Source: a virus
Taxonomy: Duplodnaviria > Heunggongvirae > Uroviricota > Caudoviricetes
Reading direction: 5' to 3' (one strand)
Virus record (IMG/VR): IMGVR_UViG_3300047159_000049
Length of the DNA stretch: 64,000 nt
Shown here: positions 1-64,000 of the stretch, piece after piece
How the letters are laid out: the number at the start of each line of letters is the position of its first letter
Numbering within the stretch: the first letter of the stretch is position 1
Position numbers and translations under genes: made by a program
Notes under the pieces: model-generated
Databases searched by the model: none
Told to the model about the DNA's origin: nothing
The model's input: only the letters and a program-made list of their open reading frames with translations

Positions 1-2
1 CC

Positions 3-1424
3 ATCATAGACACGAAGAATTCCGAATACGGGACCAAGAGCGCCAATCTGACGAAGCTCGAGATCCTGAACAAACGCCCATTGGCGTGCACGACGATCGA
101 CAGCTGCCCGTTTATCAGCGACGCGCTTAAATACGTCAATCTTCCGTCTGAGCTAAAAACTCTGGATAAGGAGATCTACGACGCCAAAGCGCTTCTCAAA
201 GAAGACCAACGCGCGGCCGACCGTCTGTCTGAGATCGTTCACCTATACGATGAATTCGCGATCTATTATTCAGCCATGAAACCTCGCGAGAATCCTATCA
301 TCGCGTATTTCGTGGCTCAGTCAAAGACGACTTTCTCCAAGACGCTTCAAAAGCCGATCAATGATCTCAACGCTTTGGCGCAATCGGTCATCTCGTCAGC
401 CAAGAAAGGATTGGAGGATCTGCAGTCGATCACGTCCCTCGAAGGAGAGATCGAGCAGCTGAAGACCCGCTACAAAGCCATCTCCGATTCCGAGAAGAAC
501 CGGCAATATTTCAATTCCGAAGCATCGACGAAGACCGATATGGAAGCCGCCGAGAACAAAAAGCTCGCCGCCGCCGTAGAAGCCATCCTGAGCCTCGATA
601 AGCAAAAGGCATCCCAAGAGGCTGCCCTCAAGGAAACCGAGGAATACATCAAGAGCAAGACTGAGTCCAACGGATTGAATGCTGAAGCGACTAAGCTTAA
701 GGCTATCGTCGATGATTACAACAACAAGCTGTCGATGAAGACCGCCAATGACGCTGAACTGGTCACGGTAAACGCCGGGCTCAGCAATGCCAATGGCACC
801 AAAACGCGGCTTCAGGAAAGCATGCGAAACGCCGAAGCCGCGATCACGAACATCGACGCGCTCGACAAAGAGCTCGCGTCGGTAAAAACCGTCTATGCCG
901 ATCAGAAGGCCATCCGCGAATCGCTCGATCCGCGCAAAGGCATCCCATTGCTGTTCGTCCAAGCGTATCTCGGGCAAACCGAGAAGATCGCCAACGAATT
1001 GCTCGATCTGGCATACAACGGCAAGTTCAAGATCATCTTCGCTCCGACCGACAAAGACTTCTTCATCAAAGTCCAGACCGGAACCAACATGAAAGACGAC
1101 ATCACCTTGGCATCGCAAGGCGAGATCGCCATGACCACCGTGTCCATCAGCCTTGCCCTAATCGAGCAGAGCCTTGGGCGGTTTAATTCCGTATGCCTGG
1201 ATGAGATCGACGGCCCTCTGGATTCAGAGAACCGAAGGTCATTCATCTCGATCCTCAAATCGCAGATCTCAAAGATGAGCATCGAGCAGGTGTTCGTCAT
1301 CTCGCATAACGACGCGTTCGATTCGGAGAGCATGGACATGATCCTGCTTCCTGGGTCCCATGTCGACCGAGACAGCGAGTTCTTCGCCAATAAGAGAATC
1401 GTGTTCGATTCAGAAACCCTCTGA
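3..1424 (+). CDS. Rad50/SbcC-like ABC ATPase, C-terminal part (5' end lies outside the window)
   Basis: Reading frame is open to the window start. There is a long coiled-coil region. C-terminal motifs LDEIDGPLD (Walker B/D-loop) and VFVISHN (H-loop) are typical of the SMC/Rad50 family. Confidence 0.6.
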   Translation: MIDTKNSEYGTKSANLTKLEILNKRPLACTTIDSCPFISDALKYVNLPSELKTLDKEIYDAKALLKEDQRAADRLSEIVHLYDEFAIYYSAMKPRENPIIAYFVAQSKTTFSKTLQKPINDLNALAQSVISSAKKGLEDLQSITSLEGEIEQLKTRYKAISDSEKNRQYFNSEASTKTDMEAAENKKLAAAVEAILSLDKQKASQEAALKETEEYIKSKTESNGLNAEATKLKAIVDDYNNKLSMKTANDAELVTVNAGLSNANGTKTRLQESMRNAEAAITNIDALDKELASVKTVYADQKAIRESLDPRKGIPLLFVQAYLGQTEKIANELLDLAYNGKFKIIFAPTDKDFFIKVQTGTNMKDDITLASQGEIAMTTVSISLALIEQSLGRFNSVCLDEIDGPLDSENRRSFISILKSQISKMSIEQVFVISHNDAFDSESMDMILLPGSHVDRDSEFFANKRIVFDSETL

Positions 1425-1470
1425 GAGGATGCCGAAAGGCATTCCCTCAGGGGATTATTTTTTATTTTCC
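1421..1470 (+). terminator. terminator-like hairpin plus T-run
   Basis: CTGAGAGGATGCC...GGCATTCCCTCAG then TTATTTTTTATTTT. Confidence 0.5.
1451..1470 (-). repeat. AT-motif copy (GGGATTATTTTTTATTTTCC)
   Basis: Intergenic, after a terminator hairpin, about 25 nt before the 1496 start. Confidence 0.7.
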
Positions 1471-1495
1471 TTCAAGGAAAGAAACACAACACATT

Positions 1496-3841
1496 ATGTA
1501 TGACAAACCATTCGACCGAGAGAAAGCCATAGATAATCTTCGCGAGCTTGCGACTGTAAGCCTTTCAACAAGAGAAGGCGTCGTATACGGCCAAGCGCTG
1601 TTCTGCATATTAGCCGGATTGCCTCTCAGCGTTCTGGTTGATCCGGAAACTCAGAAAATCGTCGAAGGTATCACTAACCTAAGAACATACGATTCGTATA
1701 ACTACACCAATCCTACTAAGATAAACTTCATCAGCGGCATGCTTGGATTGTACAGAAACTGCTATGTCGACGTCGATTCGAAGCTCAGCGTAGACATCGC
1801 AAAAGTGATCCTTTCAAGCATCGTCAGGGAAAACAAATATTCCTGGTTCGGCGATAACGCGTCAAACGTATTTCAGATGCTTAACAAGATCTTCAAATTC
1901 GAGACTTCTAGGATAGGCGACGTCGTCACGCTTCTTCTCAAAGCGCCAGATTCGTTTTTCGTTTCAAGCGGAAATCTAATGGACTCCGATGCGTCTTTCG
2001 CAGGGATCCCGTTTTCGCCGTGCAACCTATTCCAATACTATCTTGATTGCGAGATCATGTACGACACCGATATCAGCCGAATCATCAAATTCGTGAATAA
2101 GTCCGAAGGAATCCTCAAGGCTTCGTTCAAAGAAGACCCGGATGGAATAGGGCTGTTCCAATGCCCGGCTGGGATGACCTATGACGTCGTCTCCGTCAAC
2201 GCCGCCAATAAGATCCGCATCAACCGCGAGCTGATTTTAGTCAATCCCAACATCGACGACGCCAGCAAAATGGCATTCGTGTCGTCAGATCCGAAGGCAT
2301 GCGTAAAGAAAGCCATACCGGTATATGCGGAGATATTCGATCTCAAATTCACAGATTTTTCTCAGGTTTCGGCGCTTGCGGACATCATCGCCAAGTGCGA
2401 GCATCCTACTCTGACGAAAGGCAGACTTGCGTCAGAAGTTCTCAACGTCCGAGAGCAGATTCTCGTTCCTAAGCTTGAAGCCGCCATCAACACGGTTTAC
2501 AAATACTCGAAGGCTTCCGGAGTCAGCACCGAAGAGAACATCTCCAAGGCAACCCGGGCTAAACACTACAAAGGCATGCCTGGCGCCAATGACTTCTTCT
2601 CATCGGTAAAAGGCTATCGCAGCCTTGAATCCGCCATGTCAAAATTCAACGCCAGAGCCAGCTATGTCGTATGCCCGAGCAATAATAACAACAAACTAAT
2701 CTCAGCCATCGCGATAGACTACAGCGCATGCGAAGGAGATCCGACATATATCATGAAGGCTTCTTTGGCCCATGAATACATCATCGGAACGATATCGTGC
2801 ACAGATCCTGAGGAGATGATCCAATATCCTGGTCTATGGAATATGTTCGCCACAGACAAAGGAGCCCTTCCTTACGACCCTGGAAACAGCGACAGATCAT
2901 CGGCATCTTTCATGTCAGTCGTGAAGCGGTTCGCCAAATTCAGTCCAAACGCCAACAAGAAAGCGTCGTGCCGAATGATATTCGACGCGATGATACGAGG
3001 ATTCGGCGTCTTTGCGTCTAATTGGCAGCTTAACGGAAAGCATCTCAATGCCGCAAATGTCATAATGAACGATTTCTATGACGTGTTCATCAATAAATGC
3101 GTAACTCCAAACGACGATGATCCTAGAGCAAGCGTCTATGACATCTCCAATCTCGACATGACCGACGCCGACAGAGAATCTCTGGCGGCCATAGTCGGGT
3201 CATGCTACGACAGCGGGATAATCTCCGATCAGTATTACGACATCATCTATTCGAAGATCGAAGAATCGTCCATAAACGGTCAACGCTTCGATTATTATCA
3301 CATTCAGCCTATCACTAGGCTTGTCGCCATGTGCGGAAAGGCCGCTTCTAACAAATTGCTGGAAATGGCCGCCGCCCAGAAGACCTATCTTCCAATGGTG
3401 CTATTCGTATCCGGGGCTCTTCCTGGTTGCGTCTATAGTGGACGCGCTGCATTCGAGCAAGCAGCCAGGACTATCAGCGATCAACTGAAGAGCGATATCT
3501 CAAATCCGCATTACGACACGGCATTCAGCCAGATCGATGGCGATCCTGATCTCCCATTAATGACCGCGCTCGGAATCATCGTCGCCAACATCAACAACGA
3601 CTCCGCCGTTACTTATCGCCAAACAGCGGCTATCGCTAATTCCGTTAAGCGAGCTTCTGCTAACGAATATTATCGCGGAGAGGTCTCCTTTACTCCGGCT
3701 TTGCGAAATCAGTTCTCGCAGACATATTTCGAAGGGCTTTTCAAATACTACTTCTCAGATCAATCATCTCCGGAAGCGGTTGAGTTCAAGCATAATCTCG
3801 AGTATATGGACGCGTCAATATCCCTCAATCTGTCAATCTAG
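1496..3841 (+). CDS. hypothetical large protein (781 aa)
   Basis: Long ORF with an ATG start after a terminator-like hairpin. No catalytic motifs recognised. Confidence 0.6.
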   Translation: MYDKPFDREKAIDNLRELATVSLSTREGVVYGQALFCILAGLPLSVLVDPETQKIVEGITNLRTYDSYNYTNPTKINFISGMLGLYRNCYVDVDSKLSVDIAKVILSSIVRENKYSWFGDNASNVFQMLNKIFKFETSRIGDVVTLLLKAPDSFFVSSGNLMDSDASFAGIPFSPCNLFQYYLDCEIMYDTDISRIIKFVNKSEGILKASFKEDPDGIGLFQCPAGMTYDVVSVNAANKIRINRELILVNPNIDDASKMAFVSSDPKACVKKAIPVYAEIFDLKFTDFSQVSALADIIAKCEHPTLTKGRLASEVLNVREQILVPKLEAAINTVYKYSKASGVSTEENISKATRAKHYKGMPGANDFFSSVKGYRSLESAMSKFNARASYVVCPSNNNNKLISAIAIDYSACEGDPTYIMKASLAHEYIIGTISCTDPEEMIQYPGLWNMFATDKGALPYDPGNSDRSSASFMSVVKRFAKFSPNANKKASCRMIFDAMIRGFGVFASNWQLNGKHLNAANVIMNDFYDVFINKCVTPNDDDPRASVYDISNLDMTDADRESLAAIVGSCYDSGIISDQYYDIIYSKIEESSINGQRFDYYHIQPITRLVAMCGKAASNKLLEMAAAQKTYLPMVLFVSGALPGCVYSGRAAFEQAARTISDQLKSDISNPHYDTAFSQIDGDPDLPLMTALGIIVANINNDSAVTYRQTAAIANSVKRASANEYYRGEVSFTPALRNQFSQTYFEGLFKYYFSDQSSPEAVEFKHNLEYMDASISLNLSI

Positions 3842-3891
3842 CCAAAAACGCCCCTCCGAACAACGTATTATTGATCGGAGGGACGTGTCCA

Positions 3892-4353
3892 ATGGCTGCA
3901 CCAACACCAGAAACTAAGCAATTCGAAGATTACTTCAAAGACGATTTAGACGCCATAAACTCGACCATTTCCGATATCGAGCTCTACAAGAAGGGCATCG
4001 ATGGACGAATCGGTTTGATGCAAGGCGCCGGATCAAGAGGAGGCGAGCATTATCTCACCGACCATTACAAGAACGCCATCGCATTGGAAACGATGAAGGC
4101 GACGTTGCTTGAGGATCGGTTCGAGATCCATAAGACCGTCATGGACTACGCAGTCAAAGCCACCGTCACAGGCGGAGGAGACAACGAGTCCGCGCTCATT
4201 TCCATCGCAAGGAACCTTTACAAGGCTCAGGTCGCTGATCTTAATTCGGCAAACGCCGTCATGAACTCCATAGGGCCAAACGGGATCGTCCCTCAAGCCG
4301 CCAATGGAGAAACAGCCGACGCCGCGATTGACAAGCGCCTCGATAAGAAGTAA
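3892..4353 (+). CDS. hypothetical protein
   Basis: ATG at 3892 is preceded by a GGAGGGA ribosome-binding site. The ORF ends before a terminator-like hairpin. Confidence 0.5.
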   Translation: MAAPTPETKQFEDYFKDDLDAINSTISDIELYKKGIDGRIGLMQGAGSRGGEHYLTDHYKNAIALETMKATLLEDRFEIHKTVMDYAVKATVTGGGDNESALISIARNLYKAQVADLNSANAVMNSIGPNGIVPQAANGETADAAIDKRLDKK

Positions 4354-4406
4354 TATCAAGCCTGAGCCAGAGATGGCCCAGGCTAATTTTTAGAAAGGAC
4401 AATAAT

Positions 4407-5468
4407 ATGGACAAAATCATCGCATCGGCAAAGGAGCTTCAAGCCGCGATCAACGCAGGAGAGAAATCCTCCGTTCAGATCGAAGGCTCAATCTCAAGGG
4501 TCGTCTCTGTCCCAAAAGACAACAACGACAACCATCCGATGCATTTCATCATCAAGCTCGAAGCCACCGGAGATGACATCAGCGTATCCAGCTGGGACGC
4601 CGATACCATCGCGCTCATCAAGGCTTCCGAGAACAGCTCCAACGTGTTCGTCGTCACCGGCATTCCGGCGTCATACAACAACTACCCCGAAATCAAAGGC
4701 GCCAAAGCCAAAGACTCCGGAGTCGCGTCTAAGCGCAAAGCCAAGCCAGCATATCCGCAAGGAGACGTCACGATGAAATTCGTCAAGGAAATCGTCGACA
4801 AAAACGTCACGGATCCCACTTGCCTGGCCATTCTAAATGACCTTATTTTCAGCAGCAAGGATTTCTGGGCATGGCCGGCGGCAAAGCGCAACCATCACGC
4901 AGCTATCGGAGGATTGGCGTATCACTCCCTCGGCGTCTGCATGACTGCCATGAAGATCTCCGCCAACTACAACTATCAGAATATCGACAAGAGCATCCTC
5001 ATCACCGGGGCGCTTATCCACGACATCGGAAAGCTGAAGGAATATCAGCAAGACGGCACGTACGTCGATGAGTACGGAACCCTTCTTGGGCATACCGTCA
5101 TCGGCGAGATGATGCTTGAAGACGAAGCCAACAAGCTTGGCCTTTCGTTCGATGACCTTACCATCAGGCAGCTAGCCCATATCATCGCGTCGCATCACGG
5201 CACGAGAGAGAAAGGCGCGGCGGCCGTCCCGGCTACGATGGAAGCTGTGATCGTCTACAAATCAGACGACATCGATGCCACCGAAGACGCTTGCGTCACG
5301 GCTATGGCGCAAACCGTTTCGTACGGTGAGTCGACGAGCCCGATCAAGATGCTCGGACAGGATGAGAACAGATTGATCAGAATGCATCCGGCCCAGGAGG
5401 CTCCGGCCGAAGCAAAGGCCGATGCCCCTGAGGAAAAGCAATCATCCGAAAGCGACGTTCCGTTCTGA
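4407..5468 (+). CDS. HD-domain phosphohydrolase with N-terminal OB-like domain (YhaM-like)
   Basis: H...HD motif (HHAAIGGLAYHS ... GALIHDIGK). RBS AGAAAGGA is upstream. Confidence 0.6.
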   Translation: MDKIIASAKELQAAINAGEKSSVQIEGSISRVVSVPKDNNDNHPMHFIIKLEATGDDISVSSWDADTIALIKASENSSNVFVVTGIPASYNNYPEIKGAKAKDSGVASKRKAKPAYPQGDVTMKFVKEIVDKNVTDPTCLAILNDLIFSSKDFWAWPAAKRNHHAAIGGLAYHSLGVCMTAMKISANYNYQNIDKSILITGALIHDIGKLKEYQQDGTYVDEYGTLLGHTVIGEMMLEDEANKLGLSFDDLTIRQLAHIIASHHGTREKGAAAVPATMEAVIVYKSDDIDATEDACVTAMAQTVSYGESTSPIKMLGQDENRLIRMHPAQEAPAEAKADAPEEKQSSESDVPF

Positions 5469-5476
5469 GACGCCGC

Positions 5477-5493
5477 TTTTTTTTATTTTTTCC
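5477..5493 (-). repeat. AT-motif copy (T-run variant)
   Basis: Intergenic, immediately 5' of a sigma70-like promoter. Confidence 0.5.
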
Positions 5494-5503
5494 AAGCGCG
5501 GCA

Positions 5504-5531
5504 TTGACAACCGGGAAAGCTTCACGTAGAA
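5504..5531 (+). promoter_or_regulatory. sigma70-like promoter TTGACA-N16-TAGAAT upstream of the polymerase gene
   Basis: Read directly from the sequence. Confidence 0.5.
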
Positions 5532-5556
5532 TTGTATCCGTAAAGAAGGAGATCGT

Positions 5557-7596
5557 ATGGGCAAGAAGATAGGCACTCTGATCAAGTCGTTTAAAGGCAG
5601 ACGAAAGTCTTCGTCTGGAGCCGAATATGACACGATTCTTTTGATCTATCGGGATGAGAACGGCGTCAAGAAGACGTTGTTTTATGACCGGCCAGAGGTA
5701 TCGTATTACATCATCAAGGACAAGGAATCCCCAGAGGCGATCAAGCCTCCGATGTACATCGAGAACTATAAGGTCCAGGAAGTTAAGGTTTACAGCGATC
5801 TTCTTCTAAGAGACATCGCTTCGAAAACCAACGCGCTCGGTTTCTATGAAGCGGTAGCCACCACCAAAGGCATCTACTCTTATGACATGCACAACATCTT
5901 CAAGCATCCGTGGATCTATGGAGCGGATATGGATCTCAGCGACAGATACATCGCCAAGTTCCAAAATGAGTATGATCCAGATCCAAACTATAAACTTCAC
6001 AAATGCTATTTCGATATCGAGGTAGATCTCATGCCGAACGGATTCCGCGATAACGGATTCTCAGGTTTCCCAGACGAAGACGTCGCGCCATGCCCGGTCA
6101 ACGTCATCACCCTTATTGATGGCAAATTCAAAAAGATCTACACGTTTGTCAATCATAATCCTCTTAACAAATCTCTTGAGGAATTCGCTGGAGATCTGCA
6201 GGGATTTCAGAAAGACATGGCGGACCAAATTTTCAAAGAAGACAATTTGAAGCTTGATGTCAACGTCATAATGTGCGAAGGAGAGCTCAATACGATTGAG
6301 GCGTTCTTCAAGAAAATCCACGAAATAGATCCAGATTACGTCCTTGGCTGGAACTGCAACTTCGATATCATCACTTTGATCAATCGGCTCAGATATCTTT
6401 ATCGCAAAGTCGAACGCCCGGCAGGAGTTACTGCTGATCAAATGATGCTTGAGATGGTCTGTGACTCAAAATACGCGCATCAGAAAGCGGCCGACGGAGT
6501 CACCGATGTCTGGATCTCTCCTCGGGCTTTCTACCAAAAGAACGAAACCAAGAAGATCGGGTCTCGGCTTGATAACTTCATGGTGCTTGATGGCATCAAC
6601 TGGGAAGACCAGATGCTTTATTATGCGGTCATTCACTTCAGCGAAGGAAAACGCGATAGCTATAGACTAGACGCGATCGCCAACTTCGAGTTGAAGAAAG
6701 AGAAGCTCCCGTTCGCCCCAGGCGAAACCGTCAAGAATCTTCCTTGGAAGAACTTCCGCAAATTCACGAACTACAACATGCACGACGCCTTGCTTCTTCT
6801 CATGATCGAAGACAAGACTCTCGATATCGATCTTCTTCAGACGCTTTCCGAGATTACCAACACCCGCAAGGAAAAGGTATTCTCAAAGTCCATCTCGCTG
6901 CCGAACTTCATCAACAAGTATTCCATCGAGAACGGATTCATCATGAGCGGCAACAAGAATGCCGATTATGGCGATTATGGCAAGGTCTACGACACCGACT
7001 ATCGCGATGTGTCCCCTATCGTGGACAGCGATCCGGCATACACCGCCCAGATCAATCACGCCGACAAATACGGCGCGCTCGTCTCCGATCCTAACCTCAA
7101 TGAGCCTGTTGGCATGATGATGCCAAGCGGCAAGAGATCGAACCGCGTGTTCGAGAACGTCTGCGACCAAGACCTCTCATCTCTGTACCCTTCGATCCTT
7201 CGCACGCTCAATCTTGATTCCAGCACCGAGATCGGAAAGTTCATCCTCGTCGATGACGCGATCAAGTCCAATCTCAAGAAGAAGTATGGATACAGCGGCT
7301 TGTTCAAGCTCAGCGAGAAAGACGACGGAGCCGGCCAGATCGACGACGTTTCCGTTCCAGGAGAGGATGAATCGGCCGCTTCGGATGACACATCCGAAGA
7401 CGACAGCGACATTCTGTCCGACGACAAAGGAAGCTTCGCCGAGACCAGCGACTTGGGCCCGACGCTGTCAGACGAGATCGAAAGCCAGAACTGGTGCCGC
7501 CTCGGAGAGAAGTACATGTTCCTTCCGTCCGTCGACGACAACATCAAGAAAGTCGCCTCGATCATCGCGGCAAGAAAAGCGGAGGCCGGTAAATGA
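5557..7596 (+). CDS. family B DNA polymerase, exonuclease domain plus motif A; motifs B and C not found in this ORF
   Basis: ExoI YFDIEVD, ExoII WNCNFDI, ExoIII YNMHDALL, motif A DQDLSSLYPSIL. The C-terminus is acidic low-complexity, then a stop. Confidence 0.75.
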   Translation: MGKKIGTLIKSFKGRRKSSSGAEYDTILLIYRDENGVKKTLFYDRPEVSYYIIKDKESPEAIKPPMYIENYKVQEVKVYSDLLLRDIASKTNALGFYEAVATTKGIYSYDMHNIFKHPWIYGADMDLSDRYIAKFQNEYDPDPNYKLHKCYFDIEVDLMPNGFRDNGFSGFPDEDVAPCPVNVITLIDGKFKKIYTFVNHNPLNKSLEEFAGDLQGFQKDMADQIFKEDNLKLDVNVIMCEGELNTIEAFFKKIHEIDPDYVLGWNCNFDIITLINRLRYLYRKVERPAGVTADQMMLEMVCDSKYAHQKAADGVTDVWISPRAFYQKNETKKIGSRLDNFMVLDGINWEDQMLYYAVIHFSEGKRDSYRLDAIANFELKKEKLPFAPGETVKNLPWKNFRKFTNYNMHDALLLLMIEDKTLDIDLLQTLSEITNTRKEKVFSKSISLPNFINKYSIENGFIMSGNKNADYGDYGKVYDTDYRDVSPIVDSDPAYTAQINHADKYGALVSDPNLNEPVGMMMPSGKRSNRVFENVCDQDLSSLYPSILRTLNLDSSTEIGKFILVDDAIKSNLKKKYGYSGLFKLSEKDDGAGQIDDVSVPGEDESAASDDTSEDDSDILSDDKGSFAETSDLGPTLSDEIESQNWCRLGEKYMFLPSVDDNIKKVASIIAARKAEAGK

Positions 7597-7985
7597 ACCG
7601 CCGCCGGAAAGCCAAGATGGTCTCAGACGATATGGCCGATCCTATTTCGGCGATAGCGTCGTTCATCCTCTTCTGCGAGGTCAGCCAGGATCAGAAGATA
7701 CAGAAGAGGATGGATGTGCAGTTCTACCGCGAGAGGTTGATGACCAAAGTCGCTGACGGCATATCCAAAGCCGCATACGACTGCGCCATCAACGGCATGG
7801 CCGACGAGGCCAAGTTCATCAACCTCAACATGAAGAACTCTCTTTCGGTGATCGTCAATGATCTGTTCTCCAGAGGCTACTCCCAGCAGAATCAGATGTT
7901 CCTGATCGACATCCTGGAAGAGGATTCCAAGGCGCTCGATGGCGCCATTTCGATCCTGAAAGACAACCTTAGCAAGCTAAAATAG
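7593..7985 (+). CDS. hypothetical protein
   Basis: ORF overlaps the polymerase stop by 4 nt (ATGA). Confidence 0.45.
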   Translation: MNRRRKAKMVSDDMADPISAIASFILFCEVSQDQKIQKRMDVQFYRERLMTKVADGISKAAYDCAINGMADEAKFINLNMKNSLSVIVNDLFSRGYSQQNQMFLIDILEEDSKALDGAISILKDNLSKLK

Positions 7986-8014
7986 TCTCGAACAATCGAT
8001 TATACGATTGTTTC

Positions 8015-8036
8015 GGGATTATTTTTTTTATTTCCC
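8015..8036 (-). repeat. AT-motif copy GGGATTATTTTTTTTATTTCCC
   Basis: Intergenic, hairpin upstream, 17 nt before the ATG at 8053. Confidence 0.7.
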
Positions 8037-8052
8037 TCACGGAGGATCGCAC

Positions 8053-9486
8053 ATGGCTCAAAAACTAAGAAGAGAGAAGGACATCGTCCGCAAATCTGTA
8101 GACAGCTACGTCAAGGCCACGTCGCAGGATTACTCCAAATACATGGAGGGAGGCCCGACCTATCTGACCTACTACAGCTATGACGACATCGCTTCGAAGC
8201 AGGACTATGACCTTGAGGACGTCCATTCGTTCACCGGGGCAAACTCTCCGCGCAAATACAAGAAGATAAACGACGTCGTCGCCTATGGCGTCGATCCGCT
8301 TGCCATCCAAAACGAGCTGTCGAACAGAGGCCTTGAGACGAAGATCACCGGAAAGCTCGTCCTTCTTCCGAACAGCATCCAGCCTTCGTCCGAGGATTTC
8401 TTCGCATTCGACACAGATGGGCTCAGAGACCATCTTTTCAAAGTAACAGAGTACCAGTTCGATAAACCTACAAACAACACTTTCTATGAGGTGCAATGGG
8501 AGCTATACCCAGACGACACCAGCACCATTCTGTCAAATGTCGAGGACGAGTATGAAACCCAGTACGAGAACATCGGCGGAAAAGACAAGACGATCATCAA
8601 GAAAACGACAGCCGACCAAGCCGACAAGGCCAAAGTGGTCGTCGATGACATGATCGACCGCTTCTCTGAGGATTTCTACGACGCCGAGATGGACGAATTC
8701 GTCTATCGCGAATACGACGACGAAGGAAACGCCTCTGACGTCTGGAGCCCATATCTTCAGCATTTCTTGCATAAGAACAAGGTTCTGGCCAAATATTCCC
8801 CAAAGGTTATGGATGACTTCTTCATCCTCGACGTCAATGAGATCGAGAACCCGGGATTGTATTTGGACAAGATCTACCATAAGAGCATCTACAACGCAGT
8901 CGAGACTCAGACCAATTGCGTCGGAATGGAGAGCTCGTTCGCGATGGTTGCCGATTACGGCCTCAAAGACAACCGCAACCTTCCGTTCTTCCTGAATCCT
9001 CGAAAGAGCTATGTTCTGGAGTTCTATGACAGCAAGGAATCGTTCTGGCTCGGCGCGTTCCATTACATCCTGGCAGACGAGAACACCAAATTCGCAAGCT
9101 CTGACGCAGACCACAGATTCGTAAACGAAGCCGATCTTGAGACCAAGAGCAATCTGTCTGTCGGAGACCTGATCTATCAGGTGTCGTCATCGACAAGCGC
9201 CATTCCGATCGACGTGTACAAGATCGTGTCGAACGGAACAGCCGCCGACGTTCTGGCAGCCGGCCTCAACGACATGCTCAGCAGCGAGATGGCCGAAGAA
9301 TATTCAGACGACGTTCTTTTCGATCTTATCAGGAAGTACGTCTTAGGAACAACGATCGAGCTCAGCGACGATCTCCTGAAGAAGCTAAATTCTCGCGAAT
9401 ACACCAGAAGCGTGCATGACTACATGCTCATTCCTGCAGCGATATTCGTCATCAAAAAAGTGATTGATGAGGTGTATGCCCAGTAG
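8053..9486 (+). CDS. hypothetical protein (speculative relation to the polymerase palm: KINDVVAYG and FAFDTDG)
   Basis: ATG at 8053 follows a GGAGGA RBS. Acidic protein. Possible degenerate motif B/C-like strings only. Confidence 0.5.
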   Translation: MAQKLRREKDIVRKSVDSYVKATSQDYSKYMEGGPTYLTYYSYDDIASKQDYDLEDVHSFTGANSPRKYKKINDVVAYGVDPLAIQNELSNRGLETKITGKLVLLPNSIQPSSEDFFAFDTDGLRDHLFKVTEYQFDKPTNNTFYEVQWELYPDDTSTILSNVEDEYETQYENIGGKDKTIIKKTTADQADKAKVVVDDMIDRFSEDFYDAEMDEFVYREYDDEGNASDVWSPYLQHFLHKNKVLAKYSPKVMDDFFILDVNEIENPGLYLDKIYHKSIYNAVETQTNCVGMESSFAMVADYGLKDNRNLPFFLNPRKSYVLEFYDSKESFWLGAFHYILADENTKFASSDADHRFVNEADLETKSNLSVGDLIYQVSSSTSAIPIDVYKIVSNGTAADVLAAGLNDMLSSEMAEEYSDDVLFDLIRKYVLGTTIELSDDLLKKLNSREYTRSVHDYMLIPAAIFVIKKVIDEVYAQ

Positions 9487-9503
9487 TACAATTATGAACG
9501 AAA

Positions 9504-9523
9504 GGAAATAATAAAATAATTCC
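9504..9523 (+). repeat. AT-motif copy GGAAATAATAAAATAATTCC
   Basis: Abuts the ATG at 9524. Confidence 0.7.
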
Positions 9524-10135
9524 ATGGATTACTATTACAATATCTTAAACACTGGAAATTTCCTGGGAATCAAATCCCCGGCACATAAGGTTCTCCTTCC
9601 GGAGTCCATGGCCGTTTTGGCCTCGAGAATGGGCGCGCAGATCGAACGATGGACGCCTGAGAGCGACGCCGTCGCCGAAGCGCAGCCTAAAAGCGCCAAG
9701 ATAGGATCCCCCGCCATAGAAGATATCGGAAACGTCGACAAAATCATAGAGAAAGAGGCTTACGCAGAGCAGCAAAGAAAGCTCCATCGATACGGCTATC
9801 TCACAAGAAACAGCCCAGAATGCCAAGTAAACGCAACCGTTGCCAAGATGACGTCGTACACGAGGCAGCAGCTGAAGGCGATGCCTACTGGCATGCTCGT
9901 CAACATCATCCTCGCCCGCGGGGATAGCCTTGGCCACACATTCAGGCGCGAAGGCTACATCGCCATCATCATGAGAGGAAACATCATACCCGAGCCCGAG
10001 AAGCCTATCACGCATAACGCGATGGTCCAAAAGATCAAGCGGCACGCCGCCCCAAAGGATCCGGACGTTCTCCCAAGAGGGCATCCGACCAGAGAGTACT
10101 GGGCGACTCATAGGAAAAAGCACGATTATGAGTGA
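9524..10135 (+). CDS. hypothetical protein
   Basis: ORF with the AT-rich motif immediately upstream of the ATG. A terminator-like hairpin lies downstream. Confidence 0.5.
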   Translation: MDYYYNILNTGNFLGIKSPAHKVLLPESMAVLASRMGAQIERWTPESDAVAEAQPKSAKIGSPAIEDIGNVDKIIEKEAYAEQQRKLHRYGYLTRNSPECQVNATVAKMTSYTRQQLKAMPTGMLVNIILARGDSLGHTFRREGYIAIIMRGNIIPEPEKPITHNAMVQKIKRHAAPKDPDVLPRGHPTREYWATHRKKHDYE

Positions 10136-10267
10136 TCAAATACCTAGCCTTAGCGGCTGGGTATTTTTTTCTGTAGAAACGGATTAGCACTCTCAACAAT
10201 ACATTGCTAAATGGGAATGCCCATTTTGCGCCAATGTATGAATCGGCGCCATTGAGGTTTTTCATTT

Positions 10268-10786
10268 ATGTTCGAGGATGACTACAATAACGGAATGAAT
10301 GTCGAAGTTCCTACGTTCGGCGATTGGTTCGATTCGTTTTTCAACGGAGCCGCGCCGTTCAGCAAGAGCTGGATCAGATATAACCGTCCGCTTCATGAAG
10401 TCGATGGCTACAAAGTCTATCCGGCAAAAGGGAATCCGAACGGATTAATCGTTGTCGTCAACACCGCCGGAATCCAAGCGAAAGACGTCTCCGTCACATG
10501 CACGCAGAGCAAGACGCTTCACATCTGTGGCAAGACTACTATCGATGCCATTGGCGAAACGAACTCTGTCGACATCTCGCTCAAGATCAATGTCGTCAAT
10601 CCGATCGAGAAGATCGCTTCGAAGACGATCGATGGGTACACCTATATCTATATGCTGTTCAAGTCTAAAGACGCCGAAGCCGTCAAAGTGACTAGCCTAG
10701 AAGACAATCACGACTTCTTCGAGCTCGAGGATAAGAAGGCAGATAGCAAAGCAGACACCAAGTCAGAAGCCAAGCCTTCCAAGTGA
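10268..10786 (+). CDS. hypothetical protein
   Basis: ORF with an ATG start. Confidence 0.5.
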   Translation: MFEDDYNNGMNVEVPTFGDWFDSFFNGAAPFSKSWIRYNRPLHEVDGYKVYPAKGNPNGLIVVVNTAGIQAKDVSVTCTQSKTLHICGKTTIDAIGETNSVDISLKINVVNPIEKIASKTIDGYTYIYMLFKSKDAEAVKVTSLEDNHDFFELEDKKADSKADTKSEAKPSK

Positions 10787-10940
10787 TACTTTTAAGCTTT
10801 TGTCGATTTTTGGCACATCCCATTTAGCACTAGACAGCCGGCCTATAGCCGGCTTTCCGGTGCCTTTGCATATTTTGCATTTTCAAGCCTTTTATAGTAA
10901 ATAGTTGCGTTTTAGGCAATAATACATTATATTAGAGTCT

Positions 10941-10960
10941 GGAAATAAAATATTTTATCC
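10941..10960 (+). repeat. AT-motif copy, palindromic variant GGAAATAAAATATTTTATCC
   Basis: Intergenic, 20 nt before the 10982 start. Confidence 0.65.
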
Positions 10961-10981
10961 AGGAAGCGAGGCACATTTCAT

Positions 10982-11224
10982 ATGAGCGATAGCGTCAAGA
11001 AGCCCGAGAAAGACTCTCAGAAACCGAAGATCATCAAAGCATCGGATCTCGCCAGGATCATCGGCGTGACCTCCCAGACGATCAGAAATCACGTCAATGA
11101 GGGATTGCTTAATCCTCTCATCATCAACGGAAGGTACTATTTCACGATGGACGAGGTCGCAAGATACCTCGGCGAAGGCAAGAAATCCGGAGATCATAAA
11201 TCATCAAAGAAGGATGGCGAATAA
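10982..11224 (+). CDS. small HTH DNA-binding protein (MerR/excisionase-like)
   Basis: IIKASDLARIIGVTSQTIRNHVNEGLL helix-turn-helix pattern. Confidence 0.5.
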   Translation: MSDSVKKPEKDSQKPKIIKASDLARIIGVTSQTIRNHVNEGLLNPLIINGRYYFTMDEVARYLGEGKKSGDHKSSKKDGE

Positions 11225-11227
11225 GCC

Positions 11228-13297
11228 ATGGCAAAGAAATACTTAGTCTTAGTCGAGTCTCCAGGCAAGGTTCACAAGATATCTCAGATCCTTGGGCCGA
11301 ATTACAACGTTCAGGCGTCGATCGGGCATATCGCCAGGATCGCCGACAGCGGAAAATACAGCCTCGGCATCAACGTGGACAAAGACTTCGAGATGGATCT
11401 TGAAGTCGATCCTAAGAAAGCCGAAGTCGTCAAGAGCCTGCGCTCAGCCGTCAAGAACGCCGACATCGTCTATCTGGCATCCGACGCCGACCGCGAAGGG
11501 GAGATGATCTCCTATTCGCTTAAGCGCTTCCTTCAGATCCCCGATGAGAAAGCGAAGAGAATAACTTTCACCGAGATCACCGAATCGGCCATCAAGGAAT
11601 CAGTCAAGAAGCCAGGCGTCATAGACGACAACATGGTCGAAAGCGCCATGACGCGCATGAGCCTTGACAAGATCATAGGATACCGCCTGTCCGGAGTCGT
11701 TCAGCGCAAGCTATGCTGCAAATCGGCAGGCCGCGTCCAATCGGCAGGACTGAAGATCCTGTGCGACAGGGAGAATGAGATCAAGGCATTCGTCCCCGTT
11801 CAATATTTCGAGCTGTATCTCCCGTTTGATAAGAATGGCGTCATATACGAAGCCAAATACCGCGGAACTGACGCCAAGCGCATGTCGACGTTCAAGAGCC
11901 GAGACGACGCGATCGCCGTCATGAACGAATGCAAGCCCGGCAACTACAACGTCGGAAAGATCGAAAGCTCTGACAGAGTCGTCAAATCAAAGCTTCCGTT
12001 CACGACAAGCACGTTTCAGCAGGATTGCTCGTCGAAGCTAAACTACACTCCGAAGAAAGCCATGGAGATCGCCCAGAAGCTGTATGAGCAAGGGTTCATT
12101 TCGTACATGAGAACCGACGCCGTCAGATTCTCCGACGAATTCATCGAAGCCGCCAAGAACAAGATCGTCGGCGAGTTCGGGAGCCAATACTACACCGGGC
12201 TCCGCATCCCGAAGGATCAGAACAAGGATGCCCAGAACGCGCATGAATCGATTCGCCCGACGCACATCGAAGACACCCCCGAAGCGCTGGCCCTCAAATT
12301 GGACTCGGAGCAATTCAACGTCTATAAGCTCATCTATTCCAGATCTCTGGCGGCTTTGATGGCCGATGAGATCATGACGGATCTCGAAACCTCGATCTAT
12401 AACGGGGCCAACAGATTCTCGTTCATCGCGCACTCTGTCAAGTTCGACGGATTCGCCAAAGCCTACAATTACACCGATCCGGACGAGGAAGACGCCAAGT
12501 TCCCGGTCATGTCGATGAATGAGCATGTCAAAGACGGTCCGCTTCGGCTAGACGAGAAATCGACTAACCCGCCAGCCAGATACACGGAAGCTGGGCTCGT
12601 CAAAGCCCTCGAGGATTCCGGCGTTGGCCGCCCATCGACATACGCGACGATCATCGGCGTTCTCAAAGACGCCGCCAGAGGATACACCGAGATGGTAGGC
12701 AAAACGATGAAGCCGACAGACAAGGGTCTGCTTCTGTCAAAATTCCTCGACGATCATTTCTCAGACATCATCTCCCTCGAATACACGTCAGAGATGGAAT
12801 CCAAATTGGACGAGATAGCCGGAGGCAAAGCCACCCGCGTCCCGACGCTGAAGGATTTCTACGGCAAGTTCGATCCTGAGATCAAAGCCGTCAAGGACAT
12901 CGAGGTCGAAGGCCGCCCCGTCGTCGAGAAAGTCGAAGGCCGCAAATGCCCGCTGTGCGGACACGATCTCGTCTATCGCAACGGCAGATACGGCAGATTC
13001 ATAGCCTGCTCAAACTACATGAGAGGCCACTGCAAGTACACCGAGCGCCTGGATGCCAATGGCAACCCCATCCCGTCAAGCGCCAGCGACAAGAAGCCAG
13101 CCCCGGAAAAGACCGGGTTCAAATGCCCTAAATGCGGAGGCGACGTCATCAAGCGCCATTCCGCCAAGACCGGCCAGGACTTCTACGGATGCTCAAACTA
13201 CCCGAAATGCCATCAGGTATGGTCTCAGGCATCCTTCGATGAGACGTTCAAAGGCGCCAAGAAGAAAATAAATAAAATTTCCGTCGATAAAGACTAA
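11228..13297 (+). CDS. type IA DNA topoisomerase (TopA/Topo III-like) with C-terminal zinc ribbons
   Basis: Toprim LVLVESPGKVHKI. Active-site region GFISYMRTDAV. Two Cys4 ribbons (CPLCG...CSNY, CPKCG...CSNYPKC). Confidence 0.85.
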   Translation: MAKKYLVLVESPGKVHKISQILGPNYNVQASIGHIARIADSGKYSLGINVDKDFEMDLEVDPKKAEVVKSLRSAVKNADIVYLASDADREGEMISYSLKRFLQIPDEKAKRITFTEITESAIKESVKKPGVIDDNMVESAMTRMSLDKIIGYRLSGVVQRKLCCKSAGRVQSAGLKILCDRENEIKAFVPVQYFELYLPFDKNGVIYEAKYRGTDAKRMSTFKSRDDAIAVMNECKPGNYNVGKIESSDRVVKSKLPFTTSTFQQDCSSKLNYTPKKAMEIAQKLYEQGFISYMRTDAVRFSDEFIEAAKNKIVGEFGSQYYTGLRIPKDQNKDAQNAHESIRPTHIEDTPEALALKLDSEQFNVYKLIYSRSLAALMADEIMTDLETSIYNGANRFSFIAHSVKFDGFAKAYNYTDPDEEDAKFPVMSMNEHVKDGPLRLDEKSTNPPARYTEAGLVKALEDSGVGRPSTYATIIGVLKDAARGYTEMVGKTMKPTDKGLLLSKFLDDHFSDIISLEYTSEMESKLDEIAGGKATRVPTLKDFYGKFDPEIKAVKDIEVEGRPVVEKVEGRKCPLCGHDLVYRNGRYGRFIACSNYMRGHCKYTERLDANGNPIPSSASDKKPAPEKTGFKCPKCGGDVIKRHSAKTGQDFYGCSNYPKCHQVWSQASFDETFKGAKKKINKISVDKD
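13261..13282 (+). repeat. AT-motif copy
   Basis: Encodes the last residues (KKINKIS) of the topoisomerase. Confidence 0.55.
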
Positions 13298-13302
13298 CCG
13301 CG

Positions 13303-13327
13303 GAAGGGCCTGGGCAACAGGCCCTTT
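13303..13327 (+). terminator. intrinsic terminator after the topoisomerase gene
   Basis: GGGCCTG-GGCAA-CAGGCCC plus TTTTT. Confidence 0.6.
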
Positions 13328-13345
13328 TTCGTGCTTAAAAATAGA

Positions 13346-13376
13346 GATATATGATTTTGGTGCCAGGAAGGAAGAG
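13346..13376 (+). promoter_or_regulatory. GATATATGAT-family element copy 1
   Basis: GATATATGATTTTGGTGCCAGGAAGGAAGAG. Confidence 0.45.
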
Positions 13377-13464
13377 ATCGCCAAAATCCCCTTGTACAAA
13401 GGCTAAATTGGTTGGCGACTTCTGCCATTTCTTGGCTGTGCCTCCTAACACAAAGGCATGATTT

Positions 13465-13524
13465 AAAGACCCATACAGCATCCTATAGGAACTGAATATT
13501 TCACTCCCGCAAGGGATGGGTCTT
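13465..13524 (+). ncRNA. structured element A1: TTTAAAGACCCATACAGCA ... ATGGGTCTT (9-bp stem, about 41-nt loop)
   Basis: Inverted repeat read directly. A paralogous copy lies at 15521. Confidence 0.3.
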
Positions 13525-13570
13525 GCATTATGCCCAAATAAGAGGTATAGTTAAGCAGTCTCAAATAAAG

Positions 13571-13860
13571 GCGCGCACAGCAACCACAACATTTTATCAC
13601 TGAAAATGGTAAGGCCTCATGGCCCCGCGCCTTGTTAAATCTATTCTATATAATCAACATAAATATTAGGCACTTGCAGCAACCAAACCAAACAAAATCC
13701 ACATTTTTGTAAAAAGGTGCCTAGCTAAATCGATCAATACGACTTAAGCGCTCACAGCAATAAGATCACAGAACCAGGCTATTGCTAGCGTGAAAGGCGC
13801 CGGCGTTAAGTAGCAACGTTTCAAAAGCCGTTCGTTAATACGGGTCAGCGCTTAGACAGT
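13571..13860 (+). repeat. four spaced iteron-like repeats GCRCTYRCAGCAA (13571, 13669, 13748, 13847)
   Basis: Read by eye in a 600-bp ORF-free region. Confidence 0.4.
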
Positions 13861-13894
13861 CGTTCTACATGATAACCACAGGAGGTACACAATC

Positions 13895-15517
13895 ATGGAC
13901 AACAAGAATTTCATGGCCGCGATGCAAACCGAGGCCGACAAAGCTCAGAATTATTCTGAGACCGAGAACGGGGCGGTCGGCTACAAGTCGACCGGATCCG
14001 AACTTCTCAATATCAATTTCGCGGCATCGTCGTTCAGATCGATGCCGGAATCCGGAATCGCCGCCAATTTCGAGAAAGCCTATGATGAGAGCAACGAGCT
14101 CGCCATGAAATGGGCCTTCTATCTTCGCGACGTCCGCGGCGGAATGGGCGAGCGCCGTTCTTTCAGAGCCATCATCAAATGGCTCGCCGACAATCATTTG
14201 GATGACTTGAAGAAAGTCATTTCTATGATCCCGGAATACGGCCGCTGGGACGATCTCTTCGTCCTGTTCGGAACCAAAGGCGAATCGGCGATGGCCGAAG
14301 TCGTCAAGGCCGAATGGGCCGCCGAGACCAAAGACGCCGCGGCCAACACCCAACGGATCTACGGCCTTGCGAAATGGGCTCCGTCCGAGAACGCCTCGAG
14401 CGAAGAGACCAAGATGCTCAGCTCCAAAGTCCGCGGGATCCTCGGAGTCAGTCCGAGAGATTACCGCAAGGCTCTTTCGAAGATGCGCGCCATCAGCGGC
14501 ATCGTCGAGACTAAGATGTCCGCCAACGATTGGAAGGACATCGACTTCTCGAAAGTTCCGTCGAAGGCGTCTGCGAACTATGCCAAAGCATTCGACCGCC
14601 ACGATCAGTCGAGATATGAAAAGTACCTCGAGGACGTCAAAGCCGGAGTTGCCAAGATCAACGCCGGAGCGATCCTCCCGCCGGACATCTATCACAAGGT
14701 GTCGACGATGATCTATCTGACATACGGCAAGGCCAACTACCTTCTACATTGCAGCGGATTCAGAAAGATCGACGGATACACCGTGCCCACCCAGAACAAA
14801 GCCGCGGTCGATGCGCTGAACCTCCAATGGAACAGCCTGCCGGCCCCAGCCAAAGATCTTCCTACGACTCTCGTGATCACCGATGGCAGCGGATCAATGA
14901 CCGCATTTGCCACCAAAGGATCCGATGTCATGAACATCGACATCGGCCGAGCGCTCGGCATCTATTTCGCCGAGCACTGCAAAGGCGAGTTCCACAACAA
15001 GATGATCACTTTCAGCGAGCGTCCTGAATTCATCGATCTCGACAAGGCTCCCACTCAGGACCTTGCCGGAAAGATCGCTTACGTCAGCCAATACGACGAA
15101 GTGGCCAACACCGATATCAAGAAGGTCTTCGACCTGATCCTTAAAACCGCCAAAAACGGCAATATGGCTCAGTCTGATCTTCCTGGGACCGTGCTGATCA
15201 TCTCCGACATGGAGTTCGACCAAGGAGCCACCGGACTTGACGCGGCGTACGATCCTAGCGTCAAAGATCCGACTTTGTTCGGCGAGATCGGAGCTGAGTT
15301 CGAAGCCGCCGGCTACAAGCTGCCCCGCCTCGTCTACTGGAATCTCGGATCGCGCTCCGGCACGATTCCGATGACCCAGAACGACAAAGGCGTCTGCCTC
15401 GTCAGCGGATACTCCCAGAACGCCGTCAAGATGTTCATGGACGGAGACACGGACCCCTACAAGGCCTTGGTCAAAGTCCTAATGTCCGACAGATACGCCG
15501 CGGTCACCCTCAAGTGA
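13895..15517 (+). CDS. vWA-domain protein
   Basis: MIDAS-like VITDGSGSMT. Preceded by RBS AGGAGG. Confidence 0.6.
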   Translation: MDNKNFMAAMQTEADKAQNYSETENGAVGYKSTGSELLNINFAASSFRSMPESGIAANFEKAYDESNELAMKWAFYLRDVRGGMGERRSFRAIIKWLADNHLDDLKKVISMIPEYGRWDDLFVLFGTKGESAMAEVVKAEWAAETKDAAANTQRIYGLAKWAPSENASSEETKMLSSKVRGILGVSPRDYRKALSKMRAISGIVETKMSANDWKDIDFSKVPSKASANYAKAFDRHDQSRYEKYLEDVKAGVAKINAGAILPPDIYHKVSTMIYLTYGKANYLLHCSGFRKIDGYTVPTQNKAAVDALNLQWNSLPAPAKDLPTTLVITDGSGSMTAFATKGSDVMNIDIGRALGIYFAEHCKGEFHNKMITFSERPEFIDLDKAPTQDLAGKIAYVSQYDEVANTDIKKVFDLILKTAKNGNMAQSDLPGTVLIISDMEFDQGATGLDAAYDPSVKDPTLFGEIGAEFEAAGYKLPRLVYWNLGSRSGTIPMTQNDKGVCLVSGYSQNAVKMFMDGDTDPYKALVKVLMSDRYAAVTLK

Positions 15518-15520
15518 CCG

Positions 15521-15585
15521 TTTAAAGGCCCATACAGCAATCAACCATTAAATTGCACATTTACCTCTGCGTCAGCAGATGGGCC
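15521..15585 (+). ncRNA. structured element A2: TTTAAAGGCCCATACAGCA ... ATGGGCCTT
   Basis: Same 19-mer and stem with compensatory changes (A/G, T/C). Confidence 0.3.
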
Positions 15586-15593
15586 TTGTTACT

Positions 15594-15640
15594 CCAGAAG
15601 CTTAGGTCAAACGCCTATGCTTCTGGGGTTTATTTTTTTA
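15594..15640 (+). terminator. intrinsic terminator
   Basis: 8-bp stem CCAGAAGC/GCTTCTGG plus T-run. Confidence 0.55.
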
Positions 15641-15647
15641 TTTCCCC
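15625..15647 (-). repeat. AT-motif copy GGTTTATTTTTTTATTTCCCC
   Basis: Follows a terminator hairpin. Confidence 0.65.
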
Positions 15648-15673
15648 GGCTCCGTATTTCAAGAGGATAAGGA

Positions 15674-15700
15674 AATATATGATTTGAATGAAGAAGATGG
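15674..15700 (+). promoter_or_regulatory. GATATATGAT-family element copy 2
   Basis: AATATATGATTTGAATGAAGAAGATGG. Confidence 0.45.
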
Positions 15701-15781
15701 ATCGGATGCTTGGTCTATGCCAGTCCATCTCCGGGGTTGCTCGCCTGCCAACAGAAAGAGCATTGCACAAGGAGGCGCAAT

Positions 15782-16318
15782 ATGATTCAAATCGTTAACA
15801 ACTATGAATTCGAAAGGAAGCCTTTCAGCAGCTCAACCGAGCTGTTCAATCAGCTTTTAGCTGATTCCGAGGCTTTGATCTTCAGAAAGATCATCAGCTA
15901 CAACGGCAGCGACGCGCATGAGTTCACGACTCACGCGATCATCATCACAGCCAGCTATGCCAAGAAATTCGTTTCGCGCAAGACCGGGACCACCGAAGTC
16001 CTTCCGGTCGCGGCCAAGGACATCTTCAAGGTGGATCCTTTGGCCAACGGGAATGGAACGACGACATTCCAATTCCGTTATACCGATCCGAAGACTGGCG
16101 AGGTTCGCTATAGCAGCGGCGAACTTGTTGTTATCCTTCAGATCTACGTCGGAGACGACCATGGCCGCCCGGAGCGGATCGAAGTCGATCCGGCGTCTAT
16201 CTGCGGCATGTCCGCTGAGGACATCTTCAAGAAGTATGCCTATGACTTCTTGGAAAAGAAGTACGAAGCCGCTGAGCAGCGTTTTCAGCAACGCAAGCAG
16301 CAAGGCGGCCAGCACTGA
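15782..16318 (+). CDS. hypothetical protein
   Basis: ATG after an AAGGAGG RBS. Confidence 0.5.
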   Translation: MIQIVNNYEFERKPFSSSTELFNQLLADSEALIFRKIISYNGSDAHEFTTHAIIITASYAKKFVSRKTGTTEVLPVAAKDIFKVDPLANGNGTTTFQFRYTDPKTGEVRYSSGELVVILQIYVGDDHGRPERIEVDPASICGMSAEDIFKKYAYDFLEKKYEAAEQRFQQRKQQGGQH

Positions 16319-16356
16319 TCAGCAAGCGCCGGGAAGACAGCATCTTCCCGGGGCTG

Positions 16357-16557
16357 ATGAATCCCGCCAAACGGCGGAAGGAGTTGATTCCTATGCCATC
16401 AACAAAGAGCAACGACAAACTTAATCTATACTCTAGCTCTACCAAGGATGCTGGCTTCGTGCATCACGTTTGCGCCAATCTAAACATCCTTGGATTATTC
16501 GGATGCTCAGGATTCGAGGTGTCGAAAGACGATCCGAGAAAACTAAATCTCAAATGA
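16357..16557 (+). CDS. possible small protein
   Basis: Short ORF ending just before a terminator hairpin. Weak RBS. Confidence 0.25.
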   Translation: MNPAKRRKELIPMPSTKSNDKLNLYSSSTKDAGFVHHVCANLNILGLFGCSGFEVSKDDPRKLNLK

Positions 16558-16590
16558 ACCCGATCCGATTCGGGTTCTTTTTTTTATTTC
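16558..16590 (+). terminator. intrinsic terminator
   Basis: GAACCCGA-TCCGAT-TCGGGTTC plus T9. Confidence 0.6.
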
Positions 16591-16593
16591 CCG
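16579..16593 (-). repeat. AT-motif copy (T-run plus ATTTCCC)
   Basis: Follows a terminator hairpin, 30 nt before the ATG at 16623. Confidence 0.55.
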
Positions 16594-16622
16594 GCGGCGT
16601 CCGGCGTCCCGAACAATTGATT

Positions 16623-18299
16623 ATGACCGAAGAAACACGCAAAATGATAGAAGACGTCCTTAATACAGAGGAGACCATAATGCTCATCGAATCAGCCGGA
16701 TTCGGAGCTGAGAGCATCTCCCAGACCAGAGCCGAAGTCAAGAAGAAATCCCACTCCAACGCAGTCGAGGATTACAAAAGGGCCAAGGCCGAGCTTGCCA
16801 GACTCGAAGTGGCGATGTCATCCGCTCAAAATCCTGCCGATAAGGCTCAGATGCAAGCGGCCATATCCGCAATGAAAGCGAAGATAATGGAGCTTGATGC
16901 CAAACGCACCAGCTCATTCAACGATCAGAAGGATGCCGTCGCCAACGTTAAGAAAGAATCGGAAGACCCGCTTGAAGGAATATCTCTTAAAGACATCGCC
17001 GATTCCATTCTTAGAGAATCCGAGAACGTCGCTCCGGCCGAAGCGACTCTTCCTGATCAGGCTCAGCAATCGGTGAAAGCATCCGCGCGAAGCAATCCGG
17101 AAACCCAAGCGGCCCAGAAGTCCATCCTGATGCTCAAGTCGAACAAAGAGGCCCTCGATAAGCGCGAAGAGAACATCAAGGATCATACGAATAAGCAGAT
17201 CGATCAGATAACGAAGAGCAAGCAGATCATAGATGACAAGATCTCCAGGATAGAAGCTGCGTCTAAGCCGATCAACGGCAGCCTTGAAATGGATCCGTCA
17301 GCATTCGAGACGTCGATCAACGAAGAGCTCGACGAGATAGATGAGGAGCTTTCTTATCTTGAAGAAGGCCCGCTGTCCGCGCTGATCGGAAAAATAAAAA
17401 AAAGCCACATCGACAAGAAGTCTTCCGCCCTCAAGCAGAAGCAAGTCGATCTCAACACCCAGCTCACAAAGCTTGAAAGTGAGCTTTCCATCTTGGGAGA
17501 CAGCCATCCAGGCAAAGCTAGGTCTCTCGAAGATAAGATCGAATTCCTTCGTTCTGAGATCGATCAGATCAGCCAAGAGCTTACCGATCTTGATTCAAAG
17601 CGCATATCGATCAAAGAAACGTCTGATCCCGAAACCAATCTAAGCCAGATGATCGATGAAGGCATATCGTTCAGCCGAAAGAAAGTCGAATACTACAAGT
17701 CGCAAATAGACAGCCTCACGAAGCGCATCGACGAATATCAGGCAAAATACGATGACATCGGCCCAGGCCACGTCGTCGCGAGATATCAGCTTCGCAAACG
17801 CATCGCCGAAGCCCAAGCCAAAATAGACAGAATCAATGACAAGCTAAGCAAATACGACGCCGACCAATCCGAGCCTTCGGATCCATCGACAGGAGCCCCG
17901 ATCGGAGCCGCCGCCATGGCCGAGGATTATGAATTCGCGCCAGATCTTAGATTCACGCACAAGATGTCTCCGTCTCCCGTGAGATTGGCTCAAGAGAAGA
18001 GCATCGTCCCGTTCGACACCAAGCAAAAGGAGCTCGCGGCCAAAGCAATAAGCAATGACACGAACTCAGGCCTGGCTTTCAGCGGAACGTCTGGGAAAGT
18101 CCTCAATTATCTGGTCGGAGGAGATGACGACGGCGACCCTGACACCCAAGCCAAAGCCGAGCAGCTGATGTCCGATACCACAGCAGCCAGCATGGTCCGA
18201 GCGCTTAGGCGGGCATTCAGAAACCCTGACGCCGACCCCAAAGAGATAGCCAGGCTCAAGATGAAGATCGACATGGCCTATCGCAAGACAGTCAGATAG
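16623..18299 (+). CDS. coiled-coil protein
   Basis: Long heptad-like, K/E/Q-rich sequence. ATG at 16623 downstream of a terminator plus AT-motif. Confidence 0.5.
   Translation: MTEETRKMIEDVLNTEETIMLIESAGFGAESISQTRAEVKKKSHSNAVEDYKRAKAELARLEVAMSSAQNPADKAQMQAAISAMKAKIMELDAKRTSSFNDQKDAVANVKKESEDPLEGISLKDIADSILRESENVAPAEATLPDQAQQSVKASARSNPETQAAQKSILMLKSNKEALDKREENIKDHTNKQIDQITKSKQIIDDKISRIEAASKPINGSLEMDPSAFETSINEELDEIDEELSYLEEGPLSALIGKIKKSHIDKKSSALKQKQVDLNTQLTKLESELSILGDSHPGKARSLEDKIEFLRSEIDQISQELTDLDSKRISIKETSDPETNLSQMIDEGISFSRKKVEYYKSQIDSLTKRIDEYQAKYDDIGPGHVVARYQLRKRIAEAQAKIDRINDKLSKYDADQSEPSDPSTGAPIGAAAMAEDYEFAPDLRFTHKMSPSPVRLAQEKSIVPFDTKQKELAAKAISNDTNSGLAFSGTSGKVLNYLVGGDDDGDPDTQAKAEQLMSDTTAASMVRALRRAFRNPDADPKEIARLKMKIDMAYRKTVR
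17388..17406 (+). repeat. AT-motif variant GGAAAAATAAAAAAAAGCC
   Basis: Intragenic, encodes GKIKKS. Confidence 0.4.
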
Positions 18300-18352
18300 C
18301 CTAAAGCCGCCGGAAAAGATCCGACGGCTTTTCTTTCGCTTTGCCGCCGGAC

Positions 18353-18380
18353 GATATATACTTCTTATGAGAAAGGAAGC
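18353..18380 (+). promoter_or_regulatory. GATATATGAT-family element copy 3 (variant GATATATACTTCTTATGAGAAAGGAAG)
   Basis: Upstream of the RNase H gene. Confidence 0.4.
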
Positions 18381-18388
18381 GACAATTT

Positions 18389-19216
18389 GTGAAATTCGTT
18401 TTGTTTAACATCAAAACATTCGGATGGGCCTCAATGCGAATAACCGATGAATGCATAGTCAAAAATCTTCCCTATGCCAAGAAGACCAAAGACCGGATGA
18501 CCGGCGAAGCCAGCTATGAGTTCGTTTTATCCAAATGCGACGAAAACGCATCCGACCCTGTAAGCGACTACGTGAATGCGATAGTAGCCGATCATGCGAT
18601 TCCATCAACGGTTCCAGATTACATGCTTAACACGATTTCCGATTCCATCGCCAAAGCATTCGCTGACAATACGGAGAAATTGGACCAGGATCACATCAAG
18701 GTCTATCCGTTGGCGGTCATTGATTCAAAAGATATCGGCATGAGCTACTGCGACGGAAGCTCAAGCTCTAAGAAGCCAGCCGCCGGATTCGCGTCGGTGA
18801 CTTTGTATGATCCAAACGAATCCGATTCGCCGATGATCGAATCGTTCTCCGGGCTTCCGAAATGCTACAACGCTTTCAGCGGGTCCATCAAAGGAGGCAC
18901 CAACAACGTCGGGGAGCTTACCGCGATCGGGTCATGCGTCAAAAACTCCGACGCCCACACGATACAGATCATCGCGTCAGACTCGGCATACGCCATCGGC
19001 GCGTTCCGCGAATGGATCGACAATTGGAAATCCAATGGATACAGAGGATACTCCGGCTCCAAAATAACCAATGCCGACCTAATCAAAAGCGTGGAGTCGA
19101 TGATCGACGACCGCAAAGGAGACGTGTTCCTGTTCAGATGGATCAAAGGCCACGACGAGGACAACTTCAATGAGATCTGCGATCGGCTCGCCAAAGACGC
19201 CATCGGCGTGAAATGA
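18389..19216 (+). CDS. RNase HI-domain protein
   Basis: C-terminal CDGS...NNVGELTAIG...DSAY...WIKGHDEDNFNEICDRLA matches the RNase H1 motif order. Confidence 0.6.
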   Translation: MKFVLFNIKTFGWASMRITDECIVKNLPYAKKTKDRMTGEASYEFVLSKCDENASDPVSDYVNAIVADHAIPSTVPDYMLNTISDSIAKAFADNTEKLDQDHIKVYPLAVIDSKDIGMSYCDGSSSSKKPAAGFASVTLYDPNESDSPMIESFSGLPKCYNAFSGSIKGGTNNVGELTAIGSCVKNSDAHTIQIIASDSAYAIGAFREWIDNWKSNGYRGYSGSKITNADLIKSVESMIDDRKGDVFLFRWIKGHDEDNFNEICDRLAKDAIGVK

Positions 19217-19265
19217 CTTGCGAACGGGCGATACGTGTCCTATAGTTAGAAAGGAAGCGATCGGC

Positions 19266-20042
19266 ATGGACACCCAGACAGAAGCAATCGTAGCCAGGAC
19301 GACTTATCTCGATCCTGACATCAGCTACATCAAGAATGCGACGATAACCGAATGGGATATCCATTCAGCCGGCCTTTCCGTGCTTGAGCATAAGCATCTG
19401 CTTAGCCAAACGGAGATCGACTCCCTCAAAGCCATGAGCAAAGAGGACCGAGTCGTTTCCATCGGCAAGAAGATAATCAGAAATCCTGAGCTGTCGAAAG
19501 CGATACTCGATGGCCTGGCCGAAGTCCGAAAGGAATTCGCCGAGGCCAACGGATTAACGTCACGAGACATACTATCGATCAAGAAAGACGCTATCTTCGT
19601 CATCAACAAGTATCCTACGGTCTCCGTGTTCGGAGACGGCGTGTTCGTGTTCAGGCCCAAGAGTACCTACTCGACTTACATGAGATTGGGCCATCAGCCG
19701 TTCGAGGCATACTACTCGGCGGCCAGCCGAAGCGTCGAGATAAAAGGCGTTTCAGAAGACGCCCGAGAGCGGCAGAAAGATCATATCATAAAGGACATTG
19801 GGCGGATGCTCGGCCAAGCAGAGATGCTTGAGCATGACCGGATGTTCAAAGTCCTCGTCGATTATCGTAGGGATTATCTGTCGAAGAGCTTGGACAAAGA
19901 GACTTACCGAAGCCTGATCGACGGCAAGTTCTCATTCGGGAGATACGAAGCCGATGAGATATCGGACGACGATCTTCCAGACCTCGATGTGTCAGCCAAC
20001 TTCAACGAGGCGATACTTCCGCTGATCGCCAACATCATTTAG
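19266..20042 (+). CDS. hypothetical protein
   Basis: ATG after a GAAAGGAAG RBS. Confidence 0.5.
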   Translation: MDTQTEAIVARTTYLDPDISYIKNATITEWDIHSAGLSVLEHKHLLSQTEIDSLKAMSKEDRVVSIGKKIIRNPELSKAILDGLAEVRKEFAEANGLTSRDILSIKKDAIFVINKYPTVSVFGDGVFVFRPKSTYSTYMRLGHQPFEAYYSAASRSVEIKGVSEDARERQKDHIIKDIGRMLGQAEMLEHDRMFKVLVDYRRDYLSKSLDKETYRSLIDGKFSFGRYEADEISDDDLPDLDVSANFNEAILPLIANII

Positions 20043-20051
20043 GAGGCCGCC

Positions 20052-20366
20052 ATGGAAAATAAAAATAATTCCGCTGAAGACAAGGCAGACAAAGCCTGCC
20101 TCAAAGCGGCGAAGGAGAATGGCATCCTCGAGTCTGATTTCTCTCTGTCGAAAGACACCGACACCGGATTCTGGTGGGCCAATCTCAAAGCGACGTCGTT
20201 CGTCATCTTCGGCATCGGCGAAGGAGTCCATGACTTCGAGCCTGTGACCGACGATGAGTCGAAGAAGCGAGCCTTGCGCCAGGCGATGATCAGGACCGGA
20301 AAGGCCTTGCTCAATCCCAGGCTCAAAGACAAGCTGCTCTTCGACATCAAATCAAATCGATCCTAA
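20052..20366 (+). CDS. hypothetical protein
   Basis: ATG after an AGGAGG RBS. The AT-rich motif encodes residues 2-7. Confidence 0.5.
   Translation: MENKNNSAEDKADKACLKAAKENGILESDFSLSKDTDTGFWWANLKATSFVIFGIGEGVHDFEPVTDDESKKRALRQAMIRTGKALLNPRLKDKLLFDIKSNRS
20054..20072 (+). repeat. AT-motif copy GGAAAATAAAAATAATTCC
   Basis: Begins in the start codon, encodes MENKNNS. Confidence 0.7.
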
Positions 20367-20425
20367 AACATTCGATTCCTTCACAAATTCTTCAACAATG
20401 AATTATGACGTCGGAGGCTTAAGCG

Positions 20426-21229
20426 ATGAGTAAAAAAACATTCAAATGCCCGTTCTGCTCCAAGAAATACGTCCTCAAAGACGCGATCTATGACCACATG
20501 GAGAAAGAGCATCACGACGACCTTTGCGGGCTGCCGGCATGCCAGGTGTGGTTCAATTGGAACAACGGATATCCCATCACCAAAGCGACAGGCAGATCCG
20601 TCATGAGCGGAAAGCCGACGAAGTTCAACGTCAATTCATGCAGATACGAGAGATTCGCCGACGACGAAGAGCGCAAGCAATATCGCGAATACTTCCGCCA
20701 GAATATGATAAAGGCGTTCGGCAAAGACAATCTTCTCAACGACATCGACCATCAAAAGGAGATGCTCGCCGACAGAGGGATATCAGGCCAATACCTTTGG
20801 AGCGATGGAAAGACGCGTACGACGTACACCGGCTCATATGAGAGAAAGTTCCTGGAGTTCCTCGATCTCTACATGGGATGGGACAATCCAGAGGACGTGA
20901 TGGCGCCTGCCCCTATGACGTTCCCCTACACGGACGACGAGGGAAAGAGCCATCTGCACATACCGGACTTCTACATATCCTCGCTCAATATGATCATCAA
21001 CGTGAAAGCAGCCGATAACATGCATTATCGCCTGAGGGACATCGCATATGAAAAACTTGAAGATGCCGCCATAAAACAGTCATCGTTCAATTACGTCAAG
21101 GTATACGACAACAATTTCGAGCCATTCGCAGACGCAGTCCAGACCATAAGGGAATCGGATCCAAAGGATAAGATACGAGTGTTCCTTGAGGATCCGGCGC
21201 CATCGGCAGACAACGGCATCGTACTGTAA
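20426..21229 (+). CDS. zinc-finger protein, possible nuclease-like C-terminus
   Basis: N-terminal CPFCSKKY...H..EKEHH C2H2-like finger. Confidence 0.4.
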   Translation: MSKKTFKCPFCSKKYVLKDAIYDHMEKEHHDDLCGLPACQVWFNWNNGYPITKATGRSVMSGKPTKFNVNSCRYERFADDEERKQYREYFRQNMIKAFGKDNLLNDIDHQKEMLADRGISGQYLWSDGKTRTTYTGSYERKFLEFLDLYMGWDNPEDVMAPAPMTFPYTDDEGKSHLHIPDFYISSLNMIINVKAADNMHYRLRDIAYEKLEDAAIKQSSFNYVKVYDNNFEPFADAVQTIRESDPKDKIRVFLEDPAPSADNGIVL

Positions 21230-21248
21230 ACAGCAAATTCCGTTATCG

Positions 21249-21278
21249 GGATATATGATTTGTATGCATTGAGAAGAG
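21249..21278 (+). promoter_or_regulatory. GATATATGAT-family element copy 4
   Basis: GATATATGATTTGTATGCATTGAGAAGAGG, about 50 nt before the ATG at 21327. Confidence 0.45.
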
Positions 21279-21326
21279 GTTCCTTTAAATCGGAGCTTCT
21301 TTTTATGCCAATGAAGGAGGCCATGT

Positions 21327-22895
21327 ATGGCAAACATTGAACAGGCGAAACGAATCGCCAAAATCGCCAGCTATCTCAACATAGTTGACGGACACAAAGG
21401 ATTAGCGATCACACCGCTGATCTCAGGAGCTCAGGGCATCGGCAAATCGCAGATCTGCTCTGGAGCCGCCAAGGAAATGGGTGGATTCGGATTCACCATT
21501 GAAGGCGGCACCCTCAAGGACGGCGAGATCACCGGCCTTCCGCTTGCTTATCACGATCCGGTAACCAATGAAGACAAATTCAAATTCGTTCCGTATCACG
21601 TCACTTATTCGGTCATGAAGCTCCAAGACGAGATCTATTCTCACGCCACCAAAGAAGGCTTCCTCGGCGGCCGCGTTCGCATTATCGAAAAAGACATCAC
21701 AGATACTTTCAAAGGCCCCGATGGCAAAGATACTACCAAGGTCATCGCGCATGCCGGAGACACCGTTGTTTTCGATACGAAAGGGCACGTCTATCAAGTG
21801 GTCAGCAAATGGACCAATGAAGAAGCTGCCGTCAAAGGCGATCAGAATAAGCATCAGTTCGGCGAGGATCTCCTTCCTGAAGTCAAGCGCGAGCTCATCG
21901 AATCCGGAGACATCAAGCCGGTGATTCTGTTCTTCGATGAAATCAACCGCACTCCTCAAGAGACCATGAAGGAGCTGATGAACGTCATCCTCAACCGCGA
22001 GGTCAACGGCTACGAATTCCCGTGGTGGGTCTCCATCATCGCCGCCCAGAACCCGAGCTCTCAGAACTCGAGCTTCTCCGTCAACCAGATGGACCCTGCG
22101 CAGCTCGACCGTTTCATGAAGATCAAGGTCAACCCCGACTTCGAGAAATGGTGCCAGTGGGCGCTTGACCATGGCATGAACCTGGAATATCTCCAGGCGC
22201 TCACCGCGGCCAACTCCGGCCTTTCCAAGAACGACAACAACACGGTGTTCTGCGTCAAAGACGCCGGCACCGAAGATACCGAGAACATGGATCCGTCTCC
22301 ACGGTCTCACGAAATCTGCTCGAACATCATCAGCGGATACGATCTGGTCAAGTCCAGCAATCTCTTCACGAAGGAAGAGAAGGAAAGCCTCGACGCCGAT
22401 ATCGAGACCATGATCCTCGGCAAGATCGGCACCACCGCCGGCAACTCGATTCTCAAGTGCTTGCAAGATAAGAGCTCCCGCATCAATCCGAACGAGGTTC
22501 TCACCGGCGCCAGCAAAGAGATCGACAAATCGACCATGATGAAGCTCTCTCAGATGCGCTTCATGGCGAAGACGATCATGAGCCGCAGCATCGTCAACTA
22601 CATCGCAGACAACTACGATGCTTGGTTCGCAGCCCGCAAGGCAAATCCGAAATTCTTCGACAATGTCTTGGGCGCCGACGGCCAGTTCATCCAATTCGTC
22701 AAGTCCCTCGACCGCGCGAATGAGGTTGACCTCTATCGCTACGTCCGTGGCAAGCACACCGCTGAAGGCCGCGATCTCCGCCACGAGCTCGACGACGGCA
22801 AGTGCGCGCGGCTCGCTTCGGCGTTGATCAACGGCGTCAACTCGTCCTGCGAAAGCATCGACAAGCTCGACGCGATGACCAATCCGAAAAAATAA
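21327..22895 (+). CDS. MoxR/CobS-like AAA+ ATPase (AAA_5)
   Basis: Walker A GAQGIGKS. Walker B VILFFDEINR. AAQNP sensor. Confidence 0.65.
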   Translation: MANIEQAKRIAKIASYLNIVDGHKGLAITPLISGAQGIGKSQICSGAAKEMGGFGFTIEGGTLKDGEITGLPLAYHDPVTNEDKFKFVPYHVTYSVMKLQDEIYSHATKEGFLGGRVRIIEKDITDTFKGPDGKDTTKVIAHAGDTVVFDTKGHVYQVVSKWTNEEAAVKGDQNKHQFGEDLLPEVKRELIESGDIKPVILFFDEINRTPQETMKELMNVILNREVNGYEFPWWVSIIAAQNPSSQNSSFSVNQMDPAQLDRFMKIKVNPDFEKWCQWALDHGMNLEYLQALTAANSGLSKNDNNTVFCVKDAGTEDTENMDPSPRSHEICSNIISGYDLVKSSNLFTKEEKESLDADIETMILGKIGTTAGNSILKCLQDKSSRINPNEVLTGASKEIDKSTMMKLSQMRFMAKTIMSRSIVNYIADNYDAWFAARKANPKFFDNVLGADGQFIQFVKSLDRANEVDLYRYVRGKHTAEGRDLRHELDDGKCARLASALINGVNSSCESIDKLDAMTNPKK

Positions 22896-22906
22896 ATAAA
22901 ATCGCC
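22884..22906 (+). repeat. AT-motif variant
   Basis: Spans the stop codon of the AAA+ gene. Confidence 0.4.
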
Positions 22907-22963
22907 GAATGCCCCCAGGACCAACAATCCTGAGGGCGCCCCGATTTGGAAAGGGTATCAGAA

Positions 22964-24655
22964 ATGTCATCAGATTTAACCTCGGCTCAGGTAGCCGAGA
23001 AATACCGAGATTGCCAAGAAGCGATCCGGGCTGCAATGAAGCCTCATCCATCCGAAGACGGCGATCAGTCTGCAGCTGCGATGGTGGCTAAGATAGCGGC
23101 CTCGACGCCAGGAGTCATGGCGAGCCAGCAGCTAAACGACGAAGCCAGCCCGCAGAAATTCGACATCGACAAGTCGTTCATCCCCGTCATCGAGGACACG
23201 TTCCTTCCGGTCTATGACTGGATCAAGGCGTCGCTTGTCGTCTCAGAAGATTGCTACTTCGGCATCCTTTTGATGAACATGGATATGAAGTTCGACCTCA
23301 GCCAGCAAGGCTTCGTCGACATCGACGTGTCCAACGTCATCATGAAGCTCAAGATCAATCCGTTTTACATCATCAACTACACGATCAAGGAAGCCCGCAC
23401 GCTGATCGTCGCCGAACTGACGAAGATCACGATGCAGCATCCTCTCGACTATCTCAACATCAACCGCGCCAATGACCAAGGCGTCCACAATGAGCTTGAG
23501 AAAGCCTCAAGCGCGTCCATCTCCGAGATGCTGATCCACGATCTTTCGCTCAAGGCGAAGATGGATCCGACTTCCGGCAGCGGGCTTTCGATCCCGAAAG
23601 GGTACTATACGAAGTCCGATATGGAGCATGAAGTCGGGTACACCGCTCAGAAGGAATCCGACCTCAAATACTATTACGATTTCTATCATTCTCATCGCAA
23701 GCCTCAGAAGCCTGGCCAAAATCAGCAGAAACCCGGGCAAGGCCAAGGACAAGGTCAGGGCCAAGGACAGGGACAAAGCGACTCCGGTCAAGGCCAAGGC
23801 CAAGATCAGGGCGATCCCAATGGGATCTCAGCCCCAGGAAACTCGAACGGGCATCCTACTCATCAGTGGGAAACCCAAGGCGATCCCGACCTCGTCAAGA
23901 ACAACATCTCAGACAGCGTCAAGACCGCATGGGAGAAGTACCTTGAGCAAGACAATGATTCGTCGTCTCGTCTCAGAGGTCTCATGCCAGCCGATATGGT
24001 CGCGTCGATCGAGGATCTCCTCAAGAAGCCAAGAACCTCTCTGTGGAAGATCATCAAGAACATGCTCGGGACCCTTCCGGTTCCGTACAGAGCGACGAGA
24101 ATGCGGCTCAATCGCCGGCAGCCTTATCGCCCAGACTTGCCTGGACGCCTTCCGAAGTACAAGATCAAGATCATCGTGGCCATCGACACATCAGGGTCTG
24201 TCTCTGACGAAGCAATCTCATACTTCCTCAACGAGATCGCCCTTTTGTGCAAGAGCTATGAATCCGAGATCATCGTCATCGAATGCGATGCCGCCATCGG
24301 CGCCATCTACACGATGAAGAAGCCCGGCGACATCCATAAGGAAGTCAGCGGGCGCGGCGGAACCAGCTACATGCCGGTCATCAGATGGATCAACGGCGTC
24401 AAAGACGAATACTCCGACCCGAAATGGTTCGACGATCCGAGATGCGGCCGCCTTCAAGACGCGCTGCTCATCTACTTCACCGATGGCTTTGGCGACGACG
24501 AGATCGACAAGCCGAAGACCTCTAAGAACATCTGGGTCGTTCTGGATGATTCCGACAATCTCTCGGTTAAGAATCCGTACGGCCAAGTTCTGTCGATGTC
24601 ATCCGATCCGAATCCTGAATGGAAGAGCATCCACGGGAACAGCAGAGGCTATTAA
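22964..24655 (+). CDS. vWA-domain protein (CobT/ViaA-like partner of the AAA+ ATPase) with a GQ repeat
   Basis: MIDAS IVAIDTSGSVSD. (GQ)n low-complexity linker. Confidence 0.6.
   Translation: MSSDLTSAQVAEKYRDCQEAIRAAMKPHPSEDGDQSAAAMVAKIAASTPGVMASQQLNDEASPQKFDIDKSFIPVIEDTFLPVYDWIKASLVVSEDCYFGILLMNMDMKFDLSQQGFVDIDVSNVIMKLKINPFYIINYTIKEARTLIVAELTKITMQHPLDYLNINRANDQGVHNELEKASSASISEMLIHDLSLKAKMDPTSGSGLSIPKGYYTKSDMEHEVGYTAQKESDLKYYYDFYHSHRKPQKPGQNQQKPGQGQGQGQGQGQGQSDSGQGQGQDQGDPNGISAPGNSNGHPTHQWETQGDPDLVKNNISDSVKTAWEKYLEQDNDSSSRLRGLMPADMVASIEDLLKKPRTSLWKIIKNMLGTLPVPYRATRMRLNRRQPYRPDLPGRLPKYKIKIIVAIDTSGSVSDEAISYFLNEIALLCKSYESEIIVIECDAAIGAIYTMKKPGDIHKEVSGRGGTSYMPVIRWINGVKDEYSDPKWFDDPRCGRLQDALLIYFTDGFGDDEIDKPKTSKNIWVVLDDSDNLSVKNPYGQVLSMSSDPNPEWKSIHGNSRGY
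23736..23812 (+). repeat. tandem hexanucleotide (GGMCAR)n encoding a (GQ)n linker
   Basis: GGCCAAGGACAAGGTCAGGGCCAAGGACAGGGACAA... Confidence 0.6.
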
Positions 24656-24661
24656 AGGCCT

Positions 24662-24877
24662 TTGCCGTTTCCTGGACGGCCTCCGTCTGCTAAAAAGAAA
24701 GCCAATGATGGCGATTTCATCGACGGCAACGACGGAGACGCTTCCGACCATTATAATGGGCCCGACTACGAAGAAAACGATATGGAGTTCGAATCCGCTA
24801 AAGAGTGTTCTCCGTCAAAGACCAAGGAATTTTGGAAAGAGATGGGAGAAGGTTATCGTGATTACGATGATCAATAA
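24662..24877 (+). CDS. small acidic protein
   Basis: ORF of 71 aa. Confidence 0.35.
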   Translation: MPFPGRPPSAKKKANDGDFIDGNDGDASDHYNGPDYEENDMEFESAKECSPSKTKEFWKEMGEGYRDYDDQ

Positions 24878-24913
24878 GATGGAACGATAGTTTCATCGGA
24901 AAGGAAAAAACTT
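24878..24913 (+). promoter_or_regulatory. conserved intercistronic leader GATGGAACGATAGTTTCATCGGAAAGGA copy 1
   Basis: Starts right after the upstream stop and contains the RBS of the 24914 gene. Confidence 0.55.
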
Positions 24914-25267
24914 ATGGATAGAAAATGCATCGAATACCTGCTTGCGCAAACCGCGAACATGGCAAATGGCTATCATGGATTCGATTTCTACGCGCAAGAC
25001 GCCGAAGTCGAAAATGAGGTCATTGACGACGGAGTAATCAACGCTGTCATTTACTTTCGCAAGGAAGGATTCAAACCATGCTATATCCTGACGGATGACT
25101 ATCAGGCGGCGGCGCTTGAGAAAGGACTCACCGGAATCGCCATCGTGGGCGTCTATAACCCCGACTCACATAGCGATCTGAAATATGACGTCTTCCCTGT
25201 GCGTTTCGTTAATGGGGAAGAAGTCGATATGGTCACCAAAGAGCCGAAAAAGAAAGGAGGCAAATAG
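24914..25267 (+). CDS. hypothetical protein
   Basis: Preceded by the conserved intercistronic element and RBS. Confidence 0.5.
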   Translation: MDRKCIEYLLAQTANMANGYHGFDFYAQDAEVENEVIDDGVINAVIYFRKEGFKPCYILTDDYQAAALEKGLTGIAIVGVYNPDSHSDLKYDVFPVRFVNGEEVDMVTKEPKKKGGK

Positions 25268-25448
25268 TATGATCGTCGTCTATATCTACGAGGACATGTC
25301 GTTCCTTGTCGATTACGAAGGCTATGGATATTCAAACGAACCGAGTGTCGTTAATGCTTACGTCAATGCAATCAAAGCAACAGTCTCTGAAGAAGATTTC
25401 AATCGTATTCAAGACTATTGTATCAGACACAAATACGAACAGCTTTAA
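25268..25448 (+). CDS. small hypothetical protein
   Basis: ATG after an AAAGGAGG RBS. Confidence 0.45.
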
Positions 25449-25453
25449 TTTAG

Positions 25454-25487
25454 ATGGAACGATAGTTTCATCGGAAAGGAAAAATTT
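25454..25487 (+). promoter_or_regulatory. conserved intercistronic leader copy 2
   Basis: Identical 30-mer. Confidence 0.55.
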
Positions 25488-25658
25488 ATGAAATATACCT
25501 TAACTATTACTATCAACGCCAAAGACAAGGAGGAGGTTGCCGATAAATTAGCGAACAAAATTGAAATCGCCAACTCTGAGTTCCAGTTACCCGATTCAGA
25601 ATGGCTACACAGAGCCGGTTTCCATTTTGCGCGTCGTCATGCCAAGGAGGGCAAATAA
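25488..25658 (+). CDS. small protein, paralogous to the N-terminus of the next gene
   Basis: MKYTLTITINAKDKEEVADKL...EIANSEFQ versus MKITITATVNADDDSEALEQF...DIANEKFQ. Confidence 0.45.
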   Translation: MKYTLTITINAKDKEEVADKLANKIEIANSEFQLPDSEWLHRAGFHFARRHAKEGK

Positions 25659-25664
25659 TATGAA

Positions 25665-26271
25665 AATCACTATTACTGCCACAGTCAATGCCGACGATGA
25701 TTCCGAGGCGCTTGAGCAATTCCAGCAAAAAATGGATATTGCCAACGAAAAGTTCCAAATCGATGCGGGCAATCCGCCCGATCTGAAATGGGCCAAAGCC
25801 GTTGGTTTGAAGTTTAAAGACTTCATTCCGGGCTATGGCTACAAACTCATCATAAAAGACTGGGCCGACACCGATAATTTCAACGGCCCGAGTTGCTTTA
25901 CCGATTCCGTTGTTTTCACGACTGAAGAACTGGCTAAGCGCGCGTTGCGTTTGGTCTTCATCGCGAAAGCTGACGGATACTGCGATGTCGATGGCGGCCT
26001 GCTGACGCCCGACAAGACCGATGTCATCCAAAACTGCGACGACCTGTATCGTGTCCTTTTGACAAAAGATAAAGCCAGCGTCATGTTCGGCGATGGGTGT
26101 GGGTTCGGCCTGAAAATCCAACGGGTCAAACTCGCCAATCTGAAACATAAACCGCTTGCGGCCATCAGCAAGAGCATCGCTGATAACGAAATCACAAAGG
26201 AGGTACAGGAAATCGATGCCAAATTAGTTAAGGCAATCGACCGAGGTCATGACGATTACGATAAGATTTAG
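25665..26271 (+). CDS. hypothetical protein
   Basis: ATG after an AAGGAGGG RBS. Confidence 0.5.
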
Positions 26272-26308
26272 GTGAAACGATAGTTCCATCGGAAAGGAGG
26301 CGATAGCA
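26271..26308 (+). promoter_or_regulatory. conserved intercistronic leader copy 3 (GGTGAAACGATAGTTCCATCGGAAAGGAGG)
   Basis: One or two substitutions. Confidence 0.5.
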
Positions 26309-26464
26309 ATGCCAATGTACGCAATTACATATTACACACAGACAAAAACGGTTTATGTGCGTGCGAACAACCCCAGTCAAGCAAAAAACCTGGTTACGAA
26401 CGATGACCTGGCTCATGCAGAATCCAACGATGTCGTCGATGATGATCCGCTTGTCGAAAAAATA
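26309..26464 (+). CDS. small hypothetical protein
   Basis: ATG after a GGAAAGGAGG RBS. Confidence 0.4.
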
Positions 26465-26487
26465 AAAGACTAAAGGAGGCCCAAATA

Positions 26488-26505
26488 TGGACTAACGATA
26501 GCATC
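26488..26505 (+). promoter_or_regulatory. degenerate copy 4 (GGACTAACGATAGCATC) before the ClpA-like gene
   Basis: Partial match. Confidence 0.3.
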
Positions 26506-28770
26506 ATGACCTCTCCGATCGATGACGATGTCAACAGCATCTTCAACGAATTCATGGTGAAGTTCGCGTGCGATTATGGCCATACCACGATCGGCACTCA
26601 GCATCTTTATCTTGGAGTCATGGCTTTCTTAAACAAGCACTCCGGATCCGGAGACAAATACAGCGATCTGTTCGGCAAAATGCAAGCGATCCTTTCCAAG
26701 TACGGAATGTCGGATCTCGCTTTCGCCACGGCGATGTTCAGCATCTATCCGAAGTGCCATATCATCGATCCAAGCACCGATCCTGAGATGAGCTCTGACA
26801 ACGATATCCAGACCATTGTCTCAAAGCTTCAGCGCCAAGCGATCAAAGAGAGCCGAACGCTTGGGGTTCCGAATCTCATGATCCAGCTCTTCGCCGACAG
26901 CGACAAAGCTCCGTTCAATCTCAGAAAGATCTTCATCAAGGCTTTCACCGATACGAAGCGGCCGGAGAAAGTCCAGAGCATGTACGATGAATTCATCGAG
27001 ATGTTCAAGCCCGACGCCGAGACCAAATCGAGCAATCAAGGAATCGCTGATATCTGCGAGAAAACCGATTTCCTCACCGACATCAACGCTCTCGTAGCCG
27101 ATTGTCCGCATTCGATCGTCGGCGGAGACGATCTCATCAAGTCGATCTCGGTCGGCCTGATCGGAAAGAACAAACGCAGCGTCGTGCTCACTGGCATGGC
27201 CGGCGTCGGAAAGACCGAGGCGGTGTATGACTTGGCTCAGCGCATCAATGCTGGCAAAGCCCCTTCCGCCATCAACGTCAAGCATATCTATCGTCTCAAT
27301 CTCGATAAGATCTCCGCTGGCGGAACCTATCCCGGCATGATCGAAGGCCGCCTTGGCGTCGTTCTCGATGCCGCGGCCGCAGACCATAATTCGATCTTGT
27401 TCGTCGATGAGGCTCAGTATCTGTTCACCATCGCAGAGATGGGATCTCCGATCATCAGCATCATCAAGCCGTATCTTTCCGATGGAAGCGTGTCAATGAT
27501 CATGACGATCACCGACAGCGATTTCCACAAATACTTCTCCAAGGACAGCGGGTTCTCCCGCCGGCTTCGCGAGATCCATGTGAAAGAGCCGTCTGACGAA
27601 GACACCAAGACCATCCTGCTTGGCATCCGCGGCGACAAAGACAAATTCTATGGCATGACGCTCTCCGACGACATCGTCAGCGAGATCGCGACATTGTCGA
27701 AGAAATACTCGCTCAACAAAGCAAATCCTGATAAGTCGATCGACATGATGGACCTCGCTTATTCTTATGCGAAGGTCACTCATCCGGCAGACAAGAACGT
27801 CACCAAAGACGATTTGGTCGACGCCATCACGCAGCAATACGGAATCCACGTCTCGAAGGACAATGCCACCGAGACCGAGAAAGCGCTGCATGAGAAGCTG
27901 CTCGGGCAAGACGAAGCGATCAATCAGATCGCCTGGTCTCTCAGAACGATCGATCTTGGTTTGTACAATCCTGAGAAGCCGATGCTCTCGATGCTCTTCG
28001 CCGGACCGACCGGAGTCGGCAAAACCGAATCCGCCCGCATCATCGCGAAGAACTATTTCGGCAAGTCCGATGCGCTCATCAAACTGAGCATGGGCGAATA
28101 CGCGGATGAGATCAGCTACAACAAGCTCATCGGCTCCGCTCCTGGCTATGTCGGCTATGATGACGACACCGGCCTGCTCGCAAGCATCAAGCGCAATCCG
28201 TGCTCGCTCGTTCTCTTCGATGAGATCGAGAAGGCGCATCCGAAAGTGCTCAAGACCTTGCTCAGCATGCTCGACGACGGCATCGTGAATGACTCTCATG
28301 GCGACGAGGTTTCGTTCCGCAACGCCATCATCGTGTTCACGACAAACCTCGGATACGATTCAGAATCGACCAATACGAGCGGCATGGGCGAGATCAAGGT
28401 CATGGACGACAAGCACGACGCTGAGATGGCGATCACCAAGTACTTCCCGCCTGAGTTCAAGGCGAGAATCAACAAAGTGGTCATCTTCAACCGTCTTGAC
28501 GATCGCGTGTTCGACTCGCTGATCAAGAGATACCATGAGATGTATGAGACGCTCTCCGGAGGCAAGGTCAAAGTGGCCTTCACCAAAGAAGACATCGACG
28601 CGATCAAGGTCGCTGCCGACATCGAGAACAAAGGAGCCCGCGGGCTTGACGAGGCTGTTCGCAGCCAGATCCAGACCGCATATGAGCGCCAGATCTCCGA
28701 AACGGCTAAGCTCTTCGCGGCGTCTAAGCTGGCCACGGCGTCCAAAGCCACGGCCAAGAAAGGTAAGTGA
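26506..28770 (+). CDS. ClpA/ClpC-like double AAA+ unfoldase
   Basis: Clp-N-like IGTQHLYLGV. D1 GMAGVGKTEAV...ILFVDEAQ. D2 FAGPTGVGKTESAR...LVLFDEIEKAHP. Confidence 0.8.
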   Translation: MTSPIDDDVNSIFNEFMVKFACDYGHTTIGTQHLYLGVMAFLNKHSGSGDKYSDLFGKMQAILSKYGMSDLAFATAMFSIYPKCHIIDPSTDPEMSSDNDIQTIVSKLQRQAIKESRTLGVPNLMIQLFADSDKAPFNLRKIFIKAFTDTKRPEKVQSMYDEFIEMFKPDAETKSSNQGIADICEKTDFLTDINALVADCPHSIVGGDDLIKSISVGLIGKNKRSVVLTGMAGVGKTEAVYDLAQRINAGKAPSAINVKHIYRLNLDKISAGGTYPGMIEGRLGVVLDAAAADHNSILFVDEAQYLFTIAEMGSPIISIIKPYLSDGSVSMIMTITDSDFHKYFSKDSGFSRRLREIHVKEPSDEDTKTILLGIRGDKDKFYGMTLSDDIVSEIATLSKKYSLNKANPDKSIDMMDLAYSYAKVTHPADKNVTKDDLVDAITQQYGIHVSKDNATETEKALHEKLLGQDEAINQIAWSLRTIDLGLYNPEKPMLSMLFAGPTGVGKTESARIIAKNYFGKSDALIKLSMGEYADEISYNKLIGSAPGYVGYDDDTGLLASIKRNPCSLVLFDEIEKAHPKVLKTLLSMLDDGIVNDSHGDEVSFRNAIIVFTTNLGYDSESTNTSGMGEIKVMDDKHDAEMAITKYFPPEFKARINKVVIFNRLDDRVFDSLIKRYHEMYETLSGGKVKVAFTKEDIDAIKVAADIENKGARGLDEAVRSQIQTAYERQISETAKLFAASKLATASKATAKKGK

Positions 28771-28775
28771 TCGTT

Positions 28776-29456
28776 ATGTCAAAGCCAGTTATGGAAGGAT
28801 ACGAGCCTGAACAGCAGGCCGTCACATTCCAAGATTCTATCGCGACTTCCTTGTATAAGGATCGTGTTGTTCTGCTTTACGGCGAGGTGTCGGAGCAATC
28901 CGCCAGCCTCGTCATCGCGGAGCTCAAGAACCTCAGCAAGAAAGATCCAAAGAAGCCTATCGAGCTCGACATCATGTCGGGCGGAGGCGATATCACGGCA
29001 GGGCTCGCCATCGTCGATCAGATGATGGAGATCCAAGCGCCGATCATCACGGTCTGCAAAGGCTTCTGCGCCTCGATGGCGGCGGTCATCTTCTCGAGCG
29101 GCGATTACCGGCTCGTTCAGAAACACGGGTTCGTCCTGATCCATCAGGGCCGCACGTATCATCAGAACGAAATGGAGACCGTCCTCGACGCCGATGCCAG
29201 CCAGAAGATGATGCACATGCTCAATGACGCATGCCTCAATCTCTTGGCGGACAACTCCGGCAAGACCTATGAGCAGATCAACGCCGACACCCAGCGCGAC
29301 AACAACATGTCCGCCGAAGAGACCGTCAAATACGGTTTGGCCGACGCGGTCATGGAGTATGGCAAGCCGCTCGTCTTCAACAGCGACGACGTGTCTAAGC
29401 TCCGCAAGCGATACGTCCAGAATGCCGAGCGCAAAGCCAAGCAGTCTGGGAAATAA
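28776..29456 (+). CDS. ClpP-family serine peptidase
   Basis: GFCASMAA (Ser), VLIHQG (His) and a downstream Asp in the ClpP arrangement. Confidence 0.7.
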   Translation: MSKPVMEGYEPEQQAVTFQDSIATSLYKDRVVLLYGEVSEQSASLVIAELKNLSKKDPKKPIELDIMSGGGDITAGLAIVDQMMEIQAPIITVCKGFCASMAAVIFSSGDYRLVQKHGFVLIHQGRTYHQNEMETVLDADASQKMMHMLNDACLNLLADNSGKTYEQINADTQRDNNMSAEETVKYGLADAVMEYGKPLVFNSDDVSKLRKRYVQNAERKAKQSGK

Positions 29457-29470
29457 ATAAATAAATCCGG
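29448..29470 (+). repeat. AT-motif copy GGGAAATAAATAAATAAATCCGG
   Basis: Spans the ClpP stop, then a GC hairpin. Confidence 0.6.
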
Positions 29471-29514
29471 GATCGGGCCATTCCGGTCCCGGGCTTATGG
29501 AAGGAGGCACTATT

Positions 29515-30759
29515 ATGCCAATCAAAGTCAACGGAATCAATTTCAAGAACATCAAAACCAAGGATGACGACAGCAAGTCATCCGACGATGATGAGACATC
29601 GAAGAAGATCGATAAGCTCGCCGGAGATCAAGAAGCCTTGAAGAAAGCCGCTCTCAGCGACGATCCGGTTCAGTCCTTGGCTGAGTCCCAGGCTGAGCAA
29701 AGCGGCAAGATCGACATCCCGGATCACAATCCGATCTTCGAAGCTCTTTTGGACAACCGCGGGCCGATCGATTCGTTCCCGATCAGATTCTCCAGCAGCG
29801 ATCTTTCGAAGACGGAAGCCGCCCTCGGAGACGTCCAGGAAGCGAAAGACAAGCTCGGCGTCCCGAGCCTTTCGATCGCCTGCCTTAATCTAGACGCCAT
29901 CGATTACGTCCATTGCGACCGATATGACGACGTCCTCGGGATGCTCTCGCAATATTGCGGGGTAAGCCTCCCGACCAAGGATTCGCCCGAGAAGCTTTCG
30001 GTCGCTCTCAAGAGCGTCAAAGACACCCATGGCCTGAAGAACGCGCGCAGCATCATCGACGATTATGACATCGCCACGCCGATCCTTCACACCGATTGCT
30101 TCGTGCTCATCATGGCGTCCGACAGCAAAGACGAAACGAACACCGAGGCCTATTTCGCTCTGTACATCAAGGACGGCGACGCCCATATGTACATCCCGTC
30201 GTTCGGCAACACGTTCGACGTCAGCGACGACGGAAACAGCCTCATGACCTATGACAGCACCCCTGGTGCCTTCGTCAGCATCCAATGCGACCAAGACGCC
30301 AACGAAGAGAAGTGGGTCTGCGTCGTTTCCGATCCTGAGAGAATGGCGGCCGAGCTCAATCTCGCCGTGCGCGAAACCCCGAATATTTACGGCAGAACTT
30401 TCGTCAGCGAGTTCGGCGATCCGCAGGCGCTCATGGTCTCCTCGAGCCTTGACAGCGACATGATCCGCGTAGGATCGATCGCCAGCAACGGCAGCAAGGA
30501 TGCCCAGCGTTTCCTCATCGGCAATGGCAGCTCAGACGGAGTGGCCGACGGAGACTATGACTTCGCCGTCACGCCGACAGAGCATTTCTCGAGCACGAAT
30601 ATGCGCGCTCTCAAAGCATGGATCGGCACGTTCAAAGACGCGTACTGCCTGTCGTTCGTCAAAGACGCCCCGATCGCGATGACCCCGTCTGGGGCGATCG
30701 TGGCCCAAGTCGATTTCGGGAATCTCTCCGAGCATATGGCGGAGTGGTTCATCATCTGA
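29515..30759 (+). CDS. hypothetical protein
   Basis: ATG after a GGAAGGAGG RBS. Confidence 0.5.
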   Translation: MPIKVNGINFKNIKTKDDDSKSSDDDETSKKIDKLAGDQEALKKAALSDDPVQSLAESQAEQSGKIDIPDHNPIFEALLDNRGPIDSFPIRFSSSDLSKTEAALGDVQEAKDKLGVPSLSIACLNLDAIDYVHCDRYDDVLGMLSQYCGVSLPTKDSPEKLSVALKSVKDTHGLKNARSIIDDYDIATPILHTDCFVLIMASDSKDETNTEAYFALYIKDGDAHMYIPSFGNTFDVSDDGNSLMTYDSTPGAFVSIQCDQDANEEKWVCVVSDPERMAAELNLAVRETPNIYGRTFVSEFGDPQALMVSSSLDSDMIRVGSIASNGSKDAQRFLIGNGSSDGVADGDYDFAVTPTEHFSSTNMRALKAWIGTFKDAYCLSFVKDAPIAMTPSGAIVAQVDFGNLSEHMAEWFII

Positions 30760-30855
30760 TAAAAGATCCGCTGAGACCAATCATCTCAGCGGATTTTATT
30801 TTCCAGTGAATAGGAGCAACTTGTCAATATCAGCAAATCAAGCAATGCTGTTACT

Positions 30856-31284
30856 TTGCGCGATGGAACCAGTTTCGCAATAAACGGAAAGTACTATCAC
30901 GATCCAAGCGTAGCCATGCAAGACATCGTCGATAAAATCATGAATTCGTCAGGATGCAGCTCCAAGGAAGCATTCACCGTAGTCGATGGAAACAAGACTC
31001 TAACCGGATTCATAGATGACTGCCTTGCCAATCCTACTACTTATGGCAGCCTTTATGACGAAGGAAACGAGGGCAAAGTTCAATTTGGCGAAAACATGTG
31101 CATCGAATGCGAGCACACCAGCGGCGGAGACAATTGCGTTGATGTCTGCGTACTTGACATGTCGGCGGCATCGAAAGCCAACATGGACGAATACACCTAT
31201 ATGGCCTATTGCGCTGGATCCGAATTCTATTTCTCTGATCCACGCAATGGAAAGATGTACGCATTAATCGTCAACGTCGATTGA
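30856..31284 (+). CDS. hypothetical Cys-rich protein
   Basis: ORF with uncertain start. Confidence 0.35.
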   Translation: MRDGTSFAINGKYYHDPSVAMQDIVDKIMNSSGCSSKEAFTVVDGNKTLTGFIDDCLANPTTYGSLYDEGNEGKVQFGENMCIECEHTSGGDNCVDVCVLDMSAASKANMDEYTYMAYCAGSEFYFSDPRNGKMYALIVNVD

Positions 31285-31361
31285 TGAAAGAAGACAACGA
31301 TGGCTGGGCCCGCAACGGCGAGTCAGCCGAATGAGCCATTGGCTCAAAGGAGTTTAAAATT

Positions 31362-32669
31362 ATGACAGCATTGATCTGCACGATCGTGTTCGGCGTCCTG
31401 TTATTGGTCGCCGGGCTGATCGCAGCCATTTATCTGTACAATCGTTCTAAAGAAGACGCCGAGGATTCCAGCGGCAACACGCTCGTGTCCATGGCCGAAG
31501 AGGAATACGCCAAGGTCTATCCCGGCAATCCCATCAAGACATACGGCAACAAATACACAGCCGATTTCGTCAAGTTCTACAAAGGATACAAGAATTCCGC
31601 CGCCGCCAAGAAGAACGCCCCGAAGGGAAATAAAAAATATTTCGGCCTCGCGTTCGTCTGGCTACTCATCGGGATCATCCCGCTCTGCAATTCGTTCACC
31701 AAGGTCGGCCCGAATGAGGTCGGCATCGTTTACGATGAGCTGAACGGAGGCATCCAGGACTGGACTTATGGCGAAGGATTCCATTCCAAGTCTATCTTCC
31801 AGCACGTCACGACGATCCCAACCACCAACGTCGTCGTTCATCTCGAGAGCAACGAGACGAAGAACGACAGCCTAACCTGCCAGACGATGGATGGCCAATA
31901 CGCCAGCCTTGAGATCAGCCTGATCTATCACATCACCAAAGACAACGCCCAGTCGTTCTATCGCATCACGCAAGCGAGCAAGATGCCGGAGGACGCGATC
32001 AAGTCGATCATCAAGAACGTGATGAAGGAAGTCACGCCCCAATACACCATCTTCGAGCTTCTTTCGACGAAGTTCAACGACGCCAACTCCCAATTCCAGA
32101 CGAAATTCATCGTCGCCATGAAAGAGCAATACTACGTCACCGTCACCAATGCGTCGCTTGACGACATCGACGCCGGATCCGAGATCGAGGCGATCCTGAA
32201 GAAGGAAGCCGAGGCGAAGAAGCAGATCGAGATCGCTCAGGAAGAGGCCCAGGCCGCCGGCATCAAAGCCGCGTCAGACGCCGCCGTCCAGAGAACGCTC
32301 GCCGACGCAGACGCCTATGCGACCACCGTCAAAGGCAAGGCCGCAGGAGACGCTTCCGCGGCTTACATCAAATCCGTTGAGTCGATGATCAACCGGCTGT
32401 ACTGCTCCGTCAACGGAGTGGCCGACGCCGACATCGTCGTCGACAAGGACGGCTACGTCACATCGTTCAAGCCGGTCGAATCGTCCAAGGAGACGCTCAC
32501 TTATTCCAAGTGCGCCAATCTTATCCTTGGCATCATCTTCTATGATACCTGGGACGGCAAGCTCCCGGAAGTTCTCACCTCCGATCAGCTCAGCGCCCTC
32601 ATCGGATCGCTTCTCGCCAACGGAGCGTCGAGCTCTTCGAGCACCAGCTCCAGCTCGGCAGGAGCCTGA
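31362..32669 (+). CDS. SPFH/band-7 (HflK/C-like) membrane protein
   Basis: N-terminal TM helix. KVGPNEVGIVYDELNGGIQDW...LEISLIYHI SPFH pattern. Confidence 0.6.
   Translation: MTALICTIVFGVLLLVAGLIAAIYLYNRSKEDAEDSSGNTLVSMAEEEYAKVYPGNPIKTYGNKYTADFVKFYKGYKNSAAAKKNAPKGNKKYFGLAFVWLLIGIIPLCNSFTKVGPNEVGIVYDELNGGIQDWTYGEGFHSKSIFQHVTTIPTTNVVVHLESNETKNDSLTCQTMDGQYASLEISLIYHITKDNAQSFYRITQASKMPEDAIKSIIKNVMKEVTPQYTIFELLSTKFNDANSQFQTKFIVAMKEQYYVTVTNASLDDIDAGSEIEAILKKEAEAKKQIEIAQEEAQAAGIKAASDAAVQRTLADADAYATTVKGKAAGDASAAYIKSVESMINRLYCSVNGVADADIVVDKDGYVTSFKPVESSKETLTYSKCANLILGIIFYDTWDGKLPEVLTSDQLSALIGSLLANGASSSSSTSSSSAGA
31625..31645 (+). repeat. AT-motif copy GGGAAATAAAAAATATTTCGG
   Basis: Intragenic (SPFH gene), encodes GNKKYFG. 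Confidence 0.6.
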
Positions 32670-32671
32670 TC

Positions 32672-32992
32672 ATGCGCAAGCGCATCTTAATGGCGGCGAT
32701 CCTGCTGCCGATGGCGCTGGCATTAGCCGGATGCACCGATGGAAACGCCAATACCGCCAATTGGGACTACCCGGCGGTATATGGCGCCCATTTCTACGAG
32801 CCGCTCAAGAGCGGAAGGAACGACGTCAACATCGTGTCTTACTCGATGCTCGGGTATCACGACAGCGTCGTTATCAAGATCGTCACCGAGGACGACGTTT
32901 ATCTCGTCAGCCCGACGCAGGTCCTGCTGTTCCACGAGACCTGCCCGCATTGCGGGACGACGTACAAGTCAGCCGCCACGGCTGACAGCTGA
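32672..32992 (+). CDS. lipoprotein
   Basis: Signal peptide with lipobox LALAGC. Confidence 0.55.
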   Translation: MRKRILMAAILLPMALALAGCTDGNANTANWDYPAVYGAHFYEPLKSGRNDVNIVSYSMLGYHDSVVIKIVTEDDVYLVSPTQVLLFHETCPHCGTTYKSAATADS

Positions 32993-33234
32993 TGCCTTCC
33001 GAAGGATTCGTCCCGGAGTATTACGTAAGCATGCTCCGGGGCGTTTACAGAAAAGGCCAGCACGTCATCTGCGATCGGATGGTGTCAAACGGCCCCGGCC
33101 GGATGATACCGAGCGGATTCGACGGGACGATCAGCTTCGTCAACGACGACGGGAGCCTGGCCGTTCTGTGGAACGACGGGTCATCGATCCCGCTCGATCC
33201 GCTGAGGGATGACTTCCATGTCGTCCCTTGGTGA
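32992..33234 (+). CDS. hypothetical protein
   Basis: ORF of 80 aa, start overlaps the upstream stop (TGATG). Confidence 0.4.
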   Translation: MPSEGFVPEYYVSMLRGVYRKGQHVICDRMVSNGPGRMIPSGFDGTISFVNDDGSLAVLWNDGSSIPLDPLRDDFHVVPW

Positions 33235-33251
33235 AAAATAAAATTATTCCA
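33232..33251 (+). repeat. AT-motif copy GTGAAAAATAAAATTATTCC
   Basis: Just upstream of the AGGAGGA RBS of the 33264 gene. Confidence 0.6.
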
Positions 33252-33263
33252 GGAGGACACAAC

Positions 33264-33731
33264 ATGCCCAGAAAAGCATTGACTGACTATGACGTCTCAT
33301 ACCGGTGCCTGCTCACGCTGGAAGCGGTTGTGCCGGCATTGAGCGCCAGCGAGGCGAAGTCGGCCATCAAGGCCGCGCTCAAGAAGAAGGACAAGCTCGA
33401 TCCGTTCCCCGACGATTCCGGCAAATTCCACGACAGCAACGACGCTTGGGCGTGGGAGTGCGGGACCGAGAGCGACGGATGGAACGTCATATCCTGCAAG
33501 GACGTCGGAAACGGCCGATACAAAGTCACGCTGCGAGAGTACGCGTATTACACCGTCCTCAGCGTGATGGCGTACGACTGGCAGGATGCCTGCGACACAG
33601 CGTCCGATCTGGCAGATCTGCCAGGCACGAACGCATGCGTCAAATCGCTGAAGATCTCCGGAGGCAAATCAGGGAAGTCGGTGTCGTACGTGCTAAGCGG
33701 CTCTGACTGGGAGATGCAACCGGAGGACTAA
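33264..33731 (+). CDS. hypothetical protein
   Basis: ATG after an AGGAGGA RBS. Confidence 0.5.
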   Translation: MPRKALTDYDVSYRCLLTLEAVVPALSASEAKSAIKAALKKKDKLDPFPDDSGKFHDSNDAWAWECGTESDGWNVISCKDVGNGRYKVTLREYAYYTVLSVMAYDWQDACDTASDLADLPGTNACVKSLKISGGKSGKSVSYVLSGSDWEMQPED

Positions 33732-33810
33732 TATCTTCTCATGCGCCATTGTCGTCTAAGCCAAAGCGGTGAAGAAGCGGTTGGTACGGTCATATCCGCC
33801 AATCGTTTTC

Positions 33811-33839
33811 TTGACTATCTCCCCGCCGTGGTTTATGAT
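33811..33839 (+). promoter_or_regulatory. sigma70-like promoter TTGACT-N17-TATGAT with about 190-nt leader upstream of nrdD
   Basis: Read directly. The leader contains a hairpin plus U-run at about 33880-33935. Confidence 0.5.
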
Positions 33840-34030
33840 GAGTCCGCGCAAAAGAAAGGAGCGCCTGAATGACAATATCATGCATGCGTTTCTTTTTTTG
33901 GGAAGGGCTTCTGGAAAATATTTTTTTTCGCATAAGAGGACGATTCTCGAAGAAGAAACCGTCTTGGATATAAACCGATCCGGCCCCGAACAAAGCATTA
34001 CACCATTTTTTAGAGGAAGGTTAACACCAC

Positions 34031-37000
34031 ATGGAAACAGCCGAGCTGAAAGTAGTCAAAAGAGACGATAGCGTCGAGGATTTCGATATCAAGAAGATCG
34101 AACGCGCCATTGCGCGCGCCTGCCAGGAGACCCATGACGCGGAAGGCGAGAAGAACGCCAGCATCGTCGCCGAGAAGGCCCTGGACGAGTTCTCCGGGAA
34201 AATAAAAAATAATTCCGTCGGGATCGAAGACATCCAGGACGGGGTCGAGCTCGCGCTCATCGACACGGGCCACAAGCAGACCGCTTTGGCATACGCCAGA
34301 TACCGCGAGAAGCACGCCCAGATGAGAAACGGGCTGAACTACGGGAAGCTCGTCGACGACTACCTCGGCCAGAACGACTGGCGCGTCAAGGAAAACGCAA
34401 CCGTCAACTTCTCGCTCGGAGGGCTCGTGCTCTCGAACAACGGAGCGGTCACTGCCAACTATTGGCTCAACGACATCTACGACAAGGAAATCGCCGACGC
34501 GCACAGAAACGCGGATCTTCACCTGCATGACCTTAGCTTATTGAACGGTTATTGCGCAGGCTGGTCGCTCAAGCAGTTGATCAACGAAGGCCTCGGCGGA
34601 GTCCCGGGCAAGATCGCGTCTACCCCGGCTAGCCATCTTTCGACTCTCTGCAACCAGATGGTCAATTTCTTGGGCTGCTTCACCGACGATACCAGAATCG
34701 TGTTCGCCGATGGGACTAATCACAGCATCCGCGAGATGCTCGATTCAGGAAAGACAGAATTCATGGTCAGGTCATTCGATCCCAACACCGGCAAATACGT
34801 CGCGTCGAAGATGGATAACTTGCATAAGACGAGAACCGTTAGTCAGCTCATTGAGCTCACGACCGAAGACGGCCATAAGATCAAATGCACTCTTGACCAT
34901 AAATTCTATACGCTTAACCGTGGATGGGTTGAGGCGCAGGATTTAACCGAAGACGACGACGTCCTTCAATACAACTCAAAGGTTATGTACGTGTACAAAT
35001 TCACTTGCAAAGACACCGGAGAGTGTATGAAAATCGTATCTAAGAGAATTATCAATCAGACATCCGATGTTTATTGCGGAACCGTCCATAACGATTTTCA
35101 CGCATTCTTCGTAACCGATTCGGAATCATCAGACACCAGTATCTGTGCGAGAAATTGCCTACAAAATGAATGGTCGGGTGCTCAGGCGTTCTCGAGCTTT
35201 GACACGTACCTGGCCCCGTTCGTCAAGAAGGACAATCTGTCATACAAAGAAGTTAAGCAAGCCATTCAGAGCTTCATCTTCGGTGTCAACACCCCGTCCA
35301 GATGGGGCTGTGTCGACACGGACACCGAAGTGCTGTCGACCGGTGGATGGAAGAAATACGATCAGCTTAAAAAAGGCGATGACATTTACGTTTGGGACAA
35401 TGGGACGCTGACGACCAAAAAGGTCAACGAAGTCGTCGTGAAACCGTACAAAGGCGAGATGCACCGCTATCTTGGAGCCGGATACGAGCAAACCGTCACA
35501 CCTGAGCACCGTATTCTTGTCAAAAAATTCAATTTGAACGAATACGAAATCAAACATTCGTCTGACATTTTCAGTGTCAAGACTTCTTATTACCTCCCAG
35601 CATCTTTTTCGGGCAACGATTTGCCTGAATGCGGGGCTGAGCGATGACGAGATAAAACTGGCGGCGATGGTCTATACCGATGGAAGCATAGACGTAAGAA
35701 ACGGATCGATTCACAAAATAACGATATACAAATCTCCGAAAAGGCCAGGAAACGCCGACATCGCAAATGTGGCAAATTCGCTTTCTCTAGCTTTTTCGCT
35801 TTGCGAAGTAAAAGGCGGGTTTGATACTCCAGTAAATAAATACGTCTTCTTCGGTGACTCAGCAAGAAAGATTTTCGAACTCGTTGGCGGAACCAAAAAA
35901 GCCATTGATGACAAGTTCGTCAAAATGAGCAGAAGGCAATCGGAGCTGTTCCTTAGAACGTGGTCGAGTTTCGACGGAGATTTCGAAAAATTCAAACTTC
36001 AGTACGACAATGACGAAATAGCGGACAGGCTTCAAGAAATAGCATTGAGAGCCGGATTTTTGAGTTTCAAGAAAAAGACGAGTAAAGCGAACTACGTCCG
36101 CGTTCATGACGTCAAAAACATCCAGCCAAAACATAGGGAAGCCATTCAATATGACGGTCTTGTATGGTGTCCGAACGACGACGCCGGAACAGCCATTTTC
36201 AGAAAGAACGGATGCGTTTTCATTTCAGGACAATGCCAAGCGCCATTCACGAACGTCACGCTCGACTGGGTCGTTCCTGACGATCTGAAGAACCTGCCTG
36301 CCGTTGTCGGAGGCAAGATGCAGGACTTCACGTATGGCGAATGCCAGAAAGAAGCCGACATGGTCAACAAGGCCTTCATCGAAACGATGATCGAAGGCGA
36401 TGCCAATGGGCGCGGCTTCCAATACCCGATTCCGACTTACTCCATCACCAAAGGCTTCGACTGGTCCGATACCGAGAACAACCGTTTGCTGTTTGAGATG
36501 GCGGCCAAATACGGCATCCCGTATTTCTCAAACTACATAAATAGTTCGATGAATCCTCAAGATTGCAGGAGTATGTGCCCTTTGACGTCAGACACCGAGA
36601 TTCTCGTCAAAAACTCGCGTGATGGAATCGTCGTCAGAAAGATAGGAACTCTTTATGATGGATACAATCTCAAGAAAACGAACTATCTTTTCTGGAATGG
36701 GCATAAATGGGTGTCAGGCCATCCGGTTCAGATGCCGATGACACCGGTTTTCAAAATCGTCCTTTCGAACGGAACGACCGTCAAAATGGGCGAAAACCAT
36801 CTTCAGCCGACAAAGGATAGAGGAACGTTGAAAGCGAGCGATCTCGAAGTCGGCGACTGGCTTCCTTTCAACAAGACCCCGATTGAGACGGAAAGGCTCG
36901 GTGATTCCGACCTCGGTTTTGCGATAGGTGCTTACGCAGGAGACGGAAGTCACGACGAAGGAGCAGTTGTTTATTCTCTTAATGTCGATGTCGATCAAGA

Positions 37001-39830
37001 CACGGTTTCGCGCCTCACGGCTTTCTGGAACAGAGTAGGCTATCCGGTGAAAACGACGGTTTCCGAAAAAGTGGAATATGTCAGAGTCGATAAGAACCCG
37101 TTCGCCATTGTGTCGGAATACATCGATGGCGATGCTTTGACGAAGAAGCTTTCCAATCGTTGTTTCAATGCTTCGAACGAATTCAAAGAAGGATTCATAT
37201 CGGGTTTGAGAGCCAGCGATGGGTCGAAGGAGAAAAAGAGGATATACACTTCATCGGAAACGATGAAAAACGATGTGATGAAACTTTTGGCATCCATGGG
37301 GCACAAAGCTTTGTCAAACTACGTCGACAACAGAGAAAGTCGCTTATCCGACAAGCCGAATTACAGAATTGACTTCCCGGATCGCGAGCGCTATGGCGAG
37401 CTTTTCGATCAAGACGATTCCTACAATTATTACAAGATAGTGTCGATAGAGAAAACCAATGACGCATCAAGTGATTTTCTTTACTGCTTGGAGATAGACA
37501 GCGACGATCATGTTTTCGCTTTGGCATCAGGTCTCATGACTCACAACTGTCGTCTTCGCCTCGATCTTCGCGAACTGCGCAAGCGCAACGGCGGGTTCTT
37601 CGGAGCCGGAGAATCCACTGGCAGTATCGGCGTCGTCACCATCAACATGCCGCGCATCGGCTACCTCGCCGCCGACAAAGACGACTTCTACGCCCGGCTC
37701 GACCACATGATGGACATCGCCGCCCGCTCGCTTGAGATCAAGCGCAAAACAATCACCGACCTCTATAACCGTGGCCTCTATCCGTACACCAAGCGCTATC
37801 TGGGCGAAACCGCGTTCAAGAACCATTTCTCGACGATCGGCCTCGTCGGCATGAACGAAGCCTGTCTCAACGCCAAATGGCTGAAAGACGACCTCACGCA
37901 CAAGGACGCCCAGGACTTCACCGTCGAGGTCCTCAATCACATGCGCAACCGGCTATCTGACTACCAAGTCCAGTATCCATCGACACTTTTCAACCTTGAA
38001 GCGACGCCGGCGGAGTCAACGTGCGTTTCAGGAGACACCAATGTTTGGACTGATAAAGGCCGTATGACCGTCAACGATATCATCGCCGATAAAAATAAAA
38101 ATATCGGCATCATGTCATTCAACGCCGAAACCAACTCAGTCGAGTTCAAGAAGCTCGTCGACTGCTGGAAGACGAAGAAAGACGCCGAAGTGATGAAGAT
38201 CACCTTCTCCAATGGCGACAGCGTCAAAGTCACGCCTAACCATAAGATGGCGAAGCGGTTCGTCACCGGATGCGGTCCCAGTCGCAAATGCTGGATCGAT
38301 TACGTCGAAGCCGGATCCTTAAAAGTCGGAGACAGATTATTCGCGTGCCATGTTTATACTAAGAATTCTAAAGCATATGGAGAAACGTATCGCAATGTCG
38401 AATGCGTACTTGGCAAAAATAAAGGATCTTTCCCGATGCATCGTCTTCTAGCTGAATATTACTATGGCAAGATCCCAGACGGATTCGTAGTCCATCATAA
38501 GGATTTCGACAAGACCAACAACGCCAAAGACAACCTTGAGATAATGTCGGATGCCGATCACCGCCGGCTGCATGAGCATGACGAAGGCCGTAATTTTGTA
38601 AGATGCGTAGACGGCTCCGCCAACCCATTCTTCGGCAAGCATCACACCGAAAAATCAAAAGAGCTTATTTCCGAGACGAAGAGGGAAACCAAAGACGAAT
38701 GGTATCCTAAGTTCCTTGAGAACATGGCATCCGAAGACACCCGCAGAAAGATGTCTGAAGGGAATAAGAAAAAGAGCTTCGAGCAGTATTCGAGATACAT
38801 GCCGGAATGCTCAACCGAAGCCATAATCGCTAAATGGAAGGAAAACAAGAGCATCGGCGAAATCGCCAAAGAGCTCGGAGAGCCTTACACTTACTCGCTC
38901 GTCAAATCGCGCCTGAAGCATGCCGGCCTGCTTCCAAACCATCAGATCGTCAAGATCGAATACCTCACCGAGAGGGAAGACGTCTACGATCTCGAAGTCG
39001 AAGGCAACCACAACTTCTTCATCAGCGGCGGCGTTGACGACGCGGTGCTGGTGCACAACTGCTTCCGCCTCGCCAAGCACGACAAGGAAATGTATCCCGA
39101 CATCATCACCGCCGGCAAATCCGGCGAGACGCCTTACTACACCAACAGCTCGCACCTCCCCGTCGGATACACCGACGACATGTTCAGCGCGCTTGACGTC
39201 GAGGACCGCTTCCAGACCCTATACACCTCCGGTACCGTCTTCCACGCCTTCCTCGGGCAGCGTCTGCCCGACTGGCATTCGTGCATGAGGCTCGTCCGCA
39301 AGATCGCGGAGAACTACAAGCTGCCGTACTTCACCATGTCGCCGACCTATTCCATCTGCCCCGACCACGGCTACATCGTCGGCGAGAAATGGAAGTGCCC
39401 GATCTGCGGCAAGGAGACCGAGGTCTACAGCCGCATCACCGGATACTACCGCCCGCTCAAGAACTGGAACGCCGGCAAGATGCAGGAGTTCCATGACCGC
39501 AAGGAATACGATTCCTCGAAAGAGGAAGTCCATGACGGATGCAACGCCTGCTCCCTGGAAAATAAAAATATTTCCGCCGAGGCGCCCAAAGTCGATCATC
39601 TGATGCTGTTCACCAACCCGACGTGCCCGAACTGCAAGATGGCGAAGATGCTGCTCGACAAAGCCGGGATCAAGTACGACAACATCGACGCGTCGACGCA
39701 TCTCGACCAGGTCAACGCGTTCGGCATCACCGCCGCCCCGACGATGATCGTCCCGGATGGGGCCTCGTTCGACGTCTACAGAAACGCCTCGGAGATCGCC
39801 GGATGGATAAAATCGCGCTCCAACGCGTGA
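34031..39830 (+). CDS. nrdD: anaerobic ribonucleotide reductase NrdD with ATP-cone, four inteins and a C-terminal glutaredoxin/NrdH-like domain; apparent +1 frameshift near 35.6 kb
   Basis: Extein strings NQMVNFLG / LQNEWSGAQAFSSFDTYLAPFV / NTPSRWG / QAPFTNVTLDW / RSM|CRLRLDLRELRKR / FNLEATPAEST|CFRLAKHD. Zn ribbon CPDHG...CPICG. Glycyl-radical RITGYYRP. CPNC redoxin domain at the C-terminus. Confidence 0.9.
34195..34215 (+). repeat. AT-motif copy GGGAAAATAAAAAATAATTCC
   Basis: Intragenic in the NrdD ATP-cone, encodes GKIKNNS. Confidence 0.7.
34676..35155 (+). mobile_element. intein 1 in NrdD (mini-intein, about 160 aa)
   Basis: Cys start after NFLG. Internal TVHN. Ends ...ICARN followed by Cys and the extein LQNEWSGAQAF. 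Confidence 0.6.
35309..36233 (+). mobile_element. intein 2 in NrdD (LAGLIDADG type; C-terminal boundary uncertain; contains the frameshift)
   Basis: Starts RWG|CVDTDTEV. LAAMVYTDGS motif. Extein resumes at CQAPFTNVTLDW. Confidence 0.55.
35574..35647 (+). other. frame change (+1) between two NrdD ORFs inside intein 2
   Basis: Two ORFs overlap here in different frames. The second frame carries the LAGLIDADG motif. A T5 run lies at about 35604-35608. Confidence 0.6.
36576..37547 (+). mobile_element. intein 3 in NrdD (double LAGLIDADG)
   Basis: RSM|CPLTSDTEILV ... LGFAIGAYAGDGS ... FISGLRASDGS ... LMTHN|CRLRLD. Confidence 0.8.
38022..39059 (+). mobile_element. intein 4 in NrdD (HNH endonuclease type)
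   Basis: AEST|CVSGDTNVW ... HHKDFDKTNNAKDNLEIMSDADHRRLH ... VLVHN|CFRLAKHD. Confidence 0.8.
38088..38108 (+). repeat. AT-motif weak variant
   Basis: Inside intein 4, encodes DKNKNIG. Confidence 0.3.
39557..39575 (+). repeat. AT-motif copy, palindromic GGAAAATAAAAATATTTCC
   Basis: At the junction of the NrdD core and the redoxin domain, encodes ENKNIS. Confidence 0.7.
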
Positions 39831-39839
39831 GGAATCGAT

Positions 39840-39971
39840 TATGAACGACCAAGACAAGCTGAAGTCGATGGGCCAGGAAGCGGAATCTCAGGATCCCACG
39901 ATCGACCCGCAGGAATTCGAGGACGCCATGGATCTGGCGATGAGCCCGGACCCCGAAGTCCAGAAAGACTG
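39840..39971 (+). CDS. small acidic protein (43 aa)
   Basis: ATG after GGAATCG. Ends before a strong terminator. Confidence 0.3.
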
Positions 39972-39976
39972 AAAGA

Positions 39977-40004
39977 AGAGCCATCCGTCGAGGATGGCTC
40001 TTTT
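39977..40004. terminator. bidirectional intrinsic terminator between convergent genes
   Basis: AGAGCCATCC-GTCG-AGGATGGCTCT plus TTTT. Confidence 0.65.
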
Positions 40005-40010
40005 CAATGG

Positions 40011-40958
40011 TTATTTGAGATCGGATATCTGCTTCTTTCGCTTGTTGGCTCTCGCTTTCGCGACGGCCGCGGCTGCCCCAAGACCAAGCCCGGCGACGGC
40101 CCCTCCGACTTCCATCGTATGGCCGATCGCGTTCTTGGTGTCATACTTCGCCTTGGTCTCTTTGCCGTATCCGGTCGAGCTGATGTTCTTGACGGTGGTG
40201 TACAAGCCGTTCATCCCGTCATTGTCCTTCTCGGTCCCGGCGGTTCCGTCCGGCCTCTCGCCATACATCCATTTGTTGGCTTTGTCGAGCTTGCTTGATG
40301 CGTTCTCAACGTTTTTGTCGACATATGCGATCTTCTCGTCGGAGGTATCAGGCGTGCCGATCTTCTTATGCTCTTCCTCTTTGGCTTTCTCGGCCGCGTC
40401 AAGCTCATTCTGCGCGTTTTTGACGATGGCCTTCACGTTGGTGAGCTGCGTCTCGGTGGAATACGGGTTGTCGCTCTTGGTCCCAGCGATAGGAACCGTG
40501 TACGTGGTTTGGCCGTAATCGTTGGATCTCGTCGTTGTAAGATCTGAATCCATGACGGACCTGACGGTTCCCTTGGTGACAGGATTGGTGAATACGGCGG
40601 TCTTGGTTCCGTCGTCTGATTTGATGTCGGAAGGCTTCGTCTCGCCTTTCTCAAGCTGACGGCCGACGTTTGACGTCTCGGTTCTATTGACGTATTCGTC
40701 CTTGGCCTTGACGTTGTTGACGGCTCCGCCGACGAGTCCCGTTGCCGCAAGTCCTGCCCCGGCGATTCCGAGCGCGACGGCTTTGCCGTTTCCCTTCGAT
40801 TCGTCAAGCGTGTATGCGCTGGCGCCGTTGGCCTGATTGAACTGCTTGCTGAAAGAGACCCCTTCCATCAGAAGGTAATCTTCGACGGTTAAGAACGATG
40901 GGTCAAGCCCCTCGCTCATCATGTAACTCTTCAATGCGTCTTCGCTGAGTGTGACCAT
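40011..40958 (-). CDS. Gly/Ala-zipper membrane-associated protein
   Basis: ATG at 40958 is preceded by RBS AAGAGGA. The upstream extension of the ORF overlaps a promoter-like motif. Confidence 0.5.
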   Translation of the reverse strand: MVTLSEDALKSYMMSEGLDPSFLTVEDYLLMEGVSFSKQFNQANGASAYTLDESKGNGKAVALGIAGAGLAATGLVGGAVNNVKAKDEYVNRTETSNVGRQLEKGETKPSDIKSDDGTKTAVFTNPVTKGTVRSVMDSDLTTTRSNDYGQTTYTVPIAGTKSDNPYSTETQLTNVKAIVKNAQNELDAAEKAKEEEHKKIGTPDTSDEKIAYVDKNVENASSKLDKANKWMYGERPDGTAGTEKDNDGMNGLYTTVKNISSTGYGKETKAKYDTKNAIGHTMEVGGAVAGLGLGAAAAVAKARANKRKKQISDLK

Positions 40959-41016
40959 ATTGCCGTAATCCTCTTGTAAATACTGATAATCAATTGTTGC
41001 TGGATTGGCGATTCTT

Positions 41017-41037
41017 GGATTTATTTTTTTATTTTCC
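41017..41037 (-). repeat. AT-motif copy
   Basis: About 60 nt upstream (- sense: T-run orientation) of the 40958 start. Confidence 0.6.
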
Positions 41038-41090
41038 TTGAAAACGGGCCTTTGCCATTGTATCGTATTCCCGTAGAAAGAAGGGACAAC

Positions 41091-41744
41091 ATGCTCTTTT
41101 ACTTCAATCCTCTCGCCATCAGAACGATGGCTGACGTGCAACGAACCAACGAGCGCATTTCAAAGCTGTGCTCATGCAATCTTAATGGGTCATATGGAGG
41201 AACCGATGACATGGATTCTTCGATGCTTCCATGCATGGTTGAGATTAACTCAGCCGACGGATTCGGCGTCATGCACGCGCATGACCGCTCATCCATGTCC
41301 GGCACGTCATCCAAGCAATTGCAGGTGTCCATAGGCAAAGTCGCCATCAACACGGACAGCATCGTCAGCATCGAGCCGGCTCTCATTTTCAAAGCAAACG
41401 AAATTCGCGATTACCAGTCTAAGATAGAGAACTATCAAACGGCATACAACCAATCGCAAAACTGGTCATATACCACGTCGTCATACAGGAATTCGGCGTG
41501 CAGCCGTCTTGCCAGCATGCTGGGAGGCGGATCGCCCACCGTATCCCCGGTAGATGACCAGGCAATGATGAAAATGGCCACTGAAGGCAGCATCATCATC
41601 TCCGGAAACGGCGGATCCGAAAAAGTCGTATACATTCTCAAAGAGCCGATTTCCGACGTGATGTCTCTGATGATCAAATGCGGCATCAGCACGAACGCCG
41701 ACCAGGCTGAGCTGGACTCGGACAGCCTGCAGAGAAAAGTGTGA
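41091..41744 (+). CDS. hypothetical protein
   Basis: ATG after an AGAAGGGA RBS. Confidence 0.45.
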   Translation: MLFYFNPLAIRTMADVQRTNERISKLCSCNLNGSYGGTDDMDSSMLPCMVEINSADGFGVMHAHDRSSMSGTSSKQLQVSIGKVAINTDSIVSIEPALIFKANEIRDYQSKIENYQTAYNQSQNWSYTTSSYRNSACSRLASMLGGGSPTVSPVDDQAMMKMATEGSIIISGNGGSEKVVYILKEPISDVMSLMIKCGISTNADQAELDSDSLQRKV

Positions 41745-41804
41745 TATTTGTCTTTTCTTTTAGAATAGACGGTGATATCATTTCAGTAGCATAAGAAAGG
41801 AGCA

Positions 41805-42548
41805 ATGAATCCTATGCAAATCGACAACATCGGAAGCACCAACTTACCGGCAAGCGTCGTCTCAAAGATCAACGCGCTGCCTCAAATCCCGACAAAGGAC
41901 GAATATGAATCCAACAAAGAGATCTATCTCCTCAAGATGGTGGTCGCCATCGTCGACTCTAAAGAGAAGCACGTCACCGACGAGCTCATCCGCAGAGCGG
42001 CAAAAGCCACCGGCATCTACGACTACGCCGACAGCAAGATGCGCAAACGCGCCGTCAACAACTTCTTCCAATACGGCATGATCGACCGCCGCAGGACCAA
42101 ATTGCTTGATCCGGTCAAGCACGTCACTAATCTGACCGGCAAGGTCATCAACGCCCCGTATTACAAAGTGCGGAAGCTCACCATCAGCGAAGCGAGGGAG
42201 ATCATGCGCGAATGGCTCTTCACCGGAATCCATCTCCGCCCGTTCATCGAGAAGCACAATCTCTGCTATTCGCAGCTGTACACCATGATCAGAACGCTGT
42301 CTGTCAGCGGGCGCATCTATGGCTATCGCACGATCAAGAGCGGCAAGGACGCCGGCAAGGAGATCTACTCCTACAAGACGATCTTCAACTACATCAAGTA
42401 CGCCAAAGTCGATATCAAGACCCTGGCGCATCTCACCAAGTACGGGACGTACCGCAAGAGTGTCTACCTCGAGAAGCATCCCGGCCTCAGCACGGCTGAG
42501 CTGCTTCAATATCAGCGCTCGATCAGCGTCCTTCAGAAGTATCTCTGA
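41805..42548 (+). CDS. hypothetical protein
   Basis: ATG after a GAAAGGAG RBS. Confidence 0.5.
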   Translation: MNPMQIDNIGSTNLPASVVSKINALPQIPTKDEYESNKEIYLLKMVVAIVDSKEKHVTDELIRRAAKATGIYDYADSKMRKRAVNNFFQYGMIDRRRTKLLDPVKHVTNLTGKVINAPYYKVRKLTISEAREIMREWLFTGIHLRPFIEKHNLCYSQLYTMIRTLSVSGRIYGYRTIKSGKDAGKEIYSYKTIFNYIKYAKVDIKTLAHLTKYGTYRKSVYLEKHPGLSTAELLQYQRSISVLQKYL

Positions 42549-42580
42549 TCGAAGCCTCGCCTAAGATCCTCGGCAATCCG

Positions 42581-42601
42581 GGGATCTTTTTTTTATTTTC
42601 C
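42581..42601 (-). repeat. AT-motif copy GGGATCTTTTTTTTATTTTCC
   Basis: After a hairpin, about 50 nt before the ATG at 42654. Confidence 0.6.
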
Positions 42602-42653
42602 TTGAACGGGGCATCGGCAAGATGTATCCTTATGTCGTAAGAAAAACGCAAAT

Positions 42654-44442
42654 ATGAATAGCGACATTGATTCTTACGCAATCAAAATGCAAATCAAGAA
42701 TCCTTCAGACTTTCCTAAGATCGACGGACTTGGGGCATACGCATCGGCCCTAATGAGCATGAACGGGATCACGGCTGATTCCTTTTTCTCGTCCCTACCA
42801 GACACCAAGATGCATTACGAGCTAGAAGAATGGATGAAGATCATGGAGCCTATGCCTGGCCAGCATGATTTCTCGGACATGGTCCTCAAGAACAAATCGC
42901 GCCATTTCTGCGTGATCGGGGATTACGACTGCGACGGAATCATGGCGACCGCCATCGTGGCCAAATCACTGAGATTGGCCGGAATCAAATGCGATTTCAT
43001 AACCCCGAACAGATTCGTCGACGGATACGGCATGTCCGTAAAGCACGTCACCGAAGCCCTTTCCAAAGGGGCCAACGCGATCATCACCGTGGACAATGGA
43101 ATAACCTGCAAAGACGAGATCGCCTTCGCCAAGGAGCATGACGCGATAGCGATCGTAACCGACCACCATATCTCGCAAGGACCGATCCCGGCCGATCTCG
43201 TCTGCGACCCTTTCTGCGACGGATCAAAATTCACCGAGATCAGCGGAGCTACCGTGGCGTTCAAGCTATGCCGCCAGCTTCTCCTTGACAAAGGATTCGC
43301 TGATTCGCAGCTGAAAGACATGGCCGCGATGGCAGCCATAACCGTGATGTCGGACTCGATGCAGATGATCGGCGAGAACAGAATCCTCGTCAAAGCCGCC
43401 CTGGATTACCTCAACTCAGAAGAGAACGATCCGAAGACGTTCTCGAACAGACTGGCCAGGATGATGGGATACTACCGCTTCCCGTCAGACAGCGGGATCC
43501 TTCGCAGATACACCGTGTCTGGTCTGCAGTTCTCGCTGATCCCGGTCGTCAATGCGGTCAACCGCATCCTCGGAGACCCGACCAAGCTGGTGTCAGACAT
43601 CGTCAAGATACTCGACGGAAACGAGCCATCCGAGGATCTCGGATCAAAATACGTCGAGATCAACAACCTCCGCAAGCAATGCAAGAAGGATCTGCTGAAG
43701 CAATACCATCCGAACGGAGACAAGATCGCGATCGTCGTCCTCCCAGGATCCGACACGATGAACTATTCCGGGATGGCCGGCCTCGTCGCGTCGCAGATAG
43801 CCGAGGACGAAGGCAAGCCCGCCCTCGTCGGAATCGACGACGGCCATACGGGGAAAAATAAAATTTTCCGGACGAAGCATCAACGGATTCCCTCTATACG
43901 ATTTCCTGATGGATCTGTCCAAAGACCATCCTGAGCTCAACATGGAATTCGGAGGCCACAGCGAAGCGCTTGGCGGATCCGTGCCCAAGCAAAAAGTCCC
44001 GGCTTTCAGAACGGCCGCAATCAGGGCAATGCTTTCCGTCAATCTCCCGAAATCCGAGGAAACGGTCGTGTCCATGTCCACCGGATCGGAAGCCATGAAA
44101 GCCTATCTCGACTTCGCCCCGTATGGCAAGGGATTCAAATTCCCTGAGCTGTACACCGAAGGCAATATCGTCAGCGGAGGATTCGACCGCAGATCGAGGA
44201 CGTTCACGCTCGATTCGGCGCCTAGCCTCAAAATCAAATGCTACGACAAGGAGCTGTACAAATACATCTCGGAGATCTATTACAACAATCTCTGCTCCAA
44301 AGTCAAGATCGATGCGGTGATCTCCATCTCAGACGGGGATGACGGCATCCCATCTCCCGACCTCCGCAAGATCTGCAACATCGACAAAAACGTCAAATTG
44401 GCTGCGGATCTGCGGGAATATCAGTACAACTCTAGAAAATAG
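42654..44442 (+). CDS. RecJ-like DHH/DHHA1 single-strand exonuclease, apparently frameshifted near 43855
   Basis: VIGDYDCDGIMATAI, TVDNGI, VTDHHI motifs. After the frame change come SGRSINGFPLYDFL and FGGHSEALGG (DHHA1). Confidence 0.7.
43850..43869 (+). repeat. AT-motif copy GGGGAAAAATAAAATTTTCC
   Basis: Coincides with the RecJ frameshift site. Confidence 0.65.
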
Positions 44443-44444
44443 GA

Positions 44445-44472
44445 TTGCTTTGCAGAGAGCTTGTGATATAAT
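44445..44472 (+). promoter_or_regulatory. sigma70-like promoter TTGCTT-N16-TGaTATAAT
   Basis: Extended -10 region, upstream of the phosphoesterase gene. Confidence 0.5.
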
Positions 44473-44499
44473 TTTTACGTGGAAAGCAGGTATTCTATC

Positions 44500-45105
44500 A
44501 TGGATAACTCAAAAACATTCGTAACTTCGGACTTTCACTTCAATCACAACAACATTCTCAGCTATGAGCGATCTGGGTTCAAAGACATAAACGATCATAA
44601 CGAGACGATCATCCGTCTATACAACGAAACCGTCGGAGAGAACGATAAGTGCTATATTCTCGGCGACGTCGGATTCGGGAGCATCGATAAGCTCCGCGAG
44701 CTCATCCATCGCCTCAACGGGCATAAGATCCTCATTTTCGGAAACCATGACAAGTTCACGGTCAGCGCCGCCATATCCATGGGATTCGACAGAGCCATGC
44801 AAGGGCCGTACTTCTGCCCAGAGGGAAAGGGGCATATCGTCCTCTCTCACTTCCCGGTAAGAGACGCCCTCGACAATCCGTATGAAATCAACGTCCATGG
44901 CCATTTGCACAGCAGCAAGCTGAATCTCCCTCATTATTACAACGTCAACGTCGCTCTCACAGACTATAAGCCAGTCGACATCCATACATTCGTGGACGAG
45001 CTTGATCGCTTAGGCATCAAGAGCAGACGCGAAGACTTCCATGACGAATGGTATAAGGATCATGTCGTCAAAGCCGACGGATCCTGGAAAGGCCATGACA
45101 GATGA
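44500..45105 (+). CDS. calcineurin-like metallophosphoesterase
   Basis: TSDFHFNH, GDVGF, GNHD motifs. Confidence 0.7.
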   Translation: MDNSKTFVTSDFHFNHNNILSYERSGFKDINDHNETIIRLYNETVGENDKCYILGDVGFGSIDKLRELIHRLNGHKILIFGNHDKFTVSAAISMGFDRAMQGPYFCPEGKGHIVLSHFPVRDALDNPYEINVHGHLHSSKLNLPHYYNVNVALTDYKPVDIHTFVDELDRLGIKSRREDFHDEWYKDHVVKADGSWKGHDR

Positions 45106-46214
45106 GCGAAGGAACTTACGGAGACGGCATCTTCGAGGCCAGGCCAAACTACCAGGCCCTTGGCAAGATACTGGGACCGAAATTAACCGATGTGACGTTC
45201 TCGAAGAACGTCAATCTCATCATCGACGTCAAGCAGCTATTCCGCAAAGCCTTCAGAAAGGGAAGCGGATATGACGACATCCAAAGCATCAACGCCGCGA
45301 TGGCCGTCCAATCCATATCGTCGGAGATCATCAACGTCGTCGGCCATTACCGAAACTTCATTTTCAAGGAGTACGGAAAATACACGACGGCATACCTTCT
45401 GTACAGCACAAGCACTTGCAAAAGGATCCTAAAAGACGTCCCCACTTACAAAAGCGAATACTACACCAAGTACATCTACGGAACCGAAGCCGATTCCATC
45501 CGCCCAGGAATCGTGATCAGATGCGCCGCGGCGATCAAGATGGTGTGCGACAGAGTCCCGCATTGCTATTTCATCGACACCAGCAATTTCGACGAATACG
45601 CCGTCGCAAGATACATCACCTCCAAATCGCAGCCGTCAGACCTCGACATCATCCTGAGCAACGACGAAGCGATGCTGACGATGATCGGGCCTCGCGTATG
45701 CGTTCTGTCAGCCAAAGGCCAGCTATCGAAGCTGTCTGACGAATCAAGCGCCCTTGAGAATTTCCTAGGAAGCGACTATTTGGGCAAATCGATCGGGATG
45801 TCCTATCATATGATCCAAACGATTTTGGCCATAGCCGGAGACGAAAGATGCTCGCTTAAGCCAATCCCAGGGGTAGGACTGTCGGGGGCGTCGAAGATCG
45901 TCGAGAAGCTGATCTCATCCGAGTCTATCACGGACGCGGATCACGTCGACTTCCCGATCAAGCCTGAGTTCCTGAGAGGATCGTCCTCCGTGGAAAATAA
46001 AATTATTTCCCATATCAATGACGTGTCAAAGGCCTACGAGATCATCGGAGGAAGGCATATCATGCTGATAAACGAAGAGCCGATAGCCGAGCTCTTGATA
46101 GGATGCTCCAAGAAAGCCCCTATTGACAAACGGCTGTATATGGATATAAACTCGAAGGCGTTCCCGGACTTCCCGGTGAACTTCGAGATGCTCATGAAAG
46201 GAGAGCAAGCGTAG
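45102..46214 (+). CDS. FEN/5'-3' exonuclease (T4 RNase H-like)
   Basis: NLIIDVKQLFRK, ILSNDEAML and the H3TH PIPGVGLSGASKIVEKL. Confidence 0.6.
   Translation: MSEGTYGDGIFEARPNYQALGKILGPKLTDVTFSKNVNLIIDVKQLFRKAFRKGSGYDDIQSINAAMAVQSISSEIINVVGHYRNFIFKEYGKYTTAYLLYSTSTCKRILKDVPTYKSEYYTKYIYGTEADSIRPGIVIRCAAAIKMVCDRVPHCYFIDTSNFDEYAVARYITSKSQPSDLDIILSNDEAMLTMIGPRVCVLSAKGQLSKLSDESSALENFLGSDYLGKSIGMSYHMIQTILAIAGDERCSLKPIPGVGLSGASKIVEKLISSESITDADHVDFPIKPEFLRGSSSVENKIISHINDVSKAYEIIGGRHIMLINEEPIAELLIGCSKKAPIDKRLYMDINSKAFPDFPVNFEMLMKGEQA
45992..46010 (+). repeat. AT-motif copy GGAAAATAAAATTATTTCC
   Basis: Intragenic (FEN gene), encodes ENKIIS. Confidence 0.65.
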
Positions 46215-46535
46215 ATGGAACACAAAAGCAAATGGGAGATCATGGAGGATTCCCAGAAAGTCGTCATGAAGAAACTCCATGACACGTCAGAGGTTCGCGA
46301 ATTCCTGGCCCACAAGACCGAGCAAGGCAAGGTCTGGGATTCCAAATACCACGTCGAGCGCGATCTGTCGAAGCTCACCAACACGCCGACGTCGATGCTC
46401 AGCCGCTTAGGCAAAGAGCTCGATGCGTTCTACAGAGTCGTCACGACGCCGGAAGACCGCAAGTACATCATCAGCAAGAAGACGGAGATCGACTCAGAGA
46501 TCTCCAGGCGCGCCAGCGAACCCGTTTCGGATTAG
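46215..46535 (+). CDS. hypothetical protein
   Basis: ORF immediately after the upstream stop. Confidence 0.45.
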   Translation: MEHKSKWEIMEDSQKVVMKKLHDTSEVREFLAHKTEQGKVWDSKYHVERDLSKLTNTPTSMLSRLGKELDAFYRVVTTPEDRKYIISKKTEIDSEISRRASEPVSD

Positions 46536-46546
46536 AAAGGACATCC

Positions 46547-47029
46547 ATGGATTTCAATTTAGGAAGCAACTCAGACGATGACGGAGACGATCAGTCTAAT
46601 TCGATCAAGCTGCCTTGGGGCATAATCTCTGACACCGCGGCTATGTACGGGGCCAGATTCCTTATCAAAGGGATCGTCGGATTGTCGTTCCTTCTGGCTT
46701 GGACCGGAGTCATCCTCGGATTCGGGATCGCCATCTGGGTCAACGCATGGCAGGTTCCGGCGCTGTATTGGGCCGGAGTGGCCGTCATGGGAGCCCATTG
46801 GGTGGCGGCTCCGTCATTCATCACCGACATCACCAGCGCATCAGATCTGCTGATGATCAAGAAAGTCGTCAGCAAAGGATCCTCTGGAGACGGCGGAAAA
46901 GACGATGATGACAAAGATGACGACGATGACGGAGATTCAGACGCCGATGGATTCCCAGACGACGATGACGATTGGGGAATGCCAAATCAGACGAATGGCG
47001 GCGGCCACAATAGCGGCAACCAAGCCTGA
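46547..47029 (+). CDS. membrane protein with poly-acidic C-terminus
   Basis: Two TM-like segments, then a D-rich tail. Confidence 0.45.
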   Translation: MDFNLGSNSDDDGDDQSNSIKLPWGIISDTAAMYGARFLIKGIVGLSFLLAWTGVILGFGIAIWVNAWQVPALYWAGVAVMGAHWVAAPSFITDITSASDLLMIKKVVSKGSSGDGGKDDDDKDDDDDGDSDADGFPDDDDDWGMPNQTNGGGHNSGNQA

Positions 47030-47061
47030 TAGACGCCATAAAGATCCGCAAATCACGGATC

Positions 47062-47077
47062 TTTTTTATTTTTTCCC
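47062..47077 (-). repeat. AT-motif copy (T6ATTTTTTCCC)
   Basis: After a hairpin, about 30 nt before the 47107 start. Confidence 0.5.
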
Positions 47078-47106
47078 GAGAGACGCGAACCGGAACAAAT
47101 GATTAT

Positions 47107-47583
47107 ATGGTCCATATAACCGAGAAAGCCATTCTTGAAGCGGCTGAGCAAAACACAGCCTATGACGTCTATTCAATGACAGCGGCAGACATCCTTTGCG
47201 AAGAAGGGATTCCTTATACCGAATCAGGCGATGGATTCGACATCGAAGAAAGCGTTATCGCGGAAGCCAAACCTAACTCATTGATTGAAAATCTGTTCAT
47301 GACCGATACAGAGCGCGCTAAGATCGAGCATGCCAAAAGAGTTAAGCAAATGCAAGAGTACAAAGCTAAGCAAATAGCTATTGCCGAAGCTAAGCGGAAA
47401 GCTGCCGCAGCGCAAGATGAACAATCCAAAGACGATGAGGCCATTCAGACAACCGTTGCCTTGCATTATCCTTGGCTAAGCGGAATCCAGGCCAGTCAAG
47501 CTGTCAAATACATAAAATCAGGGCATGAAGATTATGTAGATCAGCAGTTCCCTAAGCCTCCTGAAGAACAAGAATCCCACTAG
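47107..47583 (+). CDS. hypothetical protein
   Basis: ORF after a terminator plus AT-motif. Confidence 0.45.
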   Translation: MVHITEKAILEAAEQNTAYDVYSMTAADILCEEGIPYTESGDGFDIEESVIAEAKPNSLIENLFMTDTERAKIEHAKRVKQMQEYKAKQIAIAEAKRKAAAAQDEQSKDDEAIQTTVALHYPWLSGIQASQAVKYIKSGHEDYVDQQFPKPPEEQESH

Positions 47584-47614
47584 CAAAACAGGTCTGAAGA
47601 CAGATCTGTTTTCT

Positions 47615-47643
47615 TTGCTTATGCGCCGTCGCAGGCGTATCAT
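47615..47643 (+). promoter_or_regulatory. possible promoter TTGCTT-N17-TATCAT
   Basis: Follows a terminator-like hairpin. Confidence 0.3.
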
Positions 47644-47664
47644 ATTCCTGTAGGAGTGATAATC

Positions 47665-49164
47665 ATGCGAAAGACATGGCCAGACAAAGACGAGATGATC
47701 CGATGGATAACTGAAAACTCAGCCACCAGGACAGACGTGATGGCGCATTACGGATTCTCAAAGCAATCCATGCGCACCATCAGCGCCAAATACGGGCTTA
47801 AGGAATATCTCAAACCCATCTCCGAAGACGAGAGGATCGCCAGAAGCAAGGAAGCTGTCAAAGCCAAGTACGGCGTCGACAACGTCTTTAGGCTGAAATC
47901 GATCCAGGACAAATCCGCCAAAACCAACGTCGAGAGATACGGCTTCAGCTCCCCCAACAAGAACAAGGAAGTCGTCGCTAAGCGCAAGAAGACCAATCTA
48001 GTCAGATATGGCTATGCCATGCCGATGATGAACAAAGTCATAAAGGCCAAAGCCAACAAGACGAACCTGGAGAAGTACGGATCGGCATGCGTCCTGGCGT
48101 CTCCGGAAATAAAAAATAAAATCTCCAAGACGAGCGACGCCAAATACGGAACGCCTGTCATTCAGTCGAGAGATCTCACAGACATCGGCAAATCAGCCAC
48201 GCAATCAAAGGAAGCGATGTCCGCTTTCATAGAATCGCAATCAGACCGCACCAGCAAGCATCTCATGGACGAGCTCGGATACGAGTCAAGAACCGGATTC
48301 TTCATAATGATCCACAAGTACGGCTTGTTCGATCTGCTTGACTGCGACAAGGAAACGTCTTTCGCCGAGAAGGAAATAGCCGATCTGATAGAGTCGCTCG
48401 GATTCAAAGTCGATCGCAACAGACGCGATCTTCTTGGCGATGGGCGCGAGATAGACATCTACGTCCCAGACAGGCATCTTGGGATCGAATACAACGGGAC
48501 GTATTGGCATTCCGATCTCAAGAAGGATGACAAAGAGTATCATCAGCGCAAAGTCCTCGATGCCGAGAAGAACGGAATCCATCTGATTCACATCTACGAA
48601 TTCCAATGGGAGAATCCCGTCCTTAAGCCGATAATCATCTCAGTCGTAAAACTGTTCTTAGGCCTTAACTTCAATCGCGTATATGCGAGAGACTGCGTCA
48701 TCAAGACGATCCCGGAAAGCGTGAGCAGGCCATTCTGCGAGAGCAACCACATGCAAGGATATGTCTATGCCAAAATCACTTATGGGCTGTTCTCCAAATC
48801 AGGAGAGCTTCTTCAGCTGATGAGCTTCGGAAAGCCAAGATACAGCCATCTGGCCCAATGGGAGATCATCAGAGGATGCCCAGGATCGAATAACCTCGTC
48901 GTCGGAGGCGTGTCCAGGCTGTTCTCGCATTTCGTCAAAGACAACAGCCCGGAGTCCGTGCTGTCATACTGCGACCTCAATATGTTCGACGGCAAAGGAT
49001 ACAAAGCCATCGGAATGAATCTCGTCGGCGTGACAAAGCCAAACAAATGGGTGATCCTCCCAGACGGAAGGGTCATCGACAGAGACCCGTCAAAGTACGA
49101 AGAGTACAAAGGCTATCCGTCCATATACGGAGCTGGAAGCGCCGTGTACCTGTGGAAAAAATAA
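47665..49164 (+). CDS. homing-endonuclease-like protein: NUMOD-like K..TN..KYG repeats plus DUF559/Vsr-like PD-(D/E)xK domain
   Basis: Repeats ...KTNVERYG / KTNLVRYG / KTNLEKYG / SDAKYG. IDIYVPDRHLGIEYNGTYWH...GIHLIHIYE. Confidence 0.45.
   Translation: MRKTWPDKDEMIRWITENSATRTDVMAHYGFSKQSMRTISAKYGLKEYLKPISEDERIARSKEAVKAKYGVDNVFRLKSIQDKSAKTNVERYGFSSPNKNKEVVAKRKKTNLVRYGYAMPMMNKVIKAKANKTNLEKYGSACVLASPEIKNKISKTSDAKYGTPVIQSRDLTDIGKSATQSKEAMSAFIESQSDRTSKHLMDELGYESRTGFFIMIHKYGLFDLLDCDKETSFAEKEIADLIESLGFKVDRNRRDLLGDGREIDIYVPDRHLGIEYNGTYWHSDLKKDDKEYHQRKVLDAEKNGIHLIHIYEFQWENPVLKPIIISVVKLFLGLNFNRVYARDCVIKTIPESVSRPFCESNHMQGYVYAKITYGLFSKSGELLQLMSFGKPRYSHLAQWEIIRGCPGSNNLVVGGVSRLFSHFVKDNSPESVLSYCDLNMFDGKGYKAIGMNLVGVTKPNKWVILPDGRVIDRDPSKYEEYKGYPSIYGAGSAVYLWKK
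48105..48126 (+). repeat. AT-motif copy
   Basis: Intragenic, encodes EIKNKIS. Confidence 0.55.
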
Positions 49165-49172
49165 AATAAAGG
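49154..49172 (+). repeat. AT-motif copy
   Basis: Spans a stop codon and precedes the bidirectional terminator. Confidence 0.55.
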
Positions 49173-49197
49173 CCGGCGATTGAGCGCCGGTCTTTTT
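49171..49197. terminator. bidirectional terminator between convergent genes
   Basis: GGCCGGCG-ATTGA-GCGCCGGTC plus TTTTT. A-run on the other side. Confidence 0.6.
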
Positions 49198-49201
49198 AGT
49201 G

Positions 49202-52200
49202 TCAGTAGTCCCAGATGGCTTTTATCATCCGCCCTAGCTCAACGAGTACTTTGTTCGAGTAGAGGTATGAGAAGAAGTCAGATGTCATGCGTCCTAATAT
49301 TCCTGTAGGAGTGCATACTGCATTGCATGGAAGCTCGCTATGATATTCCGACGTAGGAGATTCTCCTGCGGCAAACACCTTAGACACGACTCCCTTGAGA
49401 GCGCTCGTGTAAGTGATCTTGTCTCCAGGGCCGATCGGGTCGAGTATCTCAACGTAGTATTCGATGAGAACGCCTTGATACTGGCTTCCGTTGACCTTGG
49501 ACTTTCCTGAGCTGTCGGTTCCCATCTGGTTGGTCGTGTCTATATGCACGCTTCCGCCATGAGGGACGTTGTATTTGGTGAGGAACTCAGATCTGTCAAG
49601 CTGGATGCCTTTGTATTCCGATATGAGCTTTCTGAGGGTCGGGCTGAGCTCAGCCAAAGGCATATTGTAATACACCTTCACAGAAACGACGCTTCCGGAG
49701 TATCTAGAAAGGATCTTATCGCGTGATATCTCGTTCACGGCATTGGCGCCCAAGACATCTTTCATGTTGTTCATGTATTCGGCAGTCGATGGATCGAGAT
49801 AGCTCTTGGAGTATTCCAGAAGGGTATCCTCAGATTCAACCTTGTCTCCGGCATGAACCGTGCTGTAGATCGTCGCATTGGGGCCAAGCGCCACCGATGT
49901 CATCATCGTGAAGTAAGACGCGCATTCGTTTGACAGAGTCTCATCGACCATCGTCGAGTCCTCAAACGCGCCATCCGATGCGGCAAGCGCAACCTTGGCA
50001 AGCGTTCCAGGCATATAATCGATGTCCTTTCCCTTTCCGCTGAAATAAGACGGGTTGTAGGCAATGACGTCGCCTTTATTGAATCTCTCGCCTTGGCTGT
50101 ATTTGATGAGGAAGTGCTCTTTGATGAAGAATCCGCTGTTCGAGTTCTTAACGAGAACGTCGCCGAGATCGATCGCGTCGTTCGTCCCATCGTCATATGC
50201 CAGAATGGCGATGTGCTTATTGGTGTCGATTGTCTTGATTACTCCGTTCTTCTTGGCTTTGAAGCAGAAGTCATCGGATATCATGAACGCCATCGTCTTA
50301 TTTATTCCTGATCCGACAAGCTGCTTATGGGCTTTGACGACGGGCATCGTGTGCTTAGTCTGCGAAATCTGCATCGCTGAGCGAGGCGCATCCGACTGAG
50401 CCGACACGAACGATGCCAGCATCTCGGCAGGGCTTAGGATGTTCGTAGCCGACAGACTGCTCTTATCGACGTCTGGGATGTATCCGCGGATCGTCGAGAT
50501 CTTAGGATCATATGAAATCGATCGGCTCATTCCGGCCGTTCCGCCGAACTGAGTGTCGTTTCCTGACAGGAATCCGATCATGCTAGGATCATAAGCGCGC
50601 ATCTTCATGGTGTACGCCTTGTCCAGGTTGACGCCGTTGAATCCCTTTGCCGTGCAGTTTGAAAGGCTTTCAAGCTCAAGCACCGGGTTCAATACGCTTG
50701 CCGGATTGACGTTTACCTGGTTGGTCAGGGCCTTGATGAGGGCGTTCTTAGGAAGATCAAGCCCTCCTCTGTGCCCATTAAGGCGGCCGTTCTGATAGTT
50801 CTTGTATGCGTCGGCAAGGACTTTGTACAGAACAGCGTATATCTCTTCGTTTCCTCTGATGCGGTAGTTTCTTGCGTCGTTTAGCGATCGGCAGGTATTG
50901 GTCGTCAGAAGCGTGTTGGCGAATAAGAGCATCCCGACGATATCCGTAGGCTGCTTAAGATCTTTCTGAACGTCGTAGGTAATAGGATCGACCATCGCCG
51001 ACAGATGAAGCTTGATGGTGTTTCTGGCATACGAGTTGTATCCAAGGACATTGACGAAGAAATTGACATACGGATCCTCAGTGTCAAAGTCTCTGAAGTC
51101 GTATTGGTCGGTCTCCATCAAGCGAAGGACGTTAAGAAGCATCGTGTTCTTGAGATTGTCCAGGAAATAAAAATATTTATCCCTGAAACGGATCTCGACG
51201 TAATTGGAAAGAAGCGTTCTGTCGCGCTTGTCTGAAAGCGTGTATTTGACTCCGTATCTTCTCAAAACGCTGGTGATTCCTTCCATGAATCCGCACAGAG
51301 AGAAGATCGGATAGAACTGCTCGATCATCTTGGCTCTCGAATAGACGAAGCTCTTTCCGATAGACGGGATATCCGCATTCTGCAGCCCCAATGCAGCCAG
51401 AACGAATGCCTGGATGCAATCGGCAGCTTTGTTGTCAGACGCGATAGATCCTCCGTCTTTAGTCGGAATGGCCAGATAGACAGCTCCGTCAGGCTTGATG
51501 TGAATGACGTTGGATGAGTTCTTCTCGATCGCTATAGGGGTGTCCATCGAATCGTCTTTGAAGAATCCGTCTGGGAAGTCCATCGCGGATATCTTGCTCA
51601 TGATGCGCTGACGATCGAGGTCGATATCGTATCTCGGGGCGTCTATCGAAGAGATGCTAGACGCTAGCTCTTCATATTCGAAATCGCTGACGTATCTGTC
51701 GTTATGGACAGAATTGTCTCCCCAAAGGACAGTCCATCCCTTGGCAGAAGGCTCGGCGGTTTTGATCATCTTCAGAAGACGGACGTTTCTGCGCGAAACC
51801 TTCTCATTGGTGCGTTCAACCGTGATCTTGCTGTATGATGTCGAGATCTCGACGACGTTTGGCTTGGTCTTGACGATAGGAAGACGGAGAAGCTGCTTCT
51901 CGATGAACATCTTGTTTCCGTTGATGAAGATGAATCTGCCATCGATCACCTCAGGGATGTCGAGCGTGAATCCAAGCGACGATCCGTCGTCAGCTTTGTA
52001 ATGAGCCGTAAGGGTCATCTTCTTATTGAAGTCATCGCTCGAGTCAACGATGTTGATTCTGTCCATCGCGATCGGAAGGAACTGCGAGTTTGAGAAATGG
52101 GTGAGGATGCTCATCAGGTCTTTCTTGGCCTGCTTGGTGTTATAGTCTTCGTCAAGCGCCATCAATGAGCTATGCCTAACGCGGCTGTCGAAGTTGGCGA

Positions 52201-53539
52201 CATCGACGTCTATTTCCTTGTCATCGAGGAGAGACTCGGCATCGACGGCTATAGGAGAAGCCTTGCTTTCATCATCGTCTTTAGCGGCATATTTCGCAGC
52301 CGCCGCGGATTTCAGAGCCGACAGAACCGATGGCTTTACAGCGGTTCCGGCAGTTTGCTTCGATTTGTCTTCCGGCTCTTCTTTATCGGATGCAGACGAT
52401 TTTTCGAAATCATCTATGACTTTGGCCTCTTTCTCAAGGCCCTTGGCAAGCTGATTGAGCTTTTGGCTGTTGCTCTTCTTGGTCTCGACGTACTTAATGG
52501 CAGCCGCTTTCACATCGGGATCCGCTTCGATCGTTGTCTTTAGATCGTCATAGGACTTTCCGGCATTCTCTTTCTTGGAAAGATATCCGTCGATCTTCTT
52601 ATCGACGACAGCCGCGATGTCTCCTTCGTCTTTGGTGGCGGCGTCAAATGTCTCAGGAGCTCTGATCTTAAGTGACTTAGAGACTGACGTGAATACGAAA
52701 TTTTTTATTTTTTCCTTCGCTTCGTCGCTCTTGTCGGAGTCATCAGCCTCATCAGATCCATCGGAATCGACGTCATCTCCTTCTAGGGCCTCTCCCTTAT
52801 TCGCGTTATTGAGACGCGATATCTTAAGGAGATAGTCGTTGATCGATTTCTCAAGAGTCGGATCTGACGGATCCATGACCACGACAGCCTCGTTGTTAGG
52901 ATTATAGAAGATGATCCTGTCGAACATCTTATAGACGGACATATCGGCAAGGCCTTTTCTGAGCGTAAGAAGGAATAATGACATAGGGGTCACGTCTTCA
53001 ACGCTTGTGTCAAACAATCCCATTTTGGCGACTGATCCGAGTTTGTCAGAATAGTCGCAAATAGGGAAAATCAAATAATTCTTCTGATATCCTACTGAGG
53101 AAACAGCTTCAGGAAGGAACTCTTCCAGGAAGTCCTTCATCGCGATATACCTTGCAAATCCCTGCTTGTTTTCACGAAGAGCAAGGGTTTCTTTGAAATC
53201 AGGAATCATATCGTACACCAGATTTTTCTCGGCATACGATGTGACAAATGGCTTTCCAATTTTTAATCTACCGGAGCTTTTGTCTCTGAGCGAGGCATAA
53301 ACGGCAGCTTGATCCTCGCGAACGATCTTTCTGTTTAAAGGGCGGACCACACGAGGCGTGTACATGCAGTAAAGCTGCTGAGGCCTAAACAGCATATGAG
53401 TCATCACCGAAGCTATGTCGTCATAAGAATCCGTGGCCAGAACCACAAGATTTCCGTACATCTTTCTCTCTGTGTCGAAATTGATCGTGCGCCCTAGAAG
53501 GATACGATCCAACTTCATCTTACTCGGTGATACGAACAT
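49202..53539 (-). CDS. giant divergent RNA polymerase beta-subunit-like protein (1445 aa)
   Basis: RAYDPSMIGFLSGNDTQFGGTAGMSRSIS resembles the beta R(D)VHP..YGR.CP.ETPEG.N.GL.NSLS region. GDKITYTSALKGVVSKVF resembles GDK...RHGNKGVVS. Confidence 0.45.
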   Translation of the reverse strand: MFVSPSKMKLDRILLGRTINFDTERKMYGNLVVLATDSYDDIASVMTHMLFRPQQLYCMYTPRVVRPLNRKIVREDQAAVYASLRDKSSGRLKIGKPFVTSYAEKNLVYDMIPDFKETLALRENKQGFARYIAMKDFLEEFLPEAVSSVGYQKNYLIFPICDYSDKLGSVAKMGLFDTSVEDVTPMSLFLLTLRKGLADMSVYKMFDRIIFYNPNNEAVVVMDPSDPTLEKSINDYLLKISRLNNANKGEALEGDDVDSDGSDEADDSDKSDEAKEKIKNFVFTSVSKSLKIRAPETFDAATKDEGDIAAVVDKKIDGYLSKKENAGKSYDDLKTTIEADPDVKAAAIKYVETKKSNSQKLNQLAKGLEKEAKVIDDFEKSSASDKEEPEDKSKQTAGTAVKPSVLSALKSAAAAKYAAKDDDESKASPIAVDAESLLDDKEIDVDVANFDSRVRHSSLMALDEDYNTKQAKKDLMSILTHFSNSQFLPIAMDRINIVDSSDDFNKKMTLTAHYKADDGSSLGFTLDIPEVIDGRFIFINGNKMFIEKQLLRLPIVKTKPNVVEISTSYSKITVERTNEKVSRRNVRLLKMIKTAEPSAKGWTVLWGDNSVHNDRYVSDFEYEELASSISSIDAPRYDIDLDRQRIMSKISAMDFPDGFFKDDSMDTPIAIEKNSSNVIHIKPDGAVYLAIPTKDGGSIASDNKAADCIQAFVLAALGLQNADIPSIGKSFVYSRAKMIEQFYPIFSLCGFMEGITSVLRRYGVKYTLSDKRDRTLLSNYVEIRFRDKYFYFLDNLKNTMLLNVLRLMETDQYDFRDFDTEDPYVNFFVNVLGYNSYARNTIKLHLSAMVDPITYDVQKDLKQPTDIVGMLLFANTLLTTNTCRSLNDARNYRIRGNEEIYAVLYKVLADAYKNYQNGRLNGHRGGLDLPKNALIKALTNQVNVNPASVLNPVLELESLSNCTAKGFNGVNLDKAYTMKMRAYDPSMIGFLSGNDTQFGGTAGMSRSISYDPKISTIRGYIPDVDKSSLSATNILSPAEMLASFVSAQSDAPRSAMQISQTKHTMPVVKAHKQLVGSGINKTMAFMISDDFCFKAKKNGVIKTIDTNKHIAILAYDDGTNDAIDLGDVLVKNSNSGFFIKEHFLIKYSQGERFNKGDVIAYNPSYFSGKGKDIDYMPGTLAKVALAASDGAFEDSTMVDETLSNECASYFTMMTSVALGPNATIYSTVHAGDKVESEDTLLEYSKSYLDPSTAEYMNNMKDVLGANAVNEISRDKILSRYSGSVVSVKVYYNMPLAELSPTLRKLISEYKGIQLDRSEFLTKYNVPHGGSVHIDTTNQMGTDSSGKSKVNGSQYQGVLIEYYVEILDPIGPGDKITYTSALKGVVSKVFAAGESPTSEYHSELPCNAVCTPTGILGRMTSDFFSYLYSNKVLVELGRMIKAIWDY
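51163..51183 (+). repeat. AT-motif copy GGAAATAAAAATATTTATCCC
   Basis: Intragenic in the - strand RNAP-like gene. Confidence 0.6.
52697..52715 (-). repeat. AT-motif copy
   Basis: Intragenic in the - strand RNAP-like gene, encodes KEKIKNF. Confidence 0.55.
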
Positions 53540-53598
53540 TATCTTGATGCCTCAAATTAGTCTGCAATAATCTATTGTTCGAGGCCCCTTTGCCAGCA

Positions 53599-53622
53599 GG
53601 GGAAAATAAAAAAAAGATCCCC
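53599..53622 (+). repeat. AT-motif copy GGGGAAAATAAAAAAAAGATCCCC
   Basis: About 60 nt upstream (T-run orientation in - sense) of the RNAP-like gene start. Confidence 0.65.
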
Positions 53623-54025
53623 ATGCCGCACGAATGCAGCTCACGACCGGGGATTCAGCATAGGATACAGCTTCTGGCTCGTTGTTATGCAGTTGTCGTA
53701 AGCAAAGCGGTTTGATACGGACTGATTCAGAGTTCGGCCATACCCGTTAGATCTCTGATCTCATTGTGCGCATGATCAGGCATGCTACAAATCCTATGCT
53801 AATTTGACAACTTAGCGCAGCCACTGGCGTGAATCACGCAGTTGGACTATTTGTGCAGCATGCAAGCTACCTTCGTGTATAGCGCATGTTTTAACGGCCG
53901 CCGTATGCCAGAAGTCTTAGGTTCACGGCCGGCAAGTCAGCCCGCTAGAAATCAAACCCTAGCCAAGCAATCCCTGCAATAAGACTTTACCATACGGCTT
54001 CCGTCTAGTCAAATGCAAGATAGCG

Positions 54026-54051
54026 GATATATGATCTTGTTGAAAGAAAGG
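54026..54051 (+). promoter_or_regulatory. GATATATGAT-family element copy 5
   Basis: GATATATGATCTTGTTGAAAGAAAGGG, about 50 nt before the start at 54102. Confidence 0.45.
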
Positions 54052-54101
54052 GCACTGATCTAATCCGTGCTTTGCCTTTTTTCAGAAAGGAGTAAATAAA
54101 A

Positions 54102-54404
54102 GTGTCAGATTACGACAAAGACAAGAAGATCCATGAGCTGGAAGCCACAATCGACAGCCAGCATCTAATGCTTGAGCAATACGCAAAGTTTTACATTCTG
54201 TCAAAAGCGGACCGGGAAGAATACTCCAAGAGCATCCTCAGCGTTCTTAAGATATGCTCGGATATGCTTTCAGTTGCGCTCGATGAGAATACGCCAAGCA
54301 AATACAAAGACATTATGATCAAAGACTGTCAGCAGTCGCTGCAGAAACTGTCAGACAGCATCGGAAAAACTCTGCCGTCTAAAGGCGAGTCTGAAAAGAA
54401 GTGA
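54102..54404 (+). CDS. hypothetical protein
   Basis: GTG start after a GAAAGGAG RBS. Confidence 0.4.
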   Translation: MSDYDKDKKIHELEATIDSQHLMLEQYAKFYILSKADREEYSKSILSVLKICSDMLSVALDENTPSKYKDIMIKDCQQSLQKLSDSIGKTLPSKGESEKK

Positions 54405-54411
54405 TGCCATA

Positions 54412-54762
54412 ATGCGAATGAGACATCACCACGATAATACTCTGCACGCGATCAAGCGAACGGATGAGAGGATGGGCGTTAGAGATAACGAACAGGCCAA
54501 TCGTCTGATCGCCGAGGCGCGAAATAACGGAAAGCTCTGGTACGAGCTTCCGCCGGGCCCGACTGCTGACTTTGTCAAAAGAAAGTCAGATAAGCAAGGC
54601 AAGATAGTCAAGTACTACAAGGGATGGATCTACGTCTTCTTCAAGACGAGCAAGAGATGCATCACCATGTATGATTCTGCCGTCAAATTGCCTGAAGACT
54701 CAAACAATAAGCCTTCAAGCTCTGACGGATATTCAGATCCTGCTCTTAAGAGCGTCAGCTGA
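54412..54762 (+). CDS. hypothetical protein
   Basis: ATG start, basic protein. Confidence 0.4.
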   Translation: MRMRHHHDNTLHAIKRTDERMGVRDNEQANRLIAEARNNGKLWYELPPGPTADFVKRKSDKQGKIVKYYKGWIYVFFKTSKRCITMYDSAVKLPEDSNNKPSSSDGYSDPALKSVS

Positions 54763-55975
54763 CATTATCCAACGATGCGGATCACCGAAAGCATCTTTCG
54801 GCTACTGTTTAGACTGCTGTTTTTATGGACTTGCGATAGGCTCGCATTCTCTGAATCCCGCTTGCGGATATCTTGCTTAGGTCGTCTTCGACTGGCGTAA
54901 GATATCCAGCAAGCTGTAGATTCAGATCGTTTGCGAGCGTCGCACCGCGCTGACTGGCTTACATGGCACCGGTGATCTTCATCTCAGAAGTGCAGGCACT
55001 TCTGAAGATGAGTTCATCCGGTGCATCCGCCAAGCAGATCTGCTAGAGCTCGTGCGCAGCGGGGATCCAGGCATGGATGCCTGGATCACCGCTGCCATGT
55101 AGCTCTTGCATCTCTGCTTCACCACAGCGCTAAGTCCATAGGCTCTTTGAACTGAGATCCTGATCATGAGCTTCAGACCGTTAAGTCACATGCTGTGGCT
55201 AAACGGTTGAATTCATGATCAGGATTCATTTCTAATTATTAAAGGCGCATCGTCTAGAAATAATAAGGCATAGTTTTGCGCAGGATTCCTGCGATTGCGC
55301 GATATGATTCTCAAACATGACGCTTTCCCAAATCCAGAAGCTTTCGGCTTGAACCGGCGTTTTGCGCACGGAGCGAACGCCGATTCAAACACAACAGCCT
55401 CTGGACTGGGACGCATCTGTCTTTCAATTATCGTATGCCTTTTGCACAAGCATGGAAAATACCGGGGCATCCTCGGTTGTACTATAAGCTATCGCTTAAA
55501 GCCTTACGCTATCTGATGACGACCATGCGATCCGGATCTTTGACGTCGGGCACAGACGCCTCGTTAAATATCCTGATCCCCAGGCGTCAACAGATAAGCT
55601 TCAGACCAAATAGCGATATCCCGTCCGGCCCGCGAAGAACTCCCCGCTCTACAGACATAGCCAAGCAACTATTTCTGTTTCGTGGAGGAGTTCACACGCG
55701 GGCCCGATCGGGATACGCTGTCATGTGAAAGCATGCTTGAGATACACAATTAAGTCTGTGTCGTAGTAAATCGCTGAGGCTCTCAGCAGTTCAAATGCCT
55801 GAAGCGCATGTTCGCTTCTTCCCTCAGGCGCCTCGCCTGGGACTTGCTTTTGGAACTCTCTCAACACGGAATATTCAAGATTTCCAAACTTGAGAACGGC
55901 GTGCAAGTCCCCGCAGGCGCCTCAGGTCAGAGTTTCGATATCGTATCTCGTACGGCACTAAAAAAGCCAGACAGT
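54763..55975 (+). other. 1.2-kb ORF-poor, hairpin-rich region closed by an intrinsic terminator (candidate structured ncRNA locus)
   Basis: No ORF over 100 codons. A 15-bp perfect palindrome at 54981-55013. A palindrome at 55066-55086. A 13-bp inverted repeat pair at 55155-55226. Confidence 0.4.
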
Positions 55976-56004
55976 TAGTCTGGCTTTATTTTTTTTGTTT
56001 CCCG
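55966..56004 (+). terminator. intrinsic terminator closing the ORF-poor 54.8-55.97 kb region
   Basis: AGCCAGAC-AGTTAG-TCTGGCT plus T-run. Confidence 0.55.
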
Positions 56005-56400
56005 CGAAGCCATCAGGCATTGAATGCCGTAAACTTGCGATTTAAGGCTACTAATATCAGAAGTCATGTCCTTCAATGAAGAAAGCCCATATGCGTTGAC
56101 GCGATTTGAATACTCAGTCTGAACTATGGCTTTTGTAGGATGCCCGTCGACGTAATTAACCTGGTTGGGATATATGTCTCTGAATGACCCATCCTCAAAG
56201 AAATCCTTGTCTTGGACGTATCCGCCATCGGTGATCTTTATGAAATCATTCTGCACCCTATTGCACAGCATCGAAAGATTGGCTTCTAGATTGTCCAGTC
56301 TGGCGTTTATCTCGTCGATGCTTTTTAAGATATAGACATCGATCTGAGTCACGACGATCGCGTATCTGGGATCTTCGTAATAATCATTTGGCATATTCAA
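55975..56400 (-). CDS. hypothetical protein
   Basis: ORF of 141 aa, ends at a bidirectional terminator. Confidence 0.45.
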   Translation of the reverse strand: MNMPNDYYEDPRYAIVVTQIDVYILKSIDEINARLDNLEANLSMLCNRVQNDFIKITDGGYVQDKDFFEDGSFRDIYPNQVNYVDGHPTKAIVQTEYSNRVNAYGLSSLKDMTSDISSLKSQVYGIQCLMASRETKKIKPD

Positions 56401-56410
56401 GTCCTTTCTT

Positions 56411-57040
56411 TCATACGCGCATATCCATCATTGCGCTCTCGATTGCTGATTTGACGTCTATCGTCTTGCCTTGGAGAACCGGAGCCAATTCTTTGAGCTG
56501 CTCAGTGATGATGTACGTCAGATCTTGAACGGGGTCTCCATTGGCTTTCTGATAGGCATCGACGTCGCCATATCGCATATACGTCCCGCACATATGAATC
56601 GCGTTTGACGGCGAATTATTGCTCTTTGACGTCCCAGACAGCACTCTGATCTTGGCATGATCTGATTTTTTCTTGACTTGCTTGAACACCAGGAGCGTTT
56701 CGACGGCATAATCATATTCTCCGTGGTGATGAACTTTCTTGGTGATGATGAACGTCGCTTCGACATCATCGATGTAGGATTTATTTATTATTATGTAATA
56801 CCAAGGCTTGCGAACTCGCCTCGGGGCATCCAGCTTTCTTGAGACCGGGATTATCTCCCCGTTTGCCACCAGATCATCGACGTCCTTGATATCGACGTTG
56901 TCCCCATCGATTGAGTCATATCCATATCTTGAATTGACGCAGATGCCGTCGCTCATGTCAAAAGGATCGAACGCAAACGTAGTCCGATCGTTAGGAGTTT
57001 TTGAGTAGAAGAGCCCTGCTATGATTGATTTGTATCTCAT
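56411..57040 (-). CDS. hypothetical protein
   Basis: ORF. The ATG at 57040 is chosen to avoid overlap with the upstream gene. Confidence 0.4.
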   Translation of the reverse strand: MRYKSIIAGLFYSKTPNDRTTFAFDPFDMSDGICVNSRYGYDSIDGDNVDIKDVDDLVANGEIIPVSRKLDAPRRVRKPWYYIIINKSYIDDVEATFIITKKVHHHGEYDYAVETLLVFKQVKKKSDHAKIRVLSGTSKSNNSPSNAIHMCGTYMRYGDVDAYQKANGDPVQDLTYIITEQLKELAPVLQGKTIDVKSAIESAMMDMRV

Positions 57041-57098
57041 CGCGATTATTGTACACCGTAAGCCAAGCAAAGAAAAGGCCAATCTTCTAAGATCGGCC

Positions 57099-57416
57099 TT
57101 ACTTAGCAACGGATGGCTTCTTGGCAGCCCTTGCGGCCATGATGGCTTTGAGCTTCGCCTTGATCGGATTGTCATCATCTGAGCTTTCGTTGAGAATGCC
57201 TTGATCGGCATATGGCTTTATTCCCACGTTGACGCAGCTCTCGGCGATGTAGTGCTCGGTGTCTCCGCCGAAGCGATATTGGAATTTGCCGTCGTAATAT
57301 CCGCACTCATATGAGATTCCCTCATTGATGAGATATTCTTCCGGGGTCCATCTTTCCTGGTCGAACCCGAGATCTTTTAGAACGGCGTATGCCTGGTTTT
57401 CATTTAGTACGATCAT
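57099..57416 (-). CDS. hypothetical protein
   Basis: ATG at 57416 downstream of a promoter, long leader and terminator arrangement. Confidence 0.45.
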   Translation of the reverse strand: MIVLNENQAYAVLKDLGFDQERWTPEEYLINEGISYECGYYDGKFQYRFGGDTEHYIAESCVNVGIKPYADQGILNESSDDDNPIKAKLKAIMAARAAKKPSVAK

Positions 57417-57438
57417 AATCAGTTGTTCCCGCCTTAGC

Positions 57439-57459
57439 GGGAAATAAAAAAAATAACCC
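57439..57459 (+). repeat. AT-motif copy GGGAAATAAAAAAAATAACCC
   Basis: Overlaps the - strand attenuator/terminator. Confidence 0.6.
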
Positions 57460-57470
57460 TTACGGGTTAT
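57439..57470 (-). terminator. intrinsic terminator or attenuator in the leader of the 57416 gene
   Basis: Hairpin ATAACCCGTAAGGGTTAT followed by a U8 run on the - strand. Confidence 0.5.
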
Positions 57471-57703
57471 TCTCTTAGCCAAGGTCTTTGCCATTTCTGG
57501 CTTCCGTGGGACTACCTTAGCGAGCCCTTACCTTTCCATCTGAGACGCGCGCGTTCCGTGATCTTGCGATCATTGGGAACGGAATCGAATCTCGCCGGAT
57601 AGACACCGCCCGTTTCTTTTCCGACGGCCGGAGATCGGAGCCCTTCAAACGTGCCGATCGAGCACTTGGGCAGCTTCTTAGGTTTCCCCGAGATGCAAGT
57701 ATG

Positions 57704-57731
57704 ATTATAATAGCTATTTTAGAAGTGTCAA
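57704..57731 (-). promoter_or_regulatory. consensus sigma70-like promoter TTGACA-N16-TATAAT on the - strand
   Basis: Perfect hexamers. It drives an approximately 240-nt leader that ends in an intrinsic terminator before the 57416 start. Confidence 0.55.
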
Positions 57732-57737
57732 GTGAAA

Positions 57738-58676
57738 TCAAACAATTTTGTTTAAAATCGCCGAAGACACTTTAGCTCGTAGCTCATCGGCATCGACAAC
57801 TCCCGCATCTATAAGCTCTTTTACGACATCTTCGACGTCCATGCCTATTTCAGCGGGGTCGTTATCGTCTCCGATAACGAAGTCCTTAGACTTGACTGGT
57901 ATCTTCACGTCATAGCTTCTTTGCTTGAACGCGATGCCTCCGACCGTATATCCGTTTGATTTAAGCCCATCGTCGATGTAAATGCTTCCGGTGGTCGTCG
58001 TGCTTCCTTTTATGACATACGCCAAACTTCCCAAGGCATTGATGTCATCGATAAGCTCATCTGACGAAATGCAATTGTCGCTGTATTTTCTAGGCTTCTT
58101 CGATAATCCGCTGTAGGACACGGAAGGAGTAGCCTCCGTGTCATCGTAATTAAGGCATAAGTCCGCGCCTATCGTCATATTGATGCGATAATCTTTGGCC
58201 AACGCGTCATATTCCCAGGTCTGCGTGATGCTTACCAGCAGCCCAAGATCTTTCTTTAAACGGTCGCTGACCAAGAGAGTCCATTTTCCATTGGGGGTGT
58301 CGTTCGACATTATGGCGCTTGCTTTTCCGTTGAGGAACTCGCTGATATCCGAAACGGATACTGACGAATCGTCGCAGGCGCAGAATCCAAGATATTGGTA
58401 ATCCTTTCCTAAGGTCTTTGACGCAGCGCTTTTCGGATCGGCTTTCCTTGACATGACAAGAACCCTGATCTTAGACGATGAACTAATCGGGCATCCTTTG
58501 CCAGAGTATGCGTATATAGCTTCGACCGTCTCATCCTCAGGATCGGCAGTCCCTTCATCGCTGTCGCACAGCTGAAGCCCTGTCAACGCCCCAGAAAAAG
58601 ACGATTTGATAGAATCTATTAGTTTCACTTCGTAATTGGTTGATGACAACATTGAGCTACCGACGGTAAGATTCAC
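57738..58676 (-). CDS. hypothetical protein
   Basis: ORF of 312 aa. Confidence 0.5.
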   Translation of the reverse strand: MNLTVGSSMLSSTNYEVKLIDSIKSSFSGALTGLQLCDSDEGTADPEDETVEAIYAYSGKGCPISSSSKIRVLVMSRKADPKSAASKTLGKDYQYLGFCACDDSSVSVSDISEFLNGKASAIMSNDTPNGKWTLLVSDRLKKDLGLLVSITQTWEYDALAKDYRINMTIGADLCLNYDDTEATPSVSYSGLSKKPRKYSDNCISSDELIDDINALGSLAYVIKGSTTTTGSIYIDDGLKSNGYTVGGIAFKQRSYDVKIPVKSKDFVIGDDNDPAEIGMDVEDVVKELIDAGVVDADELRAKVSSAILNKIV

Positions 58677-58713
58677 AATTCCTTTCTCCTCCGCATACGA
58701 ATTGTATCATACA

Positions 58714-61245
58714 TCACTTCGAATGTGAATATTTTTGTTTTTCCGGAATCCTTGAGAACAGATTATCCATAGTGAAGTACACGACAGGCATCGCCAGAAC
58801 GCTGATCAAAATCATCAGCCAATCCCCGCTGGATAATGCGCTAAGCGTTCCTCCGAGATCGAATATCTTTGAGAACGCGTCATAGTACGCGCCATCTATT
58901 TTTATAACCCATAAATGCATTACGCCATCGGATGCGATTTTGAAAAGGCTGGTAGAGCATCCGCCAAACGCGCTGAGAGGAAGGAACATCGAGTATATCA
59001 CGGCCCCAGCCATGTTGCCGATGAACACTCCGGACCTATATCCGTTCATAGGAACGCTTATGCGGAACAGAACCATGAACGACGCTATCGAATAAAGCAT
59101 GCAGATCAGAGTTTTGTCTTTCATCGTCGGAGCGACTATGCTCCATGTCTGCCCGCCCGAAAGCCATATCTTTCCAACAAGAACCGACCCGGCAAGCAGC
59201 AACGCGGCCGGTATCGCTCGCACCATGATATTGCGTTTGAATGATCCTGAAAGCCTTTCCTGGCAAGGCTCGACCGACAGGAAGAACGAGGCGATCCCGA
59301 TGACGAATGTCTCCATCAAGGCAAGATTTTCCATCTCGAGAGGGAAATAATAAAATAATCCGCACAGCGTCATTATCCCAAGAAGCATCATCGAGAAAGT
59401 CTTCATCAGGAACAAAGTTGAAGTCCTGGTTATGTTGTTGACGACTCTGCGCCCTTCGCCTATAGCAGCCGGAAGATCATCGAAATTAGAATCGATGAGA
59501 ACGATGTTGGAAACCGCTTTGGCGGCATCCGCCCCTCCGGCCATGGCGACCGAGCAATCCGCTGTCTTCAGAGATATGACGTCATTGACCCCGTCTCCGG
59601 CATACGCCACTTTATGGCCTTGCTTCTGAAGAGCCTTGATGATCTTAGCCTTCTGCTCCGGGCTAACGCGCCCAAACACATTGAAATCCGCCGCCATCTG
59701 AGGGATATCCTCATCTCGGATCCCCTCCATAGAAACCGCCTTGTCCCAATCTGGGACTCCGGCTTCTTTGGCGATCTGCGACACGGTTGATGGATTGTCG
59801 CCAGAGATGATCTTGACGCTGACGGAATTGTCTTTGAACCATTTCATCGTGCTGATGACCGCTGGCCTGACGCCATCCCTAAGCACTATGAGAGCCAGCG
59901 GATCGATGTCAGCCGATCTGTCCTCTCCTTGCGGCTGCAGGCTTCCATGGCGCCTTGCGAACAAGACGACCCGAAGCCCTCTGGAAGCCAGCTTCGCGTA
60001 TTCTGAAAGTATGATAGAATCCCCGGTGATATATTCCGGCGCTCCCAAAACGTAAATGAATCCGTCAGGCATCCCGGCAGAAGACGTCTTCCTGTCGCTG
60101 GAGAACTCAAGCACTTCCTGAGCCGTCATCGACCCTACGGATCCGAACTGAGCTATCAGAGCGGCTGACGTCGCGTTGCTCGTCTTGAATGAGCCGATGA
60201 AAGATGACAGAAGATCGACGAGCTGATTGTCTTTGACCTTTCGGCTGAGGCTGATTATGGAATCAACCTTCATATGCCCGTCCGTAAGGGTTCCCGTCTT
60301 GTCGAACGCGACGGTGTCTACCCTGGCCAGCATCTCGATGGAATACATGTCCTGAACGAGCGCTTTCTTCGACGCTAATTTGATTATTCCGACGGCAAGC
60401 GCTATGGACGTAAGGAGAATCATCCCTGAAGGAATCATGCCGACCATCATGGTCCCTGTCGGGATTATGACGTCGGACTCAAACGAAGTCGTGTACGCCG
60501 CCGGCATCCCGTTGGTAAGCCAAAGCTTAAGCCCCAGGGCGAATCCGAGCGGGACGATGATGCACGCCAGAACCTTGAGCAGCCACATGATCGTGGTCAT
60601 CAGCTCAGACTTGGCTCTCTTGAATTCCTTGGCTTTGTTTTGGATGCCGGACGCGTAAGTCGATTGCCCCACGGCCGTAGCCACGATGGAGCATGACCCC
60701 GAAATGATGAACGACCCGGCAAGAACCTTAGCCCCGGATTCCTTCTTTATGGCGTCGGCCTCTCCGGTGAGAAGCGACTCATTGGCTTCGGCGCTTCCGT
60801 CGATGACGTCTCCGTCGACAGGGATCTGATCGCCAGATCTCAGAATGACGACGTCTCCCAAAACGATGTCGTCGGAATTTATTTTTATTTCCTTCCCGTC
60901 TCTGCGAACAGATGCCTTAGATGAGCACACTATCGACAGCTTCTCTACGGCTTTCTTTGACCTGATTTCCTGGATGATTCCGATTGCCGTATTGAGGACA
61001 AGATTGATGCAGAATCCGTATTTCGACCAGTCATCCACCCCGAACACGAGGAAGCATATGGCTATGCCGGCAAGCAACGCGTTGAAGAATGTGAACACGC
61101 TGTCCCTGATGATATCCCAATAGGACTTCGAGCATTTCTTGTTGGTGACGTTTGCCAATCCATCTGACTTAAGCTGAGCGGCTTTCTCAGACGTAAGCCC
61201 CTGCGAACGGCTGTCGACGATCTTTGCATTTTGGTGTGTTTTCAT
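58714..61245 (-). CDS. P-type cation-transporting ATPase (P2-like)
   Basis: DKTGTLT, TGEADAI, GDGVNDV motifs. N-terminal GLTSEKAAQLKSDG. Multiple TM segments. Confidence 0.85.
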   Translation of the reverse strand: MKTHQNAKIVDSRSQGLTSEKAAQLKSDGLANVTNKKCSKSYWDIIRDSVFTFFNALLAGIAICFLVFGVDDWSKYGFCINLVLNTAIGIIQEIRSKKAVEKLSIVCSSKASVRRDGKEIKINSDDIVLGDVVILRSGDQIPVDGDVIDGSAEANESLLTGEADAIKKESGAKVLAGSFIISGSCSIVATAVGQSTYASGIQNKAKEFKRAKSELMTTIMWLLKVLACIIVPLGFALGLKLWLTNGMPAAYTTSFESDVIIPTGTMMVGMIPSGMILLTSIALAVGIIKLASKKALVQDMYSIEMLARVDTVAFDKTGTLTDGHMKVDSIISLSRKVKDNQLVDLLSSFIGSFKTSNATSAALIAQFGSVGSMTAQEVLEFSSDRKTSSAGMPDGFIYVLGAPEYITGDSIILSEYAKLASRGLRVVLFARRHGSLQPQGEDRSADIDPLALIVLRDGVRPAVISTMKWFKDNSVSVKIISGDNPSTVSQIAKEAGVPDWDKAVSMEGIRDEDIPQMAADFNVFGRVSPEQKAKIIKALQKQGHKVAYAGDGVNDVISLKTADCSVAMAGGADAAKAVSNIVLIDSNFDDLPAAIGEGRRVVNNITRTSTLFLMKTFSMMLLGIMTLCGLFYYFPLEMENLALMETFVIGIASFFLSVEPCQERLSGSFKRNIMVRAIPAALLLAGSVLVGKIWLSGGQTWSIVAPTMKDKTLICMLYSIASFMVLFRISVPMNGYRSGVFIGNMAGAVIYSMFLPLSAFGGCSTSLFKIASDGVMHLWVIKIDGAYYDAFSKIFDLGGTLSALSSGDWLMILISVLAMPVVYFTMDNLFSRIPEKQKYSHSK
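59342..59361 (+). repeat. AT-motif copy GGGAAATAATAAAATAATCC
   Basis: Intragenic in the P-type ATPase (encodes GLFYYFPL). Confidence 0.6.
60875..60892 (-). repeat. AT-motif copy GGAATTTATTTTTATTTCC
   Basis: Intragenic in the P-type ATPase (encodes KEIKINS). Confidence 0.6.
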
Positions 61246-61342
61246 GATAATTGGTTGTTACTTGCTTGCAAATTCACTTGGGGAAAACGCTGATTAGCAG
61301 ATTGGCAGATATATCATTTCTCTGAGAAAGAAGGATTAGCAT

Positions 61343-61882
61343 ATGCTGATTCACTGTATCAAAGCATCACGAAATCGCATCGTCGGATTCTGCGGAGACG
61401 ACGAATACGATTATTATGTCGTCTACAAAACGGCATCCACCGCAAAGAACGAATTCGTTGACACCGAAGACACCATACATGAGCTGGTCGGAAGATTCCC
61501 AACGGCCTCAGGAGAAAGCTTCATCGAGGCCATATTCCCGGAGCTCGCAGGGCATCCTCGCCTTGCCAAGCGGCACTACTTCGACCAAGCGGTCATCGAG
61601 CTTGCCAAAGCGGCTATCTTAGTCAATGGCAGCAAGATCGACGGCGAGGTTAGGCTCCCAAGCAATCCGTTCGTTCGCAAAGGAGGCCCATTCGACAGAC
61701 GCCTTGACTTCAAGACGCTGAAGGATACCGCAATCCTCTATCACAGAGACCGCGCCCATGGCTGGATAGTCGATAAGGTATTCGACTGCCAGACTAAGTA
61801 TCAGGCCGTTGTTCTTGAGGCTTTCAAAAACGGAGCCAATGACTCCGAGCTTGAGGATCTCGCTAAAGAAAAGACCGAGTGA
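61343..61882 (+). CDS. hypothetical protein
   Basis: ORF with an ATG start. Confidence 0.45.
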   Translation: MLIHCIKASRNRIVGFCGDDEYDYYVVYKTASTAKNEFVDTEDTIHELVGRFPTASGESFIEAIFPELAGHPRLAKRHYFDQAVIELAKAAILVNGSKIDGEVRLPSNPFVRKGGPFDRRLDFKTLKDTAILYHRDRAHGWIVDKVFDCQTKYQAVVLEAFKNGANDSELEDLAKEKTE

Positions 61883-61894
61883 CGACCACCCGAT

Positions 61895-61909
61895 CTTTTT
61901 TTTATTTCC
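61895..61909 (-). repeat. AT-motif variant (T-run plus ATTTCC)
   Basis: Between convergent genes. Confidence 0.4.
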
Positions 61910-62246
61910 ACCGGCGAATACGGCTTCCTTTAGAATTGATCGTCTTAGGATGCGCAAGCGCTTCTTTCTTGTGATTCTTAAGCCATTCGTCAACGGTATA
62001 TTCGAGCTCTTCTTCCCAGCAAGGATTGAACGATCCTCCGGAATAATCGCTGCCTTTGAAATACCAATATTCCTGCTGGCCATTATCGTCGCAGAACACG
62101 TCTATGTTGTACCCGCGGTATTTGACGCGCTTTTCAAAAACCGTTTCGCGCTCTTCCTTGGTAGCATGGCGATGCCCCTCTGAGAAAGCGTCGTATCCGC
62201 ATTTAGCCTCGTTGCCATTTTTGTCAATAATCATAGCAAATCCCAC
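61902..62246 (-). CDS. hypothetical protein
   Basis: ORF of 114 aa. Confidence 0.4.
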   Translation of the reverse strand: MGFAMIIDKNGNEAKCGYDAFSEGHRHATKEERETVFEKRVKYRGYNIDVFCDDNGQQEYWYFKGSDYSGGSFNPCWEEELEYTVDEWLKNHKKEALAHPKTINSKGSRIRRWK

Positions 62247-62259
62247 TTAGATTATATTA

Positions 62260-62943
62260 TTATTTTCCTGTTCTTGCAATCTTCGAATTGCTCGGAAGCG
62301 GCTTAAGAGAAGCCGACTTCAGTATTTTCTGAAGCTTATCCCTTTCAATAACCTTAATTCCATATTGCTCGGCAAGCTCTCTGGAAGGCTTCATCAAATA
62401 CCCATTGGTTATGATCATCAGATCTGAATGCCTATGGAATCTCTTTGATATGGCGAATTGCTTTATCAGATCAGGGCTGATTCTCCCTATAGCCAATTCG
62501 CAGCGCACCCTTGTTCTCCTGATGCCGCGCTTCTTGACTATTATGGAAGCGCCTTCCATTGAGTCAGGGCTCCCAAGCTTAACTCTGTATCCGCACTTGA
62601 GGAACATCATCGTGCACACTATTGAGAACTGCTCGGGGCTGACATCGTCTATCTCGGTAGCCTTCGAACTGGCCACTCCGTATACCTCGGACATGAATCT
62701 GTTCTTTATCTTGTCCTCGGCGCGCCTGTTTATGATCATCATGACGATCATGCCTGACGCTATAAGGAACAGCACGACGGCCCCGGCTATCAGCAGCGGC
62801 TGCTCAGAATGCGAAGCGATCGCTATGAAAAACAAGAACGTCGCAACGATGAATATTACGAATGCGGCAACGCCGATTATGACGTTCGCCTGCCGCTTCA
62901 ATTCGTTGGCTGATTTCTCACGCAATATCTTTAGATCTGACAT
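62260..62943 (-). CDS. membrane-anchored Mrr-like restriction endonuclease-domain protein (start uncertain)
   Basis: Two TM helices. The C-terminal GSPDSMEGASIIVKKRG...VRCELAIG resembles Mrr_cat. Confidence 0.4.
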   Translation of the reverse strand: MSDLKILREKSANELKRQANVIIGVAAFVIFIVATFLFFIAIASHSEQPLLIAGAVVLFLIASGMIVMMIINRRAEDKIKNRFMSEVYGVASSKATEIDDVSPEQFSIVCTMMFLKCGYRVKLGSPDSMEGASIIVKKRGIRRTRVRCELAIGRISPDLIKQFAISKRFHRHSDLMIITNGYLMKPSRELAEQYGIKVIERDKLQKILKSASLKPLPSNSKIARTGK

Positions 62944-62983
62944 AATTGATTGTTGAGGATCCCGTATTTTAGCCAGGATCAAG

Positions 62984-63011
62984 GATATATGATTCTTATG
63001 AAACAAAGGAG
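62984..63011 (+). promoter_or_regulatory. GATATATGAT-family element copy 6
   Basis: GATATATGATTCTTATGAAACAAAGGAGG, directly upstream of the 63022 start. Confidence 0.45.
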
Positions 63012-63021
63012 GCATATGCAT

Positions 63022-63600
63022 ATGCTTGTTTCAAAAAATGTCGCAGCGATCAGAGAATTGGTCGCACATCACCAAGCCGATAAAATCGGCTACATCGTGG
63101 ACAGATTCCACAATGAGTTGTCTTTGATCAGAGACAACGAAAATTTTGATCTGTACGTCGTTTATGAGCCGCACAACTTTGTCCCTAATCAGGACAGAGC
63201 TTTCGTTGTCATCTCGACAATGAAAGCAGCCAAAGAATTCATGGCCGCCATGATTGTCAGAGATGTCATCTCCTACAAAGATTTCTGCGATGCGAAATTT
63301 TCGTACATCGCAAAAACAAAAAAATCTTCGCCGGATGATTCGGCGAAGGTTTTAGCAAACGCGACGAACAGCGCTTACGAAAAGCTTATCGCGGCGATTT
63401 CGGCTCCGTCTAAGGCCGCGATGGAATCGGCGACGATCATCGTCTCTGGGGTTTCCCCTGAGGAGCCGTCAGCCATTCCGCAGCCTGAGCCGAAGCCTAA
63501 GCAGCAAACCGCTTCTCATCGCGACATCGGGTACCAGCCAACGGCTGCCGATATCGCAGCCAAGTTCGCGGTTGGCCGCAACGCTGCCTTAAAGAAGTAG
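63022..63600 (+). CDS. hypothetical protein
   Basis: ATG after an AAGGAGG RBS. Confidence 0.45.
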   Translation: MLVSKNVAAIRELVAHHQADKIGYIVDRFHNELSLIRDNENFDLYVVYEPHNFVPNQDRAFVVISTMKAAKEFMAAMIVRDVISYKDFCDAKFSYIAKTKKSSPDDSAKVLANATNSAYEKLIAAISAPSKAAMESATIIVSGVSPEEPSAIPQPEPKPKQQTASHRDIGYQPTAADIAAKFAVGRNAALKK

Positions 63601-63608
63601 CAAAAGAA

Positions 63609-63646
63609 AGGCCTGACAACAAGTCAGGTCTTTTTTTTTATTTTTT
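63609..63646 (+). terminator. intrinsic terminator
   Basis: AGGCCTGAC-AACAAG-TCAGGTCT plus T9ATTTTTT. Confidence 0.6.
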
Positions 63647-63841
63647 ACGAAGATCGTCTCGGATCGTCTTAATCGCGGATATCACGAACCAGATTCCGCA
63701 TAGCACGAGCAGAATGCACGCTACCAGCATGTATGTGTCGTGCCAGTAAAGAACGTTGTATGGTATCAGCACGGCCGAGGCTACGCCGATCAGCCCATAC
63801 ACGAAGTCGCATAAGACCCAGACGATGTCCATTCCCGGCAT
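63638..63841 (-). CDS. small membrane protein
   Basis: Two hydrophobic helices. Confidence 0.4.
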   Translation of the reverse strand: MPGMDIVWVLCDFVYGLIGVASAVLIPYNVLYWHDTYMLVACILLVLCGIWFVISAIKTIRDDLRKK

Positions 63842-63842
63842 A

Positions 63843-64000
63843 TCAGAATCCTAATGCCGACGGAGTCGCCGGAGCTTGAGGCTGAGATTTGGCGTCGTCT
63901 TGGCTCTGAATCTGCGTAGGCTCGGCAGCCGGGGCTTGGGTCGAAATGGTCTTGAGGCTGTCTTTGATCTCTCGATCCTGGGTCTCGATTTCTCTTCCGG
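63843..64000 (-). CDS. 3' end of a gene continuing beyond the window
   Basis: Open frame to the window edge, stop at 63843-63845. Confidence 0.3.
   Translation of the reverse strand, partial: GREIETQDREIKDSLKTISTQAPAAEPTQIQSQDDAKSQPQAPATPSALGF

Follow-up and report, generated by a model that had tools for sequence, protein, structure and literature searches.

A dispersed A/T word in a jumbo phage genome that may double as a terminator T-tract and a protein-binding site

The DNA analysed here (64,000 nucleotides, referred to as the window) comes from a jumbo phage of ~50% GC with AR9/PBS1-like multisubunit RNA polymerases. It is interrupted about once per 1.4-1.8 kb by an A/T island, a stereotyped 19-20 bp word GG-(A/T)15-16-CC whose A-rich strand (5´-GGAAA...T-CC) can lie on either strand. 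The original prediction counted about 33 copies by eye, and our curated scan (GG, then a core of 14-17 nt in which one non-A/T base was tolerated, then S) gave a similar number, 35 copies between 1452 and 63649:

1452-1470, minus: copy GGAAAATAAAAAATAATCC, intergenic, T-rich in the gene direction, directly after hairpin 1418-1453 (-25.8 kcal/mol, z -4.3), 26 nt before ATG 1496
5475-5493, minus: after the HD-domain gene; weak hairpin, then a TTGACA-17-TAGAAT site and the PolB gene
8016-8035, minus: after hairpin 7988-8015, 18 nt before ATG 8053
9504-9523, plus: intergenic, A-rich in the sense direction, abuts ATG 9524; no hairpin
10941-10960, plus: intergenic, 22 nt before the HTH_17 gene (10982); no hairpin
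13263-13282, plus: last codons of TopA (KKINKIS), stop 15 nt further
15627-15645, minus: after hairpin 15591-15629 (-24.9 kcal/mol, z -5.0); early-like promoter then at 15675
16573-16591, minus: one G in core; after hairpin 16556-16577 (z -2.5); late-like promoter then at 16612
17388-17405, plus: deep in the gene ending at 18299; no hairpin
20054-20072, plus: codons 2-7 of gene 20052-20366 (MENKNNS)
22885-22904, plus: internal TAA is the stop of gene 21327-22895; CC-side hairpin, -21.0 kcal/mol
29449-29468, plus: internal TAA is the stop of ClpP (28767-29456); CC-side hairpin
31626-31644, plus: deep in the SPFH/Band 7 gene (GNKKYFG)
33230-33250, plus: one G in core; overlaps the stop of 32992-33234, upstream of AGGAGG-ATG
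33913-33930, minus: in ORF 33769-34071, coding strand T-rich (GKYFFS)
34197-34216, plus: in the NrdD ATP-cone (GKIKNNS)
38087-38106, plus: NrdD residues ~838-845 (ADKNKNIG), flanks CG and CG; just within the N-terminal edge of a Pfam Intein_splicing match (NrdD residues 830-1162)
39557-39575, plus: NrdD/glutaredoxin domain junction (LENKNIS)
41017-41037, minus: between divergent genes, no strong hairpin; followed by TTGAAA-17-TATCGT on the plus strand and AACAATTGATTAT on the minus strand
42582-42601, minus: one G in core; upstream of RecJ, GATCC end within hairpin 42563-42588 (-16.4 kcal/mol, z -3.4)
43852-43869, plus: in RecJ, at the reading-frame switch
45992-46010, plus: deep in gene 45102-46214 (VENKIIS)
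47057-47076, minus: after hairpin 47040-47064 (z -3.7); late-like promoter then at 47094
48105-48124, plus: deep in the DUF7487 endonuclease-like gene (PEIKNKIS)
49154-49172, plus: gives the stop of 47656-49164; with hairpin 49171-49190 (z -4.2), T-tract of the convergent RNAP beta terminator
51163-51182, plus: in RNAP beta, coding strand T-rich (RDKYFYFL)
52696-52715, minus: in RNAP beta, coding strand A-rich (KEKIKNFV)
53601-53620, plus: upstream of RNAP beta; preceded on the minus strand by structured GC-rich sequence; late-like promoter 53579-53567
55983-56002, minus: one C in core; 3´ end of gene 55975-56400, adjoins a hairpin and T-run
57440-57458, plus: intergenic, adjoins a short hairpin; late-like promoter 57427-57415
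59343-59361, plus: in a P-type ATPase membrane segment, coding strand T-rich (GLFYYFP)
60874-60892, minus: in the P-type ATPase (DGKEIKINSDD)
61891-61909, minus: convergent junction of genes 61343-61882 (plus) and 61902-62246 (minus)
62249-62268, minus: overlaps the 3´ end of gene 62260-63021 (minus); no hairpin
63629-63649, minus: after plus-strand hairpin 63611-63632 (-20.5 kcal/mol, z -6.4), terminator of ORF 62950-63600

The word is far more frequent than composition would give, as had been predicted: the consensus with up to three mismatches occurs 12 times in the window and 0.00 times in 100 shuffles. Runs of only A and T that are 15-16 nt long number 25 where 0.4 are expected (12 against 0.24 for 15 nt and 13 against 0.16 for 16 nt under a Markov-1 model), and the run-length distribution in the window is bimodal, with lengths 6-11 depleted and none above 17. 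Exact GG-W14-17-CC matches, for which ~0 are expected, number 16 in the window and 10 in the related locus L001; six other relatives have none. When 58 copies from three loci were pooled, the 5´ flank was GG in 50, with G at -1 in 57, and the 3´ flank was CC in 37, GC in 9 and CG in 5. The core was 15 nt long in 28 of these copies and 16 nt in 20, starting with AAA and ending with T in 42; this spacer is strictly A/T and mostly A-tract, with little base-specific pattern. Since positions 982-21224 recur in 11 contigs from several samples (at least 99.96% identity), the copies in that region are not an assembly artefact.

The same word is found, at higher density, in a relative of 59% GC whose RNAP beta is 68-70% identical, and it is absent from seven other relative contigs (six phages), including a phage of 54% GC. 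Most relatives are AT-rich (27-38% GC). Intergenic copies keep their positions between relatives: those at 1452, 5475, 8016 and 9504 have counterparts in L019 at 4490, 9150, 12536 and 14022, the position of 8016-8035 is also kept in L021, and 10941-10960 corresponds to an L019 copy in the same intergenic region in flipped orientation (15266). Intragenic copies shift position between orthologues, with their number and spacing kept. RNAP beta, for example, carries two copies per genome in the window and L001, at differing sites; L001 has RSDEVKDGIV at the place of 52696-52715 and ordinary sequence at that of 45992-46010. Counterparts do exist for the copies at 39557-39575 (L002, 19767) and in RecJ (L001, 21423), and the P-type ATPase copy 60874-60892 has an identical core in L001.

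At gene boundaries, ~40% of copies (about 14/35) stand in T-rich orientation directly behind a stable GC hairpin, which is how an intrinsic (Rho-independent) terminator at a gene 3´ end is built. Adjoining hairpins fold with z from -2.5 to -6.4 and abut the CC side only. The arrangement proposed earlier, in which hairpin, T-rich motif and gene start succeed one another, was recovered at 1452, 8016, 15627, 16573, 42582, 47057, 53601 and 57440 but not at 41017, where the genes diverge and there is no strong hairpin. Copies are also located at convergent gene ends (49154 in the window; 380, 1767 and 14272 in L001), with bidirectional arrangements among them, and nine copies provide a gene with its stop codon through an internal TAA. 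Where intergenic DNA is available, a copy is fused to a GC hairpin as its terminator T-tract or overlaps a stop codon. The word nevertheless differs from intrinsic terminators, as the tract is stereotyped (T6-9-A-T3-6-CC), has a fixed length of 15-16 and G/C clamps, and is also present hairpin-free within genes and immediately before start codons. The same genome has ordinary terminators with short T-runs as well.

The word had also been suggested to mark a terminator-promoter junction. Many intergenic copies do lie at such junctions; however, the word supplies the terminator T-tract. Promoters lie further downstream as distinct motifs that are conserved in the relatives, either late-like (AACAAnnGATT-ATG), early-like (GATATATGAT) or, in a few cases, sigma70-like. 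We considered it improbable that the word is itself a virion RNA polymerase early promoter of the AT-rich kind known from AR9 and phiKZ, or a UP-like element serving the downstream promoters. Early promoters of jumbo phages are indeed AT-rich conserved motifs (PMC5312081; PMC7598289), AR9 and phiKZ-like phages share with this phage the possession of two multisubunit RNA polymerases (PMC5312081), a promoter or gene start follows T-rich copies at 14-65 nt, and two copies directly abut CC-TTGAA[AC]-17-TATC[GC]T. However, the AR9/phiKZ-like promoters keep a start base 6-7 nt downstream and lie upstream of early operons at ~1 per 6 kb (41 in the 251 kb of AR9; PMC5312081), whereas the word occurs once per 1.5-1.8 kb and has no conserved base at start-site distance in either direction. 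The gap to the downstream promoters is variable (14-24 nt), with one case orientation-reversed. An RNA polymerase promoter is disfavoured because of this missing start-distance base and because copies lie at convergent gene ends and deep within genes. Furthermore, the AR9 early consensus can be aligned with a different motif, GATATATGAT-N~9-G, whose conservation extends to L001 and L010. This motif and the late-like one account for the AR9-type early and late promoters, and the word is therefore not a canonical promoter.

Within genes, the word is written into ORFs, including those for RNA polymerase beta, the P-type ATPase, NrdD and RecJ, through synonymous and conservative codon choice where no intergenic slot exists. 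Copies in the P-type ATPase align gap-free to a solved Ca-ATPase, and others align gap-free to ordinary sequence in orthologues of 55-72% identity, so that, on these alignments, the motif residues are not insertions. The peptides GKIKNNS (34197) and ENKNIS (39557) were correctly called at the outset, as was the coincidence of one copy with the RecJ frameshift, and the proposal that conservation acts on nucleotides rather than peptides holds. Selection is seen at the level of codons, and orthologues sometimes encode the same peptide with different ones. RIIFYNP, for instance, is CGG ATT ATT TTT TAT AAT CCC in L001 and AGG ATC ATC TTC TAT AAT CCT in the window. Runs of K/N/I/Y/F/L residues are encoded in A/T-only codons in 9/47 cases in L001 (0.04 expected) and 6/171 in the window (0.71 expected). 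A-runs elsewhere in coding sequence are depleted. Multiple reading frames are used, as predicted, but all three rather than two, the third giving the TAA stop at gene ends.

These observations make a miniature mobile or templated in-frame repeat of the RPE type, or a neutral relic of an AT-rich ancestor, very unlikely. The copies are highly stereotyped and most relatives are AT-rich, as either would predict, but we found no terminal repeats, target duplications or similarity outside the word around the copies, and relics would decay rather than reappear at new sites or be spaced evenly. A length-preserving variant, templated short-patch replacement, may be envisaged. Because the intragenic copies are gap-free relative to homologues and built by codon choice, the word is not a mobile repeat; it falls into neither AR9-type class of promoter, early or late, and is no inserted mobile element.

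We also noted that copies of both orientations taken together are spaced more evenly than random, the CV being 0.65 (P=0.004) for the window, 0.43 (P=1e-4) for L001 and 0.35 for L019, with small samples in the last two. Single-orientation subsets are uneven in L001 (CV 1.05 and 0.71). In the window, the subset that is A-rich on plus is by itself about as regular as the merged set (CV 0.53, P=0.001), so it is mainly L001 and L019 that support orientation independence. Deep intragenic copies occupy the gaps between boundary copies (Fisher combined P=0.004; with boundary copies fixed, this control is significant only for the loci combined), and gene lengths could contribute part of the regularity. 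One gap of 6.5 kb (22904-29449) in the window is copy-free, and the non-coding stretches of 0.6-1.2 kb have none either.

The terminator geometry raises the possibility, which we regard as rather unlikely, that the T-rich strand is a strand-specific termination or pause element for a phage RNA polymerase, akin to vaccinia T5NT or to the oligo-T signals used by Pol III and by archaeal polymerases. It would end sense transcripts when joined to a hairpin, and hairpin-less intragenic copies would halt transcription, antisense or read-through, that arises at low-information promoters, leaving sense mRNA unharmed. Consistent with this, the T-rich strand is antisense in 24/28 copies within genes, the subset that is T-rich on minus is evenly spaced in the window, and internal and antisense promoters are reported for AR9 (PMC5312081). 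Hairpins also occur near three copies between co-directional genes; those at 22885 and 29449 abut the CC side, which is correct for antisense termination, and that of 13263 lies ~25 nt beyond the copy. However, the 24:4 bias is close to what A-rich coding strands predict (70-80%; P=0.07), and four copies are T-rich on the sense strand of essential genes (RNAP beta in both genomes, the ATPase). Sense-strand T-runs elsewhere are not avoided, and the 13 deep intragenic copies have no adjacent hairpin (mean fold -7.4 kcal/mol, background -6.2). In L001 spacing is regular for the merged set only, short-T-run terminators coexist in the genome, and a U-tract would not predict a fixed length or GG/CC flanks.

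The word could alternatively act in RNA, as a 15-nt A/U island, unstructured within mRNAs otherwise rich in GC, that serves as a ribonuclease entry or cleavage site or as an S1- or Hfq-type site enhancing translation of the next cistron. Such an island would work in either orientation, and several copies lie 1-45 nt before start codons or straight after the ATG (9504, 10941, 20054, 22885, 29449 and 33230), the position of 9504 being kept in L019. We consider this improbable, as transcription at terminator copies would reach no further than the first few U residues, no start codon lies downstream of deep intragenic copies, the kept GG/CC flanks and measured core length are atypical of such RNA sites, and the even DNA spacing is left unexplained.

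Several known systems of dispersed words resemble parts of this pattern. The uptake sequences USS of Haemophilus and DUS of Neisseria are over-represented at ~1 per kb in both orientations, are more evenly spaced than random, and occupy intergenic terminators as well as tolerant intragenic positions, where they affect codon and amino-acid choice. The phage word follows the same distribution logic, although it consists of an A/T island, where USS and DUS are mixed 9-12-mers, and belongs to a phage with no known uptake step rather than to a competent bacterium. The mycobacteriophage L5 stoperators and the P1 C1 operators are tens of asymmetric ~13-20 bp sites scattered in a phage genome; the L5 sites are intergenic, have one orientation relative to transcription and serve lysogeny. 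The copy number, concentration at gene boundaries and possible block to transcription along the chromosome are similar here, but the copies face both ways, one-third of them sit deep in genes, and this AR9-type jumbo phage gives no sign of a repressor. HIP1 of cyanobacteria is likewise an over-represented short word kept in all coding frames by DNA-level selection, with a function that is still debated, but is an 8-bp GC-rich perfect palindrome linked to methylation rather than an asymmetric 19-20 bp A/T island. Rickettsia palindromic elements (RPEs) and T4-type PeSLs are short repeats in or beside genes as well. RPE insertions add residues, whereas the phage copies add none, and PeSLs are conserved cassettes of stem-loop and promoter at gene junctions, whereas the phage hairpins share no sequence relationship and its promoters are motifs of their own.

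Collectively, sequence comparison points to a selected, lineage-specific DNA word that doubles as a terminator T-tract, and we tentatively favour the explanation that it is also a protein site. Of the phage-specific factor or RNA polymerase site in the original prediction, the factor site is the reading we prefer and the polymerase promoter is disfavoured. Against this, the relative of 54% GC apparently manages without the word, and a separation of ~1.5 helical turns, as between the GGA/TCC ends, is not usual for a symmetric dimer. A version with no reader protein can be imagined, in which the island, being the one segment of a GC-rich genome that melts easily and forms a weak hybrid, would limit R-loops or torsional stress in either direction; it leaves the GG/CC flanks and the upper length limit of 17 unexplained. 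Two fixed G/C ends, held at a constant distance by a strict A/T spacer, would fit a site for a protein that binds double-stranded DNA. Such a putative protein would recognise the G/C ends through base contacts and the spacer through the narrowness of its minor groove. It could act once per 1-2 kb of chromosome as a roadblock, insulator or organiser, and would share its site with the hairpin terminators at gene ends.

Scanning with the consensus of the original prediction, at ≤3 mismatches, recovered the dispersed AT-rich word above chance, with 12 matches in the window versus 0 in shuffled sequence. A curated scan yielded 35 copies, named here by their start coordinates, with the A-rich strand on plus in 20 and on minus in 15. 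Runs composed of A/T only were bimodal in length, with short runs rarer than expected, 25 runs of 15-16 nt observed versus 0.4 expected, and a longest run of ≤17 nt. The word is known from two phage lineages, of which three loci were analysed. Across the 58 copies from these loci, the core consisted of 15 or 16 nt of A/T, began with AAA and usually had a final T, with GG as the 5´ flank in 50 of 58 copies and CC as the 3´ flank in 37 of 58 (GC in 9 and CG in 5). No conserved positions were found on either side beyond these two flanking bases in alignments of 51 and 58 copies. Counts of exact GG-W14-17-CC were 16 for the window and 10 for L001, a relative contig, with ~0 expected. We also noted a short version, GG-ATTTTATTTT-CC, with a 10-nt core at 30791-30804, after a hairpin downstream of the gene at 29497-30759, and a degenerate copy with an 11-nt core at 26457. 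Both lie within or next to the longest gap between copies (6.5 kb) and could be words in decay or in the making.

Deep copies, those >30 nt inside genes, account for 13 of the 35, although 84% of the window is deep-genic (P=3e-10), so the word is concentrated where sequence constraint is weakest. The suggestion that intragenic copies are RPE-like in-frame mobile repeats was rejected upon alignment of the host proteins to homologues, in which the word-encoded residues were not insertions and no gaps were seen. The P-type ATPase copy 60874 encodes RRDGKEIKINSDDIVLGDVVIL, which aligned without gaps to IRDGSKQSIHARELVPGDVVIL of the solved Listeria Ca-ATPase; the membrane segment GLFYYFP, encoded by the T-rich copy 59343, was likewise free of gaps. 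Copies in the RNA polymerase (RNAP) beta gene, the ATPase gene and gene 45102-46214 likewise aligned without gaps to ordinary sequence in the L001 orthologues (55-72% identical). A mobile repeat with terminal repeats or target duplications was also discarded, given no flank conservation past GG and CC.

The peptide RIIFYNP is encoded in L001 by CGG ATT ATT TTT TAT AAT CCC, a word copy, and in the window by AGG ATC ATC TTC TAT AAT CCT, which is not. In L001, where TTT otherwise makes up 4% of Phe codons, A/T-only codons were used in 9 of 47 runs of ≥4 K/N/I/Y/F/L residues versus 0.04 expected. The same peptide in different codons bears out the proposed conservation at the DNA or RNA level; the number of reading frames, given as two, had to be corrected to all three phases. 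Across all coding sequence of the window, sense-strand A-runs of ≥5 outside the word were found at about half the synonymous-codon-shuffle frequency, with T-runs at expectation, consistent with a general avoidance of slippery A-runs. Gapless alignments, codon choice, A-run depletion outside the word and the use of all three phases imply that selection acts on the nucleotide sequence, and indicate that the word is a selected DNA sequence written into genes.

A GC hairpin adjoined ~14 of the 35 copies, on the CC side only, such that the opposite strand reads hairpin, then T6-9-A-T3-6-CC. About 14 of the 35 copies thus present a stable GC hairpin followed by a T-run on the transcribed strand, as in intrinsic terminators, and copies were found at co-oriented gene 3´ ends:

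Word copies at co-oriented gene 3´ ends
1452, 15627, 16573, 42582, 47057 and 63629, window: copies at gene 3´ ends
49154, window: copy at the 3´ end of the RNAP beta gene, at a convergent junction
380, 1767 and 14272, L001: copies at gene 3´ ends, at convergent junctions
22667 and 23537, L001: copies at gene 3´ ends

Folding of eight copy junctions gave significant hairpins in seven (z-scores -2.5 to -6.4; z = -1.4 for 53601), while the output of a simple terminator scan was too noisy to use. The placement of hairpin copies at gene 3´ ends, including convergent junctions, fits terminators and not promoters, and the geometry indicates that hairpin-adjoining copies double as a predicted terminator T-tract. 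The word supplies the gene stop TAA in nine copies; one copy directly follows an ATG and a few lie just upstream of start codons. The 13 deep copies had no adjacent hairpin and a mean flank folding energy equal to background. On our reading of the copies, neither an ARN-repeat (Hfq) pattern nor folding of the quasi-palindrome into an RNA hairpin fits, as the spacings or pairings are not kept from copy to copy.

Promoter-like motifs were found separately from the word. The early promoter of phage AR9 is AAATATATATTAT-N6-G and the late promoter is AACA-N6-T-A/G (PMC5312081). The window holds six early-like motifs, (G)ATATAT[GC]AT with a G ~9 bases later, all on the plus strand and aligning with the AR9 early promoter, and about ten copies of the late-like AACAAnnGATT-ATG, which matches the AR9 late promoter directly at gene starts:

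Promoter-like motifs in the window
13347, 15675, 21251, 54027, 61309 and 62985, plus strand: early-like motif
3859, 16612, 20394 and 47094, plus strand: late-like motif
40998, 53579, 57427, 61259 and 62954, minus strand: late-like motif

L001 and L010, the latter a contig of a 54% GC phage, retain both motifs, and the four early-like copies of L001 all lie on one strand. The AR9 early consensus is better fitted by the motif GATATATGAT-N~9-G, which is kept in relatives, than by the word; the early-like motif probably serves as promoter for the virion RNA polymerase. The late-like motif is placed for transcription to begin no more than 3 nt from the AUG, so that the mRNAs would be leaderless or nearly so. 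The word itself was rejected as an AR9/phiKZ-type early promoter, with no conserved start base 6-7 nt downstream (51 and 58 copies), copies at convergent ends and deep in genes in both orientations, and a placement that is not upstream of operons. Nor did a composite promoter, joining the word to the AACA motif at constant spacing, hold across copies; the word-to-promoter distance is variable and the orientation reversed in one case, so the word is not part of one. Of the terminator-promoter module initially proposed, the terminator geometry survives for ~14 of 35 copies and a canonical promoter role does not.

Sigma70-like sites were seen at 5504-5532, 41038-41066, 42602-42630 and 44463-44474, a few following T-rich copies. 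Among such sites, CC-TTGAA[AC]-17-TATC[GC]T directly follows two T-rich copies, TTGACA-17-TAGAAT lies upstream of the DNA polymerase gene PolB (the TTGACA part also in the relative contig L019), and L001 keeps the extended -10 element TGATATAAT near its position 784. Three stretches of 0.5-1.2 kb (13298-13894, 53621-54101 and 54763-55974) contain no convincing ORF, tRNA, Rfam match or word copy; the early-like promoters within the first two suggest that non-coding RNAs may be encoded there. A 25-nt repeat, GGAACGATAGTTTCATCGGAAAGGA, at 24881-24905, 25456-25480 and 26274-26298, just upstream of three small ORFs, has a small hairpin inside and the Shine-Dalgarno-like GGAAAGGA at its end, and may act as a translational or RNA-level operator common to them. 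Searches for tRNA genes and Rfam families returned nothing that explains the word.

The window has a GC content of ~50%, and its genes, from ORF calls made in this analysis, occupy the plus strand as far as 49164 and, beyond it, mainly the minus strand. Their products include a family B DNA polymerase, TopA, ClpB- and ClpP-like proteins, RecJ, RNase H, a P-type ATPase and an RNAP beta-like protein of 1445 residues. For this subunit, the best phage matches came from AR9, PBS1 and Staphylococcus jumbo phages (31-37% identity), which assigns the window phage, by protein similarity, to the jumbo-phage group with two multisubunit RNA polymerases. Megablast of 20 kb of the window against a phage collection gave no match and no near-identical phage record, and RNAP beta as query against viral contigs and metagenome contigs returned no relatives. 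The nearest RNAP beta sequences (68-70% identical) are on contigs L001-L005 (58-59% GC), where the word is denser (17 copies in 24 kb), and L019 (59% GC, PolB 69% identical) has 11 copies in 17 kb; the word thus occurs in a 50% and a 59% GC phage. Exact GG-W14-17-CC was absent from six more distant relative contigs tested directly (27-38% GC in five, 54% in one), and in a seventh, L011, of the same 54% GC phage as L010, A/T runs were ≤13 nt. This absence marks the word as specific to the lineage, apparently a GC-rich branch that arose from an AT-rich clade. Scanning DNA with the conserved ATPase copy found only unrelated, eukaryotic-looking contigs with a single copy each; a viral scan with the semi-degenerate word gave 77 lone chance matches, none with multiple copies in a GC-rich background; and a full-text literature search found nothing relevant on the word or on evenly spaced AT-rich motifs in jumbo phages. 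Over 982-21224, the same phage was present in 11 contigs (L021-L031; at least 99.96% identity, so similar that microdiversity is not usable; longest 219 kb) drawn from ten or more metagenome samples with a single contig each, and three further samples overlap those of the L001-L005 search. Several of these samples also hold the 59% GC relative, so the lineages co-occur and may have a common host.

Comparison with these relatives revealed turnover. Four intergenic positions are kept between the window and L019, and a fifth intergenic region keeps its copy with the orientation flipped:

Intergenic copies kept between the window and L019
1452 in the window, 4490 in L019: position kept
5475 in the window, 9150 in L019: position kept
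8016 in the window, 12536 in L019: position kept
9504 in the window, 14022 in L019: position kept
10941 in the window, 15266 in L019: copy kept, orientation flipped

Intragenic copies have mostly relocated between orthologues. RNAP beta carries two copies per genome in the window and L001, at different sites; the ATPase has one identical copy common to both, with the remaining copies differing; and the RecJ copy and the copy at the NrdD-glutaredoxin junction are shared with the relative. The spacing of merged copies was nonetheless more even than random, with CVs of 0.65 (P=0.004), 0.43 (P=1e-4) and 0.35 for the window, L001 and L019, respectively. With boundary copies held fixed, deep copies filled gaps better than random coding positions, at P=0.004 for L001, P=0.09 for the window and P=0.004 for the two together. 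Rayleigh scans for a long-range periodic lattice were not significant versus gap-shuffled controls. Comparison across the loci thus indicates a word that turns over in position and is spaced evenly.

The main rival reading is a strand-specific T-tract stop signal, with intragenic copies terminating antisense transcription. This reading accounts for the hairpins at 22885 and 29449, which stand on the side that antisense termination requires, and for a regular single-orientation subset in the window, but T-rich copies occur on the sense strand in essential genes, deep copies lack hairpins, and in L001 neither orientation is regular on its own. Of 28 intragenic copies, 24 have the A-rich strand as coding strand; since A/T-rich 15-mers of coding sequence are A-rich on the coding strand 70-80% of the time (P=0.07), this bias needs no strand-specific function.

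Two fixed G/C ends around an A-tract spacer suggest a shape-reading protein, which would recognise the ends, set at a measured distance, by base contacts and the strictly A/T, A-tract-like spacer by minor-groove shape. Even, orientation-blind spacing suggests a process needing one site per 1-2 kb. We favour a putative chromosome-wide roadblock, insulator or organiser, its site shared with terminators. In a version without a reader, the island could be a stretch that melts easily and forms a weak hybrid, thereby limiting R-loops or torsional stress, a role that would be in keeping with the phage-encoded TopA and RNase H. Overall we tentatively propose, with confidence a little short of even, that the islands are a chromosome-wide duplex-DNA spacing signal, which would act once per 1-2 kb as a roadblock or as a site of loading, anchoring or unwinding, serving replication priming, chromosome organisation or packaging, or the control of R-loops and torsional stress. 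AT-rich relatives get A/T runs by chance, so a site requirement would be invisible there; under the same tentative proposal, it surfaced only after the lineage shifted to 50-59% GC, forcing sites into genes.

In behaviour, not homology, the word resembles USS/DUS-type words, being likewise over-represented, in both orientations and evenly spaced; those words are recognised by machinery acting on DNA segments, whereas a reader of the phage word is putative. One lead is an HTH_17/MerR-like protein of 80 residues (10982-11224), a candidate DNA-binding protein encoded directly upstream of TopA and just after a word copy, an arrangement kept in L019. Stoperators, in contrast, are intergenic and of a single orientation relative to transcription, while the word is of mixed orientation with 13 of 35 copies deep in genes, and Chi/KOPS show strong strand bias over long stretches, unlike the word, with 20 plus and 15 minus copies in the window and interleaved orientations in L001 and L019.

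As predicted, one copy coincides with the RecJ frameshift. RecJ is called at 42654-44442 as two overlapping ORFs, whereas the RecJ of the 59% GC relative is intact (620 residues), and homology to it switches frame within 43852-43869 (upstream ...GIDDGHTG, downstream KIKFSGRS..., L001 GIDDPRSEKIKLSGRS). A single surplus base in the G4 or A5 run would explain the switch, whether it stems from an error in sequencing, a genuine mutation or programmed frameshifting. A check for the frameshift in other samples found neither ORF on record as an exact product. The NrdD gene at 34031-39830, whose product combines an ATP-cone with two inteins, of LAGLIDADG and HNH/NUMOD type, and a glutaredoxin domain at the C-terminus, was likewise called as two overlapping ORFs (34031-35647 and 35574-39830), and may contain another frame problem or an unusual junction.

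The word marks spots where homopolymer runs may cause frameshifts, as in RecJ, and together with the terminators and three promoter classes it provides a first predicted transcription map for an uncultured AR9-like phage clade. The 50% and 59% GC phages constitute a natural experiment in which the sites are conspicuous against the background. Should the islands be read on DNA, giant phages would have a process that needs a site every 1-2 kb, a need strong enough to override codon usage and to alter residues in an RNA polymerase, an ion pump and a ribonucleotide reductase.

Follow-up and report, generated by a model that had tools for sequence, protein, structure and literature searches.

An open reading frame (ORF) at positions 5557-7596 of the window, by which we mean the whole 64,000-nucleotide stretch of Caudoviricetes DNA analyzed here, encodes the exonuclease motifs and motif A of a family B DNA polymerase (PolB) and then stops. 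Where, then, is the rest of the polymerase? A first-pass annotation made from the sequence left three options: a split polymerase, a highly divergent one, or one truncated by rearrangement. Our analysis retains the first of these, and sets aside the other two given that the ORF stops at the split point typical of the family and is identical in many independent samples. We consider it very likely, with a probability of about 0.9, that the ORF encodes the N-terminal subunit of a two-subunit replicative PolB of the phiKZ/AR9 type, with its partner gene outside the window. The split in phiKZ-related and AR9/PBS1-type jumbo phages has been recognized since about 2012-2016. It is a known and conserved trait of these phages (PMC5312081, PMC5105663, PMC7824862, PMC13648687), and in phiKZ the two products, gp82 and gp50, form a stable, interdigitated and active 1:1 heterodimer that is split inside the “palm insertion” (cryo-EM preprint, Basu et al., bioRxiv 2026, PMC13648687). 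Since the phiKZ/AR9-type polymerase is encoded as two genes, the missing motifs B and C would be an ordinary, described feature and not a truncation.

Active-site motifs of the ORF

Pfam detects a single family in the ORF, the exonuclease domain PF03104 (E 2.4e-9), with nothing for PF00136, and the PHROG matches are to phrog_3011, phrog_262 and phrog_2062, all “DNA polymerase” (E 2e-45 to 2e-34, with phrog_3011 at 2.1e-45). The ATG start is preceded by AAGGAG. Alignment with RB69 gp43 bears out the earlier reading of clear ExoI, ExoII, ExoIII and motif A sequences (Table 1), in a protein made up of an N-terminal domain, a 3'-5' exonuclease and a first palm segment with motif A. N266, F269 and D270 of the ExoII region and Y406 and D410 of ExoIII are invariant in alignment A3. 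By alignment, the catalytic aspartate of motif A is D539 and the steric gate is the tyrosine Y544; the motif also aligns with ADLDIVSTYPN of phiKZ gp82, which contains D562 (PMC13648687), and a motif scan of all frames matches its pattern at 7171-7191. Neither K-x3-NS-x-YG (motif B) nor Y-x-DTDS (motif C) is present in the ORF according to the motif scan, which, with PF03104 as the only Pfam family, confirms the absence of both motifs as first annotated. Independent JGI and Logan samples yielded at least 10 contigs with the identical 679-aa protein, among them one of 219,229 bp (JGI 3300051656, Ga0527076_0053) and the longest, of 219,300 bp, and the ORF is therefore no assembly artefact.

Table 1. 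Features of the polymerase locus and of related genes in the window
Feature	Coordinates	Strand	Evidence
SbcC-like ATPase, C-terminal part	81..1424	+	PF02463; AR9 g139, 32% identity over 472 aa, E 1e-53
Probable DNAP-N (“exonuclease subunit”) gene of a split family B DNA polymerase	5557..7596	+	679 aa; PF03104, PHROG, AR9 gp132, RB69 gp43
ExoI FDIEVD, residues 152-157	6010..6027	+	Aligned with RB69 FDIEVT, D114/E116
ExoII NFDII, residues 268-272	6358..6372	+	Aligned with RB69 SFDIP, D222
ExoIII YNMHD, residues 406-410	6772..6786	+	Aligned with RB69 YNIID, Y323/D327
Polymerase motif A DQDLSSLYPS, residues 537-546	7165..7194	+	Aligned with RB69 DLTSLYPS, D411/Y416
Acidic, serine-rich lineage-specific insertion, residues ~586-640, 32% D/E	7312..7476	+	Alignment A2, composition
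Conserved C-terminal segment, residues 641-679, IESQNWCRLGEKYMFLPSVDD...	7477..7593	+	Alignment A2
130-aa ORF, no family	7593..7985	+	ATG overlaps polymerase stop (ATGA); GGAGG 7 nt upstream
Virion structural / head-tail joining-like protein	8053..9486	+	PF24214 E 9.5e-15; phrog_3013 E 2.5e-20
RNase H1-domain protein, 275 aa, domain residues 119-272	18389..19216	+	PF00075 E 2.4e-21
AR9-g239-like protein, 274 aa	19218..20042	+	phrog_21037 E 1.2e-45; starts 2 nt after RNase H stop

Relatives among phages with split polymerases

The best matches of the ORF are the N-subunits of phages known for a split polymerase. AR9/PBS1 gp132, whose gene is annotated in AR9 as “DnaQ-like exonuclease and partial catalytic domain”, aligns at 27.6% identity over 565 aa (80% coverage, E 1e-41 to 1e-48), and further top matches come from Yersinia phiR1-37 and from Staphylococcus S6, MarsHill and Madawaska, where the protein is named “DNA polymerase exonuclease subunit”; the closest relatives overall share 27-29% identity over ~80% of the window protein. 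phiKZ gp82 gives local matches only (E 3e-9 and 7e-4). Both subunit genes occur in every cultured relative, each phage among the top N-subunit matches also having a catalytic-subunit match (~640 aa) at other coordinates, kilobases away, and no complete PolB besides the split subunits was found in the cultured relatives compared. The catalytic subunit of AR9, g152 (gp152), is a separate gene that lies kilobases from g132 and carries KLLANSFYG and VVDTDS.

The catalytic subunits of the family (PF00136 + PF20286) have no motif A, their start coincides exactly with the N-subunit end, and both finger helices (R-x3-K and K-x3-N motifs) belong to them. In two fused relatives, P0138/L045 with 1279 aa and P0192 with 1224 aa, an N-subunit and a C-subunit together account for the full length. 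The family is very large in metagenomes: clustered at 50% identity, it has >1200 representatives (1243 at E<1e-30 in our profile search); among the best 150 of these 1243, nearly all are stand-alone proteins of 630-720 aa and just one is fused. A form with adjacent subunit genes in permuted order also exists. Such rare fused forms, together with the permuted one, could help date the split.

The C-terminal region

The ORF had been described as ending about 100 aa past motif A in an acidic low-complexity tail. In fact, 140 residues separate the motif A aspartate from the C-terminus, and the acidic stretch is an insertion followed by 39 conserved residues. AR9, L045 and P0192 lack this insertion of ~55-60 aa, and the N-subunit L094 has a much shorter one (alignment A2). 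The corresponding distance is 76 residues in phiKZ gp82 and 74 in AR9, and the 140 residues of the window ORF equal ~75 plus the insert of ~60. The 39-residue segment aligns with the C-termini of AR9 gp132 (NKWHNLP), L094 and other N-subunits; in the fused P0138 and P0192 its counterpart is an internal W-x-x-LP (W-F-D/N-LP) stretch just before the point at which the C-subunit starts. The window ORF, AR9 gp132 and L094 all stop just after the W-x-x-LP segment, ahead of the first finger helix.

Residues 589-638 of phiKZ DNAP-N contribute to the palm insertion domain (PMC13648687), and residues 641-679 of the window protein may likewise represent the N-subunit's share of this inter-subunit domain. 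An AF2 model of the N-subunit alone reached a pLDDT of 40, and the C-terminal fold is thus deduced from sequence alone. In profile comparisons, the N-part of the family aligns to RB69 residues 86-454 and the C-part begins at the first finger helix of archaeal PolB (Tgo 451-537); the ~100 profile positions between them, which hold the split point, matched no solved structure.

In the arrangement that we propose, the N-terminal domain, an intact proofreading exonuclease with its ExoI-III motifs and the initial palm strand bearing motif A (D539, Y544) would come from the N-subunit. Motif B, motif C (DTDS), the KKxY motif, the two finger helices and the thumb would all reside in a second subunit of about 630-720 aa. 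If the phiKZ cryo-EM structure is a guide, a helical palm insertion domain would form jointly from the ~110 C-terminal residues of the N-subunit, broken by the ~55-aa acidic loop, and the ~100 N-terminal residues of the C-subunit, locking both chains as a stable 1:1 heterodimer. Because this domain would join the two chains, the active site would be composite, with motif A contributed by one chain and motifs B and C by the other. We infer that the phage has the partner gene, and that the two proteins would associate and be active.

Search for the catalytic partner

We built a profile HMM from 105 catalytic subunits and applied it to six frames, with positive controls scoring >700 bits. In window coordinates, it yielded zero matches between -8.5 kb and +71 kb, about 80 kb; a separate palm and thumb ORF, as envisaged in the first-pass annotation, is absent from this span, and the partner gene would therefore lie elsewhere in the ~219-kb genome. 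None of the catalytic-subunit clusters retrieved is located on the 219-kb contigs, and a metagenome scan for catalytic subunits returned no contig from the relevant samples. One candidate partner, P0092, was found in 3 of the samples that hold the N-subunit. Its GC3 is 0.78-0.87 against a window range of 0.58-0.78, its tetranucleotide r of 0.875 falls outside the window's own range (>=0.93 within the window), and 0/8 of its neighbor proteins are on the 219-kb contigs. The points that count against a two-subunit polymerase at this locus are the identity of only ~27% to the AR9 N-subunit, the purely local matches to phiKZ, and a partner not found in the readable -8.5 to +71 kb.

Genome context

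The ORF at 7593-7985 is probably coupled translationally to the polymerase gene, given the overlap of start and stop and the GGAGG ahead of it. It has no significant Pfam or PHROG match and is unrelated to AR9 g131, and we reject it as a polymerase fragment since the catalytic-subunit HMM is silent on it. The next ORF, 8053-9486, does contain the strings KINDVVAYG and FAFDTDG that had been put forward as weak motif B and C candidates, but it encodes a conserved virion protein (PF24214, phrog_3013; homologous to AR9 virion protein g165, E 4e-26, and to a gene with PF24214 that neighbors the catalytic subunit in another phage). The strings are therefore chance matches, and this ORF is rejected as part of the polymerase. 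The suggestion that the two ORFs hold the palm and thumb accordingly falls, the former having no detectable family, the latter being a virion protein, and the 105-subunit HMM matching neither.

The wider context is that of a jumbo phage, as indicated by a multisubunit RNA polymerase (a 1445-aa RNAP beta-like ORF, phrog_3148 E 3.5e-142), the 219-kb contigs and SbcC synteny with AR9: the SbcC-like gene, 911 aa in full length on longer contigs, lies upstream of the N-subunit gene, matching the AR9 order (g139 ... g132). Inteins and homing endonucleases are also carried by the phage, for instance in NrdD. The RNase H1 protein matches the N-domain of phiKZ gp155 (E 2e-8) and AR9 g241 (E 4e-10) and, by analogy with phiKZ Rhc, is a possible polymerase accessory. 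The g239-like protein encoded next to it has tblastn matches solely in AR9-type phages, and linkage of the two genes recurs in AR9, BpSp and SA1; an identity as a stand-alone Rhc clamp-like domain is unsupported by sequence (hhalign probability of 0.1% against the Rhc family). Could the replicase of this deep-branching lineage be split still further than that of phiKZ? Its parts would be an N-subunit with an acidic, serine-rich loop that may serve as a DNA-mimicking or regulatory tether, a C-subunit encoded at an unlinked site, and an accessory of the Rhc kind divided between the RNase H protein (18389-19216) and the g239-like protein (19218-20042), the latter being a stand-alone processivity factor of AR9-type phages. 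We consider this unlikely.

Alternative explanations

An exonuclease-only paralog, that is, a proofreading or repair nuclease with a relic motif A in a phage whose complete polymerase is encoded elsewhere, would fit with the lack of a partner in about 80 kb of sequence, and Iyer et al. report that the group-1 exonuclease has a gene of its own (PMC7824862). However, motif A is intact, its catalytic Asp and steric-gate Tyr are invariant in the alignment, and the C-terminal docking segment is conserved. The catalytic subunits of the family, which have no motif A and start exactly at the N-subunit ends, also argue against a paralog, as do the requirement of D562 in the phiKZ N-subunit for synthesis (PMC13648687) and the cultured relatives, none of which has an additional complete PolB. 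We regard a paralog as very unlikely. That rearrangement or decay truncated the polymerase gene and left a pseudogene, or that the ORF is an artefact of assembly, is highly improbable: motifs B and C are missing and a low-complexity stretch lies near the 3' end, as such an event could produce, but the ORF recurs unchanged on at least 10 contigs from independent samples, stops at a family-typical position after a conserved segment, retains all four active-site motifs, and has a good ribosome-binding site and a downstream ORF that appears translationally coupled.

The gene might instead continue past an intron, intein, frameshift or readthrough, with the palm and thumb supplied by the 7593 and 8053 ORFs or by some exon close by. 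The inteins and homing endonucleases of this phage, the introns in polymerase genes of relatives (Madawaska) and the motif-like strings in the 8053 ORF lend this some appeal, yet we give it next to no credence, as the catalytic-subunit HMM is without match in the six frames of the window and its flanks, the 8053 ORF is a virion gene, and the alternative frame at 7214-7756 is low-complexity. An intein- or intron-interrupted PolB is unsupported, with no intein match in the ORF by Pfam, no Rfam family, introns included, anywhere in the window, and no downstream catalytic exon.

Implications and comparison with known split polymerases

This type of split is already described, and the window gene is an ordinary further member with a lineage-specific acidic insert, which lies inside the segment that builds the inter-subunit domain in phiKZ. 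It carries little weight as a discovery, and its value is mainly for annotation: ORF 5557-7596 should read “DNA polymerase, N-terminal (exonuclease) subunit”. It should not be labeled a truncated polymerase or a pseudogene, nor should the virion gene at 8053-9486 be joined with it.

The N-subunit of phiKZ, gp82, similarly comprises the N-terminal domain, exonuclease and motif A palm, with the other palm part, fingers and thumb in gp50, and the split falls at the same ~75 residues past the motif A Asp if the window insert is discounted. Both are jumbo phages with a multisubunit RNA polymerase, and the subunit genes, unlinked in phiKZ, would be unlinked in the window phage too, no partner having been found from -8.5 to +71 kb. 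Unlike phiKZ, the window protein has the ~55-aa acidic insert in its palm-insertion segment and shows no evidence of the “little finger” insertion (phiKZ residues 350-415), and its RNase H is a separate 275-aa protein, whereas Rhc fuses RNase H to a clamp-like domain. AR9/PBS1, S6/MarsHill/Madawaska and phiR1-37 share the same motifs, the W-x-x-LP ending and the upstream SbcC gene, and AR9-type phages also have the PF24214-type virion protein and the g239-like/RNase H pair. However, the window protein is 125 aa longer than AR9 gp132 through insertions, the acidic one included, an unrelated 130-aa ORF takes the place of the DnaQ-like exonuclease g131 directly downstream, and the genome GC is ~50% compared with ~28% in AR9.

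Aeromonas phages 25, 31, 44RR and others have a T4-like split gp43 (43A/43B; Petrov et al. 2006, 2010, as cited in PMC2988022 and PMC3061061). As these citing papers describe it, this too is a natural two-cistron PolB, related to RB69/T4 gp43, whose halves co-purify and are active; its split separates the two finger helices within the fingertip, and the cistrons are 2 bp to 3 kb apart. In contrast, the split in the window polymerase falls within a lineage-specific insertion that precedes both finger helices, and the partner would lie >8 kb upstream or >60 kb downstream, or further. A bicistronic gp43 of the T4-like type does not fit here, as both finger helices are in the C-subunit family and no polymerase fragment lies downstream. 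The split PolB of Methanothermobacter thermautotrophicus, the predicted split in phage RM378 and an engineered split Pfu polymerase show that family B polymerases tolerate separation into two reassembling polypeptides (PMC3061061).

An N-terminal subunit of a split DNA polymerase

ORF 5557-7596 encodes the N-terminal (exonuclease) subunit of a split family B DNA polymerase, a kind already known from phiKZ/AR9-type jumbo phages. In Pfam it matches the exonuclease domain of family B polymerases alone (PF03104, E 2.4e-9), with no match to the polymerase domain PF00136, and it falls in PHROGs labelled "DNA polymerase" (phrog_3011, E 2.1e-45; phrog_262; phrog_2062). The first-pass annotation had read ExoI, ExoII, ExoIII and motif A in this ORF and had noted that motifs B and C are absent from it; the alignment with RB69 gp43 and a motif scan of the ORF bear out both observations, and all six frames of the window hold only chance DTD strings in place of motifs B and C. 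Gene calls on at least 10 contigs of up to 219,300 bp, taken from independent JGI and Logan samples, include an identical protein, which means that assembly error does not explain the stop codon. Pfam finds no intein domain in the ORF, and there is no Rfam intron within the window.

The best GenBank phage matches of the protein are uracil-DNA and phiKZ-related jumbo phages. The N-subunits of AR9, PBS1, Goe21 and Internexus align with it at 27% identity over 80% coverage (E 1e-41), and further top relatives are found in Staphylococcus phages S6, MarsHill, SA1 and Madawaska, Bacillus phage BpSp and Yersinia phage phiR1-37, while phiKZ gp82 resembles it locally, near ExoII (E 3e-9) and near motif A (E 7e-4). 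At this distance from its cultured relatives, the window protein belongs to a divergent metagenomic lineage and has a lineage-specific acidic insert. This insert, a stretch at about residues 586-640 with 32% D/E, had been taken for a terminal acidic tail; the alignment places it internally, followed by a conserved C-terminal segment of 39 residues. An AF2 model of the subunit from a 9-sequence alignment was unusable (pLDDT 40).

In the literature, the enzyme of phiKZ-related phages goes by the name "split subunit DNA polymerase" (PMC5105663), the group-1 jumbo-phage polymerase is described as being without a fused exonuclease (PMC7824862), and the transcriptome paper on AR9 gives a "DNA polymerase catalytic subunit (gp152)" as a separate protein (PMC5312081). 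A split polymerase being already known, the feature is ordinary, though the original observation was correct.

Polymerase genes, motifs and associated features (positions in the window unless another locus is named)
Feature	Position	Strand	Details
Polymerase N-subunit gene	5557-7596	+	679 aa; ATG seven bases after AAGGAG ribosome-binding site
ExoI	Residues 152-157 of window protein		FDIEVD; RB69 gp43 alignment
ExoII	Residues 268-272 of window protein		NFDII; RB69 gp43 alignment
ExoIII	Residues 406-410 of window protein		YNMHD; RB69 gp43 alignment
Motif A	Residues 537-546 of window protein		DQDLSSLYPS; catalytic Asp D539, steric-gate Tyr Y544; RB69 gp43 alignment
130-aa ORF	7593-7985		ATG overlaps polymerase stop (ATGA); GGAGG 7 nt upstream
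Putative head-tail joining/virion structural protein	8008/8053-9486		PF24214, E 9.5e-15; phrog_3013, E 2.5e-20
RNase H1-domain protein	18389-19216		275 aa; homologous to AR9 g241 and N-domain of phiKZ Rhc
AR9-g239-like protein	19218-20042		274 aa; phrog_21037; starts 2 nt after RNase H gene
P0092 catalytic subunit	Metagenomic locus L121 (JGI 3300059061 contig Ga0574372_04589), gene 10001-11977		658 aa; stand-alone; PF00136 and PF20286
Fused full-length gene (P0138)	Metagenomic locus L045, 1970-5809		1279 aa
Second fused protein (P0192)			1224 aa
Permuted order	Metagenomic locus L094, 3995-7864		Catalytic-subunit gene, then N-subunit gene immediately after

Search for the catalytic partner

Every phage among the top N-subunit matches has a catalytic-subunit match at other coordinates, as do about 100 phiKZ-like phages of Pseudomonas, Erwinia and Vibrio. 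In AR9 this is g152 (641 aa), 15 kb away from the N-subunit gene g132, with KLLANSFYG as motif B, VVDTDS as motif C and also NKKSYAG. The catalytic-subunit family is very large, with 1243 representatives at E<1e-30 in an exhaustive representative search, almost all of them stand-alone proteins of 630-720 aa; among so many, the partner could not be singled out. We strongly infer that a partner gene exists in the genome of the window phage.

Of the options in the first-pass annotation, the split stands. The separate palm and thumb ORF that the annotation envisaged is not found near the N-subunit: an HMM of 105 catalytic subunits, whose positive controls score above 700 bits, gave no match in six frames of the window and its flanks (window -8.5 kb to +71 kb), nor did tblastn of AR9 gp152 against the window and flanks. 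The two ORFs following the polymerase gene, from 7593 and 8053, had been put forward for palm and thumb domains, and neither is a polymerase, the catalytic-subunit HMM being silent in six frames. KINDVVAYG and FAFDTDG in ORF 8053-9486, once weak candidates for motifs B and C, are chance strings, because the ORF belongs to a virion protein family (PF24214/phrog_3013) with AR9 virion protein g165 as a homologue. ORF 1496-3841, considered as a motif C carrier for its MYDTDIS string, has no Pfam, PHROG or tblastn match, and ORF 16470-18299, considered as the partner, is likewise without matches. Catalytic-subunit clusters retrieved with AR9 gp152 as query and with an 80-sequence profile include none on the 219-kb contigs carrying the identical N-subunit (219,300 bp, and 219,229 bp for JGI 3300051656 Ga0527076_0053). 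A protein search with the GC-rich fused P0138 returned only 7 matches and no partner, and none of the 80 loci returned by a metagenome scan for the DTDS pattern comes from the window's samples. The clusters P0085, P0059 and P0083 come from other samples and were set aside. A search for the window phage in IMG/VR gave no match.

The remaining candidate is P0092, which shares three samples with the window phage (3300059061, 3300053674 and SRR35985047); on its contig it adjoins genes for a prohead protease (S77) and a Gp23-like capsid protein. That contig has a GC3 of 0.78-0.87 versus 0.58-0.78 in the genes of the window. In tetranucleotide usage it correlates with the window at 0.875, where parts of the window correlate among themselves at 0.93 or more, and of the eight proteins encoded around P0092 none shares a cluster with a protein of the 219-kb contigs. 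On these grounds, P0092 probably belongs to a related, co-occurring phage. That it is the true partner, which would fit a genome really of about 250 kb, seems unlikely.

Genes around the polymerase subunit and elsewhere in the window

The 130-aa ORF 7593-7985, possibly translated together with the polymerase subunit, is kept on all contigs bearing the polymerase gene and has no significant family match in Pfam or PHROG; it is unrelated to AR9 g131, the gene downstream of g132. Directly upstream of the subunit (4407-5468) lies a 353-aa HD-domain phosphohydrolase, in which a region of about 160 residues precedes the HD domain (residues 171-291).

Several other genes deserve mention. A topoisomerase IA with zinc ribbons (11228-13297) adjoins a TROVE/Ro-like protein (13895-15517; DUF2828 and DUF7788; phrog_850 "RNA-binding protein", E 1.5e-126). 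A MoxR-like AAA+ ATPase is followed by a VWA/DUF2201 protein (21327-24655), and a ClpB-like double AAA+ chaperone of 754 aa directly by a ClpP/S49-like protease (26506-29456) whose PHROG label is "head maturation protease". The anaerobic ribonucleotide reductase NrdD is spread over ORFs 34031-35647 and 35574-39830, which overlap and are read in different frames; it holds at least two intein splicing domains along with HNH, NUMOD3 and LAGLIDADG endonuclease modules, and ends in a C-terminal glutaredoxin/thioredoxin. On the minus strand, 49202-53539 is a single 1445-aa ORF with matches to beta-subunit families of phage multisubunit RNA polymerases (phrog_3148, E 3.5e-142). On the 219,300-bp JGI contig this gene is broken up into several small gene calls, a pattern suggestive of frameshift errors in that assembly. 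Also on the minus strand, 58714-61245 encodes an 843-aa P-type cation-transporting ATPase with E1-E2 ATPase and HAD hydrolase domains, an unusual phage auxiliary gene.

Proposed mechanism

According to a preprint (1 October 2026, PMC13648687), phiKZ DNAP-N (gp82, 638 aa) pairs with DNAP-C (gp50, 731 aa) in a stable, interdigitated 1:1 heterodimer that is active both as a polymerase and as an exonuclease. Its catalytic aspartates are divided between the chains, D562 of motif A on DNAP-N and D426 of motif C on DNAP-C, and the split falls inside a helical "palm insertion" domain made up of DNAP-N 589-638, DNAP-C 1-98 and DNAP-C 221-419. Judging from homology and the conserved split geometry, the window protein would work like the phiKZ N-subunit. 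Its residues from about 566 to 679 would then be what the N-subunit contributes to the palm insertion domain, the acidic stretch at 586-640 forming an additional loop there.

In phiKZ, a third protein, Rhc, with an RNase H domain and a clamp-like domain, boosts synthesis (PMC13648687). Homologues of the g239-like protein of the window are confined to AR9-type phages (AR9 g239 and others; tblastn), and in AR9, BpSp and SA1 they are no more than 1-2 kb away from RNase H, a linkage that suggested a split Rhc. As the Rhc clamp domain, the protein was negative in BLASTP, Pfam and PHROG searches; against seven chimallivirus Rhc proteins, hhalign gave a probability of 0.1%, and a single-sequence AF2 model was unusable (pLDDT 37). 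The clamp-like domain of Rhc may have its free-standing equivalent in this protein, but with low probability.

Position of the split and comparison with other split polymerases

Among loci fetched with the catalytic-subunit profile, we found fused and permuted arrangements; fused full-length forms are rare in this polymerase family. Such loci could tell whether the split is ancestral or the fusions secondary. In an alignment with the fused protein, the N-subunits of the window phage, AR9 and L094 all stop just past a conserved W-x-x-LP segment, and the C-subunits AR9 g152, P0085 and P0059 start a few residues beyond these ends. As the N-ends and C-starts nearly abut, the two subunits tile the fused protein. 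From the motif A aspartate to the C-terminus there are 74 residues in AR9, 76 in phiKZ gp82 and 140 in the window protein (about 100 in the initial estimate), the greater distance being due to the acidic insert.

A profile built from the fused/split alignment was searched against PDB sequences. Its N-part aligns to RB69 residues 86-454, its C-part begins with a match to the first finger helix in archaeal PolBs (Tgo 451-537), and the roughly 100 profile positions in between, split included, match nothing solved. R110/K114 and K140/N144, invariant in the C-subunit family, would correspond to the R-x3-K and K-x3-N pairs on the two finger helices. The profile mapping and these residues together place the split within a lineage-specific insertion, upstream of the entire fingers domain. 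This position differs from that in the T4-like 43A/43B polymerases, which are split at the fingertip, and from that in the Methanothermobacter PolB, where the palm is split (PMC3061061, PMC2988022).

Follow-up and report, generated by a model that had tools for sequence, protein, structure and literature searches.

ClpA, ClpX, ClpP, and ClpS have all been documented in jumbo phages (PMC7824862, PMC6102473). Agrobacterium phage Atu_ph07 encodes ClpX, ClpA, ClpB, ClpP, and ClpS (PMC6102473), with the genes dispersed over the genome (gp2, gp292, gp492, gp676, and gp708) rather than forming an operon. Phage G, a megaphage, carries adjacent ClpP and ClpX genes (gp257-gp258) together with a separate head maturation protease, and both Clp proteins have been detected by virion proteomics (PMC12484599). 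In addition, a chaperone/co-chaperone pair made of MoxR and a vWA (metallopeptidase) protein has been reported in group 2.2 jumbo phages without a described link to ClpA or ClpP, and Iyer et al. proposed that ClpA, ClpX, and MoxR-vWA of jumbo phages act in assembly or as translocases (PMC7824862).

Here we analyzed 64,000 nucleotides of a Caudoviricetes virus (IMG/VR record IMGVR_UViG_3300047159_000049), referred to below as the window; all features described lie on its plus strand. Like Atu_ph07, this is a jumbo phage with an unfoldase and ClpP, and like phage G it has the two genes side by side. Yet the partner in phage G is the single-ring ClpX, whereas that in the window is of the two-ring ClpA type; phage G also differs in lineage and host, and a changed docking interface has not been reported there. 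The two genes of the group 2.2 pair lie immediately upstream, in the window as in all members of its clade, so that here they form one conserved block with ClpA and ClpP. While phage Clp genes are already known, what is different in this locus is that both docking surfaces have changed.

A two-ring unfoldase followed by ClpP

The unfoldase gene (26506..28770) encodes 754 amino acids, compared with 764 in relatives. The preliminary description, made from the letters alone, had called it a two-ring Clp ATPase, and profile searches agree: the protein matches Pfam AAA_2 (1.8e-44), AAA_lid_9, and AAA, as well as phrog_4871, “ATP-dependent protease” (2e-143), and its top NCBIfam model is ClpA, at 383 bits against an equivalog cutoff of 993. 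Walker motifs are present in both AAA modules, as had been claimed. In D1 (27193..27414), we located Walker A (GMAGVGKT, residues 230-237, 27193-27216), a pore loop (AGGTYPGMIE, with TYPG; 27316-27345), and Walker B (ILFVDEA, 27394-27414; ILFVDE is residues 297-302). D2 (28003..28236) contains GPTGVGKT (residues 500-507, 28003-28026), the pore loop GSAPGYVGY (with GYVG; 28132-28158), and LVLFDEIEKA (28207-28236; LVLFDE is residues 568-573). The alignment to Escherichia coli ClpA is unbroken over residues 90-676, while those to ClpB and ClpC each break into two stretches, which indicates that the unfoldase has no M-domain.

A Clp-N domain had also been claimed, and this part needs qualification, since Pfam Clp_N does not match the unfoldase at an E value of ≤0.01. 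Nevertheless, a profile of the clade's N termini retrieved ClpC N-domains from the PDB (E = 2e-4) and otherwise nothing of note. For an AlphaFold2 model of residues 1-195 (domain plus linker, 26506..27090; pLDDT 77.8), nearly all of the top ~40 Foldseek matches in the PDB were Clp N-domains, with probabilities of 0.9-1.0 and, for single-domain targets, target-normalized TM scores of about 0.6-0.7; the others were ClpT1 and two ClpC2 entries labeled as C-terminal domain. Given the profile and structure matches, the modeled region is best described as a very divergent Clp_N domain, with putative repeat helices at TIGTQHLYLGVM (26587-26622) and GVPNLMIQLF (26863-26892).

The ClpP gene lies in an open reading frame spanning 28767-29456. 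Of its possible starts (GTG 28767, ATG 28776, and ATG 28791), ATG 28776 (MSK...) is likely the one used rather than GTG 28767, because it is conserved in a 57%-identical orthologue and has a Shine-Dalgarno-like AAAGGT 11 nt upstream; the resulting protein has 226 residues (28776..29456). It matches Pfam CLP_protease (1.9e-40). The Ser and His strings noticed earlier directly behind the unfoldase belong to an intact Ser-His-Asp triad that aligns with E. coli S97/H122/D171, in CASMAA (29067-29084), LIHQG (29136-29150), and QRDNNM (29292-29309).

Tailed phages commonly have ClpP-fold head proteases, and the top PHROG families for this protein are labeled “head maturation protease” (phrog_94, 2.8e-32). 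The gene could thus encode a capsid (prohead) maturation protease whose neighboring unfoldase is incidental. We regard this as highly improbable, because the PHROG alignment spans the protease core alone of far longer profiles, and NCBIfam models for ClpP proper score 122-139 bits, compared with 76 for the ClpP-related head maturation model, under its cutoff of 120. Both window proteins are far under NCBIfam equivalog cutoffs. Moreover, the 226-residue protein has no scaffold or capsid fusion, outside the clade it is most closely related to ordinary cellular ClpPs, and in phage G a ClpXP pair coexists with a separate head protease. The preliminary description would have been overturned by a grouping with prohead proteases beside capsid genes; within the window, the flanking genes encode MoxR, vWA, the unfoldase, and ribonucleotide reductase, and genes for a portal, scaffold, or major capsid protein are absent within 20 kb on either side. 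By its sequence, then, we classify the peptidase as ClpP proper.

Taken together, the two proteins resemble E. coli ClpAP at about 31-34% identity: a two-ring AAA+ unfoldase with a Clp_N-type N-terminal domain and no M-domain, both Walker motifs in each ring, pore-loop tyrosines, a helix-loop-helix at the IGL-loop position, and a Ser-His-Asp ClpP. They differ in an N-domain that is about 50 residues longer and missed by Pfam, and in a ClpP N-terminal gating loop that is 8-9 residues shorter according to the alignment. In addition, no clpS gene is adjacent, and the pair consists of coupled neighbors, unlike the unlinked clpA and clpP of E. coli.

Distribution of the gene pair

The window, which comes from a jumbo phage, carries an RNA polymerase beta-like gene of the phiKZ/AR9 type along with genes for a virion protein and a family B DNA polymerase; the IMG/VR contigs that hold relatives measure 127-289 kb, and a further relative is on a JGI contig of 219 kb. 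No fewer than five diverged phage lineages have a block with the order MoxR ATPase, vWA-metallopeptidase, small acidic protein, ClpA-like, ClpP, and a 420-residue protein (o420). The first gene encodes a MoxR-like AAA+ ATPase (21327..22895; Pfam AAA_3, phrog_1297), with orthologues upstream of the ClpA-like gene in L003, L005, L008, L081, L169, L257, and L168. Its partner is a vWA protein (22946..24655; Pfam DUF2201, 1.6e-15) with an N-terminal metallopeptidase-type region (DUF2201_N was detected in the L005 orthologue), which shows 36-63% identity across the clade. The entire region from MoxR to ribonucleotide reductase is syntenic in the clade, and overall collinearity of the genomes might account in part for an adjacency conserved inside a single phage clade.

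The ClpA-like/ClpP pair occurs in L003/L257, L005, L008/L173, L081, L169, L168, L249-L256, and the bacterial lineage L004. Its co-inheritance spans 33-60% identity, and the two genes are tightly coupled in every relative found. We searched IMG/VR, where more than 500 viral contigs carry ClpA/B/C-like genes, and kept 80 loci, with adjacency defined as within about 2 kb. Only two of the 80 have an adjacent ClpP, both in the window's clade, and in one further locus (L013) ClpP lies about 8 kb away. Neither a ClpA-like gene nor ClpP was found at 73 other viral MoxR/vWA loci. The premise that phages usually carry only a ClpP-like prohead protease is overstated: phage Clp genes are not rare, but their adjacency to ClpP is.

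In L004, a ClpA-like/ClpP pair is followed by a possible member of the 420-residue family (394 residues), without MoxR or vWA. This homologous trio stands in a bacterial chromosomal context and shares 56% identity with a phage copy, as might be expected if the phage genes were recently captured host passengers without a phage-specific function. We consider such an origin very unlikely, since the position of the pair is kept across phage lineages diverged to 33% identity, while identity to anything cellular is at most 37-43%. The L081 unfoldase gene also contains two group I introns, elements typical of long-resident conserved phage genes. Furthermore, the bacterial copy adjoins genes of mobile or defense type (an Apyc1-like MBL and PDC-S01), which suggests transfer from phage to bacterium.

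Gene coupling and a probable transcription unit

Only 5 nt separate the unfoldase stop from the ClpP ATG, and in bacterial L004 the two reading frames overlap; the genes may thus be translationally coupled. Next comes o420 (29497..30759), whose function is unassigned. Its homologues (418 residues in L257, 471 in L169, and 481 in L081) always follow ClpP in phage lineages with enough sequence, except in L008/L173. It has no match in Pfam, PHROG, the PDB, or PADLOC, and its single-sequence AlphaFold2 model is unusable (pLDDT 35.6). A strong intrinsic terminator, with stem GATCCGCTGAGA / TCTCAGCGGAT followed by TTTTATTTT (30763..30805), lies directly 3' of o420, so that ClpA-like, ClpP, and o420 would form a single transcription unit.

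Alignment to L249, L250, and L253 revealed a deletion scar just upstream of the unfoldase gene (26487..26495), where these relatives hold an extra 494 nt between 26489 and 26493. What is left is a two-codon mini-ORF (ATG GAC TAA) behind the Shine-Dalgarno sequence of a lost gene for a 150-residue acidic protein. The deletion also removed the normal start and Shine-Dalgarno sequence of the unfoldase; judging from the sequence, the protein may be poorly expressed in this particular genome.

Changes in the docking loop and the ClpP pocket

An IGF/L-type ClpP-docking loop had been proposed as a check on the unfoldase, and it is missing: at this position in D2, alignments place S-G-M-G-E-I-K-V (residues 625-632, 28378..28401). 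The tripeptide is M-G-E instead of the canonical [LIVM]-G-[FL], and M-G-E-I stands against I-G-L-I in E. coli (S-I-G-L-I), with Glu where Phe or Leu normally inserts. The hydrophobic ClpP pocket has changed as well, including the strand IELDIMSGGG (28959-28988). At 12 contact positions known from a ClpAP cryo-EM study (bioRxiv 10.1101/820209), 8 residues are no longer hydrophobic, 6 of them charged, and the aromatics are lost, which leaves 4 hydrophobic residues. By comparison, the 149 nearest ClpP cluster representatives typically have 9-10 hydrophobic pocket residues, and 121 of them have no or one charged residue, with a maximum of 5. The window pocket is therefore an outlier.

Most other viral ClpA/C-like proteins have retained the canonical loop. 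Among 79 other viral ClpA/C-like proteins, 66 keep [ILVM]-G-[FM] without a neighboring ClpP. Likewise, the lone ClpA-like proteins of RaK2-like phages, GAP32, SCTP-2, and many IMG/VR jumbo phages share the ClpA architecture, at 31-34% identity to the window's unfoldase, and keep S-I-G-[VYF] (SIGV in RaK2 and SIGY in SCTP-2, neither with an adjacent ClpP). Presumably, these proteins use host ClpP or act alone.

Within the clade, changes in the loop go with changes in the pocket from lineage to lineage. At Y60, Y62, F82, I90, M92, F112, L114, and L189, E. coli pairs the loop SIGLI with YYFIMFLL. The corresponding combinations are GQGVV with QYFIRFLV in L169, SSGFV with QYDCKFLK in L081, GAGLI with WYSVCFTL in L008, GMGEI with EDEVKLQM in the window, AIGEI with EDEVKLQI in L257, and GGIMG and TAFMS with KEEFTYS in L005 and L004; these residues are mapped by alignment, over about five independent lineages. 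If the missing tripeptide and the lost pocket aromatics are taken alone, the simplest reading is an absence of docking between the two proteins. Because the canonical loop is missing and the pocket charged, we infer docking from co-inheritance and co-variation.

These same changes are what would be expected if the unfoldase worked without its neighbor, on its own as a chaperone, disaggregase, or translocase in the folding or assembly of a very large virion, possibly with the adjacent MoxR-vWA, while ClpP acted separately or with a host ATPase. The roles put forward by Iyer et al. fit this idea, RaK2's lone ClpA-like gene sits among virion structural genes, and MoxR, vWA, the acidic protein, and ClpA are always contiguous in the clade. 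Nonetheless, we think it unlikely. ClpP adjoins the unfoldase in every clade member, with a stop-start spacing of 5 nt in the window, and accompanies it into a bacterial genome that lacks both MoxR and vWA; loop and pocket have changed in parallel across lineages. Besides, the canonical IGF loops of the host would probably not fit a charged-pocket ClpP, which would then have no activator.

The SPFH-lipoprotein cassette

Two reading frames, o420 and o142 (30856..31284), separate ClpP from an SPFH/Band 7 membrane protein. The role of o142 is unassigned and its start uncertain (142 residues from TTG, called as 153 in relatives). The SPFH protein (31362..32669, 435 residues; Pfam Band_7, 7.4e-23; phrog_200) has two N-terminal transmembrane helices by hydropathy (residues 5-23 and 94-112) with a K-rich loop between them, and its SPFH domain is predicted, from hydropathy and the positive-inside rule, to be extracytoplasmic, resembling HflK/C. 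It is followed by a 106-residue lipoprotein (32672..32992) that has a signal peptide with lipobox L-A-G-C and is inherited together with SPFH in L249-L255. With o142 and a small ORF, they make up a cassette of about 2.4 kb (30760..33196) bounded by the two copies of a direct repeat of 11 nt, GATCCGCTGAG (30765-30775 and 33196-33206).

SPFH genes near an energy-dependent or ClpP-fold protease are known from HflK/C-FtsH and from stomatin PH1511 with STOPP/NfeD PH1510: FtsH is bound by HflK/C and YbbK, NfeD1b has a ClpP-type domain, and PH1510 cuts the stomatin C terminus (PMC2636767, PMC4208085). Such partnerships recur, so SPFH, ClpP, and the unfoldase could form a membrane-associated protease module of this kind, with SPFH as scaffold or substrate. 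Consistent with this, ClpA-like and ClpP of L081 and L169 directly enclose an orthologous SPFH gene, which shares a C-terminal YDTWDGxLPEV motif, and SPFH is the third gene after ClpP in the window's lineage. Given this gene order, SPFH may have some functional affinity with ClpA-ClpP.

A fixed module, on the other hand, seems quite improbable. The cassette lies behind the terminator and, while found in 8 other near-identical contigs, is missing from the 98-99% identical L168 and from the 57-60% (L257) and L008/L173 lineages. In contrast to those SPFH-protease systems, the cassette here is facultative and terminated separately, the window has no FtsH, and its ClpP is soluble, without an NfeD domain or transmembrane segment, and uses a Ser-His-Asp triad rather than STOPP's Ser-Lys dyad. 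Additionally, neither ClpA-like nor ClpP has an export signal, whereas the SPFH domain would face outside the cytoplasm. Thus, the SPFH and lipoprotein genes noted earlier are present, but a fixed membership in one proteostasis or membrane module with Clp is not supported; they would rather be a separately transcribed accessory module facing outward from the membrane than an obligate subunit.

A proposed self-contained phage Clp protease

We favor, at a probability of roughly 0.55, the interpretation that the pair makes up an ATP-dependent, ClpAP-type Clp protease that is carried by the phage and self-contained. In this model, a hexameric two-ring unfoldase would select proteins through its divergent Clp_N-type N-domain, unfold them with its pore loops in D1 and D2, and thread them into the ClpP chamber, where a working Ser-His-Asp triad would degrade them. 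The pair belongs to a backbone block common to one jumbo-phage clade. We infer complex formation and an exclusive interface, as well as the substrates and expression timing of the pair. In favor of this interpretation, we counted the motifs, coupling, co-inheritance, co-variation, outlier pocket, contrast set, terminator, and phage G; against it, the non-canonical loop, shorter gating loop, sub-cutoff scores, synteny, the ~5 lineages, and the 494-nt deletion. The autonomous proteolytic machine suggested at the outset, with host takeover or stress as its possible purpose, is thus upheld in its identities, motifs, triad, and gene coupling, but not in having a canonical docking loop.

Loop and pocket appear to have drifted jointly from the hydrophobic IGF/IGL arrangement, so the pair probably recognizes only itself and is probably insulated from host ClpP, ClpX, and ClpA. 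With both docking surfaces altered, motor and protease may work solely with each other.

Identity of the unfoldase and ClpP

The preliminary description of this stretch had proposed a two-ring Clp ATPase followed directly by a ClpP-family peptidase, and profile searches confirm both genes. The first is an ORF at 26506-28770 (+) encoding 754 amino acids, with Pfam matches to AAA_2 (1.8e-44), AAA_lid_9, and AAA and a match to PHROG 4871 "ATP-dependent protease" (2e-143). The ORF that comes next, 28767-29456 (+), matches Pfam CLP_protease with 139.1 bits against a gathering score of 20.2 (1.9e-40). Both ATPase modules of the unfoldase contain Walker A and Walker B motifs (GMAGVGKT and ILFVDE in D1; GPTGVGKT and LVLFDE in D2) as well as a pore-loop tyrosine, within AGGTYPG in D1 and GSAPGYVGY in D2; the D1 loop of Escherichia coli ClpA reads AGTKYRG.

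The top NCBIfam model for the unfoldase is ClpA (TIGR02639), with a score of 383 bits that lies below the equivalog cut-off of 993. When aligned with solved structures by phmmer, the protein matches E. coli ClpA in a single stretch (aa 90-676), whereas ClpB and ClpC are matched in two; it therefore has no M-domain, the absence of which sets ClpA apart from ClpB and ClpC. The distance between its two Walker A motifs is 270 aa, compared with 278-283 in viral ClpA-like proteins and 320-336 in viral ClpB/C-like proteins. The N-terminal Clp-N domain that had also been claimed is recovered as a fold but not as a family match: Pfam Clp_N gave no hit at E<=0.01. A profile of the first ~195 residues, built from the clade of jumbo-phage lineages sharing this locus, matched essentially only ClpC N-domains (E=2e-4), and when an AlphaFold2 model of the region (pLDDT 77.8) was searched against the PDB with Foldseek, Clp N-domains made up nearly all of the ~40 best matches. 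These two results indicate a Clp_N double-repeat domain that is real but very divergent, predicted at the level of fold only.

NCBIfam ClpP models score 122-139 bits on the peptidase, short of their equivalog or subfamily cut-offs (139 versus 249 bits for NF001368; 122 versus 308.6 for TIGR00493). The Ser-His-Asp triad of this ClpP and of all its relatives aligns with E. coli S97, H122, and D171. Translation probably starts at ATG 28776, 5 nt past the unfoldase stop; this codon is preceded by a Shine-Dalgarno-like AAAGGT, and the resulting N-terminus (MS...) is common to a 57%-identical ortholog.

Grouping with prohead proteases and proximity to capsid genes had been named as the observations that would speak against such a proteolytic pair, and within the window we found neither. 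The ClpP-related head-maturation model NF045542 scores 76 bits (cut-off, 120), lower than the models for ClpP proper. Within the 64-kb window, ClpP is surrounded by MoxR, vWA, unfoldase, SPFH, NrdD, and uncharacterized genes, and no portal, scaffold, or major capsid gene that would mark a head-morphogenesis module was found; the sole virion-type gene lies at 8008-9486. On both grounds, and as far as the window shows, this ClpP is very unlikely to be a phage head-maturation protease.

Conserved gene block and probable transcription unit

The pair belongs to a block with the order MoxR ATPase (21327-22895 in the window), vWA/DUF2201 metallopeptidase-vWA protein (22946-24655), small acidic protein, ClpA-like unfoldase, and ClpP. 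This order recurs in near-identical contigs (L168 and L249-L256), in L003/L257 (57-60% identity), and in the more distant L005 (36%), L008/L173 (33%), and L081 and L169 (about 33%). More than 500 viral ClpA/B/C-like matches, a lower bound, were found in IMG/VR; among the 80 loci kept, ClpP lies within about 2 kb only in L008 and L081, both of this clade. Neither a ClpA-like gene nor ClpP was present at 73 other viral MoxR/vWA loci (0/73). Two relatives show further features: in L005, a gene for translation initiation factor IF3 (5780-6292) immediately precedes the MoxR-vWA-ClpA block, and in L081, two group I introns (11392-11659 and 11834-12111; Rfam RF00028, 98.5 and 85.4 bits) split the ClpA-like gene.

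ClpP is followed by a gene for a conserved 420-aa protein (o420; 29497-30759), homologous to the genes found after ClpP in L257, L169, and L081. Domain searches with o420 gave no Pfam, PHROG, NCBIfam, PADLOC, or PDB-profile match, and a 5.8-billion-protein set yielded only one near-identical homolog; a single-sequence AlphaFold2 model was unusable (pLDDT 35.6) and was left out of the fold search. Past the o420 stop is a strong intrinsic terminator (30763-30805), consisting of an 11- to 12-bp GC-rich stem and then TTTTATTTT. Since it stands directly after o420, the transcription unit is most likely ClpA-ClpP-o420. A promoter scan returned no more candidates than expected from shuffled sequence.

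Docking loop and ClpP pocket

To our knowledge, all characterized ClpP partners (ClpX, ClpA, ClpC, and ClpE) dock via a hydrophobic [LIVM]-G-[FL] loop. ADEP-type antibiotics, too, target the hydrophobic pocket of ClpP. In the E. coli complex ClpAP, the loop residues I617-G618-L619-I620 are seated in a pocket formed by L23, L48, F49, A52, Y60, Y62, F82, I90, M92, F112, L114, and L189 of ClpP (bioRxiv 10.1101/820209). An IGF/L-type loop in D2 had been proposed as a check on the pairing, and the loop turns out to be noncanonical. The D2 helix-loop-helix of the window unfoldase reads S-G-M-G-E-I-K-V, with M-G-E-I aligned to I-G-L-I; the tripeptide M-G-E departs from the [LIVM]-G-[FL] rule because of its third residue. 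Relatives have IGE, AGL, QGV, SGF, GIM, or AFM at the same position.

The pocket of the window ClpP is likewise far from hydrophobic. Its 12 positions are occupied by L K N K E D E V K L Q M, with 6 charged residues and 4 hydrophobic ones. Hardly any of the 149 nearest cluster representatives, drawn from a 1.84-billion-protein library, is this extreme. These usually have 9-10 hydrophobic residues, with 0-1 charged in 121/149 and a maximum of 5 charged. Moreover, loop and pocket appear to co-vary across lineages when the loops are set beside the equivalents of Y60, Y62, F82, I90, M92, F112, L114, and L189. The window combines GMGEI with EDEVKLQM, and L257 combines AIGEI with EDEVKLQI; GGIMG occurs with KEEFTYS in L005, and TAFMS with KEEFTYSR in the bacterial contig L004. 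The remaining combinations are GAGLI and WYSVCFTL (L008), SSGFV and QYDCKFLK (L081), and GQGVV and QYFIRFLV (L169).

Elsewhere among viruses, it is common to find unfoldases of ClpA architecture that have a canonical IGF-type loop (L009-L087); ClpP is almost never near them. An IGF, MGF, LGF, or VGF loop is present in 66 of the 79 other viral ClpA/C-like proteins examined in IMG/VR, and essentially none of these canonical-loop proteins has ClpP within 10 kb. RaK2 and SCTP-2, each with a lone ClpA-like gene, have kept SIGV and SIGY loops, unlike the M-G-E-I of the window. We infer that phages dependent on host ClpP may retain the universal loop, and that the clade with its own ClpP may have drifted on both sides into a private interface.

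The evidence for the Clp pair is computational throughout. As to the autonomous proteolytic machine envisaged in the preliminary description, the conserved coupling of a ClpA-type unfoldase to a true ClpP speaks for it, and the noncanonical loop and pocket speak against it. On balance, we judge the odds to be slightly in favor (roughly 0.55) of the two proteins working together as a dedicated phage ClpAP-type protease, which would probably be self-exclusive. The plain alternative, that unfoldase and ClpP no longer dock, would account for the same departures from the canonical contact. Relative to E. coli, the N-terminal axial gating loop of ClpP is also short by 8-9 residues, and the conserved GERxxDIYSRLL motif is missing. 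If the pair does work together, hydrophobic docking may have been rewired in this clade to a largely polar or electrostatic contact, with M-G-E-I-K set against pocket residues E, D, E, K, and Q. An orthogonal Clp protease of this kind is a tentative proposal, and true orthogonality of the pair seems doubtful on present comparisons. Under such an arrangement, the phage machine could not be hijacked by host ClpX or ClpA and would not leak onto host ClpP, and during infection the phage would have a degradation channel to itself, which in some lineages may be coupled to an SPFH membrane scaffold.

SPFH-lipoprotein cassette

An SPFH protein and a lipoprotein encoded nearby had been said to fit a proteostasis or membrane module. 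Both genes are real. The SPFH/Band_7 protein (31362-32669) matches Pfam Band_7 with 81.9 bits against a gathering score of 23.6 (7e-23), and its HflK equivalog score is 21 bits versus a cut-off of 159. It has two N-terminal hydrophobic helices (aa 5-23 and 94-112) separated by a lysine-rich loop, and the positive-inside rule therefore predicts that the SPFH domain lies outside the cytoplasm. The lipoprotein gene (32672-32992) follows 2 nt after the SPFH ORF, and the translated signal peptide, MRKRILMAAILLPMALALAGC, has a hydrophobic segment at aa 5-23 and ends in the lipobox LAGC ([LVI][ASTG][GA]C).

Past the terminator, both genes fall within a segment of 2.4 kb (30760-33196). Together with the ORF o142 (30856-31284), they are bracketed by an 11-nt direct repeat, GATCCGCTGAG, at 30765-30775 and 33196-33206, the left copy of which is part of the terminator stem. 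L168 matches both flanks at 98-99% identity and lacks exactly this cassette, and 8 other near-identical contigs have it, a pattern consistent with gain or loss by recombination between the repeats. No SPFH gene occupies this position in the L257 or L173 lineages. L081 and L169 have an orthologous SPFH gene between the ClpA-like gene and ClpP, with the same C-terminal YDTWDGxLPEV motif. Given this distribution, the SPFH gene appears to belong to the clade gene pool, recurrent at this locus yet facultative, and the SPFH-lipoprotein genes are best described as an accessory cassette. The L168 indel and the terminator rule out the cassette as an obligate part of the machine.

A physical SPFH-Clp module would fit the gene order of L081 and L169, and SPFH proteins do pair with proteases elsewhere, namely, HflK/C and YbbK with FtsH and stomatin with the ClpP-fold STOPP/NfeD (PMC2636767, PMC4208085). 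However, Pfam finds no NfeD domain in the SPFH neighbors, this ClpP is soluble with a Ser-His-Asp triad rather than a Ser-Lys dyad, and the SPFH domain is predicted to be across the membrane from ClpP. We consider such a module possible but improbable.

Phage context, sequence deletion, and a bacterial homolog

The window encodes a family-B DNA polymerase, topoisomerase IA, RNase H, and a virion structural protein. It also encodes an RNA polymerase beta-like protein of 1445 aa (49202-53539, -; phrog_3148, 3.5e-142), 31-37% identical to the AR9, PBS1, and Staphylococcus jumbo-phage versions; the nearest named relatives of this polymerase are from AR9, PBS1, Staphylococcus, and phiKZ-type jumbo phages. 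This gene groups the phage with jumbo phages that encode a multisubunit RNA polymerase of their own. A 219-kb JGI contig and several Logan assemblies carry near-identical DNA, and more distant relatives are found on IMG/VR contigs of 127, 214, and 289 kb; this is a jumbo phage known solely from metagenomes. Megablast of 26506-29456 and 40000-64000 against INPHARED phages gave no match, so it has no close named relative in that set.

A single-protein search of IMG/VR with the unfoldase was also empty, and an alignment query was needed. A search of genome contigs was saturated by generic ClpC and ClpB from Firmicutes, Actinobacteria, and others and was uninformative on clade or host. The unfoldase D2 matches PADLOC models DolB and PDC-M37B only via the generic AAA_2 domain, and it was not assigned to a defense system. 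Scans of the window for tRNA and Rfam families found none.

Several other window genes deserve mention. Anaerobic ribonucleotide reductase NrdD (34031-39830) is split into two overlapping ORFs (34031-35647 and 35574-39830), with intein-splicing, HNH, and NUMOD3 domains and a glutaredoxin at the C-terminal end; among near-identical relatives, it is one ORF of at least 1932 aa running off the locus in L250 and at least 3 pieces in L249. A P-type (E1-E2) cation-transport ATPase (58714-61245, -) and a TROVE/Ro-like protein (DUF2828 + DUF7788; 13895-15517, +) are unusual phage cargo. Two paralogous DUF7487 proteins are encoded at 20426-21229 and 47656-49164, the latter with an additional MTES_1575-type restriction-endonuclease-like domain.

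A stretch of 494 nt that is present in the 219-kb contig L249 (99.5-99.96% identical) and in seven further contigs is missing from the window (window 26487-26506 versus L249 7209-7702). It holds the gene for the conserved small acidic protein (150 aa), together with the initial 17 nt of the unfoldase gene. What is left at the site is the Shine-Dalgarno sequence of the lost gene, a 2-codon mini-ORF (ATG GAC TAA), and an unfoldase starting at Met11. The deletion is either a natural variant or an assembly artifact. Because it removes the normal unfoldase start, the 764-aa form in L249 is the better template for experiments.

A bacterial contig, L004, carries a copy 56% identical to the L005-type unfoldase in a pst/phoU/phoBR, LacI, and rpmG context. 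Here the unfoldase stop overlaps the ClpP gene, which is followed by a gene for an uncharacterized 394-aa protein; there is no MoxR or vWA. BLASTP between o420 and the product of the 394-aa gene was not significant, and a weak link exists via L169 (E=0.009). In the L004 interval 9336-15816, genes for an Apyc1-like MBL hydrolase and a DUF4143 ATPase flank the trio, and the ATPase matches the PADLOC candidate defense gene PDC-S01 (5.8e-117). The trio is present on many contigs, the longest of 153 kb. These flanks and this occurrence suggest that the bacterial trio may be a phage-derived module fixed in a defense or mobile island.

Relation to known phage Clp systems

Phage-encoded Clp protease is already known. 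Iyer et al. listed ClpP, ClpA, ClpX, ClpS, and the MoxR-vWA(metallopeptidase) pair among jumbo-phage genes and suggested anti-host or assembly roles for them (PMC7824862). Atu_ph07 has seven Clp genes (PMC6102473), which are dispersed, whereas the unfoldase and ClpP genes of the window are adjacent. Phage G has adjacent ClpP and ClpX genes plus a separate head protease (PMC12484599); its ClpP partner is thus ClpX, in contrast to the ClpA-type unfoldase seen here. What is new, judging from gene order and alignment, is the apparent translational coupling of a ClpA-type unfoldase to ClpP, the embedding of this pair in a conserved MoxR-vWA-ClpA-ClpP-o420 block, and two docking elements that are both noncanonical and appear to co-vary.

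If the pair does not dock, it would simply add to the chaperone and protease genes already known from jumbo phages. If both sides changed together, the pair would be an example of AAA+ protease interface re-specification and would supply synthetic biology with an orthogonal degradation module that is ready for use. It would also mean that large phages run host-insulated proteolysis, which would bear on host takeover and anti-defense.
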